Below are positions 1 through 64,000 of a stretch of 64,000 nucleotides of DNA, piece by piece. The translations under genes and the position numbers were made by a program. The first letter of the stretch is position 1. Each line of letters begins with the position of its first letter. The notes below the pieces were generated by a model that was not told the origin of the DNA, did no database searches, and was given only the letters and a program-made list of their open reading frames with translations. Origin of the DNA: Octopus sinensis (taxonomy: Eukaryota); the NCBI RefSeq assembly GCF_006345805.1, contig NC_043001.1:42842001-42906000 (forward strand), read 5' to 3'.

Positions 1-630
1 AACAGTTCACGTCGTTCTGTTACAATCAAAGGCATGCACAATACAGAACATCAAAGCAATCAAAACAGTTCCCGTCGAATCAAAACAAATAATGTTCACA
101 TTAACGATACAGTTCAATACATTAGAGTCTTTCTCCTTCTTTTTCAACAACTCTGTAACACAATTCACAATGTTCTTTATAATCTCATTTCTTTTTCTCT
201 TTAGCACTGTTCTTTCTTTTTCCTCTTTCCTTCTTTCTCTCAAAATACAACAACCAAAAGACACAAACAAAACTTTACCAAACGTTCTTTCCAGTCTGCA
301 ACAATTTCAGAAACTACTACCGTAATCGCCATGCCCTCTCGCCGCAATCTCTCCCAATTCCTTCTCAGCTCCTTAATCTTCTCTGCCTGTCTTCCTCTTT
401 CACGTTCACTGTCACCACAGAAACCACCTGTCACTAACTTGCTCTGTCCCCAACTGACTAACAGACTCACATATCCTGCCTTTTAAAGAGGTGCTTCCTC
501 GAACTTTCTTTCACCTGAAAAGGGTCGAAGGTCCCCCCCCAAAAGCCATCACTCTCTCCAGAATCTGACAGGACAAAGGATTTACTCACAAAAAGTCGGT
601 CGCAAGCACTGTCCCTGAATTGACCTACTC

Positions 631-905
631 ATAACAATAATAATAATAATGAAATTATTGTATACAGTGCTCAGGTGCACCACAACTTGTCAAAAGTGCA
701 TATAAAGTATATGCAGTAATGTACAAATGTCTAGAAAGTGAACGAGTCAGATACATGCTTGCATGTGTATGGAGGGGAGAAAATCAGGTGTAGTGTTGGC
801 GAATCTCAGGAAGCATGGAAGTTTTGAAGGATGCAGTGCTCCGACAACTAACAACTGATGCTGGCTGTTTGTTCCATGCTTCAGCAACTCTCAGCGTGAA
901 AAAAT
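631..905 (-). mobile_element. CR1/L2-type LINE 3' end (5'-truncated), same family as 16185-17872
   Basis: Reverse complement matches 17600-17870, including the (ATT)n tail. Confidence 0.85.
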
Positions 906-1510
906 GGCAGCAGTACCTGATAAACCCTACCATCACCCTTTCTGTATTGTCAGTTATCACTCCCTCTTCTCAAAGCCACTTCTTATTGACATACATTGCT
1001 TATTCTTCCCATTGTCTATTTCTATTACTATTCATCACTCTCTCCTCCTCTACCACTCCCTGAATATTTTGTCAAAAGTGTGATAAATGTTTGCCATATT
1101 TAAACTATGCAGGGTTACATATGAGTTCAGTATTAATGTACTCTTCAACAGGTTAAGATGTAATCCTGTTTACATGAACAGACACACATATGCATATGTA
1201 CATGCATATACACTTTCATGCAAACATGTAGATATGGTTACAATATTGAGTCCAATTCTCTTACATTTTAACTAAGAATGTGTTGTGAAGTGTCAGTAAA
1301 AATGACATAGATAAAATCATAAGCAATATTTCAAGCTTGACAAGTGATAAAGAGTAACTAGACTTTATTGAACAATTGCAGTACAATTTTTTTAAGAATG
1401 CTCTCCGGGTGATAAACATATCAACATATTTTAGAGGAATAGGTATGGTCCTTTCAGGAAAGGAACATGTTTTTTAAAAGTGAAATATTAAATACCAATG
1501 AAATTTTTGT

Positions 1511-1516
1511 TTTATT
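1511..1516 (-). terminator. Candidate polyadenylation signal (AATAAA) of TDH
   Basis: AATAAA on the minus strand about 85 nt after the stop codon. A second candidate lies at 1364-1369. Confidence 0.45.
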
Positions 1517-1601
1517 ATAAATTTGACTTATTACAATTAGCAATCTTTAGTAAAAACCAAAACTTAAAAAATATTTAGATTGAGGCTAATGGTATTCCAA
1601 T

Positions 1602-1798
1602 TTAGGGTTCAAGGATAGCTTTAACACATTTTCCACTGAAGATAGTCTTGAATGCTTCTTCAAATTCTCTCATTGGAAACTTATGTGTAACCAGTGGCTT
1701 AACATCAACTTGACCACTAAACACCAACATTTCACAGCATTCCCAAGTATGGAATATACGTCTACCATGTACTGTTTTTAGAGTCAAAGATTTAAAAA
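1602..1798 (-). CDS. TDH: TDH coding exon 6, terminal (V-FKSLTLKTVHGRRIFHTW...THKFPMREFEEAF...GKCVKAILEP*)
   Basis: cattttcag acceptor, TAA stop at 1604-1602. C-terminus resembles bacterial Tdh (VFKGLTIQGITGRKMFxTW...THxF...GxCGKVIL). Total CDS 1062 nt = 353 aa + stop. Confidence 0.92.
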
Positions 1799-1968
1799 CT
1801 GAAAATGAAAATTTAGAAAAAGCTAATTTTATTTATAATATTTGCAAATTCAAATTGTAATAAAAATAATTATTTAAATAAAAAAAATACAATACAAAAT
1901 TGGTAAAGTGTTAAGTGTCCATAGCCTTGCAGATTCACTCTCAAATACTGGTGAGATTGATGCCATTT

Positions 1969-2250
1969 CATCATCATCATCATCATCATCGTTTAACGTC
2001 TGTTTTCCATGCTAGCATGGGTTGGACGGTTCAACTGGGGTCTGGGAAGCCAGAAGGCTGTGCCAGGCCCAGTCTGATCTGGCAGTGTTTCTACAGCTGG
2101 GTGCCCTTCCTAACGCCAACCACTCCGTGAGTGTAGTGGGTGCTTTTTATGTGCCACCTGCACAGGTGCCAGACGAGGCTGGCAAACGGCCATGATCGGA
2201 TGGTGCATTTTATGTGCCACCGGCACGGAGGCCAGTTGGGGCGCTGGCAG
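1969..2250 (-). mobile_element. RTE LINE 3'-terminal fragment with (GAT)n tail
   Basis: Matches the 3' module of the RTE at 32784-35480 and the copy at 46150-46555. Confidence 0.85.
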
Positions 2251-2254
2251 TTTT

Positions 2255-3560
2255 ACTTAAACTGTTGCAAGCTGATACTTGCAAGGGAGAAATTCTAGAG
2301 AGCCAATGTTCTGGAGGTTAAGGACTAGCAAATGTAGAAAAGTTAGAGAGAAGACAGTACACCTGTTGATCAGAAGCTGGAGCATGTCTGATAGTGATTT
2401 TAGGCCAATCATTCAAGTGTCCTTTCTCCGAATACAGTCATGAATATTTGTGTAACAGCAGCACCTTTCTGTTGTGGGCATCAATTGAGCTTTGTAGAGT
2501 GTCAGCAACAGTTGGAAACTGAAGTATTTTTGATCATGAAGAGAATGGTCAGTCTTTGGGATGTTGTTCTAGCTAAGGATGTACTTCTCATAGAGAAAAT
2601 CCTTGGTGATAGTGAGACCTAATATGTGGAGCAATCATGAAAGCTCTAGTTGAGTGCTACCCATGTTTGAGAGAAGATGTAACAATGATTTACATAATAT
2701 GAATGTTTTTTTCTTTTATTTTTTTCTTCTATTGTAAGAGATAAGATGGGCATAGTCCCTTGGAAAATGCTGTGGAGGTCTCCATTCATAGAGTTAGTGT
2801 AAGTTTCACATGTGGGGTTTTGGGTTGCATGTCAATGATGTATTGGGAAGTGTTAAGGAGGAATGAAGGGTTATATCATCTGCATAAGAACAGGTGTTAT
2901 TAGATGTGGTGGTACACAAGAGTTGATTGAATGTGGAACAGAACTCTGTCAATATACTGTGGTGGTGCAATCTGAAGGTGTTCATGGATGTGAAATTTCA
3001 GCAGAGGATCCACATAGCAGACAGTCAAAAGTTTTGTTGATGTTTAAGATAAGAATATTACTTCCATTGAATTTTTCTAAATGGGAGCTCCATTGGGAAA
3101 CATGGAAGAGTAGGTTTCCAGTGAATCTTTTAGCACTGCAGATGTTATACTGGTACTAGTTTAAAAGAGAGATTCAAGATGTAAGAACTTCACTGTTAAT
3201 GGCTGTCTCTATTATGTTTGAAATACTGCAAGTGCAATAGCTGAAAGAATCAGTGGAGTTATCTTTCTTGGGAATGGGACATACTGTAATCTGTTTCTAA
3301 AGATCAGAGTGTATACCTACTGTGAGAGAGTGAGACTGAAGAGCTTGGTGAATATAAGGGGCAAAATCTAGAGCATTGTCATTGCTGCTACTACAGTGAC
3401 CTCTGCTCCGCAGAGTTGGCTGGCCTTTAATCACTTCCACCCAGATATCCCTCACTTCCATATATATCATTCATATTGTGTTCATCTTCACAGGTTTCAC
3501 ACTGTACTCCTTCCTCAGAACATTGGTTCTCTTGAATTTCTTCCTTGCTAATATTTTTCC
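2255..3560 (-). mobile_element. Degenerate L2/CR1-group LINE reverse transcriptase fossil
   Basis: Broken minus-strand frames read PIPKKD, ADDITLHSS, ILGLTITKD and KKYFS..LLTLYKAQL. Confidence 0.65.
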
Positions 3561-3714
3561 TGCAACTATCAACATTTCTAAAGCAATTAATACTACTGGT
3601 CTTGGAGGAACAAGGAAGATATGGACACGTTTTTTATCTCAAGACTAATCCAATACAAATGAAATAGACTAGTTTGGTGTCGATTATAAAATATCTTCTA
3701 TTTTATCATTTTTC

Positions 3715-3764
3715 ACTCATTTCAGTCATTGGACTGCAGCCAAGCCAAAGCTTTGTGTACACGC

Positions 3765-3814
<50 letters not shown>

Positions 3815-3922
3815 GCTTTGGTTGACCTGGAGTTATAGTAGAAGACATTAGCACAGTGGGACTGAACCCAAGATCTCATGGTTAGGAAGCAAGCTTCTTA
3901 ACTACGCAGCCATGCCTGTACC
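3715..3922 (-). mobile_element. tRNA-derived SINE (family A), degenerate, with (CA)n
   Basis: Similar to 54497-54895. Confidence 0.7.
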
Positions 3923-3965
3923 TGTTGTGAAAAAATTAAAATTAGTGAGAAACATTATCACTTGC

Positions 3966-4134
3966 CTATGTCTCGAGTGGCATTTTCAATGTGGATTGGT
4001 TCTTTTGGCAAACCTACCATGACAACATGACCACCCTTTCTGAGCATGCCAAACATGGAATTCACCATAATTGGTGAACCAGTGCATTCACAAATTCGGT
4101 TAATACCATCATCATTTGTTAAATTCATAATGAA
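3966..4134 (-). CDS. TDH: TDH coding exon 5 (FIMNLTNDDG...ECTGSP...GLPKEPIHIENATRDI)
   Basis: tgtttcag acceptor. Donor is AG/GCAAGT (GC donor). 169 nt, phases 0/1. Confidence 0.9.
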
Positions 4135-5039
4135 CTGAAACAACAGAAATGACATTCACTTGTAAAATTGTCATACTAATCTTTGTCTATTTTACAATTT
4201 ACATCTGTATCACTGAAATGGAAGTAAACCATATAAAGCTTATGAAACAAGTTATTTTCATAATTTTGTTCTAAAAGTCCCTGTTTGTTTTCAATTTTTG
4301 TTTCATATGTTCTAATTAATGTAAAACTTTCTCTTTATAAGTCCCAAGTTTGGTTTTTATATTTATTTGAATATAACACAAATGTATATGATACACATAT
4401 AATACAAAACCACAATAAAATACAAATCCCAAACCATAGGAAACACAAACAAGAGCAAAAAATGAAAGAAAAAGAGGAAGAAAGGGGAGAAAAAGCATCA
4501 ATTCAACAGCAAATGCCTCAATTTGTTGCACACCACAAGGTTCAACAGAATCTACTGAAGCCAGTCAACATGCTCGTGGCATTACCACAGATGATGGTGA
4601 GTCTAAGGCGTTGTAACAGCCAAGTACCTTCACAGGCATCACCTGACACCTCAGTAAGGTAAGCTGCCAATGATAAAAAGAACTTTGTTGTTAGTGGCCC
4701 AACCCCTCCAAAAATCTCAAACACCACTGGCTAGAAGAAAAGGGTCACTGACAAGTCCTGGTATGAAAAAATTGGGAATGTGTTTCCTATATATGATGCA
4801 TGGATGCTAAGAAAATATGTCTTGTGTATCAACGGGATGATTTCAATTTCTAGCTAATGCCATTCACTTCATTTGTGCTACTAACACTTTTTAGGAAGGC
4901 ATAAATTTTATCATTCTTTATTTCCTCTCCCTTTCAAAATAATGGATCATTATGCCAAGTCATAAGACACCAATATTTATCAAACACAGTTGTAAAAATT
5001 GGACTGAATTAGTTGCATTTTTGTAATCAGAAATGTCCA

Positions 5040-5269
5040 TGGTGATAGGTACAAGAAAAACTGTGTAGTGAAAAAGTTACTTTACAACCATGTAGTTTCA
5101 GGTTCAATCCCATTCTGTGGTACATTGGGTAAGTGTCTTTTACTATAACCTTAGAACCTTAGGCTGATTGATACCTTGTAAAGTGAATTTGGCAGACAAA
5201 AGCTATACAAAGTCCATTGTATACAAACATATAAACAGATACACACACGTGTGTGTGTGCATGTGTGTT

Positions 5270-5339
<70 letters not shown>

Positions 5340-5470
5340 TGTGCATGCGTGCATGTGTGTGTTTGCAAATTCTTAAATTCTGAAACTGTTTGAAAAGTCA
5401 CTGAGCTATGCAGATATTCTGTTGTCATTTTCCTATTAGTAAATCATTCAGTTTCTCTGTGCTTTAAACA
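5040..5470 (+). mobile_element. tRNA-derived SINE (family A), degenerate, with internal (TG)n
   Basis: Box B-like GGTTCAATCC and family body. Confidence 0.6.
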
Positions 5471-6392
5471 CTGAGTGGAATTAAAATTTCCTCACTTGAA
5501 AAACAGGTAAGGATTGGAGAGCAAGAAAGTCATTTGGCTGTAAAACAATGTTTTATTAGTGTTCATCTAACCCATGCTAGCATGGTAAAACAGACATAAA
5601 ATGATCAAATAAATTAATGAACCCATTATCTGTATTTTCTTTCTAGCTTTGAATAACAGAGCTGAAACTCTCAAACAGCAAAAAATTTCAAACATTAATA
5701 TCTGATAATCATTCCTAGTGAGAAATTCATAAAATAGCATAAACTTTTTCCTCTTTAAAACTAAAAAATACTTCAGCTTAAACACTTATGAAACTCAAGC
5801 AAGATCCACAAAAGACTACTACTTTCATGTTTGGAAAGATGTTGCTAAATTGCAGACCTACAAGTTTCCCAGATTTCATCAAAAGGAAAGTCATCTAGTT
5901 CAATGGTAATGGCTCACCAATAGACAGCAACCTCTTGTACATAGAACTTGCTAGTTGCATATTACTTTCACCAGAGCACACAAATCTTTCCCCATCTTAT
6001 CACCTGTTCTGTGTCTCTCCTTCTACAACTCAAACTAGCTACTCTGCTTCATCTTTGCTCCTCAGAATGTCAATTCCAGGATTCTTTTTCCACCCTGTTT
6101 TTCCTGCACACTTTGACTTGCAGCTTCTTAAGCTGAACATCAGCCAATCAGTATAGAATTTCAACAGCTTCAGAGGGTCCCTTCCTCCCAACAAAATCTT
6201 TAACAAGAGAAAGAGCAAGAGAGAGAAATTGCATTTTCTATATTAGCTCATTGTTATAACTTCACTCAGTAAAGACTTTTTAGGTGTTTTTTATTATTAT
6301 TATATAACCTGATTTCTCAATTCTGAAGTTCTCTTACTTCATGCCACAGGAATTTGAAATATCTGAGTCTAAATATAAAGTAAAACACTAAC

Positions 6393-6489
6393 ATTTTTGA
6401 GATCCTGGTTTGAAGAGTTGACAATTACATCTGCTCCCATCTTTTTTGCTAGTTGTAAACGTTCATCTACTATATCTGTACAGATAACT
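6393..6489 (-). CDS. TDH: TDH coding exon 4 (R-VICTDIVDERLQLAKKMGADVIVNSSNQDLKN)
   Basis: Not in the ORF track; found by reading the minus strand. ttttcag acceptor, GTTAGT donor. 97 nt, phases 2/0. Carries the NAD-specifying Asp and the RLxLAKxMGA motif. Confidence 0.92.
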
Positions 6490-6904
6490 CTGAAAATAAA
6501 AATCAATATTTACAGAATTTTATTTACAAAATAAAATCAATGTTTATTTTTACCTGTTTGTAAGTTAAATGTAAACTTGTCTCCAAACACAAGTGCACCA
6601 TGTGGAATACTGATTTTCACTGTACACCATTGTAATTTTACCGTTTCATATTTTTTCTGGATTCAGTATTGCTAACACAGAGTTAGAGAGATGAGCTTCA
6701 AGATGGCTTTCCAACATACTAGAAATTGCTATCAAATAACACCCCACTGTCTCACATAATGTAGTTCTAGGGACTCCTAAAAAAAACTAGATGGTCATGA
6801 CCATATGCTTTGATCATTGGTCTACTTGATCAGTGTTGAATGGGGCTAAAGAGTAATAGCCACTAATATCCTCAAAATTCAAATAATTATCATTTCTTAC
6901 ACAA

Positions 6905-6992
6905 ATGTGTGTGTGTGTGCATGAGCGTGATTGTGTGTGTGTGTGCATGAGCGTGATTGTGTGTGTGTGCATGAGCGTGATTGTGTGTGTGT
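6905..6992. repeat. Short tandem repeat (GTGTGT..GCATGAGCGTGATT) x3
   Basis: Direct reading. Confidence 0.85.
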
Positions 6993-7546
6993 TAAGAAAT
7001 TTAGCAGTTGAGTGCTTTTCAACTGCCAAAGCAGTATATGGAGAGAAAAGAGAAAGAGAGGATGATGAATGATTAAGGGGAAAATGTTAAAATCTAGAAG
7101 AAACTATAAAAGACATTGTTGATATGGATAGCATGGGCATAGACAGTATTTTCTTAAAGAAGTTTCTTATAAATGGGTCCACTGCTAGCCATCCAATTTG
7201 TGAGAAACACACATTTATGATACATGTTAGGTAATAATTATAAATAGATTGGACTTGGTAGAGGAAAGATGTTTTTTTCCAATCTTGTTAATGCTGTTGC
7301 ATCCAAGCTATATATGTTGGAAGATAAAACATAACAGTTCTAGCTATTGTGAGCAATAAATGAACAAAGATATTTGATGTTTTGAAGCAAACATTGAGAT
7401 GTATCTATTAGAAATGTTGCAAATTATCAATAGTTAGATATAATACTTGTGGTAATCTGAAAGACACAATTACAGTTGCTTTAGTATGAGGTGATGTAAA
7501 ATCTGTAGGTATTAGGTATAGATACAATATAAATTATGATAATATA

Positions 7547-8306
7547 TAATTATGAAGACAAAAATATTAATATGATAGTAAGCAATTACAAGGGAAAATT
7601 CATAAAATTAATTTCTGTAATCTTTCCATTAAAGTATCAATCAAATATTAAGCCATTAAAGGCTAATGAAATAAGATAGATAAATGCACATACACACATA
7701 CACACACATGAACACACAAACACACACACTAAATAGTAATTCCATGGAAAAATGGGAGCATGAAAAGTAATAATCTTAAGATTATAAACCTGGAAAAGTA
7801 CAGGATAAGTTATTACACCCGTAAAAGTATAGGACAAGCTATTACTTCTAGTGAAGTAAAGAATAAGAAACTTTTTACTTAAAATATTGCAGCAAAGAAT
7901 GCCAGTTCTTCTAATTTATCACTCCTTACAGTTCTCATCTTTTAAATTTATTATACAAAACTGTTCAGTTAATTTGTAAGTTTGTCTAATTATTAATTTT
8001 TTTCTGTATTTAAGGTAGTAAATTAGCCAAATTCTACTTAAATAAGTATAGTGTTATTTGTAAACTATAATAAAATAAGTTTTAATATTCAAATTTTAAT
8101 TTTAGCTGCAATATTGAGTAAAAAGTTTACTTAAAAGCAATATTTTAAGTAAAAAGTTTACTTTACTAGAAGTAATAGCTTGTCCTATACTTTTCCAGGT
8201 GTAATAACTTGTCCTGTACCTTTCCAGGTTTATAATCTTAAGATTCTTACTTTTCAAGCTCCAATTTTTCTATGTAATTACTATATAGTGTGTGTGTCTG
8301 TGTGTT

Positions 8307-8378
<72 letters not shown>

Positions 8379-8525
8379 CCACGTGCATTTATCTATCTTA
8401 TTTCATTAGTCTTTAAAGTCTTAATATTTGATTGATACTTTAATAGAAAGATTACAGAAATTAATTTTATGTATTTTCCCTTGTAATTGCTTGCTATCAT
8501 ATTAATATTTTTGTCTTCAAAATTA
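7547..8525. repeat. Long inverted repeat / fold-back (arms about 7547-7893 and 8105-8525)
   Basis: The arms are reverse complements over about 350 bp; the right arm has an expanded (TG)n. Confidence 0.9.
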
Positions 8526-9361
8526 CTTATAGCATTTCATTTCTGCATTTTTCCATGTAATCTATGATGTTTTCAGGCATTACTGTTATAAGATAATGTG
8601 TCAATTAATAATTTAAGATACTGAAAGATAATATTTCAATTTTTCCATGTAAGTGATGATAATATTTTAATTCTTTTCATGTTTAATTTAAATATATGTT
8701 GTGATTGAATTATCTGACATTACCCATCCACATCAAATTAATGGCAAGGAATTTTACCATCTTGTTGGTTGCACCATGGCTCACCAAAAGTTACAAACAA
8801 GACCCCAAAACCATCAGTTACCAGGCTCACCTTAAGTAAACTAAATTTTAAGTTGGTGATAATAGCACTGACTGCTGCTAATCTAGATCTTTCAATAATT
8901 ATTCAATACAACTGTAATTATAAAAGCATACCAGATATACACAAGTTAAAATTACCTACATCCCATTAATATAAATTTGATCTATGAAAAATCCCTTTTA
9001 ATTAATTTTGAAATTTAAAAATTAAATTTAGAATATAAGCACTTTTAACCAATGCCTTTTCTGGACAGCCTTACTACAATGCCTTCATGTCTGTCCATAG
9101 AGACACAGCCAAAAATGACTATATTCCTGCCTCAATAAATTCAGATGCACATATCTGAAGCATATAACACACTAATGAACTAGCCCGATTAAATAATTAA
9201 CAAAAAAGAAACGGAAAGCAACTAAAAAGGAAAAGCAAAAAAAACAGAAAGCATGTTAATTAAAGCTGAAAGAGAAAATTGATAATAAAAGTTAAACTTA
9301 CTCTAATTCAACAGCATATTAAAAATAACTTTATTAAATACTTAATTAAAAAAATAAAGTA

Positions 9362-9590
9362 TACGAAAGGTAAAATTGACCTTGGTGGAATTTAAACCCA
9401 GAACAAGAAGACAGACAAAAATAGAAAAATGCATGAGGAATTCAGAATTGTTTGTTGCATTGAACAAAAATTAGTAGAAAAAAAGTTATAAAGTGAAATA
9501 TAATGAAATTTATTGTCAGTAAGGGAGAAAGCAAGAAGTAACTAAGCATTTTGCCTGGCGCACTAACATTTCTGCCAACTCACCATGTTA
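9362..9590 (-). mobile_element. tRNA-derived SINE (family B) interrupted by an insert of about 120 bp (9420-9542)
   Basis: The flanking halves match the reverse complement of 57191-57300. Confidence 0.75.
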
Positions 9591-9767
9591 GAATGTAAAC
9601 ATTCATTTTAGAAATATATTCTTATCTTAACATTACAGCTTGGGGGCGTTACTTCTTGCTTTCTCCCTTACTGACAATAAATTTCATTACATTTCACTTC
9701 ATAACTTTTTCTACTAATTTTTGTCAATGTGACTAACAATTCTGAATTCCTCATGCATTTTTCTATT
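9420..9767. repeat. Inverted repeat, arms 9420-9542 and 9648-9767
   Basis: Direct reverse-complement match. Confidence 0.9.
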
Positions 9768-10080
9768 ATTTAAGCCTAAGAAAAGTGTACTTTTATTTTA
9801 AAATTAAAAAAAAATTATGTTAATTGAAGATGAATAGGTGCCTTACTGCCCCCCCTTGAGGTCACAGATATTTTGATGTAACTTTTTTCTGCTGCACCAA
9901 ATCCCCAACTATTTATGCCAAAGTGTAGCTGAGGAGGTGTCCTCTTTAAAACTGTTAACAGTTTGCAATTTAGTTGAGAACTGAATTAGTGGTGAAGCTT
10001 GGAAGCTGCTGTGATTGACGAAATGGTGGACTTAAGAATATATTCAACCACTACCTTGGTTGAATGATAATAAATTTTAC

Positions 10081-10231
10081 CTGTTGGCTCCAAGGGCTTT
10101 TGCCACAGATGTTGCTAATATACCAATTGCTCCACATCCAATAATCAAAACATCTTCATTTTGTACTTCCAAAGATTCTATTGCTTGATGAGACACTCCA
10201 AGTGGCTCTAAAAGTGTAGCTTCAAGGAAAG
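10081..10231 (-). CDS. TDH: TDH coding exon 3 (S-FLEATLLEPLGV...IIGCGAIG...GANR)
   Basis: EPLG motif and Rossmann GxGxxG. tattcag acceptor, GTAAAA donor. 151 nt, phases 1/2. Confidence 0.93.
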
Positions 10232-10430
10232 CTGAATAGTAAAAAGAACTTACAATCAAAAAAATCTTTGTTAACATTAGGATACAAATAGGACATTGTA
10301 TTATCAGCGAGCAGAAATATAACTGATAATATGACTAGGGCCAATATTATATAATTATATCAGACTTCACATTTTTTTGTAATTTTCATTAAAATTTAGC
10401 ATAAAGAGCATTAATCTTGGTAAATATCTA

Positions 10431-11695
10431 TTAGTTCATCAAGTATGAAATTTGTAGAAAAGAAAAAAGTTTGCTCATGTTTTATAAATACAAGGAATAG
10501 TTTTATTCATCAAAGTATGCACCTATATTGTCAATACACTTTTGCTATTTTAGCAGAAGCTGGTCCAGCCCGGAACTGTAAAAGCCTGGCAATCTAGAGT
10601 CAATGAAATCTTGGAAGGCCTGTTTTACAGCATCATCGGAATTAAATTTTTTTCCTATCAAAAAGTTATCCAAATTTTGGAAGAAGTGGTAGTTAGTGGG
10701 GGCAAGATCAAGTGAGTATGGTGGATGATGGAGAACTTTCAACTCCAAATCTTGTAGTTTTGCCAATGTCCTTTTTGCAATGTGTGGTCTGGTGTTGTCT
10801 TGCAATAAAATAAGAGTGGATCTGTTGACTAATCTAAGCTGTTTTTTTGTAAGTTTCTGCATCATTTGGTTCAGTTGGCTGCAGTATACTTTGGCCATGA
10901 TTAATGAGCCAGGTTTAAGGAAATTATAATGAATCACACCTGTGCCAGACCACCAAACACACACCATCAGCTTCTTTTGATGAGTTTTGCTTTTTGGACT
11001 GTGTTTTGGTGGTTTGTCTTTGTCCAACCATTGTGCTGAACGTTTACAGTTGTTGTATTGGATGTTACAGTTCAATTCATCACATGTTACAGTTCAATTA
11101 AAAAATGATTCATTTTTGTGATGAGAAAGTAGCATGATGCAAGCTTCCAAGCGTTGCTGTTTCTAATTTTCATTAAGTTCATGTGGAACCCACTTATCCA
11201 ACTTTTTCACTTTGAACTAGATGGGTCAATATTGTTTGCTTGCTAACACCAAACAGCAATAATTCACAGGTACTTTGAGATATGTCTGACTTGATGGTGG
11301 CTTTCAGTGTGTCATAATCCACCTTTGTTTCTGGTTGACTGCATTGCTCATTTGTGAGATCAAATTTTGCAAACCAATTTGATACTGTCTGTTGTGTAAT
11401 AATATTAGAATGAAATACTCCATTAATATTCTGAGTGGTCTGTGATGCTGTATTTCCAAGAAAGAACTCATATTTCAAAACTGTACAAATTTCCGACTTA
11501 TCCATCTCTAAACAAAAATAGCAAAAAGTGATTTATAAATACTTTATAAAGCACAAAATGAGTTAGAATAAAGAAATAGATGTGTAAGCTTTCTAACAAA
11601 AGGTAAAGATTATCAAAATATAATAATGGCGCAAAATGAGCAGCTGTCAAAGTTTACCATATACCTTACGACAAATTTCATACTTGATGACCTAA
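10431..11695 (-). mobile_element. Full-length mariner (DD34D) transposon, inactivated
   Basis: 27-bp TIRs (TTAGKTCATCAAGTATGAAATTTGTMG) with flanking TA on both sides; 1265 bp. ORF pieces 11194-11505 (HTH) and 10545-11075 (QDNTRPH, YSLDLAPTNY). Confidence 0.95.
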
Positions 11696-12030
11696 TAAAA
11701 GGAAGCATATACTGGGTGAGAATGCATAAGAAATATAGACTATAAATCTTAGTGCAAAATTTATTTCTGTTTGATTAAATCAATCAACTATTTGGTGGGG
11801 TTTTTTTTGCCTTTTTTTTTTTGCAAAACATGGGGAGGAGCCATTTATAAAAGATCATTCAGTGAAAGGGTGCACTGAGCTACAAAAGGTTGAGGACTAA
11901 TGCACTATGTGAATACAATATTTTCATTAGTTCTCCTATCACAAACTAGATTATGAAGTTCACCAGGGCTGAAATGTATAAAAGAATAAGAGTTTTTAAG
12001 CAAACAAAAATAAGATAATTTTATATTTAC

Positions 12031-12317
12031 ATATATTGGTCTTTAAACAGTATAAATATTTTGAAGGTACAATGCTGTATTGGGAGCATCCTCCATAAAT
12101 TGTTTTGTTTCCATGACCATATTGCCCCATGTTCTTACAGATACCTTGTAACCCATGTTTACATTGGTAGCAGTGACCACAAAAAAAATGGTTCTCTACA
12201 GTGACACGTTGGCCTATGATGACTGTGGATGATGGACCACATTTCACTACAGTACCAGCACATTCATGACCTGGAGTAAATGGAATGTTAGCTATGATTT
12301 TTGCAATTTCATTCCAC
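12031..12317 (-). CDS. TDH: TDH coding exon 2 (WNEIAK...GHE...CGHCYQCKHGLQGIC...KTNI)
   Basis: GHE motif and structural-Zn C-x2-C-x2-C-x7-C. ttctttag acceptor, GTAAAT donor. 287 nt, phases 2/1. Confidence 0.93.
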
Positions 12318-13279
12318 CTAAAGAAATAAAAAAAAATAAATGAATAAATAAAATTATACATTGTCTACTGAATATAAAATAGCTTCATTTGTTATATTTA
12401 TAAAAATATATCTTAAAAATTCTGATTAAACAGTTTAATGGTACAAATACCACCAGCACAGTAACACATCACCTCTGTAATCATCACCAATGTTTTAGAC
12501 AAAATTATTGTACCTCATCTCTTCTGTAAAGCTTGGCATCCTCAGATATGTTCCAACAACTTCCTTTTGCATTTCTTTTGTTTTGCTCAGCCAAAGATAC
12601 AGTCTATCCTCATTTGATATGTATTTCACCACTTTATGAATAATCTATTGCCCTTACATATACAAACATAGCTATTTCTCCTGCACACACGTAATTTTGC
12701 TGATGTCCAACATTCTTGTAAATAGCCATTGGATACCCAAAAATTCATATGCAATTTATTACTTTCCAATTGCTGCTGATCTTCCACATTTACTATATAT
12801 ATATCTTCCTGTCACATAGAATTATGCTTCTTATGAACGTATTATGAGGGAGAGGAGAGGAATCTATTTGGATTTTTGACAAACAAAATATTTTTTTTTT
12901 TCATAAATAAAGAAAAATTTTGTCATTGCTATGAACTACAAAACATGGAGAGAGTTAGAATGATATCGTTCATAGTGTGATTGCAGAAGCTGTTATCATT
13001 TGTTATTGTTTAGCTGCTGTTTACTTTGTCTGCTTTCTAGTCTCTGATATCTGCTAATACTCTCTATCAAGTAGCTAAGGTATGCTGAATTTATAGTGCT
13101 AGATAGGCTGAGAGAGAAAAGCATAAAAAGATGGAATTGTTGCTGGAGCCAGTTCAATGCGAAGTCATGATTGGTTAAATTTTCTTATCATGCTGGTAAT
13201 ATTCTAGTTAATCATGACATCAGGTTGAGTATTCCTGCTACAAACACACTGTAAAATCTTTTTGTATAAGAAAGAAACG

Positions 13280-14260
13280 TTTTATTACCAAAAATGATAG
13301 TTGTTTTCTGAACATTGCCTGCTTTGTTTCAGCAGATTTAAACCATTTCCAGCATAAATAATATCTTCCATATAACAGAACCTAATTCCAATACCAGCAA
13401 ATCATATCAAGAAATCATGATCTTCAGAACTGGCTTCTCATGCTGCTACCAACTCCAAAATTTAGGTTTCCTATTGCAGCTTTCGTGTATCAATTGTTTT
13501 CACAGACTCTCTATCCTGAAAAATGTTTGACAATTTCTCATGCTTTATTCTTATCAATCCTTCTGCCTTTTGACTGTACCTCCTGCCTCAGAATTTTTTG
13601 AACTGATTTCAACCCCGCAATATCTGAAAAACTATCACCAGTGAAGTAAATGATGCTTTTTGAGCATTGTTCAGCATTGTTCAGTCTGCAAGGTCTTCCA
13701 TTTATCAAATTGCAGCAGATCTTACTGGTCTTCACCAATGGGATCCCACCAACTTTACAGATTTTCATTTCCACCCTATTTCAACCAGCAGCAGTCCCAC
13801 AAAGTTTCCATGTTTTACAGCTCACTTTGCTTCCAACTTCACACTGCAAACACATACATACATACATGAGATGGTACTGCTCTGTTTCACATACTCATAA
13901 TCTTATACTGAATCTGAAATAAGGTCCTTCTATTGATTGTGAAGATTTAGTTACTAACATGCTACAACTACTGGCTCACAGACATGGTGCTTCTTTCCTC
14001 TTCTTCCCTTACTACTACTACAATCTCTTCTATTTATATGAACTTGCTATCTGTTTACTTTCACTACCTAAGCTCACTCATTCTGTCTCTTGTTACATTT
14101 AACGTGCCACAGATCTTGTACTAAATGCTTCATTCAATACTCTTTCCAGGACAATGATTCTACTGAATTTCTAACAGCCTTACATTTCCTATGGATACTG
14201 CCATTATAGGTGTTGAAACTGAACATCTTAAATACCAATTTTATCAGTCTTGGAGGACTT
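13280..14260 (+). mobile_element. Highly degenerate, internally deleted LINE (same group as 2255-3560)
   Basis: Endonuclease-like and C-terminal (LQLLAHR..., FPRT) remnants in broken frames. Confidence 0.45.
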
Positions 14261-14329
14261 GCAAAAGTTGTGGTCACTGATCATCTTCTTCTAGCTAAAT
14301 TATTAAAAGTGAGCCATCAAGGAAGTCTC

Positions 14330-14775
14330 TACATGATTGTTTGACCTACTAGAAATATCATTCATGAGAAATTCTTTAAATTTCCTAGACATTCTATGTA
14401 TGGTGTTTCTGTTCCTACTTGGTTAATGCAAGGACCTGACAAAGTGTTTGTTAAATAACATGTATGCAATAAGTATGATCCGTTAGTAGATGAAGCCCAA
14501 TTGGTACAAATTAACCCTAACCATGGATGTGAAAGTACTGTGTCCATTAGAGATTTAGTTCCTACTGGTAAAACGACCGAGGAGTATCAGTCAAGTAAGG
14601 ATCAAACTGATGTTGCTGACACTGATCCTATTCAAGTGCATGAACACCATGGTGGTTTTTCAGATACCATGATTGATTCTGTCCCACCTACACCAGCTTA
14701 AGAACCAGAACCTCAGACTACTTTGCACTGGCATTCATTCAGAACAAAAAAAGTTCCTGATAGGTTAAATTTATG
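14330..14775 (+). mobile_element. Ty3/Gypsy integrase C-terminal fragment, possibly followed by an LTR remnant
   Basis: SVPTWLMQGP...KYDPLVDEAQLVQINP...ESTVSIRDLVP...KKVPDRLNL, typical of the Gypsy integrase tail. Confidence 0.75.
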
Positions 14776-15004
14776 ATTGATGATGTGTAATGCTTATGAA
14801 TGCCTCATTATTACATTGTGATTGGCTCATGGTTATGTTTGTATTTTGCATTTTGTTGGCTAATTGTTCTTTTTTGTGTGTGTGTGGGGGGGTGTTGTGA
14901 TTTTCGTTTTGATCATGTGACTTTGATTGTCTCGATTGCTGTTATTTGCCTGCAGTTCAACTGTGCAGAGTATTGTTCTGTTTGCGGCACATGTTCAGTG
15001 TTAG

Positions 15005-15057
15005 TTTTTAACAACAACAACAACAGCAACAGCAGCAGCAATAACAACAACATCAAC

Positions 15058-15102
<45 letters not shown>

Positions 15103-15150
15103 TAATAATGATAATAATAATAATAATAATGATAATAATAATAATGTAGA
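15005..15150. repeat. (AAC)n/(AGC)n/(AAT)n microsatellite
   Basis: Direct reading. Confidence 0.95.
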
Positions 15151-15464
15151 AATAATATTTATGATACAGTTAAAACTCACAAATCACTGTAAATCCCAAA
15201 TCTCACAATTTGAAGATCATTCATGATATTCCCACACTTATAACATTGCCAAACTAGTATAATAAAGATTAAGATGTTTCTTCAGAGTCAGGAGATACTT
15301 CAGCCCTGTGCTCTTCAAAACTGAAACAACTGACATTAATAACAATAAAATTAATATTGTAACTGTAAAAACCTAAATGAAAAAATATGAAGATTTGTTG
15401 AATCACCTCTTTCAAAGAAATACAAGAGAGGTGATTTAGTAAATTTTCGCTCAATCATGATTGA

Positions 15465-16000
15465 AAACCATATGTTGAATGAAGTGAAATGTTTCTTATA
15501 TCTAAGAAGCATTATATCTGTAACTGGAAGTGTAGAGGAGGACATTGAAATGAGAACTGGAAGAGTAAATCATGTCCTTTAAAATCATAAAGCATATTTG
15601 GAAGGCAAAGGTTCTGTCCAAACTTATTAAACTGAGAATTTTCTTTAGTAGCATCAAATCTGTTCTGCTATATGATTCCAAAATATGGCAAATGAATGCA
15701 AATATCCCCTGAAAGCTCCAAACATTTGTGAACAGATGCCTAAGGAATATCTCAACCATTAAGATAGCCTGAAAGTGTGAACAACAAAAACCTTTGGACA
15801 AAATCAAGCAAAAATCTATTGGCTAACAAATAGCAAGATATAAGAGGAGAAGAGTAAGCCTTATATTAAAAAGACTAACGGGATATTTGGCAATTCCAGT
15901 TTTGGATTATAATCTCAAGGGTAAAAAGTATGCAGGACATCAATGTTCAAATACAGGAGAAATATCATGAAAAATAAATGGAAGCTTAACACATTGGAAG
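15465..16000 (+). mobile_element. Old RTE-clade LINE RT C-terminal fossil
   Basis: NEVKCFLYLRSII...KLRIFFSSIKSVLLY...KLQTFVNRCLRNI. Confidence 0.7.
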
Positions 16001-16184
16001 TTGCATTTCAAAAAAATATTTTCAATTACCTTTTCCAATATCTAATCTATAGGGAATTTCAAATTCTGCCAAGAGAGCATAAATAAGGCTTTGTGTTTTG
16101 AATGGCAATGAGAAATATAGAATGTTCAGACATCTTTATACAGTCAGAAGATAAATTAATCATAGCCTATATAATGTTTTTTCG

Positions 16185-17872
16185 TTCGTTTTTACTATAA
16201 TCCATATCTACTATGCAATTTACACCAGCAATGCTACAACGCCACCTTAAGAATAAACGCAACTATACCTCTCCTGGTCTCGATGGTGTTACATACCTAC
16301 TTCTCAAATGCAGTTGGTACTTTCTTCTAAGCCAACTTTCTCTATTCTTCCAATTCTGTCTTGACAATGGTGTTACTCCAGAACAGTGGAAAACTGCCAG
16401 TGTTATCCCTCTGTTCAAAAAAGGTGACTGCACATCGCCTGTCAACTATCGCCCCGTTAGTCTTACTAGCTGCATCGCCAAACTGATGGAATCCTGTATC
16501 AGAGAAACCCTCTGGAAATCTCACAGCCTCATCCAGCCGTCACAATTCGGATTTATTCCTAACTCCAGCTGCTGTAATCAACTCATCGAGTTTCTTGAGG
16601 ACATTACCCAAATCACTGATCGCGGATCCTGGGTGGATGTTGTTTACCTGGACTTTGCTAAGGCTTTTAACTCTGTGCCACACAAAAGACTTATGGTGAA
16701 GCTTTCTGCGTTGGGCGTAAGAGACGAACTCTATAACTGGTTGAAGTCCTTTATTTTTGGCTGAAAAGAGGTTGTCACAGTTCTAGGACAGCACTCTTCG
16801 CCCTATGAGATGACATCTGGTGTACCACAGGGATCTGTTCTTGGCCCCCTTTTATTTGTTGCATATGTTAATGACATAGATGCCAACTTAAAGAATGCCA
16901 CAGTGCTGAAATATGCAGATGACATCAAGCTGTACCTCGAAATAAAGAGGTCAGATCCTGTACACTATAGATCTATATTGCAAGCAGACCTGGACACAAT
17001 GCAGCAGTGGATCATGGACTGGCAACTCAAGCTGGCTGTGGACAAATGTACCACCATGCATTTTGGGAGGAGAAACCCAGCGTCCACCTACTCCCTCCAC
17101 AACACCAGTCTCAAAAAGTCTTCATGTGAACGTGACCTGGGTGTTATTGTCAACAGTGATTTGCGTTGGACAAAACATATCGCTAAAATTGTCAAGAAGG
17201 CTGAGGGTGTCTTGGCATCACTCACCAAATCCTTTGTGAGCCGCTCTCCGACTATCTATCTGCGGCTTTATATAGCTATGGTAAGACCTCACCTGGAATT
17301 TGCATCACTGGTCTGCAACCCCTATCTTGCCCAGGATATCAATCGTCTGGAAGCCGTTCAGTGACGTGCAACCAAAAGAATACCCTCCATCAGGCATTTG
17401 CCATATTCTGAACGCCTTACTTCCCTGGGCATGGACACATTGAAACTCCGACGTCTGGCAGCTGACTTGGCAGACATCCATAAAATTATCAACCATCGTA
17501 CAAACAATAACTCTGAGCACCTTTTCAAACTCCACCCATCTAACACCTGTGGACATATTTACAAAGTCAGAAAACAGCACAGCTCCCATGACTTCAGGAA
17601 ATATTTTTTCATGCTGAGAGTTGCTGAAGCATGGAACAAACTGCCGGCATCAGTTGTTAGTTGTCGGAGCACTGCATCCTTCAAAACTTCCATACTTTCT
17701 GAGATTCGCCAACACTACACCTGATTTTCTCCCCTCCATACACACACAAGCATGTATGTGACTTATGCATTGTTCGCTTTCCAGACATTTGTACATTACT
17801 GCATATACTCTGACAAGTTGTGGTGCACCTGAGCACTGTGTACAATAATTTCATCATTATTATTATTATACA
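16185..17872 (+). mobile_element. 5'-truncated CR1-type LINE (RT domain, 3' UTR, (ATT)n tail)
   Basis: ORFs 16213-16764, 16810-17364 and 17398-17724 share one frame. Motifs YRPVSLTS, QFGF, YLDFAKAF, GVPQGSVLGP, YADD. Confidence 0.95.
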
Positions 17873-17929
17873 AATTTGTATTATAATACAAATTTCAATA
17901 TAATACAAATTTGTGAAAGAATATCTCTT

Positions 17930-18300
17930 ATCTTTTACTTCTTTCAGTCATTGGATTGTGGCCGTGCTGGGGTATTGCCTTGAAGGGTTTAGTGGAACAA
18001 ATTGCTTCCAGTACTTATCTTTAAAGTTTGGTATTTATTCTATCAGTCTCATTTGCTGAACTACTAAATAACAAGATGTAAATACACCAAAACTGGTTGT
18101 CAAGGCACACACGCATACTCTCTCTCTCTCTCTCACACACACAACAGGTTTCTTTCAGTTTCTGTCTACCAAATCCATTTGCAAGGCATTGGTCAGCCCA
18201 GGGCTACAGTAGAAGACACTTGCTCAAGTTTTCCATGCAAGGGACAGAACCCAAGACCACATGATTGGGAAGCAAGCCTCTTATCACAGTCAAGCTTGTA
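17930..18300 (-). mobile_element. tRNA-derived SINE (family A)
   Basis: Similar to 54497-54895. Confidence 0.75.
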
Positions 18301-18799
18301 CTTAATATGTAGAGAAGTTAAAATACTGAGCTGGCAGAATTGTTACCACACAAGGCAAAATGTTTATTGACAGTTCATCCATCTTTACATTCTCAGGTCA
18401 AATTCCACTGAGGTAGACTTTGCTTTCCATCCTTTTGGGGTTGATAAAATAAATAACAGTAGAGCACTAAGGTCACTGTAATTGACGTACTTGCACCCGC
18501 AAAATTGTTGGCCCTGTGCTAAAATTTAGAACCAATATGTGGAAAACTGTTGGGAAATTATGGATGAGGTCATAGAATTAATATAATTTTAGTATTTTCC
18601 TTTCTCTAAGTCCATAAAAATCCTCTCATGGAAAAATAATAATTTTCTTGTATTATTCCATTCCATTTTGATTTTGACTATCTTTCCAAAATACAGATTG
18701 TAATTTCTTTGATATTGAATATAAAATATGTTTGCTTGTGTGCATATGAATTTTGAACCCATGTGTTTATGCACATGTGAGTGTGTGTGCATGAATGCA

Positions 18800-18815
18800 T
18801 GTGTGTGTATGTATA

Positions 18816-18856
<41 letters not shown>

Positions 18857-18912
18857 TGTGTGTGTGTGTGGTGTGTGTGTGTGTGTGTGTGTGGTGTGTG
18901 TGTGTGTGTGTG
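18800..18912. repeat. (TG)n microsatellite; a (GAA)n lies nearby at 19030-19070
   Basis: Direct reading. Confidence 0.95.
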
Positions 18913-19041
18913 AACAGTGTTCCAAAGAATAGTAAAGATTCTAGTGTTGTTTGAAGATTCCACTGCAATTTGTAATGTTCCCCTAAATGTAAGATGATGC
19001 TCATGGCAAGAGCACTGATAATGGTGGCAAAGAAGAAGAAG

Positions 19042-19072
<31 letters not shown>

Positions 19073-19110
19073 TATATTGGTAAAATATTTTCATTTAAGC
19101 AAAAACTTAC

Positions 19111-19271
19111 TTATATAAATTGATATCTGATCCACATAGTGATACAACTTCAACTTTTATGAGTGCTTCGTCCCCAACAGGTTCTGGTAAATCTAAAGTT
19201 TTAAGTTCAAATGATTCTTTCTCAGATGTTTTCATGAGAGCTTCCATTTTGCGAGGAAGAGGGTCAGCCAT
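19111..19271 (-). CDS. TDH: Zn-dependent (MDR) L-threonine 3-dehydrogenase, coding exon 1 (MADPLPRKMEALMK...SLCGSDINLY-K)
   Basis: Manual translation from the ATG at 19271-19269. Contains the catalytic-Zn motif CGSD and a GTAAGT donor. Phase 2 joins exon 2 to give LYK/WNE, matching TDH 'HIYNWD'. Confidence 0.9.
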
Positions 19272-19810
19272 AATTTTTTTTAATGATAAATGTTACTAAA
19301 TAATGTTGAAACAGAAAACGTGTATAATCTCTTACAGAACTCTTCTTTTATGGATTAATGTAAATACAAGAGAGTAAATGTTTGAAATGACCTTTGAAAC
19401 ATTATTATTCATGTTTACTTATATATCTCTTGATTGATGCAAATATGTTCATTTTCTTTTAAGGTAAGTCATTTATACAGTATAATGTAACCGTGATAAG
19501 ACTGAGATATGTAAATCGATGAACAAATGAGAAAAATATATTTCATTATCAAGAAAGTTACAAGTACTTAAGGCAGAGGTCAACAGTTTTAACAAAGTTG
19601 AAGGTTAAAGTTCTAGTTGAAAGTAGTGAAGAGTAAATGATGAATAGTTAAAACAAGAAACGCTGTAGAACAATAAAAAAAACCAAGTGATTACTGATGA
19701 AATGACTGAGAAGATGAAAAATTAAGCAGTTATGTTACTAGGTAGATCTCTCCAATGCTAGATGGAAAACAAATTTTATTAAATAAATATGGTAATGCTG
19801 CTATGACTGA

Positions 19811-19849
<39 letters not shown>

Positions 19850-20179
19850 TGATGGTGATGGTGATGATGATGATGATGATGATGATGATGACAAAGTCAA
19901 TAACAACGACTGTGATGACAAAAAGGTAGTGACGGTGACAGGAGATTAGGACTGATAATTAGGACAAATAAAAGTAGAAGTAGAACAACATCAACAACAA
20001 TTGAAATAAAAATAATAATAATAGTTTCTTTTATTTGCCACCAGGGTGAAGGATGAGGTGGACATTACAAAGACATAAAGTGTTGGGGTTTACATATAAT
20101 GGAATGATAAAAAAAAGAAAAGTAATCATGGTATACAATAAAAGAAGGGAAGTATACACAGTATACAACAGTAAGACAG

Positions 20180-20390
20180 AGGGGAAAAGAAAAGAAGTCT
20201 TCTATAGGCACAAGGACTGAAATTTGGGGGAGAGGACTAGTCAACCGCAGTGTTTAGCTGGTACTTATTTTATTGATTCCAAAAAGATGACAGGCAAAGG
20301 GACCTCAGTGGAGTCTGAATTAAGAGCGTAAAGAAACAGATGAAATGTTGCTAAGCATTTTGTCTCATATACAAACTATTCTGCCAGCTT
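20180..20390 (-). mobile_element. tRNA-derived SINE (family B), degenerate
   Basis: Similar to 57191-57420. Other family B relics lie at 18370-18530 (+), 29020-29180 (-) and 30090-30370 (+). Confidence 0.65.
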
Positions 20391-20789
20391 ACCCCAATAA
20401 TAATAATGATGATGACAATAATAATATCAATAATATTTTTTTATTAACTACAGGGGCTGACAAAAGAGCTGAGGATGGTACAAAATGATATAGTGGAAAA
20501 TACACAACATAGCTAAAACCATTCCATTTCCCAACAACTGTTAGATCCCAGAGTTTCTGAAGTCTTTCATGATGATCACACACATTTCTTATTACCCACA
20601 AACTCTATCTCCTAATATGTTACCTTTAAATTATATTCCTTCCTTCTAAAGTCTGATGATATGCTTTGTTCTTATCAATCATTTTCAGTTGCCTTTCCAC
20701 TCGACAAAGGTCATGAATCTGATAAATAAACCTTCTTTCACCAGCACTTTACGACCACTTGCCTTACTATCTCACTAACTTATAGCCAC

Positions 20790-21130
20790 ATTTTATCTTT
20801 TACTTGTTTCGATCATTAGACTGTGGTCATGCTGGAGCACCACCTTGAAGAATTTTAGTTAAATGAATTTACCCTAGTACTAATTGTTTTTTTAAACCCG
20901 ATACTTATTCTATGAGTTTCTTTTGCTGAGCTACTATGTTACTGGTCTGTAAAGAAACCAACATGGGTTTTCAAGCAATGGAGGTGGGGAAACACACACA
21001 CACACACGCGCGTATGCACAAGATTCTTTTCAGTTTCCATCTACCAAATCCACTCACAAGGCTTTGGTCAGCCTGAAGCTATTGTAGAAGTCACTGACTC
21101 AATGTGCCATACAGTGGAACTGAACTCAAA
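20790..21130 (-). mobile_element. tRNA-derived SINE (family A)
   Basis: Similar to 54497-54895. Confidence 0.75.
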
Positions 21131-21279
21131 ACAGTGCAGCAACAAAAGCAATGGTGATAGTTCCTACATTGGGTCCAGTAGCAACAGCAGCAGAGTTAAC
21201 AAAAGCAACAACAATGGCTGTAACACAGACAGTGCACAGACATGGTAATATGTTGGTTCTACAGGCAGCCTTCTTAAGC

Positions 21280-21500
21280 AGTGCTTGAGCAACCACAGGT
21301 CTTCCTTTTGCATACTGGTCAGCCACAACATATCATCCCTGATCAGCCACTTATGGCATTTAAAGGAGAAGGGCATGCCATATATAATTAAATGGAGGTT
21401 TCTCGAACAACTGAAGATCACATATCAACAGGAGCAAAAGAATCCTGAAAAACTTGCTTGACCCTGGGGCCTTATTGAACTCCAAAAAAGGAGTGTTTAG
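21280..21500 (+). mobile_element. Penelope-like element GIY-YIG endonuclease fragment
   Basis: SLISHLWHLKEKGMPYIIKWRFLEQ resembles the PLE motif 'LSKYIWxLK...IKW'. Confidence 0.55.
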
Positions 21501-21916
21501 TCAGTGTCCTCGTCAGAGACGTCTCCTGTTGCAAGCTTGAAATTTCCCATTCACCAAATAGGAACATGCCATCAACATTACAAATCTCACAAGTTGGAAC
21601 CGATGTAAGGGAGAAAACCCTGTGCCACCTGCAGGGATATATTTTTTGTTTATAAAACTGACTATGGCGTTTCCTCCTGCCAATTGCAGAGAGATTATGT
21701 GCCTCCAACCATTTGAGTCTCATGAATCACATATACAGCTAAGCACTTTATAGGTGTGAAACCAATGGTCACTCTGACCAGCCATAACAATCAACCATCT
21801 AAATATATTACTGCTCTAATGTTTTAGATGTGTTTCTTTTTCAGATATATGAACTACTGATCATATACAAACGCACACACGTGTGTGTGTGGTGTGTGTG
21901 TGTGTGCGCGTGTGTG

Positions 21917-21950
<34 letters not shown>

Positions 21951-21954
21951 AATG

Positions 21955-23165
21955 TTGTGTGCTGGAGAGGAGATTGTGTTGGCTTGGACATGTCATGCAT
22001 ATGAGTCAAGACAGCTGTATACAAAAGTGCATGTCACTGAAAGTTGATAGTACCTGTGGAAGAGGGAGACCCAGGAAGACATGGGATGAAGTGGTGAGGA
22101 CTGATCTTAGGATGTTGGGGTTCATGGAGGAAACGACAGTAGATTGAGATGTTTGGTGATATGAGGTCCTAGGGGAAACCCATCCACAAAACTGAGTGCT
22201 AGAATAGATGTATCCCACACACTTTTCACCCACTCTACCCTCAGGAATCAAATTACAACTCCTCTTCTAATTACATCTCTTCCTCACATTTCCTCCTCAT
22301 ACATCATGATTGTTTTTCAATCCCCTTTCTTTCCCTCACTGCCATATTCACTGTATCACTGCTACCCACATGCCCTGCCACTCACACCCACTCCCTATTT
22401 TTCTAACCAGGTTCTAAACACATATTCTTGTTACTTATGAGTATACCCTAGTACTACATCATCTCTCTTCTGCTCTCTCTTACACTTTTGCTATTTCCTA
22501 CTCTCTCTCTCTTTTTCTCCTTGCTCACACACACTCTCTTTCTCTCACCTTCTCTTGTTTTCCTCTGACCAGGTAACCAAGTATCACTTTTACATCAGCA
22601 CACTTGTTTCTGGCCTCTTTCTGTACTTCTCGCTCTCTCTCACTGGGTAACCATGTACCTCCTCTATAGAAAGACACCTATTTTTGCCTCTCAGTTTCTC
22701 TGTTACACTCAAACCTTTCATCATTCGATACTGGATCACCTCCTCTAATATCTACCCCTGCTTCTAATATCTGTACCTGCTACAGTCTCTCTGTCACACT
22801 CTAACTGACATAAATACCCTGCCCCTCTCATAATTCTTTGTCTTGTGAGTTACTTGGTTACCCTGTCAGTGTTGGTGCCATGTTAAAAGCATCCAGTCCA
22901 CACTGTAGTGTGGTTGGCATCTGGAAGGGTATCCAGCTGTAAAAATCTTGCCAAAACTAATTTTGCCTGTGCTAGTGCCTCATAGAAAGCACTGAGTCCA
23001 CTCTGTAGAGTGGTTGGTGTTAGGAAGGCCATCCTTCCATAAAGTCCCTGCCAAAACAGACACAGTAGCCATGGGTAGATTTTCTACCTGGCTAGCTCCT
23101 GTCAACTGTCCTACCCATGCATGCTTGGAAGATGGGCGTCAAACAATGATGATGATGAAACCAGA
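21955..23165 (+). mobile_element. 5'-truncated RTE copy (older subfamily): ORF2 end, CT-rich 3' UTR, terminal module, (GAT)n
   Basis: RRLCWLGHVM...GRGRPRKTWDEVV, two GGAAGGG(Y)ATCC modules, ATGATGATG tail. Confidence 0.75.
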
Positions 23166-24699
23166 TGATGATATGAATGTGACAGACAACTCCTTTTTCT
23201 TTAGACCTCTTCATCATTGTAAAATTAATCTTATTAAATTTGGACTTTAGTCATTATTGTTAACTACTGTTAATATATTTGCTGTCACTGAACTTTATTT
23301 TATATATTAGTTGCAAATCGTTTAAAGGCAAGAGAGGGGCTCTGCTTGCTAGAATATGACTCAAGACAGCTGTATACAGAATTGCATGTGACTGAACGTG
23401 GATGGTACCTGTGGAAGAGGGAGACCCAGGAAGACATGTAGAGGCTGTCAGATATTTGTTGGTCTAAAACATGTGATCAATCAACAGGAAGTATTAAAAG
23501 ATAGATTTAATTTCATAGTATGAAGAACTCTTTCCAATATAGGCTGGTATTCTTCGCAGTGTAGCTGCAGAGAGCTAGAGCTGATGAACACAGAATCTGA
23601 GCACTTGCTGACCATCATGTATTTGTGAACTTATTTATAGAATTATGAACACTGACTTTTGCCTTTGACTTTTGGTCATAGGTCTAGAAATTGCAAGTGA
23701 TCAATGGTAACACCTAAGTACAATAGATAGACAAAGTACTCAAGAAGTGTTCCAGATCTAGCTGTCTGGAGTTGGAGCTTTGCTTCACAGTTTCCTAGTT
23801 GAAAGAAGTACACTTATATTTTAAATGAATTAGCACAGAAATGATTTTCTTCACCCTATTGTGCTTGCTGATAGAGGAAAATTGTCAGCCTTTCTTCCAT
23901 CATCACCATCGTTTAACATTCGTCTTCCATGCTGGCATGGGTTGGATGGTTTGACAGGAGCTGGCCAGGCAAGAAGACTGCACCAGACTTCTGTGTCTGT
24001 TTTGGTTGGATGCCCTTTCTAACACCAACCACCCAGAAGAGTGGACTGAGTGTGTTTATAGCGGCTGTTGTTGGCTGTTCAAGTGCATGTTTTTAAATGG
24101 TAAAACAGTTAGTATGAATCACCATAAGATATTGTTTATTCTGTGTTCACCTTTTGAGGTGGAAGCATGTAGTATGATGCAAAAACATGTGTGTTTACAT
24201 ACAAGGAAAGTTTTGATTTTTTGCTTTTGCACTGATAGAAGTAACATAATATTTGTATTACAGTATGTATGCATGTGAGTAATGGGAACAGTCATTTTGA
24301 GAATGTGTGTGTGATAAAATATCTTCATTTACAACCCATATATCTTGTGTCAAGGGGAATAGATATGTGAGTCGTACATGGGAGATTGTACATGGAACTG
24401 TAGAGAAGACATGTGTCTTTGACCAAAGCCTGGCAGGAACTGCTAGTTTCTACAGTGTAGCTCAGAACGAGGCTACTGTATCAAAGTGAGGCTGGTGTAT
24501 CAAAGCGAAGATAGACACCTCATTGATATATTTGTCTGCTGTGCAGGTCTACTAACATATTAGGTAATATATAGCAGGAAAGGTGTAGCAAAAGATGTCA
24601 TTAAGGTAGCAGATGAAATAGGCATGTGGATGACATCAAAGTAAAATAATGGGAAAGCATCGGATTGTGGTTTAAATAATTTATTTAATCGCCATTTGC

Positions 24700-25911
24700 A
24701 TTTGCTTGTTGTATGCACCAAAAACTTCACATGACATTATCAACTTGCTTCGAGTTGGCGAAGAAGAAAATAAAGAGGGGAAATACTGTGTTGATGTGAT
24801 GAGGTAGAGCCGGGCATGTTTTGTGTCTGTGTGTGTGTTAGTCATTCAGTGGTGTCTGTCATTCAGTGGTGTCTGCTTATGTTCTCCGACTGCTACTGTA
24901 TTGGGTCATTCATGCTGAATATGTGGTTCTATGTTGGCTGCTTGACTGGCGCAAGCTACTAGCTGGCTGTCTGCCTGTCTCTTGAGAGTTCGTCTAGTGA
25001 TGGCTATCTGCAGTCCCTTAACAGATTGCTGTATTTATAATGGTCATGACAGCTAGAAGGATAGACATACCACAGGAGTAATACTACTTATGTAGGTCGC
25101 CTCCTGTCCACTTGAACCTTAAATGACAAAGCTCAGGATGTAGGGAAGTCCATCCATCACTTCTTGACAGCACAAAGAAATATCTTTTCCGCTTGTTTGG
25201 TTAGTGGTGGATCAGATGGGCGAGAATCCTTAGATTCGGTTTCGAATATCAGCTCGGAAAAAGGAAGTGTAAAATTTTACAAATATGTAGCCCTGCTACA
25301 CTTTTTAAGTGGCACGAACTCAGAAAAATTTATAACGTGTGTTGCAGTACTCTGATTATCAGCATACACAAATGAGCGCATGTCATCACTTCATGGTTGG
25401 TCATTGGTGGAGATGTTGAAAAGCAAGGGAGCAAGCACACTCCCTTGAAACAAAACAAGGTTTCATCTTACACTGTTTACGTCCCAACTCAGCAAAGAAA
25501 TCCTTTCTCCAACAATGTATTTTCAATCAATTCTGCAAACCTTCTATAATCTCCATAATCTTGCTGATCGAATATCTATGGTTGATTGTGTCGTATGCTG
25601 CAAAGAGGATAACAAGGTCTTCTGTTATTAATCCCTTCTCAAAAACATTTTCGATGTAGGAGAAAGTAGTAAGAACTAGTAGAGAAAATGATGAAAAAGT
25701 TGAAAGAATTTTAGCTTACATCAACAAGAATTGGTTTGGAATAAAAAATAAGGTGTTTAATTTGAGTCGTGATATGAGGTAAATACTAATGTTTCGGGCA
25801 TCGACTCTACTATCAACTCTAACTTTAAACATTAATAGCTGCGTTTTGTTGAGTAAGGGGAAGTCACTCTTAAACCACTAAAGTCACGTAATTCACATAT
25901 GGTAATCCAAT
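24700..25911. promoter_or_regulatory. Putative promoter region, possibly bidirectional (SELENOS + / TDH -)
   Basis: CpG-retaining, largely repeat-free stretch directly upstream of the SELENOS ATG. The TDH ATG exon has a splice acceptor 24 nt upstream, implying a non-coding first exon further right. Inference only. Confidence 0.4.
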
Positions 25912-26008
25912 ATGGAAGAAGCGGACGTGGAAAACGTTATCGCAGAAGAAGAACAGGAAAATATTGTCAATAAGGACCCAACTTTTCTTTTGAGTTTTTT
26001 CGAAACAG
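25912..26008 (+). CDS. SELENOS: Selenoprotein S (SELENOS/VIMP) coding exon 1 (MEEADVENVIAEEEQENIVNKDPTFLLSFFET)
   Basis: ATG at 25912, GTTAGT donor at 26009, phase 1. Acidic N-terminus with an 'N.DP' motif; splices in frame to exon 2. Confidence 0.75.
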
Positions 26009-27189
26009 GTTAGTACAATTACTTTTGTAATTCTTCTTGTAAAAATATTTTATATATGTGTCTGTAGTGAGAATTATTAGGAATCATACAAATTTCAAAA
26101 CAATGTTGACTCATTATGACACGACATCAAACAACGAAGAAACTTCTATGCGGTCTCTCGATATGTTGGAAACAGCAGCCAAATTATATTCACTTACACC
26201 CGACTGTCTGAAGAAGGGAAAGGGCACAATGGACACAAAATTCTCTAAGAGGACCATGGTCACGATTGGAGTGTCTTTGATCGTGGGTCTGCTCGGTGAG
26301 GGTTACCATGGGACTAAGTAACTAACAGTAACATGCCTAAGTTTTACTTTTTCATCATTTCTTTTTCTTTTATCAATTAAATTACTTTAAACTCAATATA
26401 TTTCAGATCCATAGTTAAAATACTCTATTTGTCTTCGCTCACTTGTTCCTCAAAGAAATGAAAGTAAATGAAATCAATGATATTTCCTCATCGGACATTC
26501 ACAAACAAAATAGAAAGCTTTCAACATTTTTATTGAATTTAGAAAGTCTGTTGTGTAATCTTAGCTGTACTTTGTGCAGTGTTATTCCTTCCAACATCTT
26601 ATTTTAGGTTATGATTTTACAGGAGTCTCTACACCCATTAGAAATAACTGCCAAACCTCCCTCGTATTATACACATCAGTCTTCAAGAAAAGATATAGTG
26701 GAAAATGTAGTCATAAATGTAAAGAAAAAAAAAAAAAACAGGAAGACACAGACGCTTGACGTGGGGCAATGTCTTTCACGGATGTACGTCGGCGAAGGAT
26801 GTAAACATCAACAGGAAGTTGAGTGAGTTCCACGTGGTATTTGTTCTGGCCCGGGTCACTGACACTCCTTCTTTATCGCTCTCGCCATCAGATATGGCTC
26901 GTAACCACTGATGCTATTGATTACTATTTGCGACATTAGATAAATAAAAACAAAGTGCAGACTAACTGAAAGAGCACCTCCAATAACATATTCAAATGAA
27001 TCTGTTTTTATCTGCATCTGCCCTCTTCCCTCTTTGAATGTTGGCTTGTCATATTCATTATTCACATTTTATATACCATAATTAAGTGATAAAGATTGTT
27101 TACTAAATCTAGTTACTATATATGGGAAAAAATGTAAATTTTATTTTGTACATCTCATATACCGTTCTAGCTGGGAGGGAAATGCATTA

Positions 27190-27565
27190 TCTTTTATCAG
27201 TCATTGGACTGCAACTGTGTTGGGGCATACTACCCTGAAGAATTTAGTTGAACAAATCGACCCTAGTAAATTTTTTAAAGTATGGTACTTATTCTATTGG
27301 ATCCCTTTGCTGAACTGCTAAGTTACAGAGACATAAAAACCCAACACTAGTTGTCATGTGGTGGAGAGATGGCAAGCAGAGATACACACACACACACACG
27401 ATGGGTTTCCATACAGTTTCATCCACCAAATTGACTTACAAAGCAATGGTCAGCCCAAGGCTATAGTAGAAAAGACTCGCTCAAGGTGCTATGCAGTGGG
27501 ACTGAACCCAACATCACACAGTTGTAAAGTGAGCTTCTAAAACACTCAGCCATGCTGGCACCTAT
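27190..27565 (-). mobile_element. tRNA-derived SINE (family A)
   Basis: Similar to 54497-54895. Confidence 0.75.
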
Positions 27566-28292
27566 CTTTATGAAAAATATTCAGAGTTTTTTTGTTTTTT
27601 TAAAACTTTTTCCAACTTAGCTGCTGTGTTTTAAATAACCAATGATAATTACATCCCTTTATGTTTTGGAATAAGTACAAGTCTACCTTAACCCTCTTAC
27701 ATAGTCTATACTAATTGCCTTCTTATATGGAGCTCTTAGTCATAATCAGTGCTTGAGTAAATGTTTATGTTATAGCACTTCTTTGCTTTATGGAAAGAAT
27801 TCTTTAAAAGATTCTCCCTTGGTATTTCATACTGTACACTGTTTAGATCTAATTTACATACTTGCCTTACAGTATTAAGATGAAACAAATTTATTATATG
27901 TGATGTATCAGTCTTTAAATCCAACCTGATAATAACTGATGTAAAGTTTATAAAAAGAATTCATAAAAATGACATTATTTCTTTACATATATGGCATTAA
28001 ACTGGTATTCAGTATTGCTCTTACATGTAGTACCACTGTGCTCTGATTGGAAGATATATATTATAATTTGAATGCTTCATTTTGTTTCTATTTTTGTATA
28101 TACATATTGTATTTATTGGATACACTTTATGTTCATTACATGTCTTTTTGTTTTAAAAAATGTTGAAATTTCACAACACTTTATTGATATTGAAGTTTTT
28201 TTAGAACAATTTGAAGAATATCTGTATTAATATGTTTGTAGTTGTATAAGGAAAAAATATTTTCTTTTTACTTTATGGAAAAACTTTAATAG

Positions 28293-28650
28293 TTTTGTCC
28301 AGAGAGAGTCATCATGCCAATATAATTAGCACACACACACTGGTTCAAGTCCACTCCTTTTCTTATTATTAGTCAATTAGTGAAATATCCAACAGACAAA
28401 CACAGCCTTTATAATGGACTAAGTCATTGAAAAGGTTGCAAGTAGCAATGAAAGAGCTTTGACAAACAAAAACAAATTAGTTAGTTGGATAGTTAATCAA
28501 TTGACTAATGATAAAGAAAAGGAGTGGAATTGAACCAGTGTGTGTGTGCTAATTATAATGGCATAATGACTCTCTCTAGACACAACAAAATTTGTTTCAA
28601 CACACGAATTCACATAAAGAATCTTGCAAACGAGACACAAAAACGAAGAT
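28293..28650. mobile_element. PLE-derived fold-back (inverted terminal repeats around a hammerhead motif)
   Basis: Arms about 28293-28395 and 28480-28583 are reverse complements. The right arm and its extension are homologous to 43210-43340. Confidence 0.75.
28423..28463 (+). ncRNA. Minimal type I hammerhead ribozyme motif, U3/A8 core variant (PLE-associated)
   Basis: GTCA-TTGAAAA-G-GTTGC(aagta)GCAAT-GAAA-GAGCT-T-TGAC: stem I GTCA/TGAC, stem II, GAAA, short stem III, H17. Confidence 0.7.
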
Positions 28651-29491
28651 TAATAGTTTTCTTTTACTAATTCCCAATGTGATACAATCTGTTTGAATGT
28701 GATGCAATCTGCTTTATGATGGAAGAATTTTTTACACTGTATATTAATCTATAGGATTTACTCGATTATTAATTTTAATTGATCTTGATGCAATAACTTT
28801 TCACATAAGTGAGGTTTAAGCAGTTGGTCTTGAGCATGATTTTACACAGAATATAAAAGGATCTCCAGAAGGCTTGTCACAGTGTAACCAACAGTTATCT
28901 CTCTAATCACACTGATGACTGGTTAGAAATTCAAAGCGTGTTTAACTGTAAAAACACTTATTTCAGTAGACAAGAAAAAAAAAAACAAAAAAAAAACAAA
29001 ATCTGAAAGAAAATATATATTTTAGACTCCAATTTTGGGGAAGAGTTGCAGTCAATTTAATCAGCCACAGTACTTGATAGGTATTCTATCAATGAAAGAG
29101 GGATGAAAAGCAGTCAACAATATTAGAATTTGTATATGGAATGTAAGAAGATGTAATTAAACACACATAAAGCATTTAGAATGGAATGCTATTTTTTATT
29201 CTTTTACATATTAAATATTAATTAAATTTAGCTGATACAACCATCTCACTAGTGAACATTGTAATGATTCATTTGTCTGTATTTCTAATTGGGCTCTGAT
29301 TCTACTTCTCTCACCTACAGTTCAGTTCTATATTGAATAGTGTATGAAAATTTATTGACGTTTCTTTAGTTTTTAATTATATTCAAAACTTAATACTTTA
29401 TATTTCAAATGTCAATTTATATTTAAGTATTTTCTTGGTTATATTTCTCTCCCAATATTATCAAAAGCTACATTTGGTTTCTACATTTCAG

Positions 29492-29629
29492 TCAAATTTG
29501 TCTTCGAGGAATATGGATGGATTTTACTTGTTGTTGTTATACTGTTAATATTTGCTAAAAGTTTTCTGACACCCTATTTATATAAATGGAGGAAAAAACG
29601 TGATGAAGAGATTTATTACAGCAACTATG
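29492..29629 (+). CDS. SELENOS: Selenoprotein S coding exon 2 (V-KFVFEEYGWILLVVVILLIFAKSFLTPYLYKWRKKRDEEIYYSNY-)
   Basis: catttcag acceptor, GTAAGT donor, 138 nt, phases 1/1. YGW followed by one transmembrane helix and a basic/charged stretch is the SelS signature. Confidence 0.8.
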
Positions 29630-30599
29630 GTAAGTGAATAGTTTTAATTTGTTTTGATTGAATTCATTTCTGATGTCTATAAAATAGTTTTGACTACACT
29701 TACTATGATAACAATTGCAATGCTATCATTGTAATCAGTTACGCCTGTAACTATAGTTATTTTTTTTGGAAGATATTTTTTAACATGATTATAAAGTGGT
29801 ACATTTAAGTCAAGAGTTGGTTGATAGTATTCAATTTCAGAAATTCAATAACAGCTTGTTTTCAGAACTAATTAGAGATATTGGAAACATTCTTCAAATG
29901 AGATGACAGTTTCTTTCAGCGGCACAAATACGCAATCACTATACATATCAAAGAAACAAACTTGTACTTACTCTTTTTAAGTACACAACTAAATCTCTCA
30001 AAAGCTTTACAAATAAAACAATATTTGATGATCTCCCATGATGGTAATTTTAGTTAAATTCTCAATATTGGTTCAGAATTTAAAGGGACGACACTAAATA
30101 TCTCAAATTAATGTGTTGAGCACTCTTATTGTTTCTGTCAGCTAATGCTCTCCCCTCCATATTAAATTGTCAAGGCTGGTGAATGGTAGAAATCGTGGAG
30201 GGCCAGAAAAATAACTTCTCATATTTATTTATGCACCTTTTAGGTTATAAGTTCAATTCTCACTTGTATCGACTTTCCTTTTCATTCTTGTAGAGTCGCT
30301 AATATGAAATATCAGTAATTTATTTGGGTATAATTTAGTCGACTCCCTTCAAATTTGTGACCGTATTTATCTTTGGTTATCTCCCATCTTAGTTATCTCC
30401 CATCAATGCATGCAATCGCGTTTAGAACTTGATGTTAACATTTTACAATTTAAATAATTCATTCTATTAGTTTAGATTGAAATTTTAAAGATGGTTTATT
30501 TATGATAATAATTATAGACTTCCACAACAGTAATTAAATTTGAATCTTCGGATATATGTTGTAGCAGTTTTGATATTCTCTAACGTCATCCAAGCAGCA

Positions 30600-32760
30600 C
30601 ACGACCAAACGTGTCCCATACAACGGATTGGTAGTCGCCTTAAATAGTCCATCCCTCTAGAATATGGTTACCAGACGTCCCTAATATAAGCTGTTTTGAA
30701 GCAAAATGTGGTGAATGTAATTGCACTTTCAGTATTGAACATGGCGGGAAGTCTGATATAAAGCAACACATAGAAACAGCAAAGCACAAAAGTAGCATTG
30801 TCTCTACTTCAAAAGAAGTTGGTAAAATGACAAACTTCTTGATGAAGGAAACCACAGATGAAAATGCAATGGCATTTTATATTGTCTGTCATCATCAGTC
30901 ATTCAGTTCAAATGGCTGTACAAACATACTACTATTCCAAAATTGCAGGCAAATTTTCAACTGCTAGGGCTAAATGTGCTGTAACAATAAAAATGTTATG
31001 GCTCCATACACTATTGTAGATTGTTAAAGATATAAATAACTCTTCTTTTTATGGCATATCTACAGATACAAGTAATCATAATGGTGAGAAAATTTTCCTG
31101 TTGATTGTGCAATGTTTTTCATATGAAAAGTGTTTGCTGATAAAGTATTGCAAGATCCCTCCCAAATGAGACCTCAGAGAAAATAGCGAGCTTCTGCAGA
31201 GAGAGCCTTGTCGAGTTAGGACTGGACATGAAGAAATGTATAACTTTTGATAGAGATAACACAAATACTAATTTTGGTGGACATATGCACATAAATAATG
31301 TCATAAATAATGTCTATTTAAAATTCAAGGAAAGCATGAATGAATCAATGGAAGGTGTTGAATGTCCAGCCCATATTCTGCATAATGCTGATCATACTGC
31401 AGCTTATGTTTTTTCTATTGATGTTGAAGTAATTCATCATCATCATCATCATCATTGTTGTTTAACGTCCGCTTTCCATGCTAGCATGGGTTGGACAATT
31501 TGACTGAGGTCTGGCGAACCAGATGGCTGCACCAGACTCCAATCTGATCTGGCAGAGGTTCTACAGCTGGATGCCCATCCTAACGGCAACCACTCTGTGG
31601 GTGTAGTGGGTGTTTTTATGTGCCACCTGCACGAGGGCCATATTGTTATATTGTTTTCATACTTTAGTATTTACACAGTTCAATCTGAGAAGATTTCTGT
31701 GAGTTTGTTGGTGTGCAGTATGCCTCAATTCTCTCACATTCTAAAACACATTGGCTTTCTTTGATGAGAGCAGTTGAGAGAATCCTAAGGTTATTTAAAG
31801 CACTGAAATCTTTTTTTTATTGTGAAGAAAAGGTCCTCCAATTCTTGTAGAATTCTTCAATAATCTGCTGAGCAAAGCCTACTTATATCTTGTTCACAGT
31901 TTTGAATATGTTTTTAGCAACTGGATTATGAAGATAGAATAGAGAGAAAACAGCATTATTGAAGTGCTTGGCTGTTTAAAAGAACTTGTTGCAGTTATAA
32001 AGGAAAGAATTAATGAAAATTTTATTCCTCTCAGTGTGAAGGATTGCCTTAATAATGACGATGTTTAATCTGAAGAGAAAAAATTTGTATGGCACTTGCA
32101 TTGACTTACTTATCTTGAGAAATGGGTTTTGTGTTTTGAAAATTTTGATAACTTTACATGGATGTTATTAGATACATTTCCAGCATGGGAACATGTAGAA
32201 TCGTTTTGTCTAATGTTAAAAAACAAAGGTATAAAAATTGACATTTTTTTCTGTCAGTGGTCAACATTTAAAAAGCTCCTTGCTAAAGAGATGCGATCAA
32301 ACCTGATGAATGGAAGACCAAACTGCGAAAGATGGTTTTCTATCCTTCAGCAGATTGAATTTTAAGAACAATACCAAGAGTTGTTAATTTTGTGCTAGTT
32401 CTTATTTAGCATACCAGCGCATAATGCTAATGTTGAGTGTGTCTTCTCAACGATAAATGTTCAGTAGACTGAAGAATGAAATAAGTTGGATGTAGCTAAT
32501 GTAGAAGCCATCTTACAATGCACATGAAACCTTAACTGTGAATGTAAAGAATTTTATTGGCATGTGTTAGAAAACAAAGACCTATTAACAAAAGCCAAAT
32601 CATCAGTGAAATATAACTAAAGGTAAAGGTTCAAGTTTAATTCTCATGTGGTCTGTTAAGAAAATTTTGCATATAAGTTTATCAGTTTTGTTTCTTTTCA
32701 TGTTCTCCATATGAAACACAACTTTTTAGTCTATTTTCTGTATTCCTTGCATTAAATAAT
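30600..32760 (+). mobile_element. hAT-superfamily transposase fossil with a nested RTE tail (31435-31640)
   Basis: N-terminal zinc finger CGECNCTFSIEHGGKSDIKQHIETAKH, DNTNTNFGG, CPAHILHNA, and dimerisation-domain SIPAHNANVE.VFS. Confidence 0.8.
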
Positions 32761-32783
32761 AATTCTCTAAATTATTTCCTTTG

Positions 32784-35480
32784 CGAGGTTTCTACGGGAC
32801 AACCTGCTGAGAGCCACTGACCAGATCTGTGGTTGGTGCAAAGTCCCCACTTGACCAAAGGTAACGTGGTGGTGGAACAATGTGGTTGACAGGGCTATTA
32901 GACAAAAGAAACAGGCTTGGAAGGACTGGAAGAACGGAGGTAGCAGGGAACTGTATCAGACTGCCAGAAGGGAAGCTAGGAAACAGGTTTATTTAGCCAA
33001 AGGGGAAGTAGATAAGAAAAAATTTGCCAATGTTCTGCGCCGTGAGGACCAAAGACTTGAGGTATTTCGTGTTGCAAGACAGTGTGTGAGAGAGAATCAT
33101 GATGTGGTAGGAGAGAAATGTGTTCGCATGGATGATGGTTCACTTGTGCTAAATGAGGATGCAAAGAGAGAGGTTTGGAGATGCCACTATGAAAGGTTGC
33201 TGAATAAAGAAAATGAATGGGATAAAGAGAGTCTGCCGAATGTCAACCCAACAGAGGGACCAGCTATCCGAGTTGACAGTTCTTTGGTAGTTAAGGCAAT
33301 TAGAAGCATGAAGACAGGGAAAGCTCCAGGCCCATCAGGAATCACTGCAGAGATGCTCAAAATATCTGACAGTGTCGGCTATAGCCTAGTCACCCGTATA
33401 GTTAACCAGGTGATATACGAAGGAGTCATACCCAATGACTGGTGTAGCAGCATAATAGTCAACTGCTACAAAAGTAAAGGTGACGCCCAAGATACAAATA
33501 ATTACAGATGTATCAAGTTGTTGGATCAGGTAATACAGATTGCGGAGAGGGTCATAGCCCAACTGATTAGGGAGAGAGTCAACTTGGATGAGATGCAGTT
33601 TGGTTTCGTGCCAGGGAAAAGCACCACTGATGCCATATTTCTGATGAGACAGCTGCAGGAGAAATACCTAGCCAAAGATAAGCCTCTGTACCTGGCTTTC
33701 GTTGACATGGAGAAAGCCTTCGACAGGGTCCCCCGATCCCTTATCTGGTGGTCAATGAGGAAATTAGGAATAGATGAATGGCTGGTGAGAGCTGTGCAAG
33801 CCATGTACAGGGATGCTGTAAGAAAGGTTAGGGTTGGCAACGTGTACACTGAAGAATTCCAGGTAGAGGTTGGGGTCCACCAGGGTTCAGTCCTTAGTCC
33901 CCTCCTATTTATCATAGTCCTCCAGGCAATTACGGAGGAATTCAAGATAGGCTCCTCTATGCTGATGACCATGCTCTAATTGCTGAGTCACTATCAGAAC
34001 TGGAGGAGAAGTTTCAGGTGTGGAAGGAGGGATTAGAAACGAGGGGCCTTAGAGTCAACCTAGCTAAAACCAAATTCCTAATAAGTAGGAAGGTAGACAA
34101 ACCACAAATGCCTTCAGGTAGATGGCCCTGCTCGATCTGTAGAAAAGGCGTAGGTAGAAACTCTATAAGATGTACCCAGTGTAAGCTATAGACACATAAG
34201 AGGTGCAGCAATGTCAAAGGAAGGCTAACTGGAAGATAGTTTTTGTATGTGGCAGATGCTCAGGAGCAATAAACACTGAAAATCTGCAGAAAACAACTTC
34301 CGTCACTTTCCAGGGGGAAAAACTAGAAGTAGTTGATAGCTTCCGTTATCTAGGTGACCAAGTCAGTAGCGGGGGTGGGTGTGCTGAAAGCATAACTGCT
34401 AGAGTAAGAATAGCCTGGGCAAAGTTCAGGGAGCTCTTACCTCTGCTGGTGACTAAAGGCCTCTCGCTCAGAGTAAAAGGCAGACTGTATGATGCTTGTG
34501 TACGAACAGCCATGCTACATGGCAGTGAAACATGGGCCGTGACTGCTGAGAACATGCGTAAGCTCACGAGGAATGAAGCCAGTAGGCTCCAATGATTGTG
34601 TAATGTCAGTGTTCATACTCGACAGAGTGTAAGTACCTTGAGAGAAATGTTGGACCTGAGAAGCATCAGCTGTGGTGTGCAAGAGAGACAATTGCGCTGG
34701 TATGGTCATGTGGTGAGAATGGATGAAGATAGGTGTGTGAAAAAGTGCCAATCCCTAGCAGTTGAGGGAACCCGTGGAAGAGGTAGACCCAGGAAAACCT
34801 GGGACGAGGTGGTGAAGCACGACCTTCGAACTTTAGGCCTCACCGAGGCAATGACTAGCGACCGAGACCTTTGGAAATATGCTGTGCTTGAGAAGACCTG
34901 GCAGGACAAGTGAGTCCAGCCCACTTATGCATGCCTTTCCTCCCTTGGACACATGAAGACCTGTTGAGGCAAGCGAAGTCGAAATCGAACCTCATCAAAC
35001 GACAGGCACCCATGCCAACCTCCCTTCATTGGACACTAAACTCTGCTTGCGAAGACCTGTTGGGGCAAGTGAAATCAAAATTGAACCAATCATGTGACTG
35101 GCACCCGGCAGTTGCCAGGACCGCTGGACTGACTCCTGTGCAGGTGGCAAGTGAAGAAATAACATTTTGACCCTGTGCTTGAGGAGATCCATTGAGTCAA
35201 GTACACCAACATCAAAATCAAAGGAAACTGCAGTTGTGATCCCTGTGCCGGTGGCACATAAAAAGCACCATCCGAACGTGGCCGATGCCAGCACCGCCTC
35301 GACTGGCTTCCGTGCCGGTGGCACATAAAATGCACCAATCCGATCGTGGCTGTTGCCAGCCTCATCTGGCACCTGTGCCGGTGGCATGTAAAAAGCACCC
35401 ACTACACTCATGGAGTGGTTGGCGTTAGGAAGGGCATCCAGCTGTAAAAACACTGCCAGATCAGACTGGAGCCAGACCGG
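32784..35480 (+). mobile_element. 5'-truncated RTE LINE: ORF2 (RT with an internal PHD-like finger) plus long repeat-containing 3' region
   Basis: ORF 32882-33979 (QFGFVPG, FVDMEKAFD, GVHQGSVLSP), YADD out of frame after a small deletion, ORF2 stop at 34913. The 3' end is broken at about 35480. Confidence 0.95.
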
Positions 35481-35484
35481 GCAT

Positions 35485-35885
35485 TGTGAGTGTTTATTGA
35501 GCGAAAACACCTAAAGCTCCACAAGGCTCCGGCAGGGAGTAGTGGTGAACCCTGCTGTACTCTTTCAACACAACTTTCTCTAACTCTTTCTTTCTGTTTC
35601 TGTTATACTTGTATTTCAAAGGGCCAGCCTTGTCACACTCAGTGTCATGTTGAATCTTCCTGAGAACTACGTTAAAGGCACACGTGTCTGTGGAGTGCTC
35701 AGCCACTTGCATGTTAATAAATGAGCTGCGACATCACTGGTGCCAATCTGTATTGACCTTTCCCTTGGATAACATCAGTGGTGTGGAGAGGGGAGGCCGG
35801 TGTGTGTGGGTGACTGCTGGTCTTCCATAAACAACCTTGCCCAGACTTGTGCCTCGGAGGGTAACTTTCTAGGTGCAATCCCTTA
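35485..35885. repeat. Unclassified interspersed repeat (SINE-like) abutting the RTE 3' end
   Basis: Abrupt junction, GC-richer composition, no coding signal. Confidence 0.4.
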
Positions 35886-36116
35886 AGTTACTTTTGAATA
35901 AGAGAATAAAGTTTGCTTTTAGTCATCTAATGAATTAGATGTTATCAGAACGACAAGCTTGACATAAAAAAAAAAGCTTAAACAGAAAGAAACAGAATTG
36001 TATTTTTGTTTCTTATAACTTCTTTACCAATATTCCCTGAGAAATAGTTATTGTACTACTGAACAAATGTGCAAAACACGCATGCACACTCGCTTGCTCA
36101 CTCACTCACTCTCTCC

Positions 36117-36164
<48 letters not shown>

Positions 36165-36850
36165 ATGATCATCATTTAACGTCTGTCTTCCATGCTGGCA
36201 TGGGTTTGACAATTTGACAGGAGTTGGCTCAGCATAAGACTGCACCAGGCTTCACTGTCTGTTTTGGCATGGTTTTTATGGCTGGATGCCCTTCCTAATA
36301 CTAACCATGCCACATCACAGAGTGAACTGAGTGCTTTTTATGTGGCAACATCACTATCTCTCTCAGATAGATATATAAACTGCTAATTATTTATGTGCCT
36401 TGTCTATAGCAACACAGTTAATTCTTTTGCATGTGAGTCAATGATATGGGCTTCTATGTAGTGCTTTGCCTGTTAGAAATAGTAAACAAATCACCCTCAA
36501 ACTACTTCCCACCATCTTTAAAAAAAGAACACATTGGACAATATAGTCATATATCTACTATATATATATGAGAGTGCACATGTGTATGTTTTTGAATATG
36601 CCATGGAAAGGCTCCGACTTGGTACATCCTCCAGAAAAATGGATTTGCTTTTCAAAATCTGCATCTCAATGGCAGAGTATTTGGTTATAATTAACTAGAA
36701 AAATTTAATTTGCTACAAAAAATAACTCAACTTTTAGATTGACAAGTCTCCCACTCTCTGTCTCCATCAGGCTCTCTCTCTCACTATTTTATGTCTTTCC
36801 CCTCTCTGTATATGTATTTACCACACTCTTTATCACTGTCTATGTATGTA

Positions 36851-37653
36851 AGAGGGGGTACCCAAAAGAAACCAGAATTTTGCAATATTATTTTATTCAC
36901 TTAGCTTTACATGTTTATACTTTTATCGCCTTCAAAGTATTGTTCATTGAAGCAATGCATTGGTCCAATTGCATTTTTTAATATTCGAAGCTGTACTGGA
37001 ACTTTTGTAAAGTGATGCGTAATAGTTTTTTTCTTCACCTCTTACACATCTGCGAATTCTGTAGCACCAGCTTTCATCACCAGTGATAACCTTCAAAAAA
37101 AGGTTCAGATCAACTTCCAGCTATTCTTTCAGTTCACAACACATTCAGTCATGACTGCTTTTGATCTTCCTTGAGCAAGCAAGACAGAAACTCTTGTCAT
37201 TTGCAATTCTTTATTCAAAATTTGTTGGCAGGAGCTTTAGGGCACACCAGTCATATCAACAAGTTTGTCACTTGTTCAGTGATGGTCCTCCAAGATCAGT
37301 TCATGAATTTTCATTCATTTGGGAGGTTGATGGTCGTCCTGAACAAGGTTGGCCTTCAAGCGACAGGTGTTTTGGTCATGGCAGTATTCTTGTAAGCTGT
37401 TTTCTCCAGCAGAAAGCAAAATTTCATGGAAGCACGCCATTCCTTTGTTTCAGCCATCACAAAAATCGATGAACAGGGGAGAAGCACTGCAAAACAAAGA
37501 TGCACCATGTAGCAGTATGACCGCACTCAATGCCACTGGTTGACAGACTGATTCCTGAGGGTTGCATCAAGTGGCTTCTAGTAGTTGAAGCCTGGACTAC
37601 AAATGGGTTTGTCCCACAGAGAATGTTTCTGGTTACTTTTGGTTACCCCCTCG
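36851..37653 (-). mobile_element. Internally deleted mariner
   Basis: TIRs (C/A)GAGGGGGTAMCCAAAAG with TA flanks. The N-terminal transposase up to ITGDESWCY is fused to the C-terminal ...QYFEGDK. Confidence 0.88.
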
Positions 37654-38624
37654 TATATCTCTCATGCATGCTCAGTTTCGTGATAATGTAATTGCTTTCA
37701 TTTTGTTTAAAATTTTGCTGCTGTAAAGTTTACTTTCATTTTATGATAGATAACTAACATGCAGAAAATGCTAGCTTCCAAATCTTGTTTTCTGATTGGG
37801 TAAAAATGATCAAACTTTAAACTTCTGTAACATTTTCCTAAACTTTTCCTGGAATAAATAAATCACAAATCAGATTCAGCATGTAAAAAGTACATCAATA
37901 TATCAAATATGAAAATCTTCACTTTATTTTAAAATCTGTGACAGCAATAGAAAAGATCTCTCTCTCTCACTCACTCTCTCTCTTTTTCATTTACACTTTT
38001 CTCATTGTAAACTTTCCTTCTCTTACTCTGCAATATGCATATAGCTCCTGCTCTGTGTGTGTGTGTGTGTGTGTTTGTGTAATGAATTTCATTAGGGGGA
38101 CTGAGTTGAAAGACCCTTAAAAGTATCAGCAGTGAGATAAGAAAAATCTTTACATCTATACACCAAATGGAAAAAACAGTAACTTAGTTTATCAATACAA
38201 TATAAATTGCCCCAAATAATACAGAATCTCTTCTGATCAAGAGGCCTATTCATCAAAGAAGACATGGAACAAAAATATTGAAATAAAGGCATTCTATTGT
38301 GAAAATTACTTTACCACAATGGGATATTCAGCTAGTATGTATATAAAGATGCGATGGTTGCAGCTGGAATGCTTTTGATTATAGGCCTCTTTCATCAGAT
38401 ATGACCTGAGGCTAAACAAAGACGTTTCTGTTTTTCTGCATTATTGGTTTTAATTTCCCCCTAGTTCCTCATCTCTCTTTTATACTCTCTTTTAAAGTTA
38501 GGATCCATGTTTAGGTTAAAGAACATTTTTGGATACATTTTTCATTGTGGGCATGTTAGTAATTTTAGAACAGGTATTATATAGCTTTGCAATAATCACT
38601 ATATTGAAAAACATCACTTGTATA

Positions 38625-39065
38625 AACTTACTTGACTTGACTTGAGACAACATTCACCCGGGGTGGGTTGAGCTGGCTTCATTCATCCTCAATGCTGCAT
38701 CTCTCACAAATGCTGACCAGGCCTGGCGATTTGAGACTAACGACCGCGTGATCTCTAACCACTCCCTATTCCAGCAGTGAACGCCGTAGACATGGGGACC
38801 TAGGTTGGGTTCCAGATCAGCCTTGACTGCCATCAGCCAGGTTTTTCGTTGTCCACCACATCGCTTTCGCCAACTCTGAAGGGGAGCTGGGGTAATTGCT
38901 TTGTAGATGAATTCTCCTGGTTGACGACGGCAGGCATGATCCAACCAACGCAGACATCTCATTAGGATGACTTGTCGGAGGGAGGTGATTTTGCACTGGT
39001 GTCGCACCAAATTGTTGGAGACAAAGTGATGCCATCGGACACGAAGGATGTGACGTAGACAGAGG
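38625..39065 (-). mobile_element. RTE (BovB-like) LINE 3' fragment with (CAAGT)n tail
   Basis: LRWLDHACRR...GGQRKTW...NRQAWSAFV; CAAGT tandem tail. Confidence 0.85.
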
Positions 39066-39813
39066 TGATCGAAGTTACTTAATATCTTCCACCCTCATCA
39101 GTAGAAGAGGGTTGTATAAACTTACTGGCTAAATATACCAAAACCAAGCTAAAGAAAGACTTCATAATTAAAACTTCTTCAGTACTGTAATGTTATTAAT
39201 TGGTCACTTCATAAATCTAACAAATGAAATCCTACCTAAAATTTTTTATGAATGAAAAATTGATTCTAGTTAGGATTTATTCATAGTTTATAGAAGTCAC
39301 TACAATGTCTTTGTTGCAAAATTCAAAAAGTTGAAACAATCTGAATTAGTTCCTCAAAATTTCCAAAATTTGTTTTTCTTGAAAGGCTCTTCTGTTTTTA
39401 GGAGAGAGCACAAGAGTTGTGCTTACACAAGGGCTTTTGGTATAGATGAGGGAAAAGTCAGGTGAAGTGTATCTGGTTTCTATTTTTGTTGGATGAAATC
39501 AGAGAACTCTGTTATCAGTGATATAAGAAAAGATGTTTGTCAAATCAAACATCTTAATTTTCTTCTATAATGACCTAGGTTATGGGTCGCTGATCAGGGT
39601 GTATCATTTCATTATTTGTGTGTGTGGATATTCTATTGTTAGTTGCTAAAGAAAATTGTTTCCCTTATTGCTTTCATAATGAAGTAATTTTAAGCAGTTT
39701 ACCAAAAACCTTTAGTGGTTATATGTTTATCACATTCTCTCAGATACATATATTTTTATCACCTACACATCAACATTTAAAAATTAGAATGCAAGAGAAC
39801 TGTTATAAAACTA

Positions 39814-40661
39814 CGAGTTCTGATCAATAAATATCTGGACTGTGGCCGTAGTAACAAAACTAAAGCACGCAGAGTGAAGCTGCTTGGCAAAGATTGACCT
39901 TGAACATTCTAGCTCACTTCTACTGTTTTACAGAAGTGCTTGGAAAGAAGGTGTGTAGTGTGTGATTGTCGCATTGACTACGGCAGAGAAAGTTGTCATG
40001 GCAATACCTGCTCAGAGGCCTATGTAAGGTTGGAGAAAGTGTATGAGCTGCACACAAGTGTACGAGTGGTTCAGACGTTTTCAAGATGGCCGAAAAATGT
40101 AGATATTGACGAATGTTTTGGGAGACCTGCAACCAGCAGAACTGTGCAAAACATCACAGATGTGCATGTAGCTGTGAGGGGAAATTGTTGAATCCCCATC
40201 CATGAGTTATCAGAGGATGTGCAATTTAGTTACAGTTCAGTTCAGTTCATTATCACTGAAGATTTGGGTATGAGATGTATGTCTGAGAAGTTTGTGCCAA
40301 AACTGTTTTCAATTGATCAAAAAGACACTTGGGTTTCAGTTGCACAAAATCTTGATTGTGTTGAGAATGATGAAAACTTTTTGGAAACTTTGTGTATGCC
40401 TCTGAGCATGCATTGACAAGCTTTTGACAAAATTTGATGCAGATTCTCTGCTCTACTTTCTCTGTCATGGTCAATGTGATGATCACATGCTACACACCGT
40501 CCTTCCAAGCACTGTTGTAAACAGCAAAAGGAGCTTGAACGTTAAAACTTACTGTGCATACACAGCAGAGTTCAAGGTCAATCTTTGCCAAGTGGCTTCA
40601 CTCTGCATGCTTTAGCTTCGTTACTATGGCAACAGTCCAGACACTTATGGCTCAGACCACA
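39814..40661. mobile_element. Mariner derivative made of two 5' ends in inverted orientation
   Basis: Inverted arms of about 190 bp with TA flanks. The start of the transposase (MTEKVEQRICIKFCQKL) is on the minus strand at right; N-terminal remnants are on the plus strand at left. Confidence 0.85.
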
Positions 40662-41179
40662 TATGTTCTGTATATTTTATTCAAATACATTATAATCTAA
40701 AGATTCTCAGGACAACATGAATAAATCATCTTCTCAACATAATACTTTTTGTGTACAATCACCTTGAATTTATGTCAATCTAGCACATTACTCTTTTGGC
40801 TTGTTTTTCATTGGCTTTCAGGTACTTAAAGGGATTACTTTGTTAATCTTATATGATAGATTATAAATTTGTTTTGTTGTGTCTGGGGAGAGTCATTCTC
40901 TTTTAGCGCTTTATTATTTAACATACTCACCAGTTCAGTTTCCACTTATTTATTCTTTCGAAAATTTTCCTTGGGTCTTGCAACGTTTTCAATAGTCATT
41001 GACTTTGTTCTTTATCCAAGCTGTGTTCTTTTTGTTTGTTTGCGCGCATGTGTGTGGGTCAGTGTGCATATGTATGTATGCATATATGTGTGTGTGTATG
41101 CATATATATGTATGTATATTCATCCAAATTATTTCAAATTAATCAGACATTATCTCATAGCCTCAAGATTTTGTTATGA

Positions 41180-41256
41180 TATATACATGTTTATACATAC
41201 ATATATAAATGTATATACATATATGTATACACACACATATATATATATATATAATA

Positions 41257-41297
<41 letters not shown>

Positions 41298-41399
41298 CAT
41301 ATATATATATATACACATACATATATATATATATACCATACATATATATATATATATACACATACATATATATATACACATACATACATACACATATAT

Positions 41400-41443
<44 letters not shown>

Positions 41444-41525
41444 ATACATAATACATATATATTATATATATATACATAATACATATATATATATATATGT
41501 ATGTATATATATATATATATATGTA

Positions 41526-41559
<34 letters not shown>

Positions 41560-41641
41560 CATACATACATATATAATATATATACATACATATATATATA
41601 TATATACATACATATATATTATATATATATACATACATACA

Positions 41642-41713
<72 letters not shown>

Positions 41714-41760
41714 CATACATATAAGAGAACAAGGTGTACGTATGCCGCTATATATATATA
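41180..41760. repeat. Large (TA)n/(TACA)n compound microsatellite
   Basis: Direct reading. Confidence 0.97.
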
Positions 41761-43169
41761 AAAACATACAAAATGGGACAAGAACGCAAAACATCCAGAA
41801 GACGATACAAAAAACACGGACGGGTCATTTGAAGCCTTTAATCTTCAGTCAAGAACCGGATCATCCTCGCAATTTCAGCTGATTAATCTTGAGATTGCTC
41901 CAATCTGGCCAGTCCCAAGGAAAAACTAAGCTAAGAGCATTAGATTCCTTGGAAAAAAGCTTCGAATGTATACGAAACAAGGACGGAAAAACAGATGATG
42001 TTACATGAATATAAATACAAAAATAATACAAAACAAACAATAATAATAATAACAGGACATAACAACAGGCGTCTTTCGACTGGAGACGAATTGAATTCAG
42101 CTGGCATGTTGGGAATTAAGCCTTATTGCAGAGGAAAAGTATCGGTGTGATTGTGACCGCTGCCAAACACAAAAAGGCCAGCAATATATATATATATATA
42201 TGTACATATATACCCACACATGCATGCACACACACACACATGTCTACATAACAGCCCACTAACTATTCTACCTATGTATATATATATAAACTGTGGGTGT
42301 AGGGGTATGACTACCTATGTATATTTCCTATTTAGTACTGGGGATGTTTCATTTATGAAAACATACTTCTGTATTTGTCTGAGTGTTGAGTCCTTTGGGT
42401 GCTTGGATAAAATGCAGATGTCAAGTTGACCCAGGTTGCCTCCATGTTGGTCCTTGGCATGTTGGTATAGTATGGAGGACTGTTTTTTGTCGTTATATTG
42501 TCTCAAATGTTCATTTAGTCTTTCTGCAATGCTCCTAGATTTATATAATGTTCTTGTCTTTATAAGCACCTTCTATGCACCTTATGTTGTAGACTATATT
42601 TCTAGTTCTACAGTAATGCCAGTTTTAATCCTACATATCATACAGTTACCATTGGTGCATATGGTATTCTCAGAAGGGTACATCCTACATAGTTGTGATC
42701 TAATGAAGCTCTCTGGCTTTTCAACGACCTTAATGTTGAGTTTGGCCTCCTTTAGAGCTTTCCTAAATCTACAGGCTAGTTCTCCATGGGCTATGGTTTT
42801 TACAAACATCACTCCTTGATATTTGTCGGTCTTGTACCACGTGTTCACCTTGTTTGCTTTGTCACAAACTCTTTGTATTCTATTCCAGTCTTTACTTCTT
42901 TATCTAGGGCAGGTAACACTGGTTTCATTACATATAATGTTATCTAACTTCTTTGTAGCACCCTTGTATACCCAAATCCTATCTTTCTGATCATATTCAA
43001 AGAATTGCATGTGGTGCACAAAGTTTTGTATATGTTTCTTTGTTTCATAGGGTTTGCATAATGGGGACACATTGTTCATTATCCTAACTAAGTCTGCTAT
43101 CAGTATGTTGATTTGCATGTTGTGTGACAAAGCTGAGTTCTTGTGAACAACATATTTCAAATTCAACAA

Positions 43170-43206
43170 CTATTGATAAGGTTGCAAGACGCAATGAAAA
43201 TTTTAG
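43170..43206 (+). ncRNA. Minimal type I hammerhead ribozyme motif, U3/A8 core variant, in an inverted PLE terminal repeat
   Basis: CTA-TTGATAA-G-GTTGC(aagac)GCAAT-GAAA-ATT-T-TAG, with palindromic stem III (AATT). A degenerate inverted copy lies at about 40958-41000. Confidence 0.7.
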
Positions 43207-44004
43207 AAAAAATAAATAAGTAAATGAGTGGAAACTGAACCAGTGAGTGTGTTAAATAATAAAGCACAAAAAGAGAATGACTCTCCCCAGACACAGCAAA
43301 ATATGCTTCAACACATGAACTCACATGAATCTTGCGAACTAAATCTCCAAACGAAATATAAATTTGTTCTCATCATTTAAAAATTATTTGTTTCCTGGTT
43401 TGTAATTGGTAAAATTCTGAAATGTTGATTTCAGTGAACCTGATCCATAATCATCATCATTGTAGTAATGCAAAAGAACAGGTTGTTGATATGAAAAATC
43501 CTTTCTCTGATGATTTGCACAACAGAAACATCATTATTCAAAGATAAAAACAATCTGTAGTTTGTCACTTCTATGTCTGTTGTATCCACCTCTGCTGTAA
43601 CTTGTGCCACTGTGACTACTGGTACTTCAGCTGTTTTCACTAATACATTGCATCACTAGGCTGTGTTGACTGGTTCTGCTAGTCTGAGCTAGCTGCATGC
43701 CTCACAAACATGACCAACAGTTCCAATTGGAATGCTTTTTTACGATACCTCATAGTTCATCTTGAGAGTGACATTTGTTAAAATAGTATTAACAAATATG
43801 ATTGGTCAGTAGATGATGATATACACATGTCTGTTTATGAAGTAGATGCAACAGACATTTGGCTCAAAATGTGATGACAGAGGCACATCTATTGACTAAG
43901 TGGATGCACAAGCTGATTGGTTCAAAAGGGGAAAACATAAACATGACTGTTGATGGCAGGGCTTCTGGTTGAATGAACAGATATTCTAACAGATGATTAT
44001 TCTT

Positions 44005-44390
44005 TACTCTTTTACTTGTTTCAGTCATTTGACTGCAGCCATGCTGGAGCACCGCCTTTAATCGAGCAACTCGACCCCGGGACTTATTCTTTTGTAAGCC
44101 CAGTACTTATTCTATCAGTCTCTTTTCTCGAACCGCTAAGTAACGGGGACGTAAACACACCAGCATTGGTTGTCAAGCAATGCTTGGGGGACAAACACAG
44201 ACACACAAACACACACATGCATATATATATATACATATATACGACGGACTTCTTTCAGTTTCCGTCTACCAAATCCACTCACAAGGCTTTGGTCGGCTCG
44301 AGGCTATAGTAGAAGACATTTGCCCAAGGTGCCACATAGTGGGACTGAACCCAGAACCATGTGGTTGGTAAACACGCTACTTACCACACA
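44005..44390 (-). mobile_element. tRNA-derived SINE (family A), well preserved
   Basis: Near reverse complement of 54497-54895. Confidence 0.9.
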
Positions 44391-45915
44391 TGATTGGTCC
44401 AGAAACATGATCATTTTGGCATGTTTCTTGATATCAGCTTCACTGCTGATTTGAGATTTCATGTACACTGGGCACCATAAATATATCAACAGGAGGTATT
44501 CAACTATATTAGTTTCCTCCTAGATAGCTGTTTATGAAAAGAACAGCAATTGTTACTTGCTTTTAAAATAGTGATTAGTGAATGCAACTGTTACAGTCAG
44601 AAAAAAAAAAGTTTTGATGGTAGAATAATAATTATTATTTGTAGGAAAGTCTTGAAAAATTGGAATACATCATGAAACTACCATGTGAGAAAGGTATATG
44701 TTTAATCATGTCATGATCACCATTGTTGGGAATTATTAATTTAGTTCATAATAAACAGAACTGTGGCATAATGCTGAACAATAGTTTTATTTATATTCTC
44801 TACATGATGAATCAATGCAGCTGTGACAAGCTATATTGACTGTTATGAATAGTACGTTTAATGTGTTTTTACTTGAACACCAAGAGAATAATACAAAACT
44901 AATACACATAGAAGACATGAATGTTACAAATAAACTGAAAGGAGTCTATGTCATTAAGAAGATGAACACACCATTCTACAAGCTTGTTGATGCATTATAT
45001 ATATATATCATCTTCGTCATCATTTTAATGTCTGCTTTTCCATACTTGCATATGTCAGCTGAAATTTAGATGAGGCAGATTTTCTCTGATGCTCTTCCTG
45101 GTACTAACCATTGCATGTTACCAAGTAAGGTAATATTTCCCCTAGTCTCTGAAACACGATCAACATAATAGTTGGACATGATTTCCTGAGAGATAGCAGA
45201 TGAATGATACTGCATACATGGCAGTAAGATTTATTTACAACTAACATACAATATCAAGACAAGGAGACACACATATACATGATCACACTCATGCACACAT
45301 ATCTTCAATGGACTTCTTTCTGCTTCTGTCTTTCAAATCCTCTTACAAGACTGGGATTGGGCTGGAGCTAGAGTAGAAGGTATTTGCCCTAGGTGCTGTG
45401 CAATGGCATGAACCTGAAACTACATGGTTGCAAGGTTAGCTTTATAACCATGTAACAATGCTTGCACCAGACAAGACATACTTGGCATAGATCAGCTGCT
45501 TATAAAGGAGTCCTGATTTAGGCTAGCATCAAGGTGGATACTCTAATTTACATATTTATACTTTTGGTGGTTTATCATTAATTATACTTAATGTTTATGC
45601 ACAATATAGCATAAATTAGAAGAACTGAAATAAATTTAAATATCATAATGCCTCACTGTGAGATGAATAAGAATGTAAGCATGAAAGGAAGCTAGGTACA
45701 TCTTCTCTGAGGAGTGGTTAACAAACTGTATAATAGTCCATCAGAAAACTCCCTCTGTTTTTCACATATCAATAGTGTATATAGAATGTATTTATTGTTC
45801 AAGTCAATGAGGCTTTCTAATATTTAAATTCATTTAATTTCTTTTGATTTATGCTATGTTGTTCATAAATAGATATTGATTAATGCCACTGTTGTTTTAT
45901 ATATATATATATATT

Positions 45916-45959
<44 letters not shown>

Positions 45960-45964
<5 letters not shown>

Positions 45965-46555
45965 TAAAAGCACCCACTGCACTCTTGGAGTGGTTGGTGT
46001 TAGGAAGGGCATCCGGCTGTGGAAGCTCTGCCAGATCAAATTGGAACCTGGTGCAGCCATCTGGTTCGCCAGTCCTCAGTCAAATTGTCCAACCCATGCT
46101 AGCTTGGAAAGCGGACGTTAAAGGATGATGATGATGATGATATATATATACACACACTGTGCTTGAGGAGACCTATTGAGTCAAGTACATCAACATTAAA
46201 AAATCAAATGGAAATTGTAGTTGTGATATCTGTGCCGGTGGCACGTAAAAAGCACCATCTGAACGTGGCCGATGCCAGCACCGCCTTCACTGGCTTCCGT
46301 GCCAGTGGCATGTAAAAAGCACCAACTGATCGTGGCCGTTGCTAGCCTCGCCTGGCACCTGTGCTGGTGGCACGTAAAAAGCACCCACTACACTCATAGA
46401 GAGGTTGGCGTTAGGAAGGGTATCCAGCTGTAGAAACTCTGCCAGATCAGACTGGAGTCTGGTGCAGCCCCCTGGCTTCCCAGACCCCGGTCGAACAGTC
46501 CAACCCATGCTAGCATGGAAAACGGACGTTAAATGATGATGATGATGATGATTGA
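45960..46555 (+). mobile_element. Two adjacent RTE 3'-terminal fragments (45960-46140 and 46150-46555), each with a (GAT)n tail
   Basis: Match 35190-35480 and supply the terminal sequence missing there. Further copies lie at 23900-24060 (-), 36165-36340 (-), 54305-54492 (+) and 57445-57950 (+). Confidence 0.88.
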
Positions 46556-47039
46556 TTAATGCCATAGTTTTATATATATCTTGATCAGCAAGTATTGTAG
46601 TTCTCTTGTAAGCAAGTTAACTTTGACTATATGACTGTTTCCCTATTTAGTTACTTTAAATAAGGGTAAGACAATTTATGAATAAATTGTTATTTTATAA
46701 TTTTTCAAGCTCTTTATTATAAAAAATATTAACTTGGAAGATCCATTAGAGTGTTGAATAAACTGCCTTGTGGTATTTAGTTACAGACCTTTATGTTATG
46801 TGTTTAGGTCCTATGAAGGTCAGTGTTGTCTTTCAGTCATCTTTGTCAATAAAATAACATCCTAGATGTGAATGGAATTATAATAGAAGAGCATTGACCA
46901 GGAAAGAGTGTCCTTCCTTCTTTGTGCTGTTGCTAATTTATTCTTGACCCTAAATAACCCTAAAATATGGTGCAAAGAAAGAGACCCATCCTGTAAGCAG
47001 AGTAACTCTTTGCACCTTGAACCATATTTTGACCGGATA

Positions 47040-48130
47040 CTTTAGAGCACTGGAAGAAGACCAGTACATGTGTGAGTATGATGAGATCCTTGCAAAACTA
47101 ATTTCCTTCAAAGTAGGAGCCTCTGACTTCATTGCACTTGTAGTACTACAGCCATTTTGTAAAGGCCCCATGGAAGTTCTCCAAAGTGAAGGTGTCAAGG
47201 ACCTCATTTATCTTCTCAGTGCCTTCAAAACAACTGCCCTTAAGGTTCTCTTTCAGCCTGGCGAACAACCAACAATCACAGGGAGCAAGGTCTAAAGTGT
47301 AGGGAGGGTGAGGGACAATTTTGATGCCCATCTCTGTCAAGTTGTTGGTTACCAGGATGGAATTGTGAACTGCATTGTCCTGGTGCAGGTGCTCTGGTCT
47401 TTTGCAATCAAATCTCTTCCTGAACTCCCTCAGAACTTGATCGTCTGGCCAGAGGGAAGCCACTGGATGTAGAGGATGCTCTTGTGTCACAAAAGAGGAC
47501 CATCATAAGCTTCCCATTGGACTTGCTTCACCTGGTCTTCTTGGGCCTGGGGTAGCCAGGACGATTCCATTGGTCATTCTGTCTCTTGGTCTCTGGGTCA
47601 TAACAGCTGATCCAACTTTCTTCACAGGTCACCAGAGATTCAAGAACTCTTGGATTGTAGGTAATGAGCTCAATGATTTCCCTGTTGTTACCAATACATC
47701 TTTCTTTCTGTTCATCATTGAGCATTTTGGGAATAAACTTTATACAAATTTGTGCATGTTCAGATCTTTATGAATAATTCTGTGCACAATTGCCGCACCA
47801 TGTCCAAACTGTGTGCTTATTGTCTTTATAAACACACAATGTTCTTCATATAGAAAATTAAGTTTTCTCAACCAGCTCTGATGTTCTGATGTCCACACCT
47901 CTCATCACAACTCTTATCGTCCTTCACCTCTTCTCTACCATCCTTAAATCTCTCGTGCCAGTGAAAAGCAAATGCTCAGCTCATACTAGTTAATCCATAA
48001 GCAGTCTGGAGCATTTCATAAATCTTAGCATTTTTGCCCAGTTTAAGATGAAACTTTATTGCATAACAAGCTTCATCAGCTGTGACAAGCAGTGTTTAGT
48101 AGGGCTTGTTCAAAGTGCTGTTACAGCCAT
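47040..48130 (-). mobile_element. Mariner transposase fossil
   Basis: VTCEESWISCYDPETKRQ, LHQDNA, HPPYTLDLAPCDCWLF. TIRs not resolved, so boundaries are approximate. Confidence 0.85.
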
Positions 48131-48887
48131 TTTTTTCAATCTGGAATAATAATAAAAAAAATTGGTAGGTCAGTTTATTAGATATATGGTACTGATATAC
48201 TAAAATTACAATAACTGCCTCTCCTAAAGAAAGTCTCAGAACTTCTGAAATGCTCTGTGTATCATTATATTAATGTTTCATATATATATATTCATCTACA
48301 CAATCCACCTTTATCACATACACTGTAATCAGTGAATAAATGGCCCAACACACAGTTTTAATGCATGCATGCATGTACGCATGCATGTGTATGTGAAGCT
48401 CTAGCAAATTAGGATGTTTAGCTTGATTCCTATTCATGAGGATATTCTGAGCAATTTTTACTAGACTATTTTGTTCTCTTTAACAACAACCTAAGAGTAT
48501 TAAATTTTAGTTGTATTAAGTAAATTTATTACTCTAGTCAAAAATTTAGAATATCTTTTCTATTTAAGATGATATATGTAAACCAGATTTTTTATTATTA
48601 AACATTGGTTTTATATTTCTGAAATTCAGTATCATTAGAGATGGCAAGAACAGAAATAGGTAATATTTGCATAGCCAAGTCTTCCTTATTTTTGTTTGAA
48701 ATGTAATGCTGATTTCACTTACGTTTAGCAAAAATACATAACAAACTACTAAGTTCATAAAATTCTTACATATTCTAAGCATTTTCAAAGTCGTTTGAAA
48801 AATGATTTAATGGAATTTCAGCTGTTACAATTAAACTTTGTTTTTATCATTAGCTTTTTCAAACTTTCTTTTTCTGCAGGCCTTTAG

Positions 48888-49107
48888 CCCTTTAGTGTTT
48901 AAACCGGCCATACCAGGCCAAAATTGTCTTCCTGTTATATGCTCAAACCAGTCAGCTCTGACCTCTTACACCTACCCTACAAAGTCATTCTAAAAATAAA
49001 CAGGGACGTCATCAAAATCTTAGAGTTACAAGATGCTGTACAGTTAATTTAAAACAATGTGATTAAACAGGCTTTACATTTGACAGAGTAATCTGAATGC
49101 TAAAGGG
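48888..49107. mobile_element. piggyBac-type MITE
   Basis: CCCTTTAG.../...CTAAAGGG termini, TTAG on both flanks (TTAA variant), 220 bp. Confidence 0.8.
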
Positions 49108-49419
49108 TTAGCCTATTTAGATGATCTCATATAGCAACTAGAAGCTTTCTGTCTCTCTTTCTCCTTTTTGTTCCTGCACATATTTTTGTTCACAATGATA
49201 TCTAAAACCTGGAAAAACATAAATTGTTGTACTCAATATTAGCAAAGCCTTTTGACAAAGTATAGCATGTAAAGCTTTTAATGGAGTGTCATGAGTTATG
49301 TGAAGAACAAATCATCTGGATTTGTCACTGCCATTATTATAGTTGACCATGTCTGTGATGTCCTGTTAATACCTCCCATCAATACCAGTGTTTTCAGTTG
49401 TTTATATTATCTTTTATAT

Positions 49420-49775
49420 TTTACTTGTTTTAGTCATTAGACTGTGGTCATGCTGTGGAACTGCCTTGAAGAATTTTTAGTTGTGTAAATCAATCCCAGT
49501 GCTTTTTTTTAAGCCTGATACTTATCATGTCAATCTCGTTACCTGAACTGCTAAGTTATGGAGACTTAAACACACTAACACCAGTTTGTCAAGTGGTGGT
49601 AGGGGACACACACACACACACACACACACATGACAGGCTTCTTTCAGTTTCTGTTTACCAAATCCACTCACTAGGCTTTGATCAACCTGAAGCTATAGTA
49701 GAAGACCCTTGCCCAAAGTGCCATGCAGTGGGACTGAATGCAGAACCATGTGGTTGAGAAGAAAGCTTCTTACCG
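49420..49775 (-). mobile_element. tRNA-derived SINE (family A)
   Basis: Similar to 54497-54895. A 5'-truncated plus copy lies at 52490-52770. Confidence 0.78.
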
Positions 49776-50927
49776 CCTGCATCTATATTGTTACATGTTT
49801 TTTCTTTTTCTTTTTTGCCATGAATGATTTTCTGTCAGTTTTCATTAGTCCATTCTCTCATATGAAAGTGACAGCTTATACCTTAATCTCAGTAAAACCC
49901 ACTTGATATCTGCTGCTTTACTAGAATCAACTTCTCCAAAGAGATTTCCATTCTATTTTTCAAAGAGGCGCTGAGATGGCATTACTGTCTCTAGACTATA
50001 TCCAAAGCAATGATTGGCATGGAATCATACTCTCACACAAACCTTTAGCTCATACTGTCATTTTGTTCTACCTTTTATCTGCTACAACAGTGACCTCTGC
50101 TTCATAGAGCTGGTTAGTCTAATGCTATCTTCACCTGACCACTCATATCACCTCATCACAATATTGTGTTCCTTCCCTTCAGGCACTGCATTAAGCACAA
50201 TATTATTTTCTTCCTCATTTGAAAGTCATGAGAATAGCCCTGTCCACAAGACGGAACTTTACATTTAGCAACAATAAGATGCAAGCATTTTGAAAAGAAC
50301 AATTACAACACTTCTTGAATTCTCGTGAATAATCCCCAGCTTATAGTATATTCTGTATTAAACATGCCCTGACTCACAGATGCTTGAAATTCTTAACATT
50401 TCTAAAACTGCATTAAGGATAATTGCCTTTTATCTAGAACCAAGAAATCTGCCAATCCTATTCAAGGTTCATATGTACCCCTCTGTGCAGTATTGCTCTT
50501 ATATGTGACATGACACATCTTTGATCACTATTTTTATAGACTTTATATTCAAAAGAAAGCCATTCAGTTGATGATATATTGAAAATTTTCAAATTCCAGA
50601 TTCATGATGTATACTCTTCCAGGTTTTACCATTTCAAAAATGGACTTTTTTCTTTTTAACTTACCAGCTACATTCACTTGAACTTTTCCAACATTTGCAC
50701 ATATCACTTTTTATTGCTAAATACACTTTATTTCTCATCTTAAACATTTCACTATGCTGAAGTTCTTTCTGAGAATAGTCATTCTTTAAAACTTCAATCC
50801 ATTTTCTTTTTCTTAGAATATATTCACCTACAGTTTGATTTCTTATGTATCATTCAATTGTGACAGCTGCAAGAATTTAGTAGTTGTGAAACCATTTCTA
50901 CTCAATGTATGTTTATATATCTTTGTG

Positions 50928-50998
<71 letters not shown>

Positions 50999-51036
50999 AT
51001 ATATATATGTGGTGTATATGTATGTATATATATATA

Positions 51037-51078
<42 letters not shown>

Positions 51079-51147
51079 AAATAGTGTGGAAAATCCGAAT
51101 GTAAGATTGTTTCTATTTATGTATATGTACATAGTATAGTACTCTGT

Positions 51148-51462
51148 ATGTGTGTGTTTAATACAAAACCTTTATGCCCACTGATACCAAGCTACATAAG
51201 GGATGACATAGACTGCCTCACACACATTCCAAATACGGTTCCGGAAAACACTATACTTGCAAGCTTCGATGTCACAAACTTATACATGAACATACCACAC
51301 ACCTTGGGTCTGGAAGCGATAAAACAATGGATAGAAAAATACAGGGAACTCATGGCTATGGGTACAAAATTCGGACCTTCATATGCCAACCTGGTGATGG
51401 GTTTCCTTGAGAACAAACTATATGAAATAGGGAAAGTCTTCAAACTTGGCAGCATTACTTAG
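51148..51462 (+). mobile_element. Penelope-like RT fragment with an internal deletion
   Basis: SFDVTNLYMNIPH..GLEAI..W is joined directly to AMGTKFGPSYANLVMGFLE. Confidence 0.85.
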
Positions 51463-52277
51463 GACTCATGGGATCTTTGAATTCTTTAAGTTCTCCACAA
51501 AAAAAAAAAAAACATTCAATGAGTGAAAAAATCAATAAACCGATTCCTTATGTTTGCAACCCATTTTCAGCCAAATATTTTACCAATTTCAATGAATTTC
51601 GCTCAAATTTGACGTCAGTGTTACTTAGTTTGGTCTGAAACAAAGTGCTTGATTAGCTTAATAATCCTAACTTAATCCCAGGCAGTACCGGGCTTTGATT
51701 AATACCAATTTCTACCCTTATTTAATTCTAAATAAAAAAATGTTCTCTAACCGGTAAATTGACTGCTGTAATTTATTAACTACAGAGTAATTTCCGATCT
51801 CAGCATGCCAAAGTGAAGGCATTTGAAAAATACACATAAATATAATTTGTAGAACTTTATACATGCTCGATTTCGGTTGAGCATTCTGTATCTAGTTCTG
51901 GAAATTGTGTTTTGTAAACGACAGACTATGCTGATGATCTTGCAGGTGTTTGTGTGTCCATATACGTAAATATTAACAAGTGAAACCAATTGGTACATAG
52001 GTAATCGTTTTTTATTTTGTATATTTTCATTTGTCTTACTTATTTTTACACTTTGTTTTTTTTGCTGAGATTTTTCTTGAGAACACATTCTTCATGGTAA
52101 ATGGCAATTTGACGTCTATGTCTAGCATATAGGCTGTCCACTTTTAGTGGTCAGTCCTCTCAATTTTGTATGTAAAACAATTTTTAACCTTCTGATTTTT
52201 TTAAATATGCTAAGCCACTGGTTTTAATTGATTAATATCAATTTCTACCCTTATTTAATTTTATATATATATATATA

Positions 52278-52308
<31 letters not shown>

Positions 52309-52447
52309 CTATATGCATATATATGTGTATATACATATATATAAATATGTATGTATGTATGTACATATATGCATATGTTGATATGTATATATATGTATGT
52401 ACATATATGCGTATGTTTATATGTATATATATATATATATGTAGATA

Positions 52448-52489
<42 letters not shown>

Positions 52490-52876
52490 GCCTTGGGCTG
52501 ACCAAAGCCTTGTGAGTGGATTTGGTAGATGGAAACTGAAAGAAGCCCGTTATATATATATGTATGTGTGTGTGTGTTTGTGTGTCCATGTTTGTCCTCC
52601 CCACAATCACCTGTTACCCAATGCTGGTGTGTTTATGTTCCTGCAATTTAGCGGTTCGGCAAAAGAGCCCGATAGAATAAGTACTAGGCTTACAAAGAAT
52701 AAGTCCTGGGGTTGATTTGCTCAACTAAAGGCGGTGCTCCAGCATTGTTGCAGTCAAATGACTGAAACAACATCATCATCATCATCATCGTTTATGTCCG
52801 TTTTCCATGCTAGCATGGGTTGGATGGGGAGACAAGAAAAAGAATAGAAAATGAATGTATATATATATATATATAC

Positions 52877-52918
<42 letters not shown>

Positions 52919-53794
52919 ATATATATAGCTAGCTGTATATGTGTGTATATTTGTATCTCAACACATGTATTCTTTAGGAATAGAAATCTAATTAATTCAA
53001 CAGGCCTCAGTAAATATATTTGGGAACTTAAATTTAAATGCATTAAATATAAATTAACTTGGAAGATAATTTGTAAGGCAAAATTATCCTATAGGTAGTA
53101 ATTCTTGTTTATTATGTAATAATGAATTTAAAGAAATATTATTTAATAAAAATTAGTATTGGTTAATTTTCTAGATGAGCATAAAATTAAATGCAAACAT
53201 AAATTAATTTATTATATAAGTTTAGCTAATTTTCCGTATATATAAAACCCTATTTTATGTTACTTATTTATTGTAGATATAATTTAAGTTGTATTAGTGT
53301 ATTAATTAGCATGATATTATATGTTATATTACTATATTTGAATACGTTTAAACTTGGATATTTCTTAATAATTAAGTGAATATAGAAATTTATTAAGGTC
53401 TATTACTTATAGTAATATAAATTAATTTAAATATATGTATATTTTACATAATTATTATTTGGACTTTAAATTTTCTAGTAAATAGTCATTTATTGTTTTG
53501 TTGTTCTCTTATTCTTTGATTCTAGAAGCTTAAATATATTTCGTCATTTTCATTAATAAATTTATTCTATTTTTATACACAATGTCTTCATGAGTTAAAT
53601 TTCTTATAAATGTTAAAGCCTACGTTTTTACATTTAAAATTCAGTTAAAAAATGTTCTTCGATAATATAACGTATTATTTATAAACAATATTATTGAATT
53701 TTTGAATTGAATTTTGTTTGATTATTATTGTAAAAATATTAATTTCTATATTGTTATTTGATAATTATTAGTTACGATATGTATATTTATTTAC

Positions 53795-53828
<34 letters not shown>

Positions 53829-54496
53829 CTTGTGAATTAACGAATTACATATAATTTACATTGAGAAATAGTTTTGTAAGACAAAATCTTATCTAATAGG
53901 TAGGAATTTTATTTCTTATATAGTATTGCATTAAAGTCAATACTTTTAATATTAATTGATACTTTGGTTAATTTTATAAGTGAGTGTAATATTAAATCTA
54001 AATATAAATTAATTATATTGTAGGTTTAACTAATTTGTGTGTATATATTTGAACCATTTTTCTATTTTCAATTCTTGTAGTCATAGTTTGTAATAGTATT
54101 ATGTATATAAGTTAGCATGAAGTTTTTTTAGTATATACTATTTAATTAGAATAAGATTTAACTTAGATGTTTATTAAATAAATAAATAAATTAATGTATA
54201 TAGATTAAATTATAGTATTTTAGCTTCACTTAATGTATATTATGTATTATATATATATATATATATATAATACATATATTATATGTATACATACACATAT
54301 ATTATATGTAGGTGGCACATAAAAAGCACCCACTACACTCACGGAGTGGTTGGCATTAGGAAGGGCATCCATCTGTAGAAACATTACCAGATAAGACCAG
54401 AGCCTGGTGTAGCCTCCTGGCTTCCCAGATCCCCGGTCGAACCGTCCAACCCATGCTAGCATGGAGAACGAACGTTAAACGATGATGATGATACAC

Positions 54497-54895
54497 AGCG
54501 CAGGAGTGGCTGAGTGGTAAGTAGCTTGCTAACCAACCACATGGTTCCAGGTTCAGTTCCACTGCATGGCATCTTGGGCAAGTGTCTTCTGCTATAGCCC
54601 CGGGCCGACCAATGCCTTGTGAGTGGATTTGGTAGACGGAAACTGAAAGAAGCCTGTCGTATATATGTGTATATATATATATGTGTGTGTGTGTTTGTGT
54701 GTCTGTATTTGTCCCCCTAGCATTGCTTGACAACTGATGCTGGTGTGTTTACGTCCCCGTCACTTAGCGGTTCGGCAAAAGAAACCAATAGAATAAGTAC
54801 TGGGCTTACAAAGAATAAGTCCCGGGGTTGATTTGCTTGACTAAAGGCGGTGCTCCAGCATGGTCGCAGTCAAATGACTGAAACAAGTAAAAGAG
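54497..54895 (+). mobile_element. tRNA-derived SINE (family A), full length
   Basis: Box A TGGCTGAGTGG, box B GGTTCAGTTCC, internal (TA)/(TG) tract, tail ...GAAACAAGTAAAAGAG. Confidence 0.92.
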
Positions 54896-55279
54896 TATAT
54901 ATATATATATATATATATTGTTTTAATTATTTGTTTTTGAATTTTCTAGTAAAGATATATTATAGTTTGTTATTTTTTCTTCTATAAGCTAAAATTTATT
55001 TTCATAGATAAAATAAATATTTATATCTATTTATTCTAGTTTTATTTATACCACGTTTTTAACAAGAAATTTTATAAACAATAAGTCCTATGTATTAAGT
55101 TTAAAGATTTAGTTAATAGAATATATTTGTTAAGATATTTCGTGTTTTTATTTTAAGATATATTATTGAATTTTCTTTGATTTTTATTGAAAAATTACGT
55201 ATTTTTATATATATTTATATTTTCTTACAAGATAATATACGTATATTTATTTATTTAATTATTTTGTTGTTTTTATCAT

Positions 55280-55362
55280 GGACCTGAGGGGTGACTATAT
55301 TTAAATTGAATTGATTTTACTGTTATCAGTTTGAAAATATACCCACGAAACACGTGTAGTCT
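55280..55362 (+). ncRNA. Hammerhead ribozyme relic with long stem II (A9G)
   Basis: GGAC-CTGAGGG-GTG...long hairpin...CAC-GAAA-CACGTG-T-A-GTCT, with a perfect ACACGTGT palindrome as stem III. Confidence 0.6.
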
Positions 55363-55517
55363 TTTTACCAATTATATACTATTTATTTATTATTTTGTAC
55401 TTTACTTAATTATAGGTATATGTTTTAATGTATATTTAATTTTTTTCTATATGGTATGATTTAATTATATCATTGTTGAATTGCTACATGGTGGTTCATC
55501 TCTAATTTATATACATA

Positions 55518-56521
55518 CTAGCAGTATCGCCCAGCGTTGCTCGGGTTTGTAAGGGAAATAACTATATAAGCCTTTTTAGTGAGTTATAGCAAAAAAATGC
55601 ATTAAAAATGGAATAAAAAATGATGGTAATTTTTTTTTAAATCGTTGACTCATCGTAGACATTTTTAGAGAGTTACTTCCCTTATATAATAGTGAAAAAT
55701 GCATTAAAATGGAATAAAAAATGATGGTATTTTTTATTTTTTATCGTTGACTCATCGTAGACATTTTTAGAGAGTTACTTCCCTTATATAATAGCGAAAA
55801 ATGCATTAAAATGGAATAAAAAATTATGGTAAATTTTTTTTTTAAATCGTAGACTCATTGTAGACGCGCGCTAATACCCAGAAGGGCTCGATATGAATCA
55901 CGACTATAAGATATCCAGTTTTGGTTACACTGCACCGCAAAATGTGGGAGTAGTTAGGAATCTAAATCGTAGGAGACAGACACACAACCTTACTTTTATA
56001 TATAAAGATTTGTGCAACAACTAAAACATTCGGTTGTGCAAATTGTTTGCACAGGAAACCTGCCCTGTGTGGCGGTAATTGCCGTTTTTGTGGATCTGTT
56101 TCAGCTTTTTTAGCGATTTCTGTTTTGGTGACTTCAAGCCATGAAGTCGTTCTAAAAGAACGCTGGTCTCCTTGACAACGCATTACGGCGTTGATTTCCT
56201 TACACTCCCTTCCCCACAGCTTCACGAGGGAGGGAAGAAGGGGGAAAAGCAACACAGGTGCAGGTTTGAGCGTGGACGCCAACTCCGCCGCCATCGACAC
56301 ACGAAAAAATATGCATTAAAATGGAATAAAAAATTATGATAAATTATTTTTAAAATCGTAGACTCATCATAGACGCACGCTAATACTCAGACGGGCTCGA
56401 TATGAATCACGACTATAAGATACCCGAATTTGGTTAAACTGCACCGCAAAATGTGGGAGTAGTTAGGAATCTAAATCAAAGGGGACAGACACTCACACAA
56501 CTACAGTTTTATATATATAGA
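55518..56521 (-). mobile_element. Non-autonomous Helitron with two tandem 5' termini and internal 102-bp tandem repeats
   Basis: Minus strand: A|TC 5' ends at 56521 and 56008, hairpin CCCGAGCAACGCTGGG, 3' CTAG|T at 55521-55518. Confidence 0.85.
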
Positions 56522-56589
56522 TATTATATATTGTGAAAATTGATTTAGTATTGCTAATTTGAATTTTCCCTGTAATTTTGGAATCATAT

Positions 56590-57094
56590 TCCCTAATATT
56601 ATATATATATATATATATTATAATATATATATATAATACTAGGGAATATATTTGCATATATATATGTATGTTTGTATGTATATTTCTATGTATATATATG
56701 TATATATATATATGTATATATATATAATGTATGTATATATATATGTATATATATGTATGTACATATATATATATATGTATGTATATATGTATATATATGT
56801 ATATATGTATATATATATGTATATCTATGTATATGTGTATATATATGTATATATATGTATGTATATATGTATATATATGTATATATATGTATGTATATAT
56901 ATATATTTATGTATATATGTATATATATTTATGTATATATGTATGTATATATGTATATATATTTATATATATATGTATGTATATATATATGTATATTTAT
57001 GTATATATGTATGTATATATATATGTATATATATATATATATGTATGTATATATATATATATATATTATGTATGTATGTATGTATGTATGTATG

Positions 57095-57125
<31 letters not shown>

Positions 57126-57190
57126 GTATGTATGTATGTATGTATGTATGTATATATATGTATGTTTGTATATATGTATGTATATATATT
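56590..57190. repeat. Large (TA)n/(TATG)n compound microsatellite
   Basis: Direct reading. Confidence 0.97.
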
Positions 57191-57420
57191 AGGCGGCGAG
57201 CTGGCAGAATCGGTAGCACGCCGGGCGAAATGCGTAGCTGTATTTCGTCTGTCTTGACGTTCTGAGTTCAAATTCCGCTGAGGTCGACTTTTCCTTTCAT
57301 CCTTTCGGGGTCGATAAATTAAGGACCAGTTACGCACTGGGGTCGATGTTATCGACTTAATCTGTTTGTTTGTCCTTGTTTGTCCCCTCTATGTTTAGCC
57401 CCTTGTGGGTAATAAAGAAA
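57191..57420 (+). mobile_element. tRNA-derived SINE (family B), full length
   Basis: tRNA-like head (AGCTGGCAGAATCGGTAG; GAGTTCAAATTCC) and central GTCGACTTT.CCTTTCATCCTTTCGGGGTCGATAAA domain. Confidence 0.9.
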
Positions 57421-58104
57421 CATACATGTATGTATATATATGTGAGTATGTAACCTACACCATTGTCGTATAACCAGCCCACTCAAAAATACCTTGGATT
57501 GTATGGCAATATGCCATGCTTAAGAACTATTGAGTTAAGTACATCAACAGCAATATCAAAATCAAATCAAATGGAAATTGTAGTTGTGAACCCCGTGCCA
57601 ATAGCACGTAAAAGGCACTGTCCAAAAATGACTGATGCCACTGCTGCTTTAACTGGCTTCTGTGCCCGTGGCACATAAAAAGCACCATCCAATGATATAT
57701 ATGTATATATGTCAATATATATATGTCAATGCCAGCTCCTCAGGCCCCTGTGCCGGTAGCAAGTAAAAAGCACTCATTATACTCTCGGAGTGGTTGGCAT
57801 TAGGAAAGGCATCCGGCTGTAGAAACACTGTGAGATCAGACTGGGGCCTGGTGCAGCCTCCTGGCTTCCCAGACCCCAGTTGAACTGTCCAACCCATGCC
57901 AGCATGGAAAATGCTTGTTAAACAATGATGAAGGTGATGATGATGATGATATCTGTGTATGTATGTATATGTATATGTATGTATGTATGCATGTATATAT
58001 GTATGTATCCATATATATATATGTATGTATATGTATATATGTATGATGTATGTACATATACATATATATGTATATATGAACAAGCTAAAGGTTGTTCATA
58101 TATA

Positions 58105-58934
58105 CTAGCTGACGTACCCAGTAGTTTCCAGGAAAGCAGGAGCTTATCCCTTGGTTCCATTCTCATAATTGTTTTGCTAATCCAATAACAGCAATACAAA
58201 GTATGTAGCCCTTAAAACAGTTTTTGTGCATTTACAGAGAATACCAAACTGTCTCGCACAGAATCCTGTTTTTAGGAATTCCCAATAAGTTATGAATACC
58301 CAAATGGTGAAGTCAGTTATGTAATAACATGAAATTTGTTACCCAGTAGTAAGAATTCACATAAAGTAGCCCTGAAAAGGTTTTTAATACATTCCCAGAG
58401 TATATAAAACATAGGAGGAAATACTAATAAGGTATGTTTACTAAAATTATGAAGCATGTTACATAATAACAGGCTAATCAGATATGAGATAATTACAGTT
58501 CAAAGTAAATAACTCTGAAAATGGCTTTTGTGCATTCCCAGAGAATATTACCCTCAGGGGTGCTAGTTTTGGGTTATTCATGAATAAGTCACTAAAAGAA
58601 ATAAGTGGATCTATTGTTTAGGAAAATACTATTTACTTATTTAAGGGTTGTACTGGATAAATTGCAAAAATAACTGTAACAGCTAAAATATTAAGGAATA
58701 AGCATACTCAATTTCATTTTTATCAAATAATTTAGGAATATGAATGGGTTATTTCCCTTGGACATATATAAGGATCCCTTCCAGGTGCACTATTATCAAT
58801 TTTTTTTCAACAATCTGAGTATGCTACGGGGTTTCCAGACATGAGTTCTACTCAAGTGTCAAGTTCCATCAAAATCGATAAAACGATGCAGGAGGAGTTA
58901 GCTTATAACAAACACACCCACAGACAGACAGAAT
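58105..58934 (-). mobile_element. Second non-autonomous Helitron-like element, interrupted near its 5' end by an RTE-derived insert
   Basis: CTAG|T terminus at 58105-58108, degenerate subterminal hairpin, (ACAG)n near the other end. Confidence 0.6.
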
Positions 58935-58941
58935 TTCCCAT

Positions 58942-59764
58942 CATCATCATCATCATCGTCGTTTAACGTCCGTTCTCCATGCTAGCATGGGTTGGACGGT
59001 TCGACCGGGGTTCTGGGAAGCCAGAAGGCTGCACCAGGCTCCAGTCTAATCTGGCAATGTTTCTACAGCTGGATGCCCTTCCTAACGCCAACCACTCCGT
59101 GAGTGTAGTGGGTGCTTTTTACGTGCCACCTGCACAGGTGCCAGGCGGGGCTGGCAACGGCCACGGTCAGATTGGTGTATTTTATGTGCCACCGCACGGA
59201 AGCCAGTCGAGGTGGTGCTGGCATCGGCCACGGGTCGGATAGTGCTTTTTACGTACCACCAGACCAGGGATCCTGGCTGGTTCAATTCGATTTCGATTTC
59301 GCTTGCCCCAACATGTCTTCACAAGCAAAGGGGGTTGGCATGGTGCCTGTCGTACGGTCGCATTGGAGTATTTTACGTGCCACGGCCACGAGTCGGATAG
59401 TGCTTTTTACGTACCACCAGACCAGGGATCCTGGCTGGTTCAATTCGATTTCGATTTCGCTTGCCCCAACATGTCTTCACAAGCAAAGGGGGTTGGCATG
59501 GGTGCCTGTCGTACGGTCGCATTGGAGTATTTTACGTGCCACGGCCACGAGTCGGATAGTGCTTTTTACGTACCACCAGGCCAGGGATCCTGGCTGGTTC
59601 AATTCGATTTCGATTTCGATTTCGCTTGCCCCAACATGTCTTCGCAAGCATGGGGGGTTGGCATGGGTGTCTGTCGTCGGATGAGGTTCTATATCGACTT
59701 CGCTTGCCTCAACCGGTCTTTGTGTCCAAGGGAGGAAAGGCATTCATAAGTGGGCTGGGCTCAC
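58942..59764 (-). mobile_element. RTE 3'-region insertion with 7-bp TSD (TTCCCAT) and 158-159-bp internal tandem repeats
   Basis: TSD at 58935-58941 and 59765-59771, (GAT)n tail at left, repeat units starting at 59226, 59384 and 59543. Confidence 0.9.
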
Positions 59765-59778
59765 TTCCCATATATGTA

Positions 59779-59813
<35 letters not shown>

Positions 59814-61539
59814 GTTATTTCTTTGAAGTCAGTGTTGCATTGTGTTGACAGACTTTCGCTTAAAATTCCCATAATTTTAATCAAAATCTGATAGTTACTA
59901 TGGTGATTACTCCACCTACCTTCCTATCTATCTGGTAGTCTATCTGTCTTTCTATCTAACTATGTTTGACTTTCTCTTTGTGTCCCTCTCTTTCTCTCTG
60001 CCCTCTCTGATACTGTATTTGTTTCCTAACACTAACTTTTTCTCCTATTCTTCTAAAAGAAGAGGTTATCTCCTCTTTTGACCCCTCCCCTTTTCCTTCC
60101 TTGTAATAGATGTTTTGACAGACAGACAGACATCAGCTTCTCTCGTATAATATAATATTGACAGAGATACATTTGGAATACTTCTCTTCACAAAATATTG
60201 ATTTGTTTTGACTAGTGAAAAGGTTAACTTCTCCATGATGGAGATGCTGTTGATATAATTGACACCTGTATAATATTGGTGCTATTTTATTAACCATAAA
60301 GAGATGTAAGGATTTGAACTGAAAACTTTGCTGGATGAAATAAATACTTTAAAATATTTAATTTACTTCTATCATCGTTACTTCCCTATCACTGTATAAA
60401 ATATTGGAAGGAATGTTATTGGTACTTTTGATGACCTAATACTTGAATATATATCTTTTACTTGCAAAGAATTTTGATTTTTCATTATTTTATTTCATGA
60501 TTCTTTTATCAAATTTTGGTTTATTCATTTTTTTCTTTTGCTTTCAATTTATTCTGTTGTTCTTTTGTAGATCTCATGTAACTTGATTAGAGGATTTTAT
60601 TAAATGTATATGCCTCATTTAATATGATAAAAATCTACTTGTTTAAATCAAATATTTTAGAATTCCCCATATTATGTTAAACTAACTTTTAGGAAAATTA
60701 ATTAGAAATAATTTTTTAATATTTTGTTAAAAAAATATTTTGCTTCATTTTCATAGTTTATTCTGTATATTTTCAATAAAAAGAATTGTCTTTTCAATTC
60801 CTTCAGATTTATTTTATTTTTTTAGATGTTGTTTTTAATGCTTTTAACAATATGTCTTAAATATATAACATTTCAAGAATATTTTCAGCCTCCATCAATA
60901 CTTTATTTTGATCATAGGTATTATGTACTGTTCCCCTAGATGCAGGAAAAGATATATATAAAAAAAAAAATTTTAATGAAATAGAAATGAAGAAATTGTA
61001 TTGAAAATAGAGTTTATAGAACAAACACATCATTATTTGAGTGTAATCTAATTGAATGATTCTTTATTAATTGAAGTATTTGTTTTCCTAATTTCTGCAA
61101 CTTCATTTCTTGCTGTTTAACTTTTCCTAATCTTGTTTAATACTTCACACTGTCCATTAGAATTTTTTCTGTTTTAGTTTCTAGTTGTCTGCCTCTCTTA
61201 GTGAATATATAGTGGTATTAGAATTCTTCACAATTAACTTTGATTCATGTTAAGATTAAACAAAATAATTTTTACCTTGAACACAATGTTTCCACTAATC
61301 CTATATATTTTGTGTATACACATACATTATATAAACTTAACAATAGCCAAAGTGATAGCCTGTAGGACTCACATATGAAGGTTTGATAGTTCTTGCCATA
61401 CCACTGTGTTCAGGATCAGGACTTGTGAATCCTCATTAGCTAGCCTGTTTTGTAGGCTAGCTAATGAGAAGTATAATTTACCTATGGATAATAAAATTAC
61501 TACTATATTTATCAATGAAATAGAGACATTGTAATTCAT

Positions 61540-61890
61540 CCAAGGAACGTCCCACTTGCTTGCATCTCATATTTTCTTGTCATCTTGACCCAATGTTTTA
61601 CCCTTTTTTCTATTTCCCTATGGGGAACTCAGTGATATGTAGCATGCTGAAGAATAATGAAACCACTGTTAAATTCCCATTCATTGTTTTTAGCTATAGA
61701 GAAAGTAAGTGGTTGCCAATAAGAAGAAATCACAATGTAAATAGCTATGTATCCACAGTTAATCCAAGAGATCCAGAAAAATTTCACCTTTATGCTCATG
61801 GGGCAAAAAGCTATGATGTTCTGAAATCTGTTGAAGGGAAAATATGCTTACTCTCAAGGATGAATACATATGTTAAGGACTATTAGAAAA
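61540..61890 (+). mobile_element. Helitron Rep/helicase coding fossil
   Basis: VSTVNPRDPEKFHLY..HGAKSYDVLKSVEG resembles the Helitron motif 'V.P.D.E.YYLR.LL.HV.GA.SF.DLRTV.G'. Confidence 0.65.
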
Positions 61891-62669
61891 GGATAAACAG
61901 TATTTCTATGGTTGTACATTATTTACCTGCACTAGTGAAGATCTGTAACTTGCAAGAGCAAGGGCTTAGTTATATAACTGATAGAGAATAGAAGAGAATG
62001 TATAGGATGGTTGTAGATGGTGAAGGGTAAGTAAGATGAGAAAGATAGAGTTATATTTAGTTGGTGCTTAATTATTGCGGCTTTTTTTCAACAAATTTTA
62101 TTCAACAAAAACAATAACAATATTTAACAAAAGCATCTTTAAATGATGGTCTGACCATCTGTCAAGCACACGGGAAGCAGTAATTGAAGTAGATGGTGAA
62201 TATGGTCCGGAATAATCATTTGAAGATGTTTTGTTACAATAATTGCAATGAGGTGGCAGTGGAAAGTGCTACAGAGTAGCATGGTAGGCATTAATTGGGT
62301 GAAAGGGAGTATGCATGAAATGGGAAGAGGAAGGGATTAGCATCAAGAGATGAAGAAAAGTGAGATACAGTGGAAATGAGATGGTGGGGGATATCTAAGC
62401 CTATCCTACATTATAAAGGTGAGTATGGACAAAAGGTGTGAAGGAAAGGGAACAACAAAAGAGCAATAGATTATGGTGGAAAGGAATCCTGAGTAAGTCA
62501 TTAAAGGAAAGAGAGGTATGGTGGTAGGCCAGAAATGGAGGGCAAGTGAAAAGGGGTGTTGAAGAAGCAGAGAAGTTGTGGGGAGAGGACAATGGGAGTA
62601 ACCACATGTGGATTGTTGGCGATTTTTTCCCTCTGTCTTCCTTTTCTTTTGGCCTTTCCTCCATCTCCT

Positions 62670-62704
62670 GTTTCTGATGGAGAGCTTTGCTTGAAATGTA
62701 AAAC
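62670..62704 (+). ncRNA. Degenerate minimal hammerhead ribozyme (PLE-type)
   Basis: GTTT-CTGATGG-A-GAGC(ttt)GCTT-GAAA-TG-T-A-AAAC. Differs from CTGATGA-A-GAGC...GCTC-GAAA-CG-TA by A9G and two CpG transitions. Confidence 0.6.
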
Positions 62705-62799
62705 TACTTACCTTTCCTTCTCTGAGCTTCTAGTACCACATATGTATCACATCCTCGCATTGTTGTTTTTTCTTGTGTATTTCCTAATTTTTTTTTCGA

Positions 62800-62800
62800 T

Positions 62801-62851
<51 letters not shown>

Positions 62852-63167
62852 ATATATATATATATATGTGTGTGTGTATATATATATATATATATAATAT
62901 ATATATATAATCTCTTTTTCTTTCTCTTCTCCCTATCTCTCTATAATTATATATATATATTATATATAGCAATTAAGGACAACTACTTAATAAGGAAAAC
63001 TTAACAAGAAATTGTCAGGTAGATAGCGTGAAAACCTCATAAGAGAAAAAATTTCGAAAATAATTATTTCTTATTGAACATATTAATTTATATATAAATT
63101 TATATAAATTAATATATTTATATATATATATAAATCTCTTTTTCTTTCTCTTCTCTCTACCTCTCTA

Positions 63168-63223
<56 letters not shown>

Positions 63224-63230
63224 ATACTCT
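62800..63230. repeat. (TA)n tracts with a direct repeat of about 60 bp (62900-62960 and 63130-63190)
   Basis: Direct reading. Confidence 0.75.
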
Positions 63231-64000
63231 TTTGAGCAAGGCAGGATAAAATGTCATACTAGTAGTAGCAATACAATTCATTTCTTGATACTGCATGGAG
63301 TACAATTAATGCCAATATTGAATGTTCTTAAGAAAGCATGAACTTATAAAACTTTTGCTGTTAGAACTCTTTATTCAATGCTCTGACTATAAAATACCTC
63401 TGTTATCATATCACTGGATGATTTTTATTGACACTATTTAAAAAGTTCTAGTTTGGTTAAATGAAAGGAAAATGGCGAGAAATGTATAATATATGCACTT
63501 AATCCAGTTTGAAAAGGTCAGAACCATAAAAGAAGAAAAATTGCATTGATTTCTCAGCTTCTTCTTCCTTCAGAGGCGCCACTACTAGCATTTGGTATGA
63601 ATATAGTGAAATTATTACAATAAGGATGATAATTCATTAATGATGCTGCTTATACTATTCAGGAAAATATCATAAGAGATAATGATTATGAGTCTATACC
63701 AGATAGCAAGTTGTTTGGTAAGAACACATTATCTCTTCCTGCAGTAAGTAGAGGGAGTTATTAAATGAGGAAATGATAAGGATATTGATATATTGGGGTT
63801 TTATTGTGGATGTTAATTTAAGTGTTTGAATTTATATGACACCTGCTATATTATGTCACCTCATTGTACCATTTGTGTGTATATGTATTATTTATTTATT
63901 AACAGCTGTGTATATATTGCATGTTAGAAACCAAAAGGAGATCATTTGCATTATCTAAAGGTAGTTAAATTCTTCTTACCAACAGGACAATGTGCAGTGA

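What the first reader, a model, noticed from the sequence alone, without database searches (positions are those of the whole stretch)
1602..19271. Intact, six-exon bacterial/archaeal-type (Zn-MDR) threonine 3-dehydrogenase in an animal genome
Seen: the six exons splice with consistent phases into a 353-aa ORF. It retains the catalytic Zn ligands (C46, H71, E72), the structural Zn (C100/103/106/114), GxGxxG and the NAD-specifying Asp. Motifs LYKWN, VENHFFCG and VFKSLTLKTVHGRRIFHTW match prokaryotic Tdh rather than sorbitol dehydrogenase. Established: the characterised animal TDH is an unrelated SDR/GalE-like enzyme. Inference: this is a second, prokaryote-like route for threonine (or related amino-alcohol) oxidation, from an old horizontal transfer or patchy retention. 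Five spliceosomal introns full of host TEs argue against contamination.
Basis: partly seen in the sequence, partly recalled or inferred. Interest (0 to 1): 0.7.

Follow-up and report, generated by a model that had tools for sequence, protein, structure and literature searches.

The report
Octopus threonine-dehydrogenase-like gene, already known
This is a real, intact six-exon octopus gene for a zinc dehydrogenase that most resembles bacterial threonine dehydrogenase, but it belongs to an old family found across marine invertebrates that is already annotated and published, and its true substrate is still unproven.

Summary
Six minus-strand exons (19271-1602) splice into a 1062-nt, 353-aa ORF. 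Intron 5 uses a GC-AG donor.

The protein is closest to prokaryotic MDR threonine dehydrogenases and clearly outside sorbitol dehydrogenase.

It is neither an octopus oddity nor new. It is 94% identical to the O. bimaculoides protein that NCBI names L-threonine 3-dehydrogenase. Relatives at 48-62% identity occur in molluscs, brachiopods, annelids, cnidarians, sponges, decapods, tunicates and Capsaspora. A 2026 paper (PMC13390645) already describes this metazoan MDR-type TDH family.

Three or four of the five octopus introns sit at the same positions in Lottia, Capitella and Lingula. This excludes contamination and recent transfer. No close prokaryotic donor was found.

The name "threonine dehydrogenase" is weaker than it looks:
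- The clade scores about 300 bits against curated TDH models (cut-offs 380 and 458).
- It carries its own invariant signature at sites that distinguish MDR groups.
- Its nearest prokaryotic relatives lie outside the canonical E. coli/Pyrococcus group, and none of 80 loci had kbl nearby.

Verdict: a known, ordinary gene with an unresolved substrate and an odd intron history. Low interest.

The parts
19111..19271 (-). Exon 1 (161 nt). ATG at 19271-19269; encodes residues 1-54 (phase 2 end), including catalytic Cys46 and LYK of the LYKWN motif.
   Evidence: In-frame TAG/TAA 8-9 codons upstream. Same N-terminus in O. bimaculoides P0001.
12318..19110 (-). Intron 1 (6793 nt, GT-AG, phase 2). Seen only in the two octopus genomes among the taxa mapped. 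Contains a non-LTR reverse-transcriptase fragment at 16213-17364 (+).
   Evidence: position absent in Lottia, Capitella, Lingula. RVT_1 hits. Window 16.2-18.1 kb has no counterpart in O. bimaculoides.
12031..12317 (-). Exon 2 (287 nt). Residues 54-150: His71/Glu72, VENHFFCG, structural-zinc Cys100/103/106/114, and the clade-specific QYGHGNKT insertion.
10232..12030 (-). Intron 2 (1799 nt, GT-AG, phase 1). Position shared with Lottia, Capitella and three Lingula paralogues. Contains a Mos1/mariner remnant at 10545-11505 (-).
   Evidence: HTH_48 and Transposase_1 hits.
10081..10231 (-). Exon 3 (151 nt). Residues 150-200: Glu158-Pro-Leu-Gly-Val162, His164, and GxGxxG (181-186).
6490..10080 (-). 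Intron 3 (3591 nt, GT-AG, phase 2). Position shared with Lottia, Capitella and Lingula.
6393..6489 (-). Exon 4 (97 nt). Residues 200-232, including the NAD-specifying Asp205.
4135..6392 (-). Intron 4 (2258 nt, GT-AG, phase 0). Position shared with Lottia and Capitella, but not Lingula.
3966..4134 (-). Exon 5 (169 nt). Residues 233-289.
1799..3965 (-). Intron 5 (2167 nt, GC-AG, phase 1; donor TAG|GCAAGT). Position shared with Lottia, Capitella and Lingula. The O. bimaculoides donor is TAC|GTAAGT.
1602..1798 (-). Exon 6 (197 nt). Residues 289-353 (VFKSLTLKTVHGRRIFHTW...) and the TAA stop at 1604-1602.

Best explanation
The region holds the genuine, intact cephalopod orthologue of an old, eukaryote-specific (holozoan-wide) subfamily of zinc-containing medium-chain dehydrogenases. 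Its closest characterised relatives are the prokaryotic L-threonine 3-dehydrogenases.

Shown:
- The six-exon structure is real.
- The protein has both zinc sites, a Rossmann fold with an Asp that specifies NAD+ over NADP+, the His equivalent to E. coli His90 and the Arg equivalent to P. horikoshii Arg294.
- The gene is under purifying selection.
- It has been in the lophotrochozoan lineage since before molluscs, annelids and brachiopods diverged.

Inferred:
- It works as a homo-oligomeric NAD+-dependent dehydrogenase. A catalytic Zn (Cys46/His71/Glu72, with Glu158 nearby) polarises the hydroxyl of a small polar secondary alcohol, and hydride passes to NAD+.
- It has no N-terminal presequence, so it probably acts in the cytosol.
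- L-threonine is the leading candidate substrate, at roughly 45%. In the cytosol, away from mitochondrial 2-amino-3-ketobutyrate CoA ligase, the product would decarboxylate to aminoacetone and could feed methylglyoxal and D-lactate. This route was reported biochemically for octopus arm muscle.
- The clade-invariant residues at the signature sites differ from characterised TDHs, so a related but different substrate is nearly as likely.

Its patchy presence among animals is best read as old presence plus repeated loss, not as a transfer into octopus.
For: - Gene model and motifs.
- Family assignment: TDH equivalog models are the best hits at 302 and 294 bits, against 192 for the next family. Pfam finds ADH_N and ADH_zinc_N. 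Solved TDHs give E = 1e-65 over the full length, against 142 bits for SORD. An AlphaFold model of the 94%-identical orthologue has pLDDT 90.6, and the five solved TDHs are the top five Foldseek hits at TM 0.87-0.92.
- Orthologues: 94% identity to O. bimaculoides "L-threonine 3-dehydrogenase", and 298/301 aligned residues identical to an O. vulgaris model. Identity is 48-62% across eight animal groups plus Capsaspora.
- Clade: eukaryotic sequences group at 74% bootstrap, and at 99% with P0123, whose contig neighbour is a eukaryote-type Peptidase_S28.
- Age: introns 2, 3 and 5 are at identical positions and phases in Lottia, Capitella and three Lingula genes. Intron 4 is shared with Lottia and Capitella.
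- Synteny: collinear with O. bimaculoides, including the SelS neighbour.
- Selection: dN/dS = 0.32, with fewer non-synonymous changes than neutral expectation (Fisher p = 0.0014).
- No donor: an exhaustive HMMER scan gives 47% identity or less outside the animal cluster, and 41% or less for prokaryote-like sequences. The motif [VI][CAG][VC]ENH[FY][YF]C was not seen in any of the 80 loci kept from a scan of 185,579 prokaryotic species genomes.
- No presequence: the N-terminus aligns with residue 1 of E. coli Tdh at Met9, and stop codons lie upstream.
- Literature: the metazoan MDR-type TDH family and the octopus threonine-to-D-lactate work are both cited in PMC13390645.
Against: - Threonine specificity is not supported beyond best-hit similarity. 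All tested holozoan members score 288-325 bits, below the curated cut-offs of 380 and 458. E. coli and P. horikoshii TDH score 484-648.
- Asn152 (E. coli) / Asn157 (B. licheniformis), described as a direct substrate contact, is Val162 in 37 of 37 holozoans.
- Thr94 (B. licheniformis) corresponds to Asn96, and Gly285 (E. coli numbering) to Thr297.
- His122, His164 and His299 plus a 3-residue insertion are clade-specific.
- By score the octopus orthologue is nearer to non-canonical prokaryotic groups with V/I/T at position 162 (221-282 bits) than to the first Asn-type representative (214 bits).
- Those groups showed no kbl-like gene within 5 kb in 0 of 80 metagenome loci. In several loci they sit beside 2-oxoacid/acetoin-type E1/E2/E3 genes, a GalE-like epimerase or sugar-type genes.
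- dN/dS of 0.32 is only moderate constraint and rests on about 41 substitutions.
- No transcript evidence for this species was available, and intron 5 relies on a GC donor.
- Deep vertical descent is not shown. Cnidarian/sponge, lophotrochozoan, decapod and tunicate genes share no intron positions, and the NJ backbone is unresolved.
Confidence: 0.8

Rival explanations
1. The enzyme is not a threonine dehydrogenase. The holozoan clade has its own conserved specificity for another small alcohol or diol, such as 2,3-butanediol/acetoin, 1-amino-2-propanol or a hydroxy acid. The TDH name is an annotation carried over from the nearest well-populated family.
For: - Scores fall below both curated TDH cut-offs, while both characterised yardsticks pass easily.
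- The signature NHHVHTHR is invariant, against [STG]HxNVGxR in the canonical clade.
- The nearest prokaryotic groups lack kbl (0 of 80) and often sit next to acetoin-type E1/E2/E3 dehydrogenase genes or sugar genes.
Against: - TDH is still the best-matching characterised family by about 110 bits, and gives the top five structural matches.
- His97 and Arg301, which are important in E. coli and Pyrococcus TDH, are invariant.
- Solved (R,R)-butanediol dehydrogenase scores only 98 bits.
- Octopus tissue reportedly converts threonine to D-lactate (cited in PMC13390645).
Confidence: 0.4
2. The family entered eukaryotes by a single very old transfer from a bacterium into a stem holozoan or earlier eukaryote, and has been inherited and repeatedly lost since. 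This concerns the deep origin only and is compatible with the main explanation.
For: - The family's closest relatives are overwhelmingly prokaryotic. The 2010 MDR census listed TDH (MDR014) as 97.7% bacterial, 2.0% archaeal and 0.3% eukaryotic.
- The eukaryotic clade is embedded among prokaryotic TDH-like groups in the NJ tree.
- A choanoflagellate TDH was earlier scored as bacterial-derived.
Against: - No donor lineage is identifiable; prokaryote-like sequences are at 41% identity or less.
- The backbone bootstrap is below 50%.
- Other eukaryotes (MMETSP transcript P0122, P0121) fall in the same clade, so an ancestral eukaryotic gene is equally possible.
Confidence: 0.4
3. The bilaterian genes, including the octopus one, descend from intronless copies that replaced the ancestral intron-rich metazoan gene and later regained introns. 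These copies arose by retroposition or by animal-to-animal transfer, as PMC13390645 proposes for tunicates.
For: - Actinia and Amphimedon share 9-11 exact intron positions.
- None of these is shared with the lophotrochozoan set (3-4 shared among four taxa), the eight Homarus positions, or intronless Styela.
- Near misses are no more frequent than chance.
Against: - Only eight species were sampled.
- The protein tree is roughly species-like, though weakly supported.
- Complete intron turnover without retroposition cannot be excluded.
Confidence: 0.3
4. In this particular species the gene is decaying or mis-spliced. The T-to-C change at the intron 5 donor forces use of an upstream cryptic GT, as in the 301-aa O. 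vulgaris model that lacks 52 residues, giving a non-functional protein.
For: - The window has a GC donor where O. bimaculoides has GT.
- The O. vulgaris model P0003 skips residues 273-288 and 113-148, the latter including zinc ligand Cys114.
- dN/dS is 0.32.
Against: - TAG|GCAAGT matches the usual GC-donor consensus. The -1 base is G here and C in O. bimaculoides, which should improve U1 pairing (inference from general splicing knowledge).
- All six exons are open, and every catalytic and structural residue is intact.
- Automated models avoid GC donors by default.
Confidence: 0.07
5. Bacterial contamination of the assembly, or a recent bacterium-to-octopus transfer.
For: Only the superficial best-hit similarity to prokaryotic Tdh.
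Against: - Five spliceosomal introns, three or four of them shared across phyla.
- Host transposable elements inside the introns.
- 27 kb of collinearity with another octopus chromosome.
- 35% GC, typical of the surrounding window.
- No prokaryotic sequence above about 41% identity.
Confidence: 0.01
6. A divergent member of the animal sorbitol/polyol dehydrogenase family.
For: Same superfamily and a similar fold (TM 0.88 to SORD).
Against: - SORD scores 142 bits against 222 for TDH.
- SORD and ketose reductase separate from all TDH-like sequences with 100% bootstrap.
- Human SORD lacks three of the four structural-zinc cysteines and has Pro-Gly where this protein has Asn96-His97.
Confidence: 0.01

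Closest known systems
Metazoan MDR-type "L-threonine 3-dehydrogenase(-like)" genes, for example O. bimaculoides XP-annotated TDH (P0001) and Ciona KY21.Chr9.903 (PMC13390645)
   Same: Orthologous. It is 94% identical to O. bimaculoides, with identical exon structure and synteny. It carries the same invariant signature as sponge, cnidarian, crustacean and tunicate members. The phyletic distribution matches the one published.
   Different: Only species-level differences: a GC instead of GT donor in intron 5, a lineage-specific LINE fragment in intron 1, and 21 amino-acid substitutions.
Prokaryotic MDR L-threonine 3-dehydrogenase (E. coli Tdh; P. horikoshii and T. kodakarensis TDH; NCBIfam NF003808/TIGR00692; EC 1.1.1.103)
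   Same: Same fold, and the best sequence and structure matches. Both zinc sites, the NAD-type Rossmann motif with Asp, the His equivalent to E. coli His90, the Gly-Arg equivalent to Ph Gly293-Arg294, and the YxW[ND] and ETW-like motifs are shared.
   Different: - Identity is only about 33-40%, and scores are below both curated cut-offs.
- Asn becomes Val162, Thr/Gly becomes Asn96, and Gly becomes Thr297.
- There are extra invariant His122, His164 and His299 and a 3-residue insertion.
- There is no kbl partner in cis, which is not expected in a eukaryote anyway.
- No biochemical characterisation of any clade member was found.
Uncharacterised prokaryotic "TDH-like" MDRs with Val/Ile/Thr at the Asn position (for example Aerophobetes, Planctomycetota and Priestia "zinc-dependent alcohol dehydrogenase")
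   Same: These are the nearest non-eukaryotic sequences by score (221-282 bits) and tree position. They share Val162-type residues, His122 in several, and His299.
   Different: Identity is 34-41%. They lack Asn96, His164 and Thr297 and the insertion. They sit in operon contexts with an acetoin-type dehydrogenase complex, LarA plus epimerase, or sugar genes. These contexts say little directly about the animal enzyme.
Animal mitochondrial SDR-type (GalE-like) L-threonine dehydrogenase (mouse TDH; a human pseudogene)
   Same: Possibly the same reaction (EC 1.1.1.103).
   Different: An unrelated fold and family, based on established knowledge. It carries a mitochondrial presequence and is coupled to GCAT. 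The octopus MDR protein has no presequence.
Sorbitol dehydrogenase / polyol dehydrogenase family (human SORD 1pl6)
   Same: Same MDR superfamily, catalytic Cys/His/Glu, and NAD-dependent.
   Different: 80 bits lower than TDH. It forms a separate clade with 100% bootstrap. In the alignment human SORD has R99/D102/C105/S113 where this protein has its four structural-zinc cysteines.

Membership tests
Zn-dependent medium-chain dehydrogenase/reductase (MDR) superfamily | GroES-like catalytic domain plus Rossmann coenzyme domain | tested here: met
   PF08240 at 83 bits (residues 34-143) and PF00107 at 107 bits (184-309). AlphaFold model of the 94%-identical orthologue has pLDDT 90.6 and TM 0.82-0.92 to many MDR structures.
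Zn-dependent medium-chain dehydrogenase/reductase (MDR) superfamily | Catalytic zinc ligands Cys/His/Glu and a four-Cys structural zinc lobe | tested here: met
   C46, H71, E72 (plus E158), and C100/C103/C106/C114. All are invariant in 37 holozoan sequences.
MDR-type L-threonine 3-dehydrogenase (NCBIfam NF003808 / TIGR00692 equivalogs, EC 1.1.1.103) | Score at or above the curated equivalog cut-off | tested here: not met
   302.2 bits against a cut-off of 380, and 293.8 against 458.35. Five other holozoan members score 288-325 bits. Yardsticks: E. coli Tdh 648/636 and P. horikoshii TDH 484/629.
MDR-type L-threonine 3-dehydrogenase (NCBIfam NF003808 / TIGR00692 equivalogs, EC 1.1.1.103) | Best-matching family over the full length, ahead of other MDR families | tested here: met
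   TDH models lead the next family (IolM) by about 110 bits. The top five PDB hits by sequence and by fold are all TDHs.
MDR-type L-threonine 3-dehydrogenase (NCBIfam NF003808 / TIGR00692 equivalogs, EC 1.1.1.103) | His equivalent to E. coli His90 / B. licheniformis His95, and Gly-Arg equivalent to Bl Gly294 / Ph Arg294 | tested here: met
   H97, G300 and R301 are invariant. Their importance is taken from PMC12276384.
MDR-type L-threonine 3-dehydrogenase (NCBIfam NF003808 / TIGR00692 equivalogs, EC 1.1.1.103) | Pocket Asn (E. coli N152 / Ph N156 / Bl N157) and Thr/Gly before the His (Bl T94) | tested here: not met
   V162 in 37 of 37 and N96 in 36 of 37 holozoans. Nearly all members of the tree group holding E. 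coli and P. horikoshii TDH have Asn at 162. The role of these residues comes from docking and mutagenesis in PMC12276384.
MDR-type L-threonine 3-dehydrogenase (NCBIfam NF003808 / TIGR00692 equivalogs, EC 1.1.1.103) | NAD+ rather than NADP+ preference (acidic residue at the end of beta-B) | tested here: met
   G181xG183xxG186 and D205, invariant. Preference is inferred from the sequence rule and was not assayed.
MDR-type L-threonine 3-dehydrogenase (NCBIfam NF003808 / TIGR00692 equivalogs, EC 1.1.1.103) | Functional coupling with 2-amino-3-ketobutyrate CoA ligase (tdh-kbl linkage in bacteria) | tested here: inconclusive
   Linkage is not expected in a eukaryote. In the nearest prokaryotic groups, 0 of 80 metagenome loci and 0 of 80 GTDB loci had a kbl-like gene within 5-6 kb. 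E. coli tdh-kbl adjacency served as the only positive control.
MDR-type L-threonine 3-dehydrogenase (NCBIfam NF003808 / TIGR00692 equivalogs, EC 1.1.1.103) | NAD+-dependent oxidation of L-threonine to 2-amino-3-ketobutyrate | not testable with these tools
   No characterised member of the animal clade was found in the literature searches. The octopus tissue work is known only through a citation.
Holozoan/metazoan MDR "TDH-like" clade (as in PMC13390645) | Groups with animal sequences to the exclusion of prokaryotic TDH, SORD and ADH | tested here: met
   NJ tree: the eukaryotic clade has 74% bootstrap, or 99% with P0123. Identity to members is 48-94%, against 41% or less to prokaryote-like sequences.
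Holozoan/metazoan MDR "TDH-like" clade (as in PMC13390645) | Clade signature at positions 96/97/122/162/164/297/299/301 = NHHVHTHR, plus a G-[KRN]-[GK] insertion after His122 | tested here: met
   The window protein has the exact signature, as do nearly all of the 37 holozoans.
Holozoan/metazoan MDR "TDH-like" clade (as in PMC13390645) | Lophotrochozoan intron positions | tested here: met
   Introns at CDS nt 448, 599 and 865 are shared with Lottia, Capitella and three Lingula genes. The intron at 696 is shared with Lottia and Capitella.
Sorbitol/polyol dehydrogenase family (PDH, MDR005) | Clusters with SORD and shares SORD-type residues at the signature positions | tested here: not met
   142 bits against 222 for TDH. 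SORD separates with 100% bootstrap. SORD has P95-G96, T121, F297 and Y299 where this protein has N96-H97, H122, H299 and R301.
SDR-type (GalE-like) animal TDH | Extended-SDR fold | tested here: not met
   There is no Epimerase/SDR Pfam hit, and the protein is MDR throughout. Whether octopus also has an SDR-type TDH gene was not tested.

The most novel reading that the evidence does not exclude
The animal "TDH-like" clade may be a functionally distinct, never-characterised enzyme family whose invariant signature (Asn96, His122, Val162, His164, Thr297, His299 plus a 3-residue insertion) reflects its own substrate. Alternatively, it may be the unidentified cytosolic enzyme behind the reported threonine to aminoacetone to methylglyoxal to D-lactate flux in octopus muscle. 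In addition, the bilaterian copies may descend from intronless (retroposed or laterally moved) copies, which would explain why they share no intron positions with the sponge/cnidarian genes.
Probability: 0.3. Interest if true: 0.5.

Novelty: already known. Interest (0 to 1): 0.25.

Why it matters
As a discovery it matters little. The gene is annotated in sister species, and the family's presence in non-vertebrate animals is published.

What remains useful:
1. Databases carry "L-threonine 3-dehydrogenase" for a clade that fails the curated TDH thresholds and differs at sites that distinguish MDR groups. One enzymological study of any member (octopus, Lottia, Ciona or a coral) would settle the annotation of hundreds of invertebrate genes. 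It would also show whether many marine animals have a cytosolic threonine-to-aminoacetone route that vertebrates and insects appear to lack.
2. The mutually exclusive intron sets make this a small, clean case for studying retrogene replacement or intron turnover.
3. The O. vulgaris model that lacks 52 residues looks like an annotation error caused by a GC donor.

Tried and rejected
- I could not read Akagi & Ohmori 2004. Searches on octopus D-lactate and threonine found only the citing paper.
- Two broad literature searches for functional work on invertebrate TDH returned only irrelevant marine-biology papers.
- The E. coli TDH paper gave no residue-level data.
- No genomic record was found for Capsaspora P0038, so its introns could not be mapped.
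- The GTDB scan for prokaryotic carriers of the animal motifs returned only distant MDRs, picked up through the generic CGSDIxL[YW] pattern.
- A kbl search in 160 prokaryotic and metagenomic loci found nothing.
- I considered using a homologous-protein search to look for an octopus SDR-type TDH. I rejected it because the 120-row output for a vertebrate query would be filled by vertebrates.
- I considered intron sliding to reconcile the intron sets. I rejected it because near-coincidences are at chance level.
- Fold search adds little discrimination, since all MDRs give TM above 0.8.
- Rejected explanations: SORD membership, contamination, and recent HGT.

Full report
**1. The observation**

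Reading the minus strand between 19330 and 1560 shows six open segments with canonical splice signals. Joining 19271-19111, 12317-12031, 10231-10081, 6489-6393, 4134-3966 and 1798-1602 gives a 1062-nt CDS and a 353-aa protein ending in TAA. Introns 1-4 are GT-AG.

Intron 5 is GC-AG, with the donor TAG|GCAAGT. The next GT downstream would run into a stop after two codons of exon 6. Stop codons lie 8-9 codons upstream of the ATG.

- C46/H71/E72, plus E158.
- C100/103/106/114.
- G181xGxxG186 and D205.
- The motifs LYKWN, VENHFFCG and VFKSLTLKTVHGRRIFHTW.

The introns carry a mariner/Mos1 remnant (intron 2) and a reverse-transcriptase fragment (intron 1). The only omission is the GC donor.

**2. 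Whose genome, and is the gene at home there?**

The protein is 94% identical to O. bimaculoides "L-threonine 3-dehydrogenase" (P0001). It is 298/301 identical over the aligned part of an O. vulgaris "L-threonine 3-dehydrogenase-like" model. The window therefore comes from O. vulgaris or a sibling species.

The O. bimaculoides gene lies on a 127-Mb chromosome between Selenoprotein S and ZPR1. BLASTN shows that locus to be collinear with window 910-28067 at 82-96% identity, covering all introns and the SelS side. All five intron positions and phases are identical.

dS is 0.085, similar to intron divergence. dN/dS is 0.32, with significantly fewer replacement changes than silent ones. This is a resident gene under moderate constraint, not contamination.

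**3. What the protein is closest to**

- NCBIfam's two TDH equivalog models are the best hits (302 and 294 bits). The next family, scyllo-inosose 3-dehydrogenase, scores 192.
- Pfam sees the two MDR domains.
- Against solved structures, the five MDR-type TDHs lead at 194-222 bits. Human SORD scores 142 and (R,R)-butanediol dehydrogenase 98.
- An AlphaFold model of the orthologue (pLDDT 90.6) has the same five TDHs as its top Foldseek hits, at TM 0.87-0.92. All MDRs are close in fold, however.
- In an NJ tree of 167 sequences, SORD and ketose reductase split from everything else with 100% bootstrap.

**4. How widespread it is**

Among the 120 best hits, named sequences at 48-62% identity come from the following groups:
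- Gastropods, bivalves and cephalopods.
- The brachiopod Lingula, with three genes.
- Annelids.
- Anthozoan, hydrozoan and scyphozoan cnidarians.
- Demosponge, calcareous and homoscleromorph sponges.
- Malacostracan crustaceans.
- Ascidians.
- The filasterean Capsaspora.

Many 1.1-1.3 kb Logan/JGI contigs that look like transcripts also match.

In the exhaustive 50%-clustered library, the whole animal family collapses into one representative. The next hits are a transcript-like 488-aa protein (47%), an MMETSP protist transcript (43%) and a metagenome protein (41%). The contig neighbour of that last protein is a eukaryote-type S28 carboxypeptidase. Bacterial sequences follow at 39% or less. These eukaryotic sequences form a clade at 74% bootstrap, or 99% including P0123.

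I scanned 185,579 prokaryotic species genomes with two animal-clade motifs. None of the 80 loci kept carried the VENH[FY][FY]C motif. Every match came through the generic CGSDIxL[YW] motif and was 35% identical or less.

**5. It has been described**

PMC13390645 (Genome Biol Evol 2026) analyses the Ciona orthologue. [quoted passage not shown] It shows that the gene groups with bacterial TDH rather than animal SORD/ADH. It discusses ancestral presence against HGT. [quoted passage not shown]

A 2013 study listed a choanoflagellate TDH among bacterial-derived genes. The 2010 MDR census recorded the TDH family as 97.7% bacterial, 2.0% archaeal and 0.3% eukaryotic.

**6. Intron evidence on age**

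I mapped exon structures exactly for twelve genes. Octopus introns 2, 3 and 5 (CDS nt 448, 599 and 865) are at the same codon and phase in Lottia, Capitella and all three Lingula paralogues. Intron 4 (nt 696) is shared with Lottia and Capitella. Intron 1 was seen only in the two octopus genomes. The gene therefore predates the split of molluscs, annelids and brachiopods.

Separately, Actinia (12 introns) and Amphimedon (11 and 9 introns) share 9-11 positions. The gene was therefore already intron-rich in the ancestor of sponges and cnidarians.

None of those positions is shared with the lophotrochozoan set, with the eight positions in Homarus, or with Styela, which is intronless. Near misses are at chance level. 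The cause is either complete intron turnover or descent of the bilaterian genes from intronless copies. I could not sample more taxa, so this stays unexplained (note).

**7. Is it really a threonine dehydrogenase?**

This is where the usual annotation is weakest.

- All six holozoan proteins tested score 288-325 bits on the TDH equivalog models, below the cut-offs of 380 and 458. Bacterial (E. coli) and archaeal (P. horikoshii) enzymes of proven function score 484-648.
- Column-by-column comparison shows nine positions that are invariant or nearly so in 37 holozoans but rare (9% or less) in 124 prokaryote-like representatives.
  - Asn96 replaces the Thr/Gly before the catalytic-site His.
  - Gln119, His122 and a three-residue insertion follow the zinc lobe.
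  - His164 and Thr297 are also among the nine.
- Val162 is invariant in the clade too. It replaces the Asn that docking and mutagenesis in B. licheniformis TDH place in direct contact with substrate. Val also occurs at this position in many non-canonical representatives.
- Three clade residues, Gln119, His122 and His299, align with human SORD Phe118, Thr121 and Phe297. From memory, those line the SORD substrate pocket. I did not verify this here.
- Laid out in tree order, E. coli and Pyrococcus TDH sit in a block with [STG]-H-x-N-V-G-x-R at the eight signature positions. The animal clade is N-H-H-V-H-T-H-R. The prokaryotic groups nearest to the animal clade have V, I or T in place of the Asn. 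By score these non-canonical groups (221-282 bits) also precede the first Asn-type representative (214 bits).
- I fetched 80 metagenome loci for those groups. None had a kbl-like gene within 5 kb. Several lie next to E1-alpha/E1-beta/E2 or E3 genes of a 2-oxoacid/acetoin-type dehydrogenase complex with an SDR. Others lie next to LarA-like and GalE-like genes, and one is in a sugar-type cluster. The only positive control for tdh-kbl linkage was E. coli.

On the other side:
- TDH remains the best-matching characterised family by a wide margin.
- His97 (E. coli His90) and Gly300-Arg301 are invariant.
- Octopus tissue is reported to use threonine.

I put L-threonine at about 45%, and a different small hydroxy substrate at about 40%.

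**8. Mechanism proposed**

- Shown from sequence: a complete catalytic Zn site, a structural Zn lobe, and an NAD-type Rossmann fold.
- Inferred from family knowledge: Zn-polarised alcohol oxidation with hydride transfer to NAD+ in a homo-oligomer.
- Inferred from the N-terminus: cytosolic location. The N-terminus aligns with residue 1 of E. coli Tdh at Met9, stop codons lie upstream, and all orthologues are equally short.
- If the substrate is threonine, a cytosolic enzyme separated from mitochondrial GCAT would yield 2-amino-3-ketobutyrate. That compound decarboxylates spontaneously to aminoacetone (established chemistry), which leads to methylglyoxal and D-lactate. This fits the title of the octopus study, but that work did not identify the enzyme.

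**9. Verdict**

The finding is already known, and the gene is an ordinary resident of invertebrate genomes.

The residual points of interest are the unverified substrate, the discordant intron sets, and a probable mis-annotation in O. vulgaris caused by the GC donor.

Noticed in passing
window 3966/3965 (exon 5 / intron 5 boundary); P0003: The window has a GC donor (TAG|GCAAGT) where O. bimaculoides has TAC|GTAAGT. The public O. vulgaris model (P0003, 301 aa) avoids it by using an upstream in-frame GT, dropping residues 273-288. It also drops residues 113-148, including zinc ligand Cys114. This is probably an annotation artefact rather than biology.
   Followed up: partly
L003, L004, L005, L006, L007, L008, L012, L013 versus the window: Intron positions fall into mutually exclusive sets. 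Sponge and sea anemone share 9-11 positions, and mollusc, annelid and brachiopod share 3-4. Lobster has 8 private positions and the ascidian Styela has none. No position is shared between sets.
   Followed up: partly
L005 (Amphimedon) 3001-7257; L012 (Lingula) 8001-15563: Tandem duplicates of the TDH-like gene occur in a sponge and a brachiopod. Lingula has a third, more divergent copy on another scaffold (L013), with two extra introns and Ser96/Phe299 in the signature.
   Followed up: partly
window about 25.8-29.7 kb (+), e.g. 29377-29634: The upstream, head-to-head neighbour is Selenoprotein S, as in O. bimaculoides. An open segment at 29377-29634 encodes a transmembrane-like stretch (EYGWILLVVVILLIFAK...) that from memory resembles the SelS N-terminal region. 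Its exon structure was not worked out.
   Followed up: partly
window 16182-18147: About 2 kb in intron 1, including the RVT_1 ORFs, has no counterpart in O. bimaculoides. It is a lineage-specific LINE insertion here, or a deletion there. The middle of the intron 2 mariner (about 10658-11362) is likewise missing in O. bimaculoides.
   Followed up: no
window 30644-32362 (+) and 32882-34913 (+): There are more transposon-like ORFs outside the gene. One is a zinc-finger/transposase-like ORF series at 30.6-32.4 kb. The other is a 365-aa ORF whose translation looks like a non-LTR reverse transcriptase, followed by further ORFs at 32.9-34.9 kb. Not scanned against Pfam.
   Followed up: no
window 40.8-41.8 kb, 52.2-52.7 kb, 56.6-57.3 kb: Long, degenerate TA/CA-rich simple-sequence tracts read as ORFs of Y, I, C, V and M. 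They coincide with the lowest-GC stretches of the window.
   Followed up: no
L122, L149, L154, L156 (metagenome loci): Prokaryotic TDH-like MDR genes with Val or Thr at the canonical Asn position sit directly beside E1-alpha/E1-beta/E2 (or E3 plus TRAP transporter) genes of a 2-oxoacid/acetoin-type dehydrogenase complex, and beside an SDR in L156. This suggests butanediol/acetoin-type rather than threonine metabolism for those groups.
   Followed up: partly
L098, L102 (Aerophobetes-type loci): The MDR gene that sources label "L-threonine 3-dehydrogenase" is followed by a GalE-like extended-SDR gene. In L102 it is also preceded by a LarA-like gene. No kbl gene is nearby.
   Followed up: no
L007 (Styela clava) 3001-4050: The ascidian orthologue is a single uninterrupted exon. 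This is consistent with the retroposition or transfer scenario discussed for tunicates in PMC13390645.
   Followed up: no
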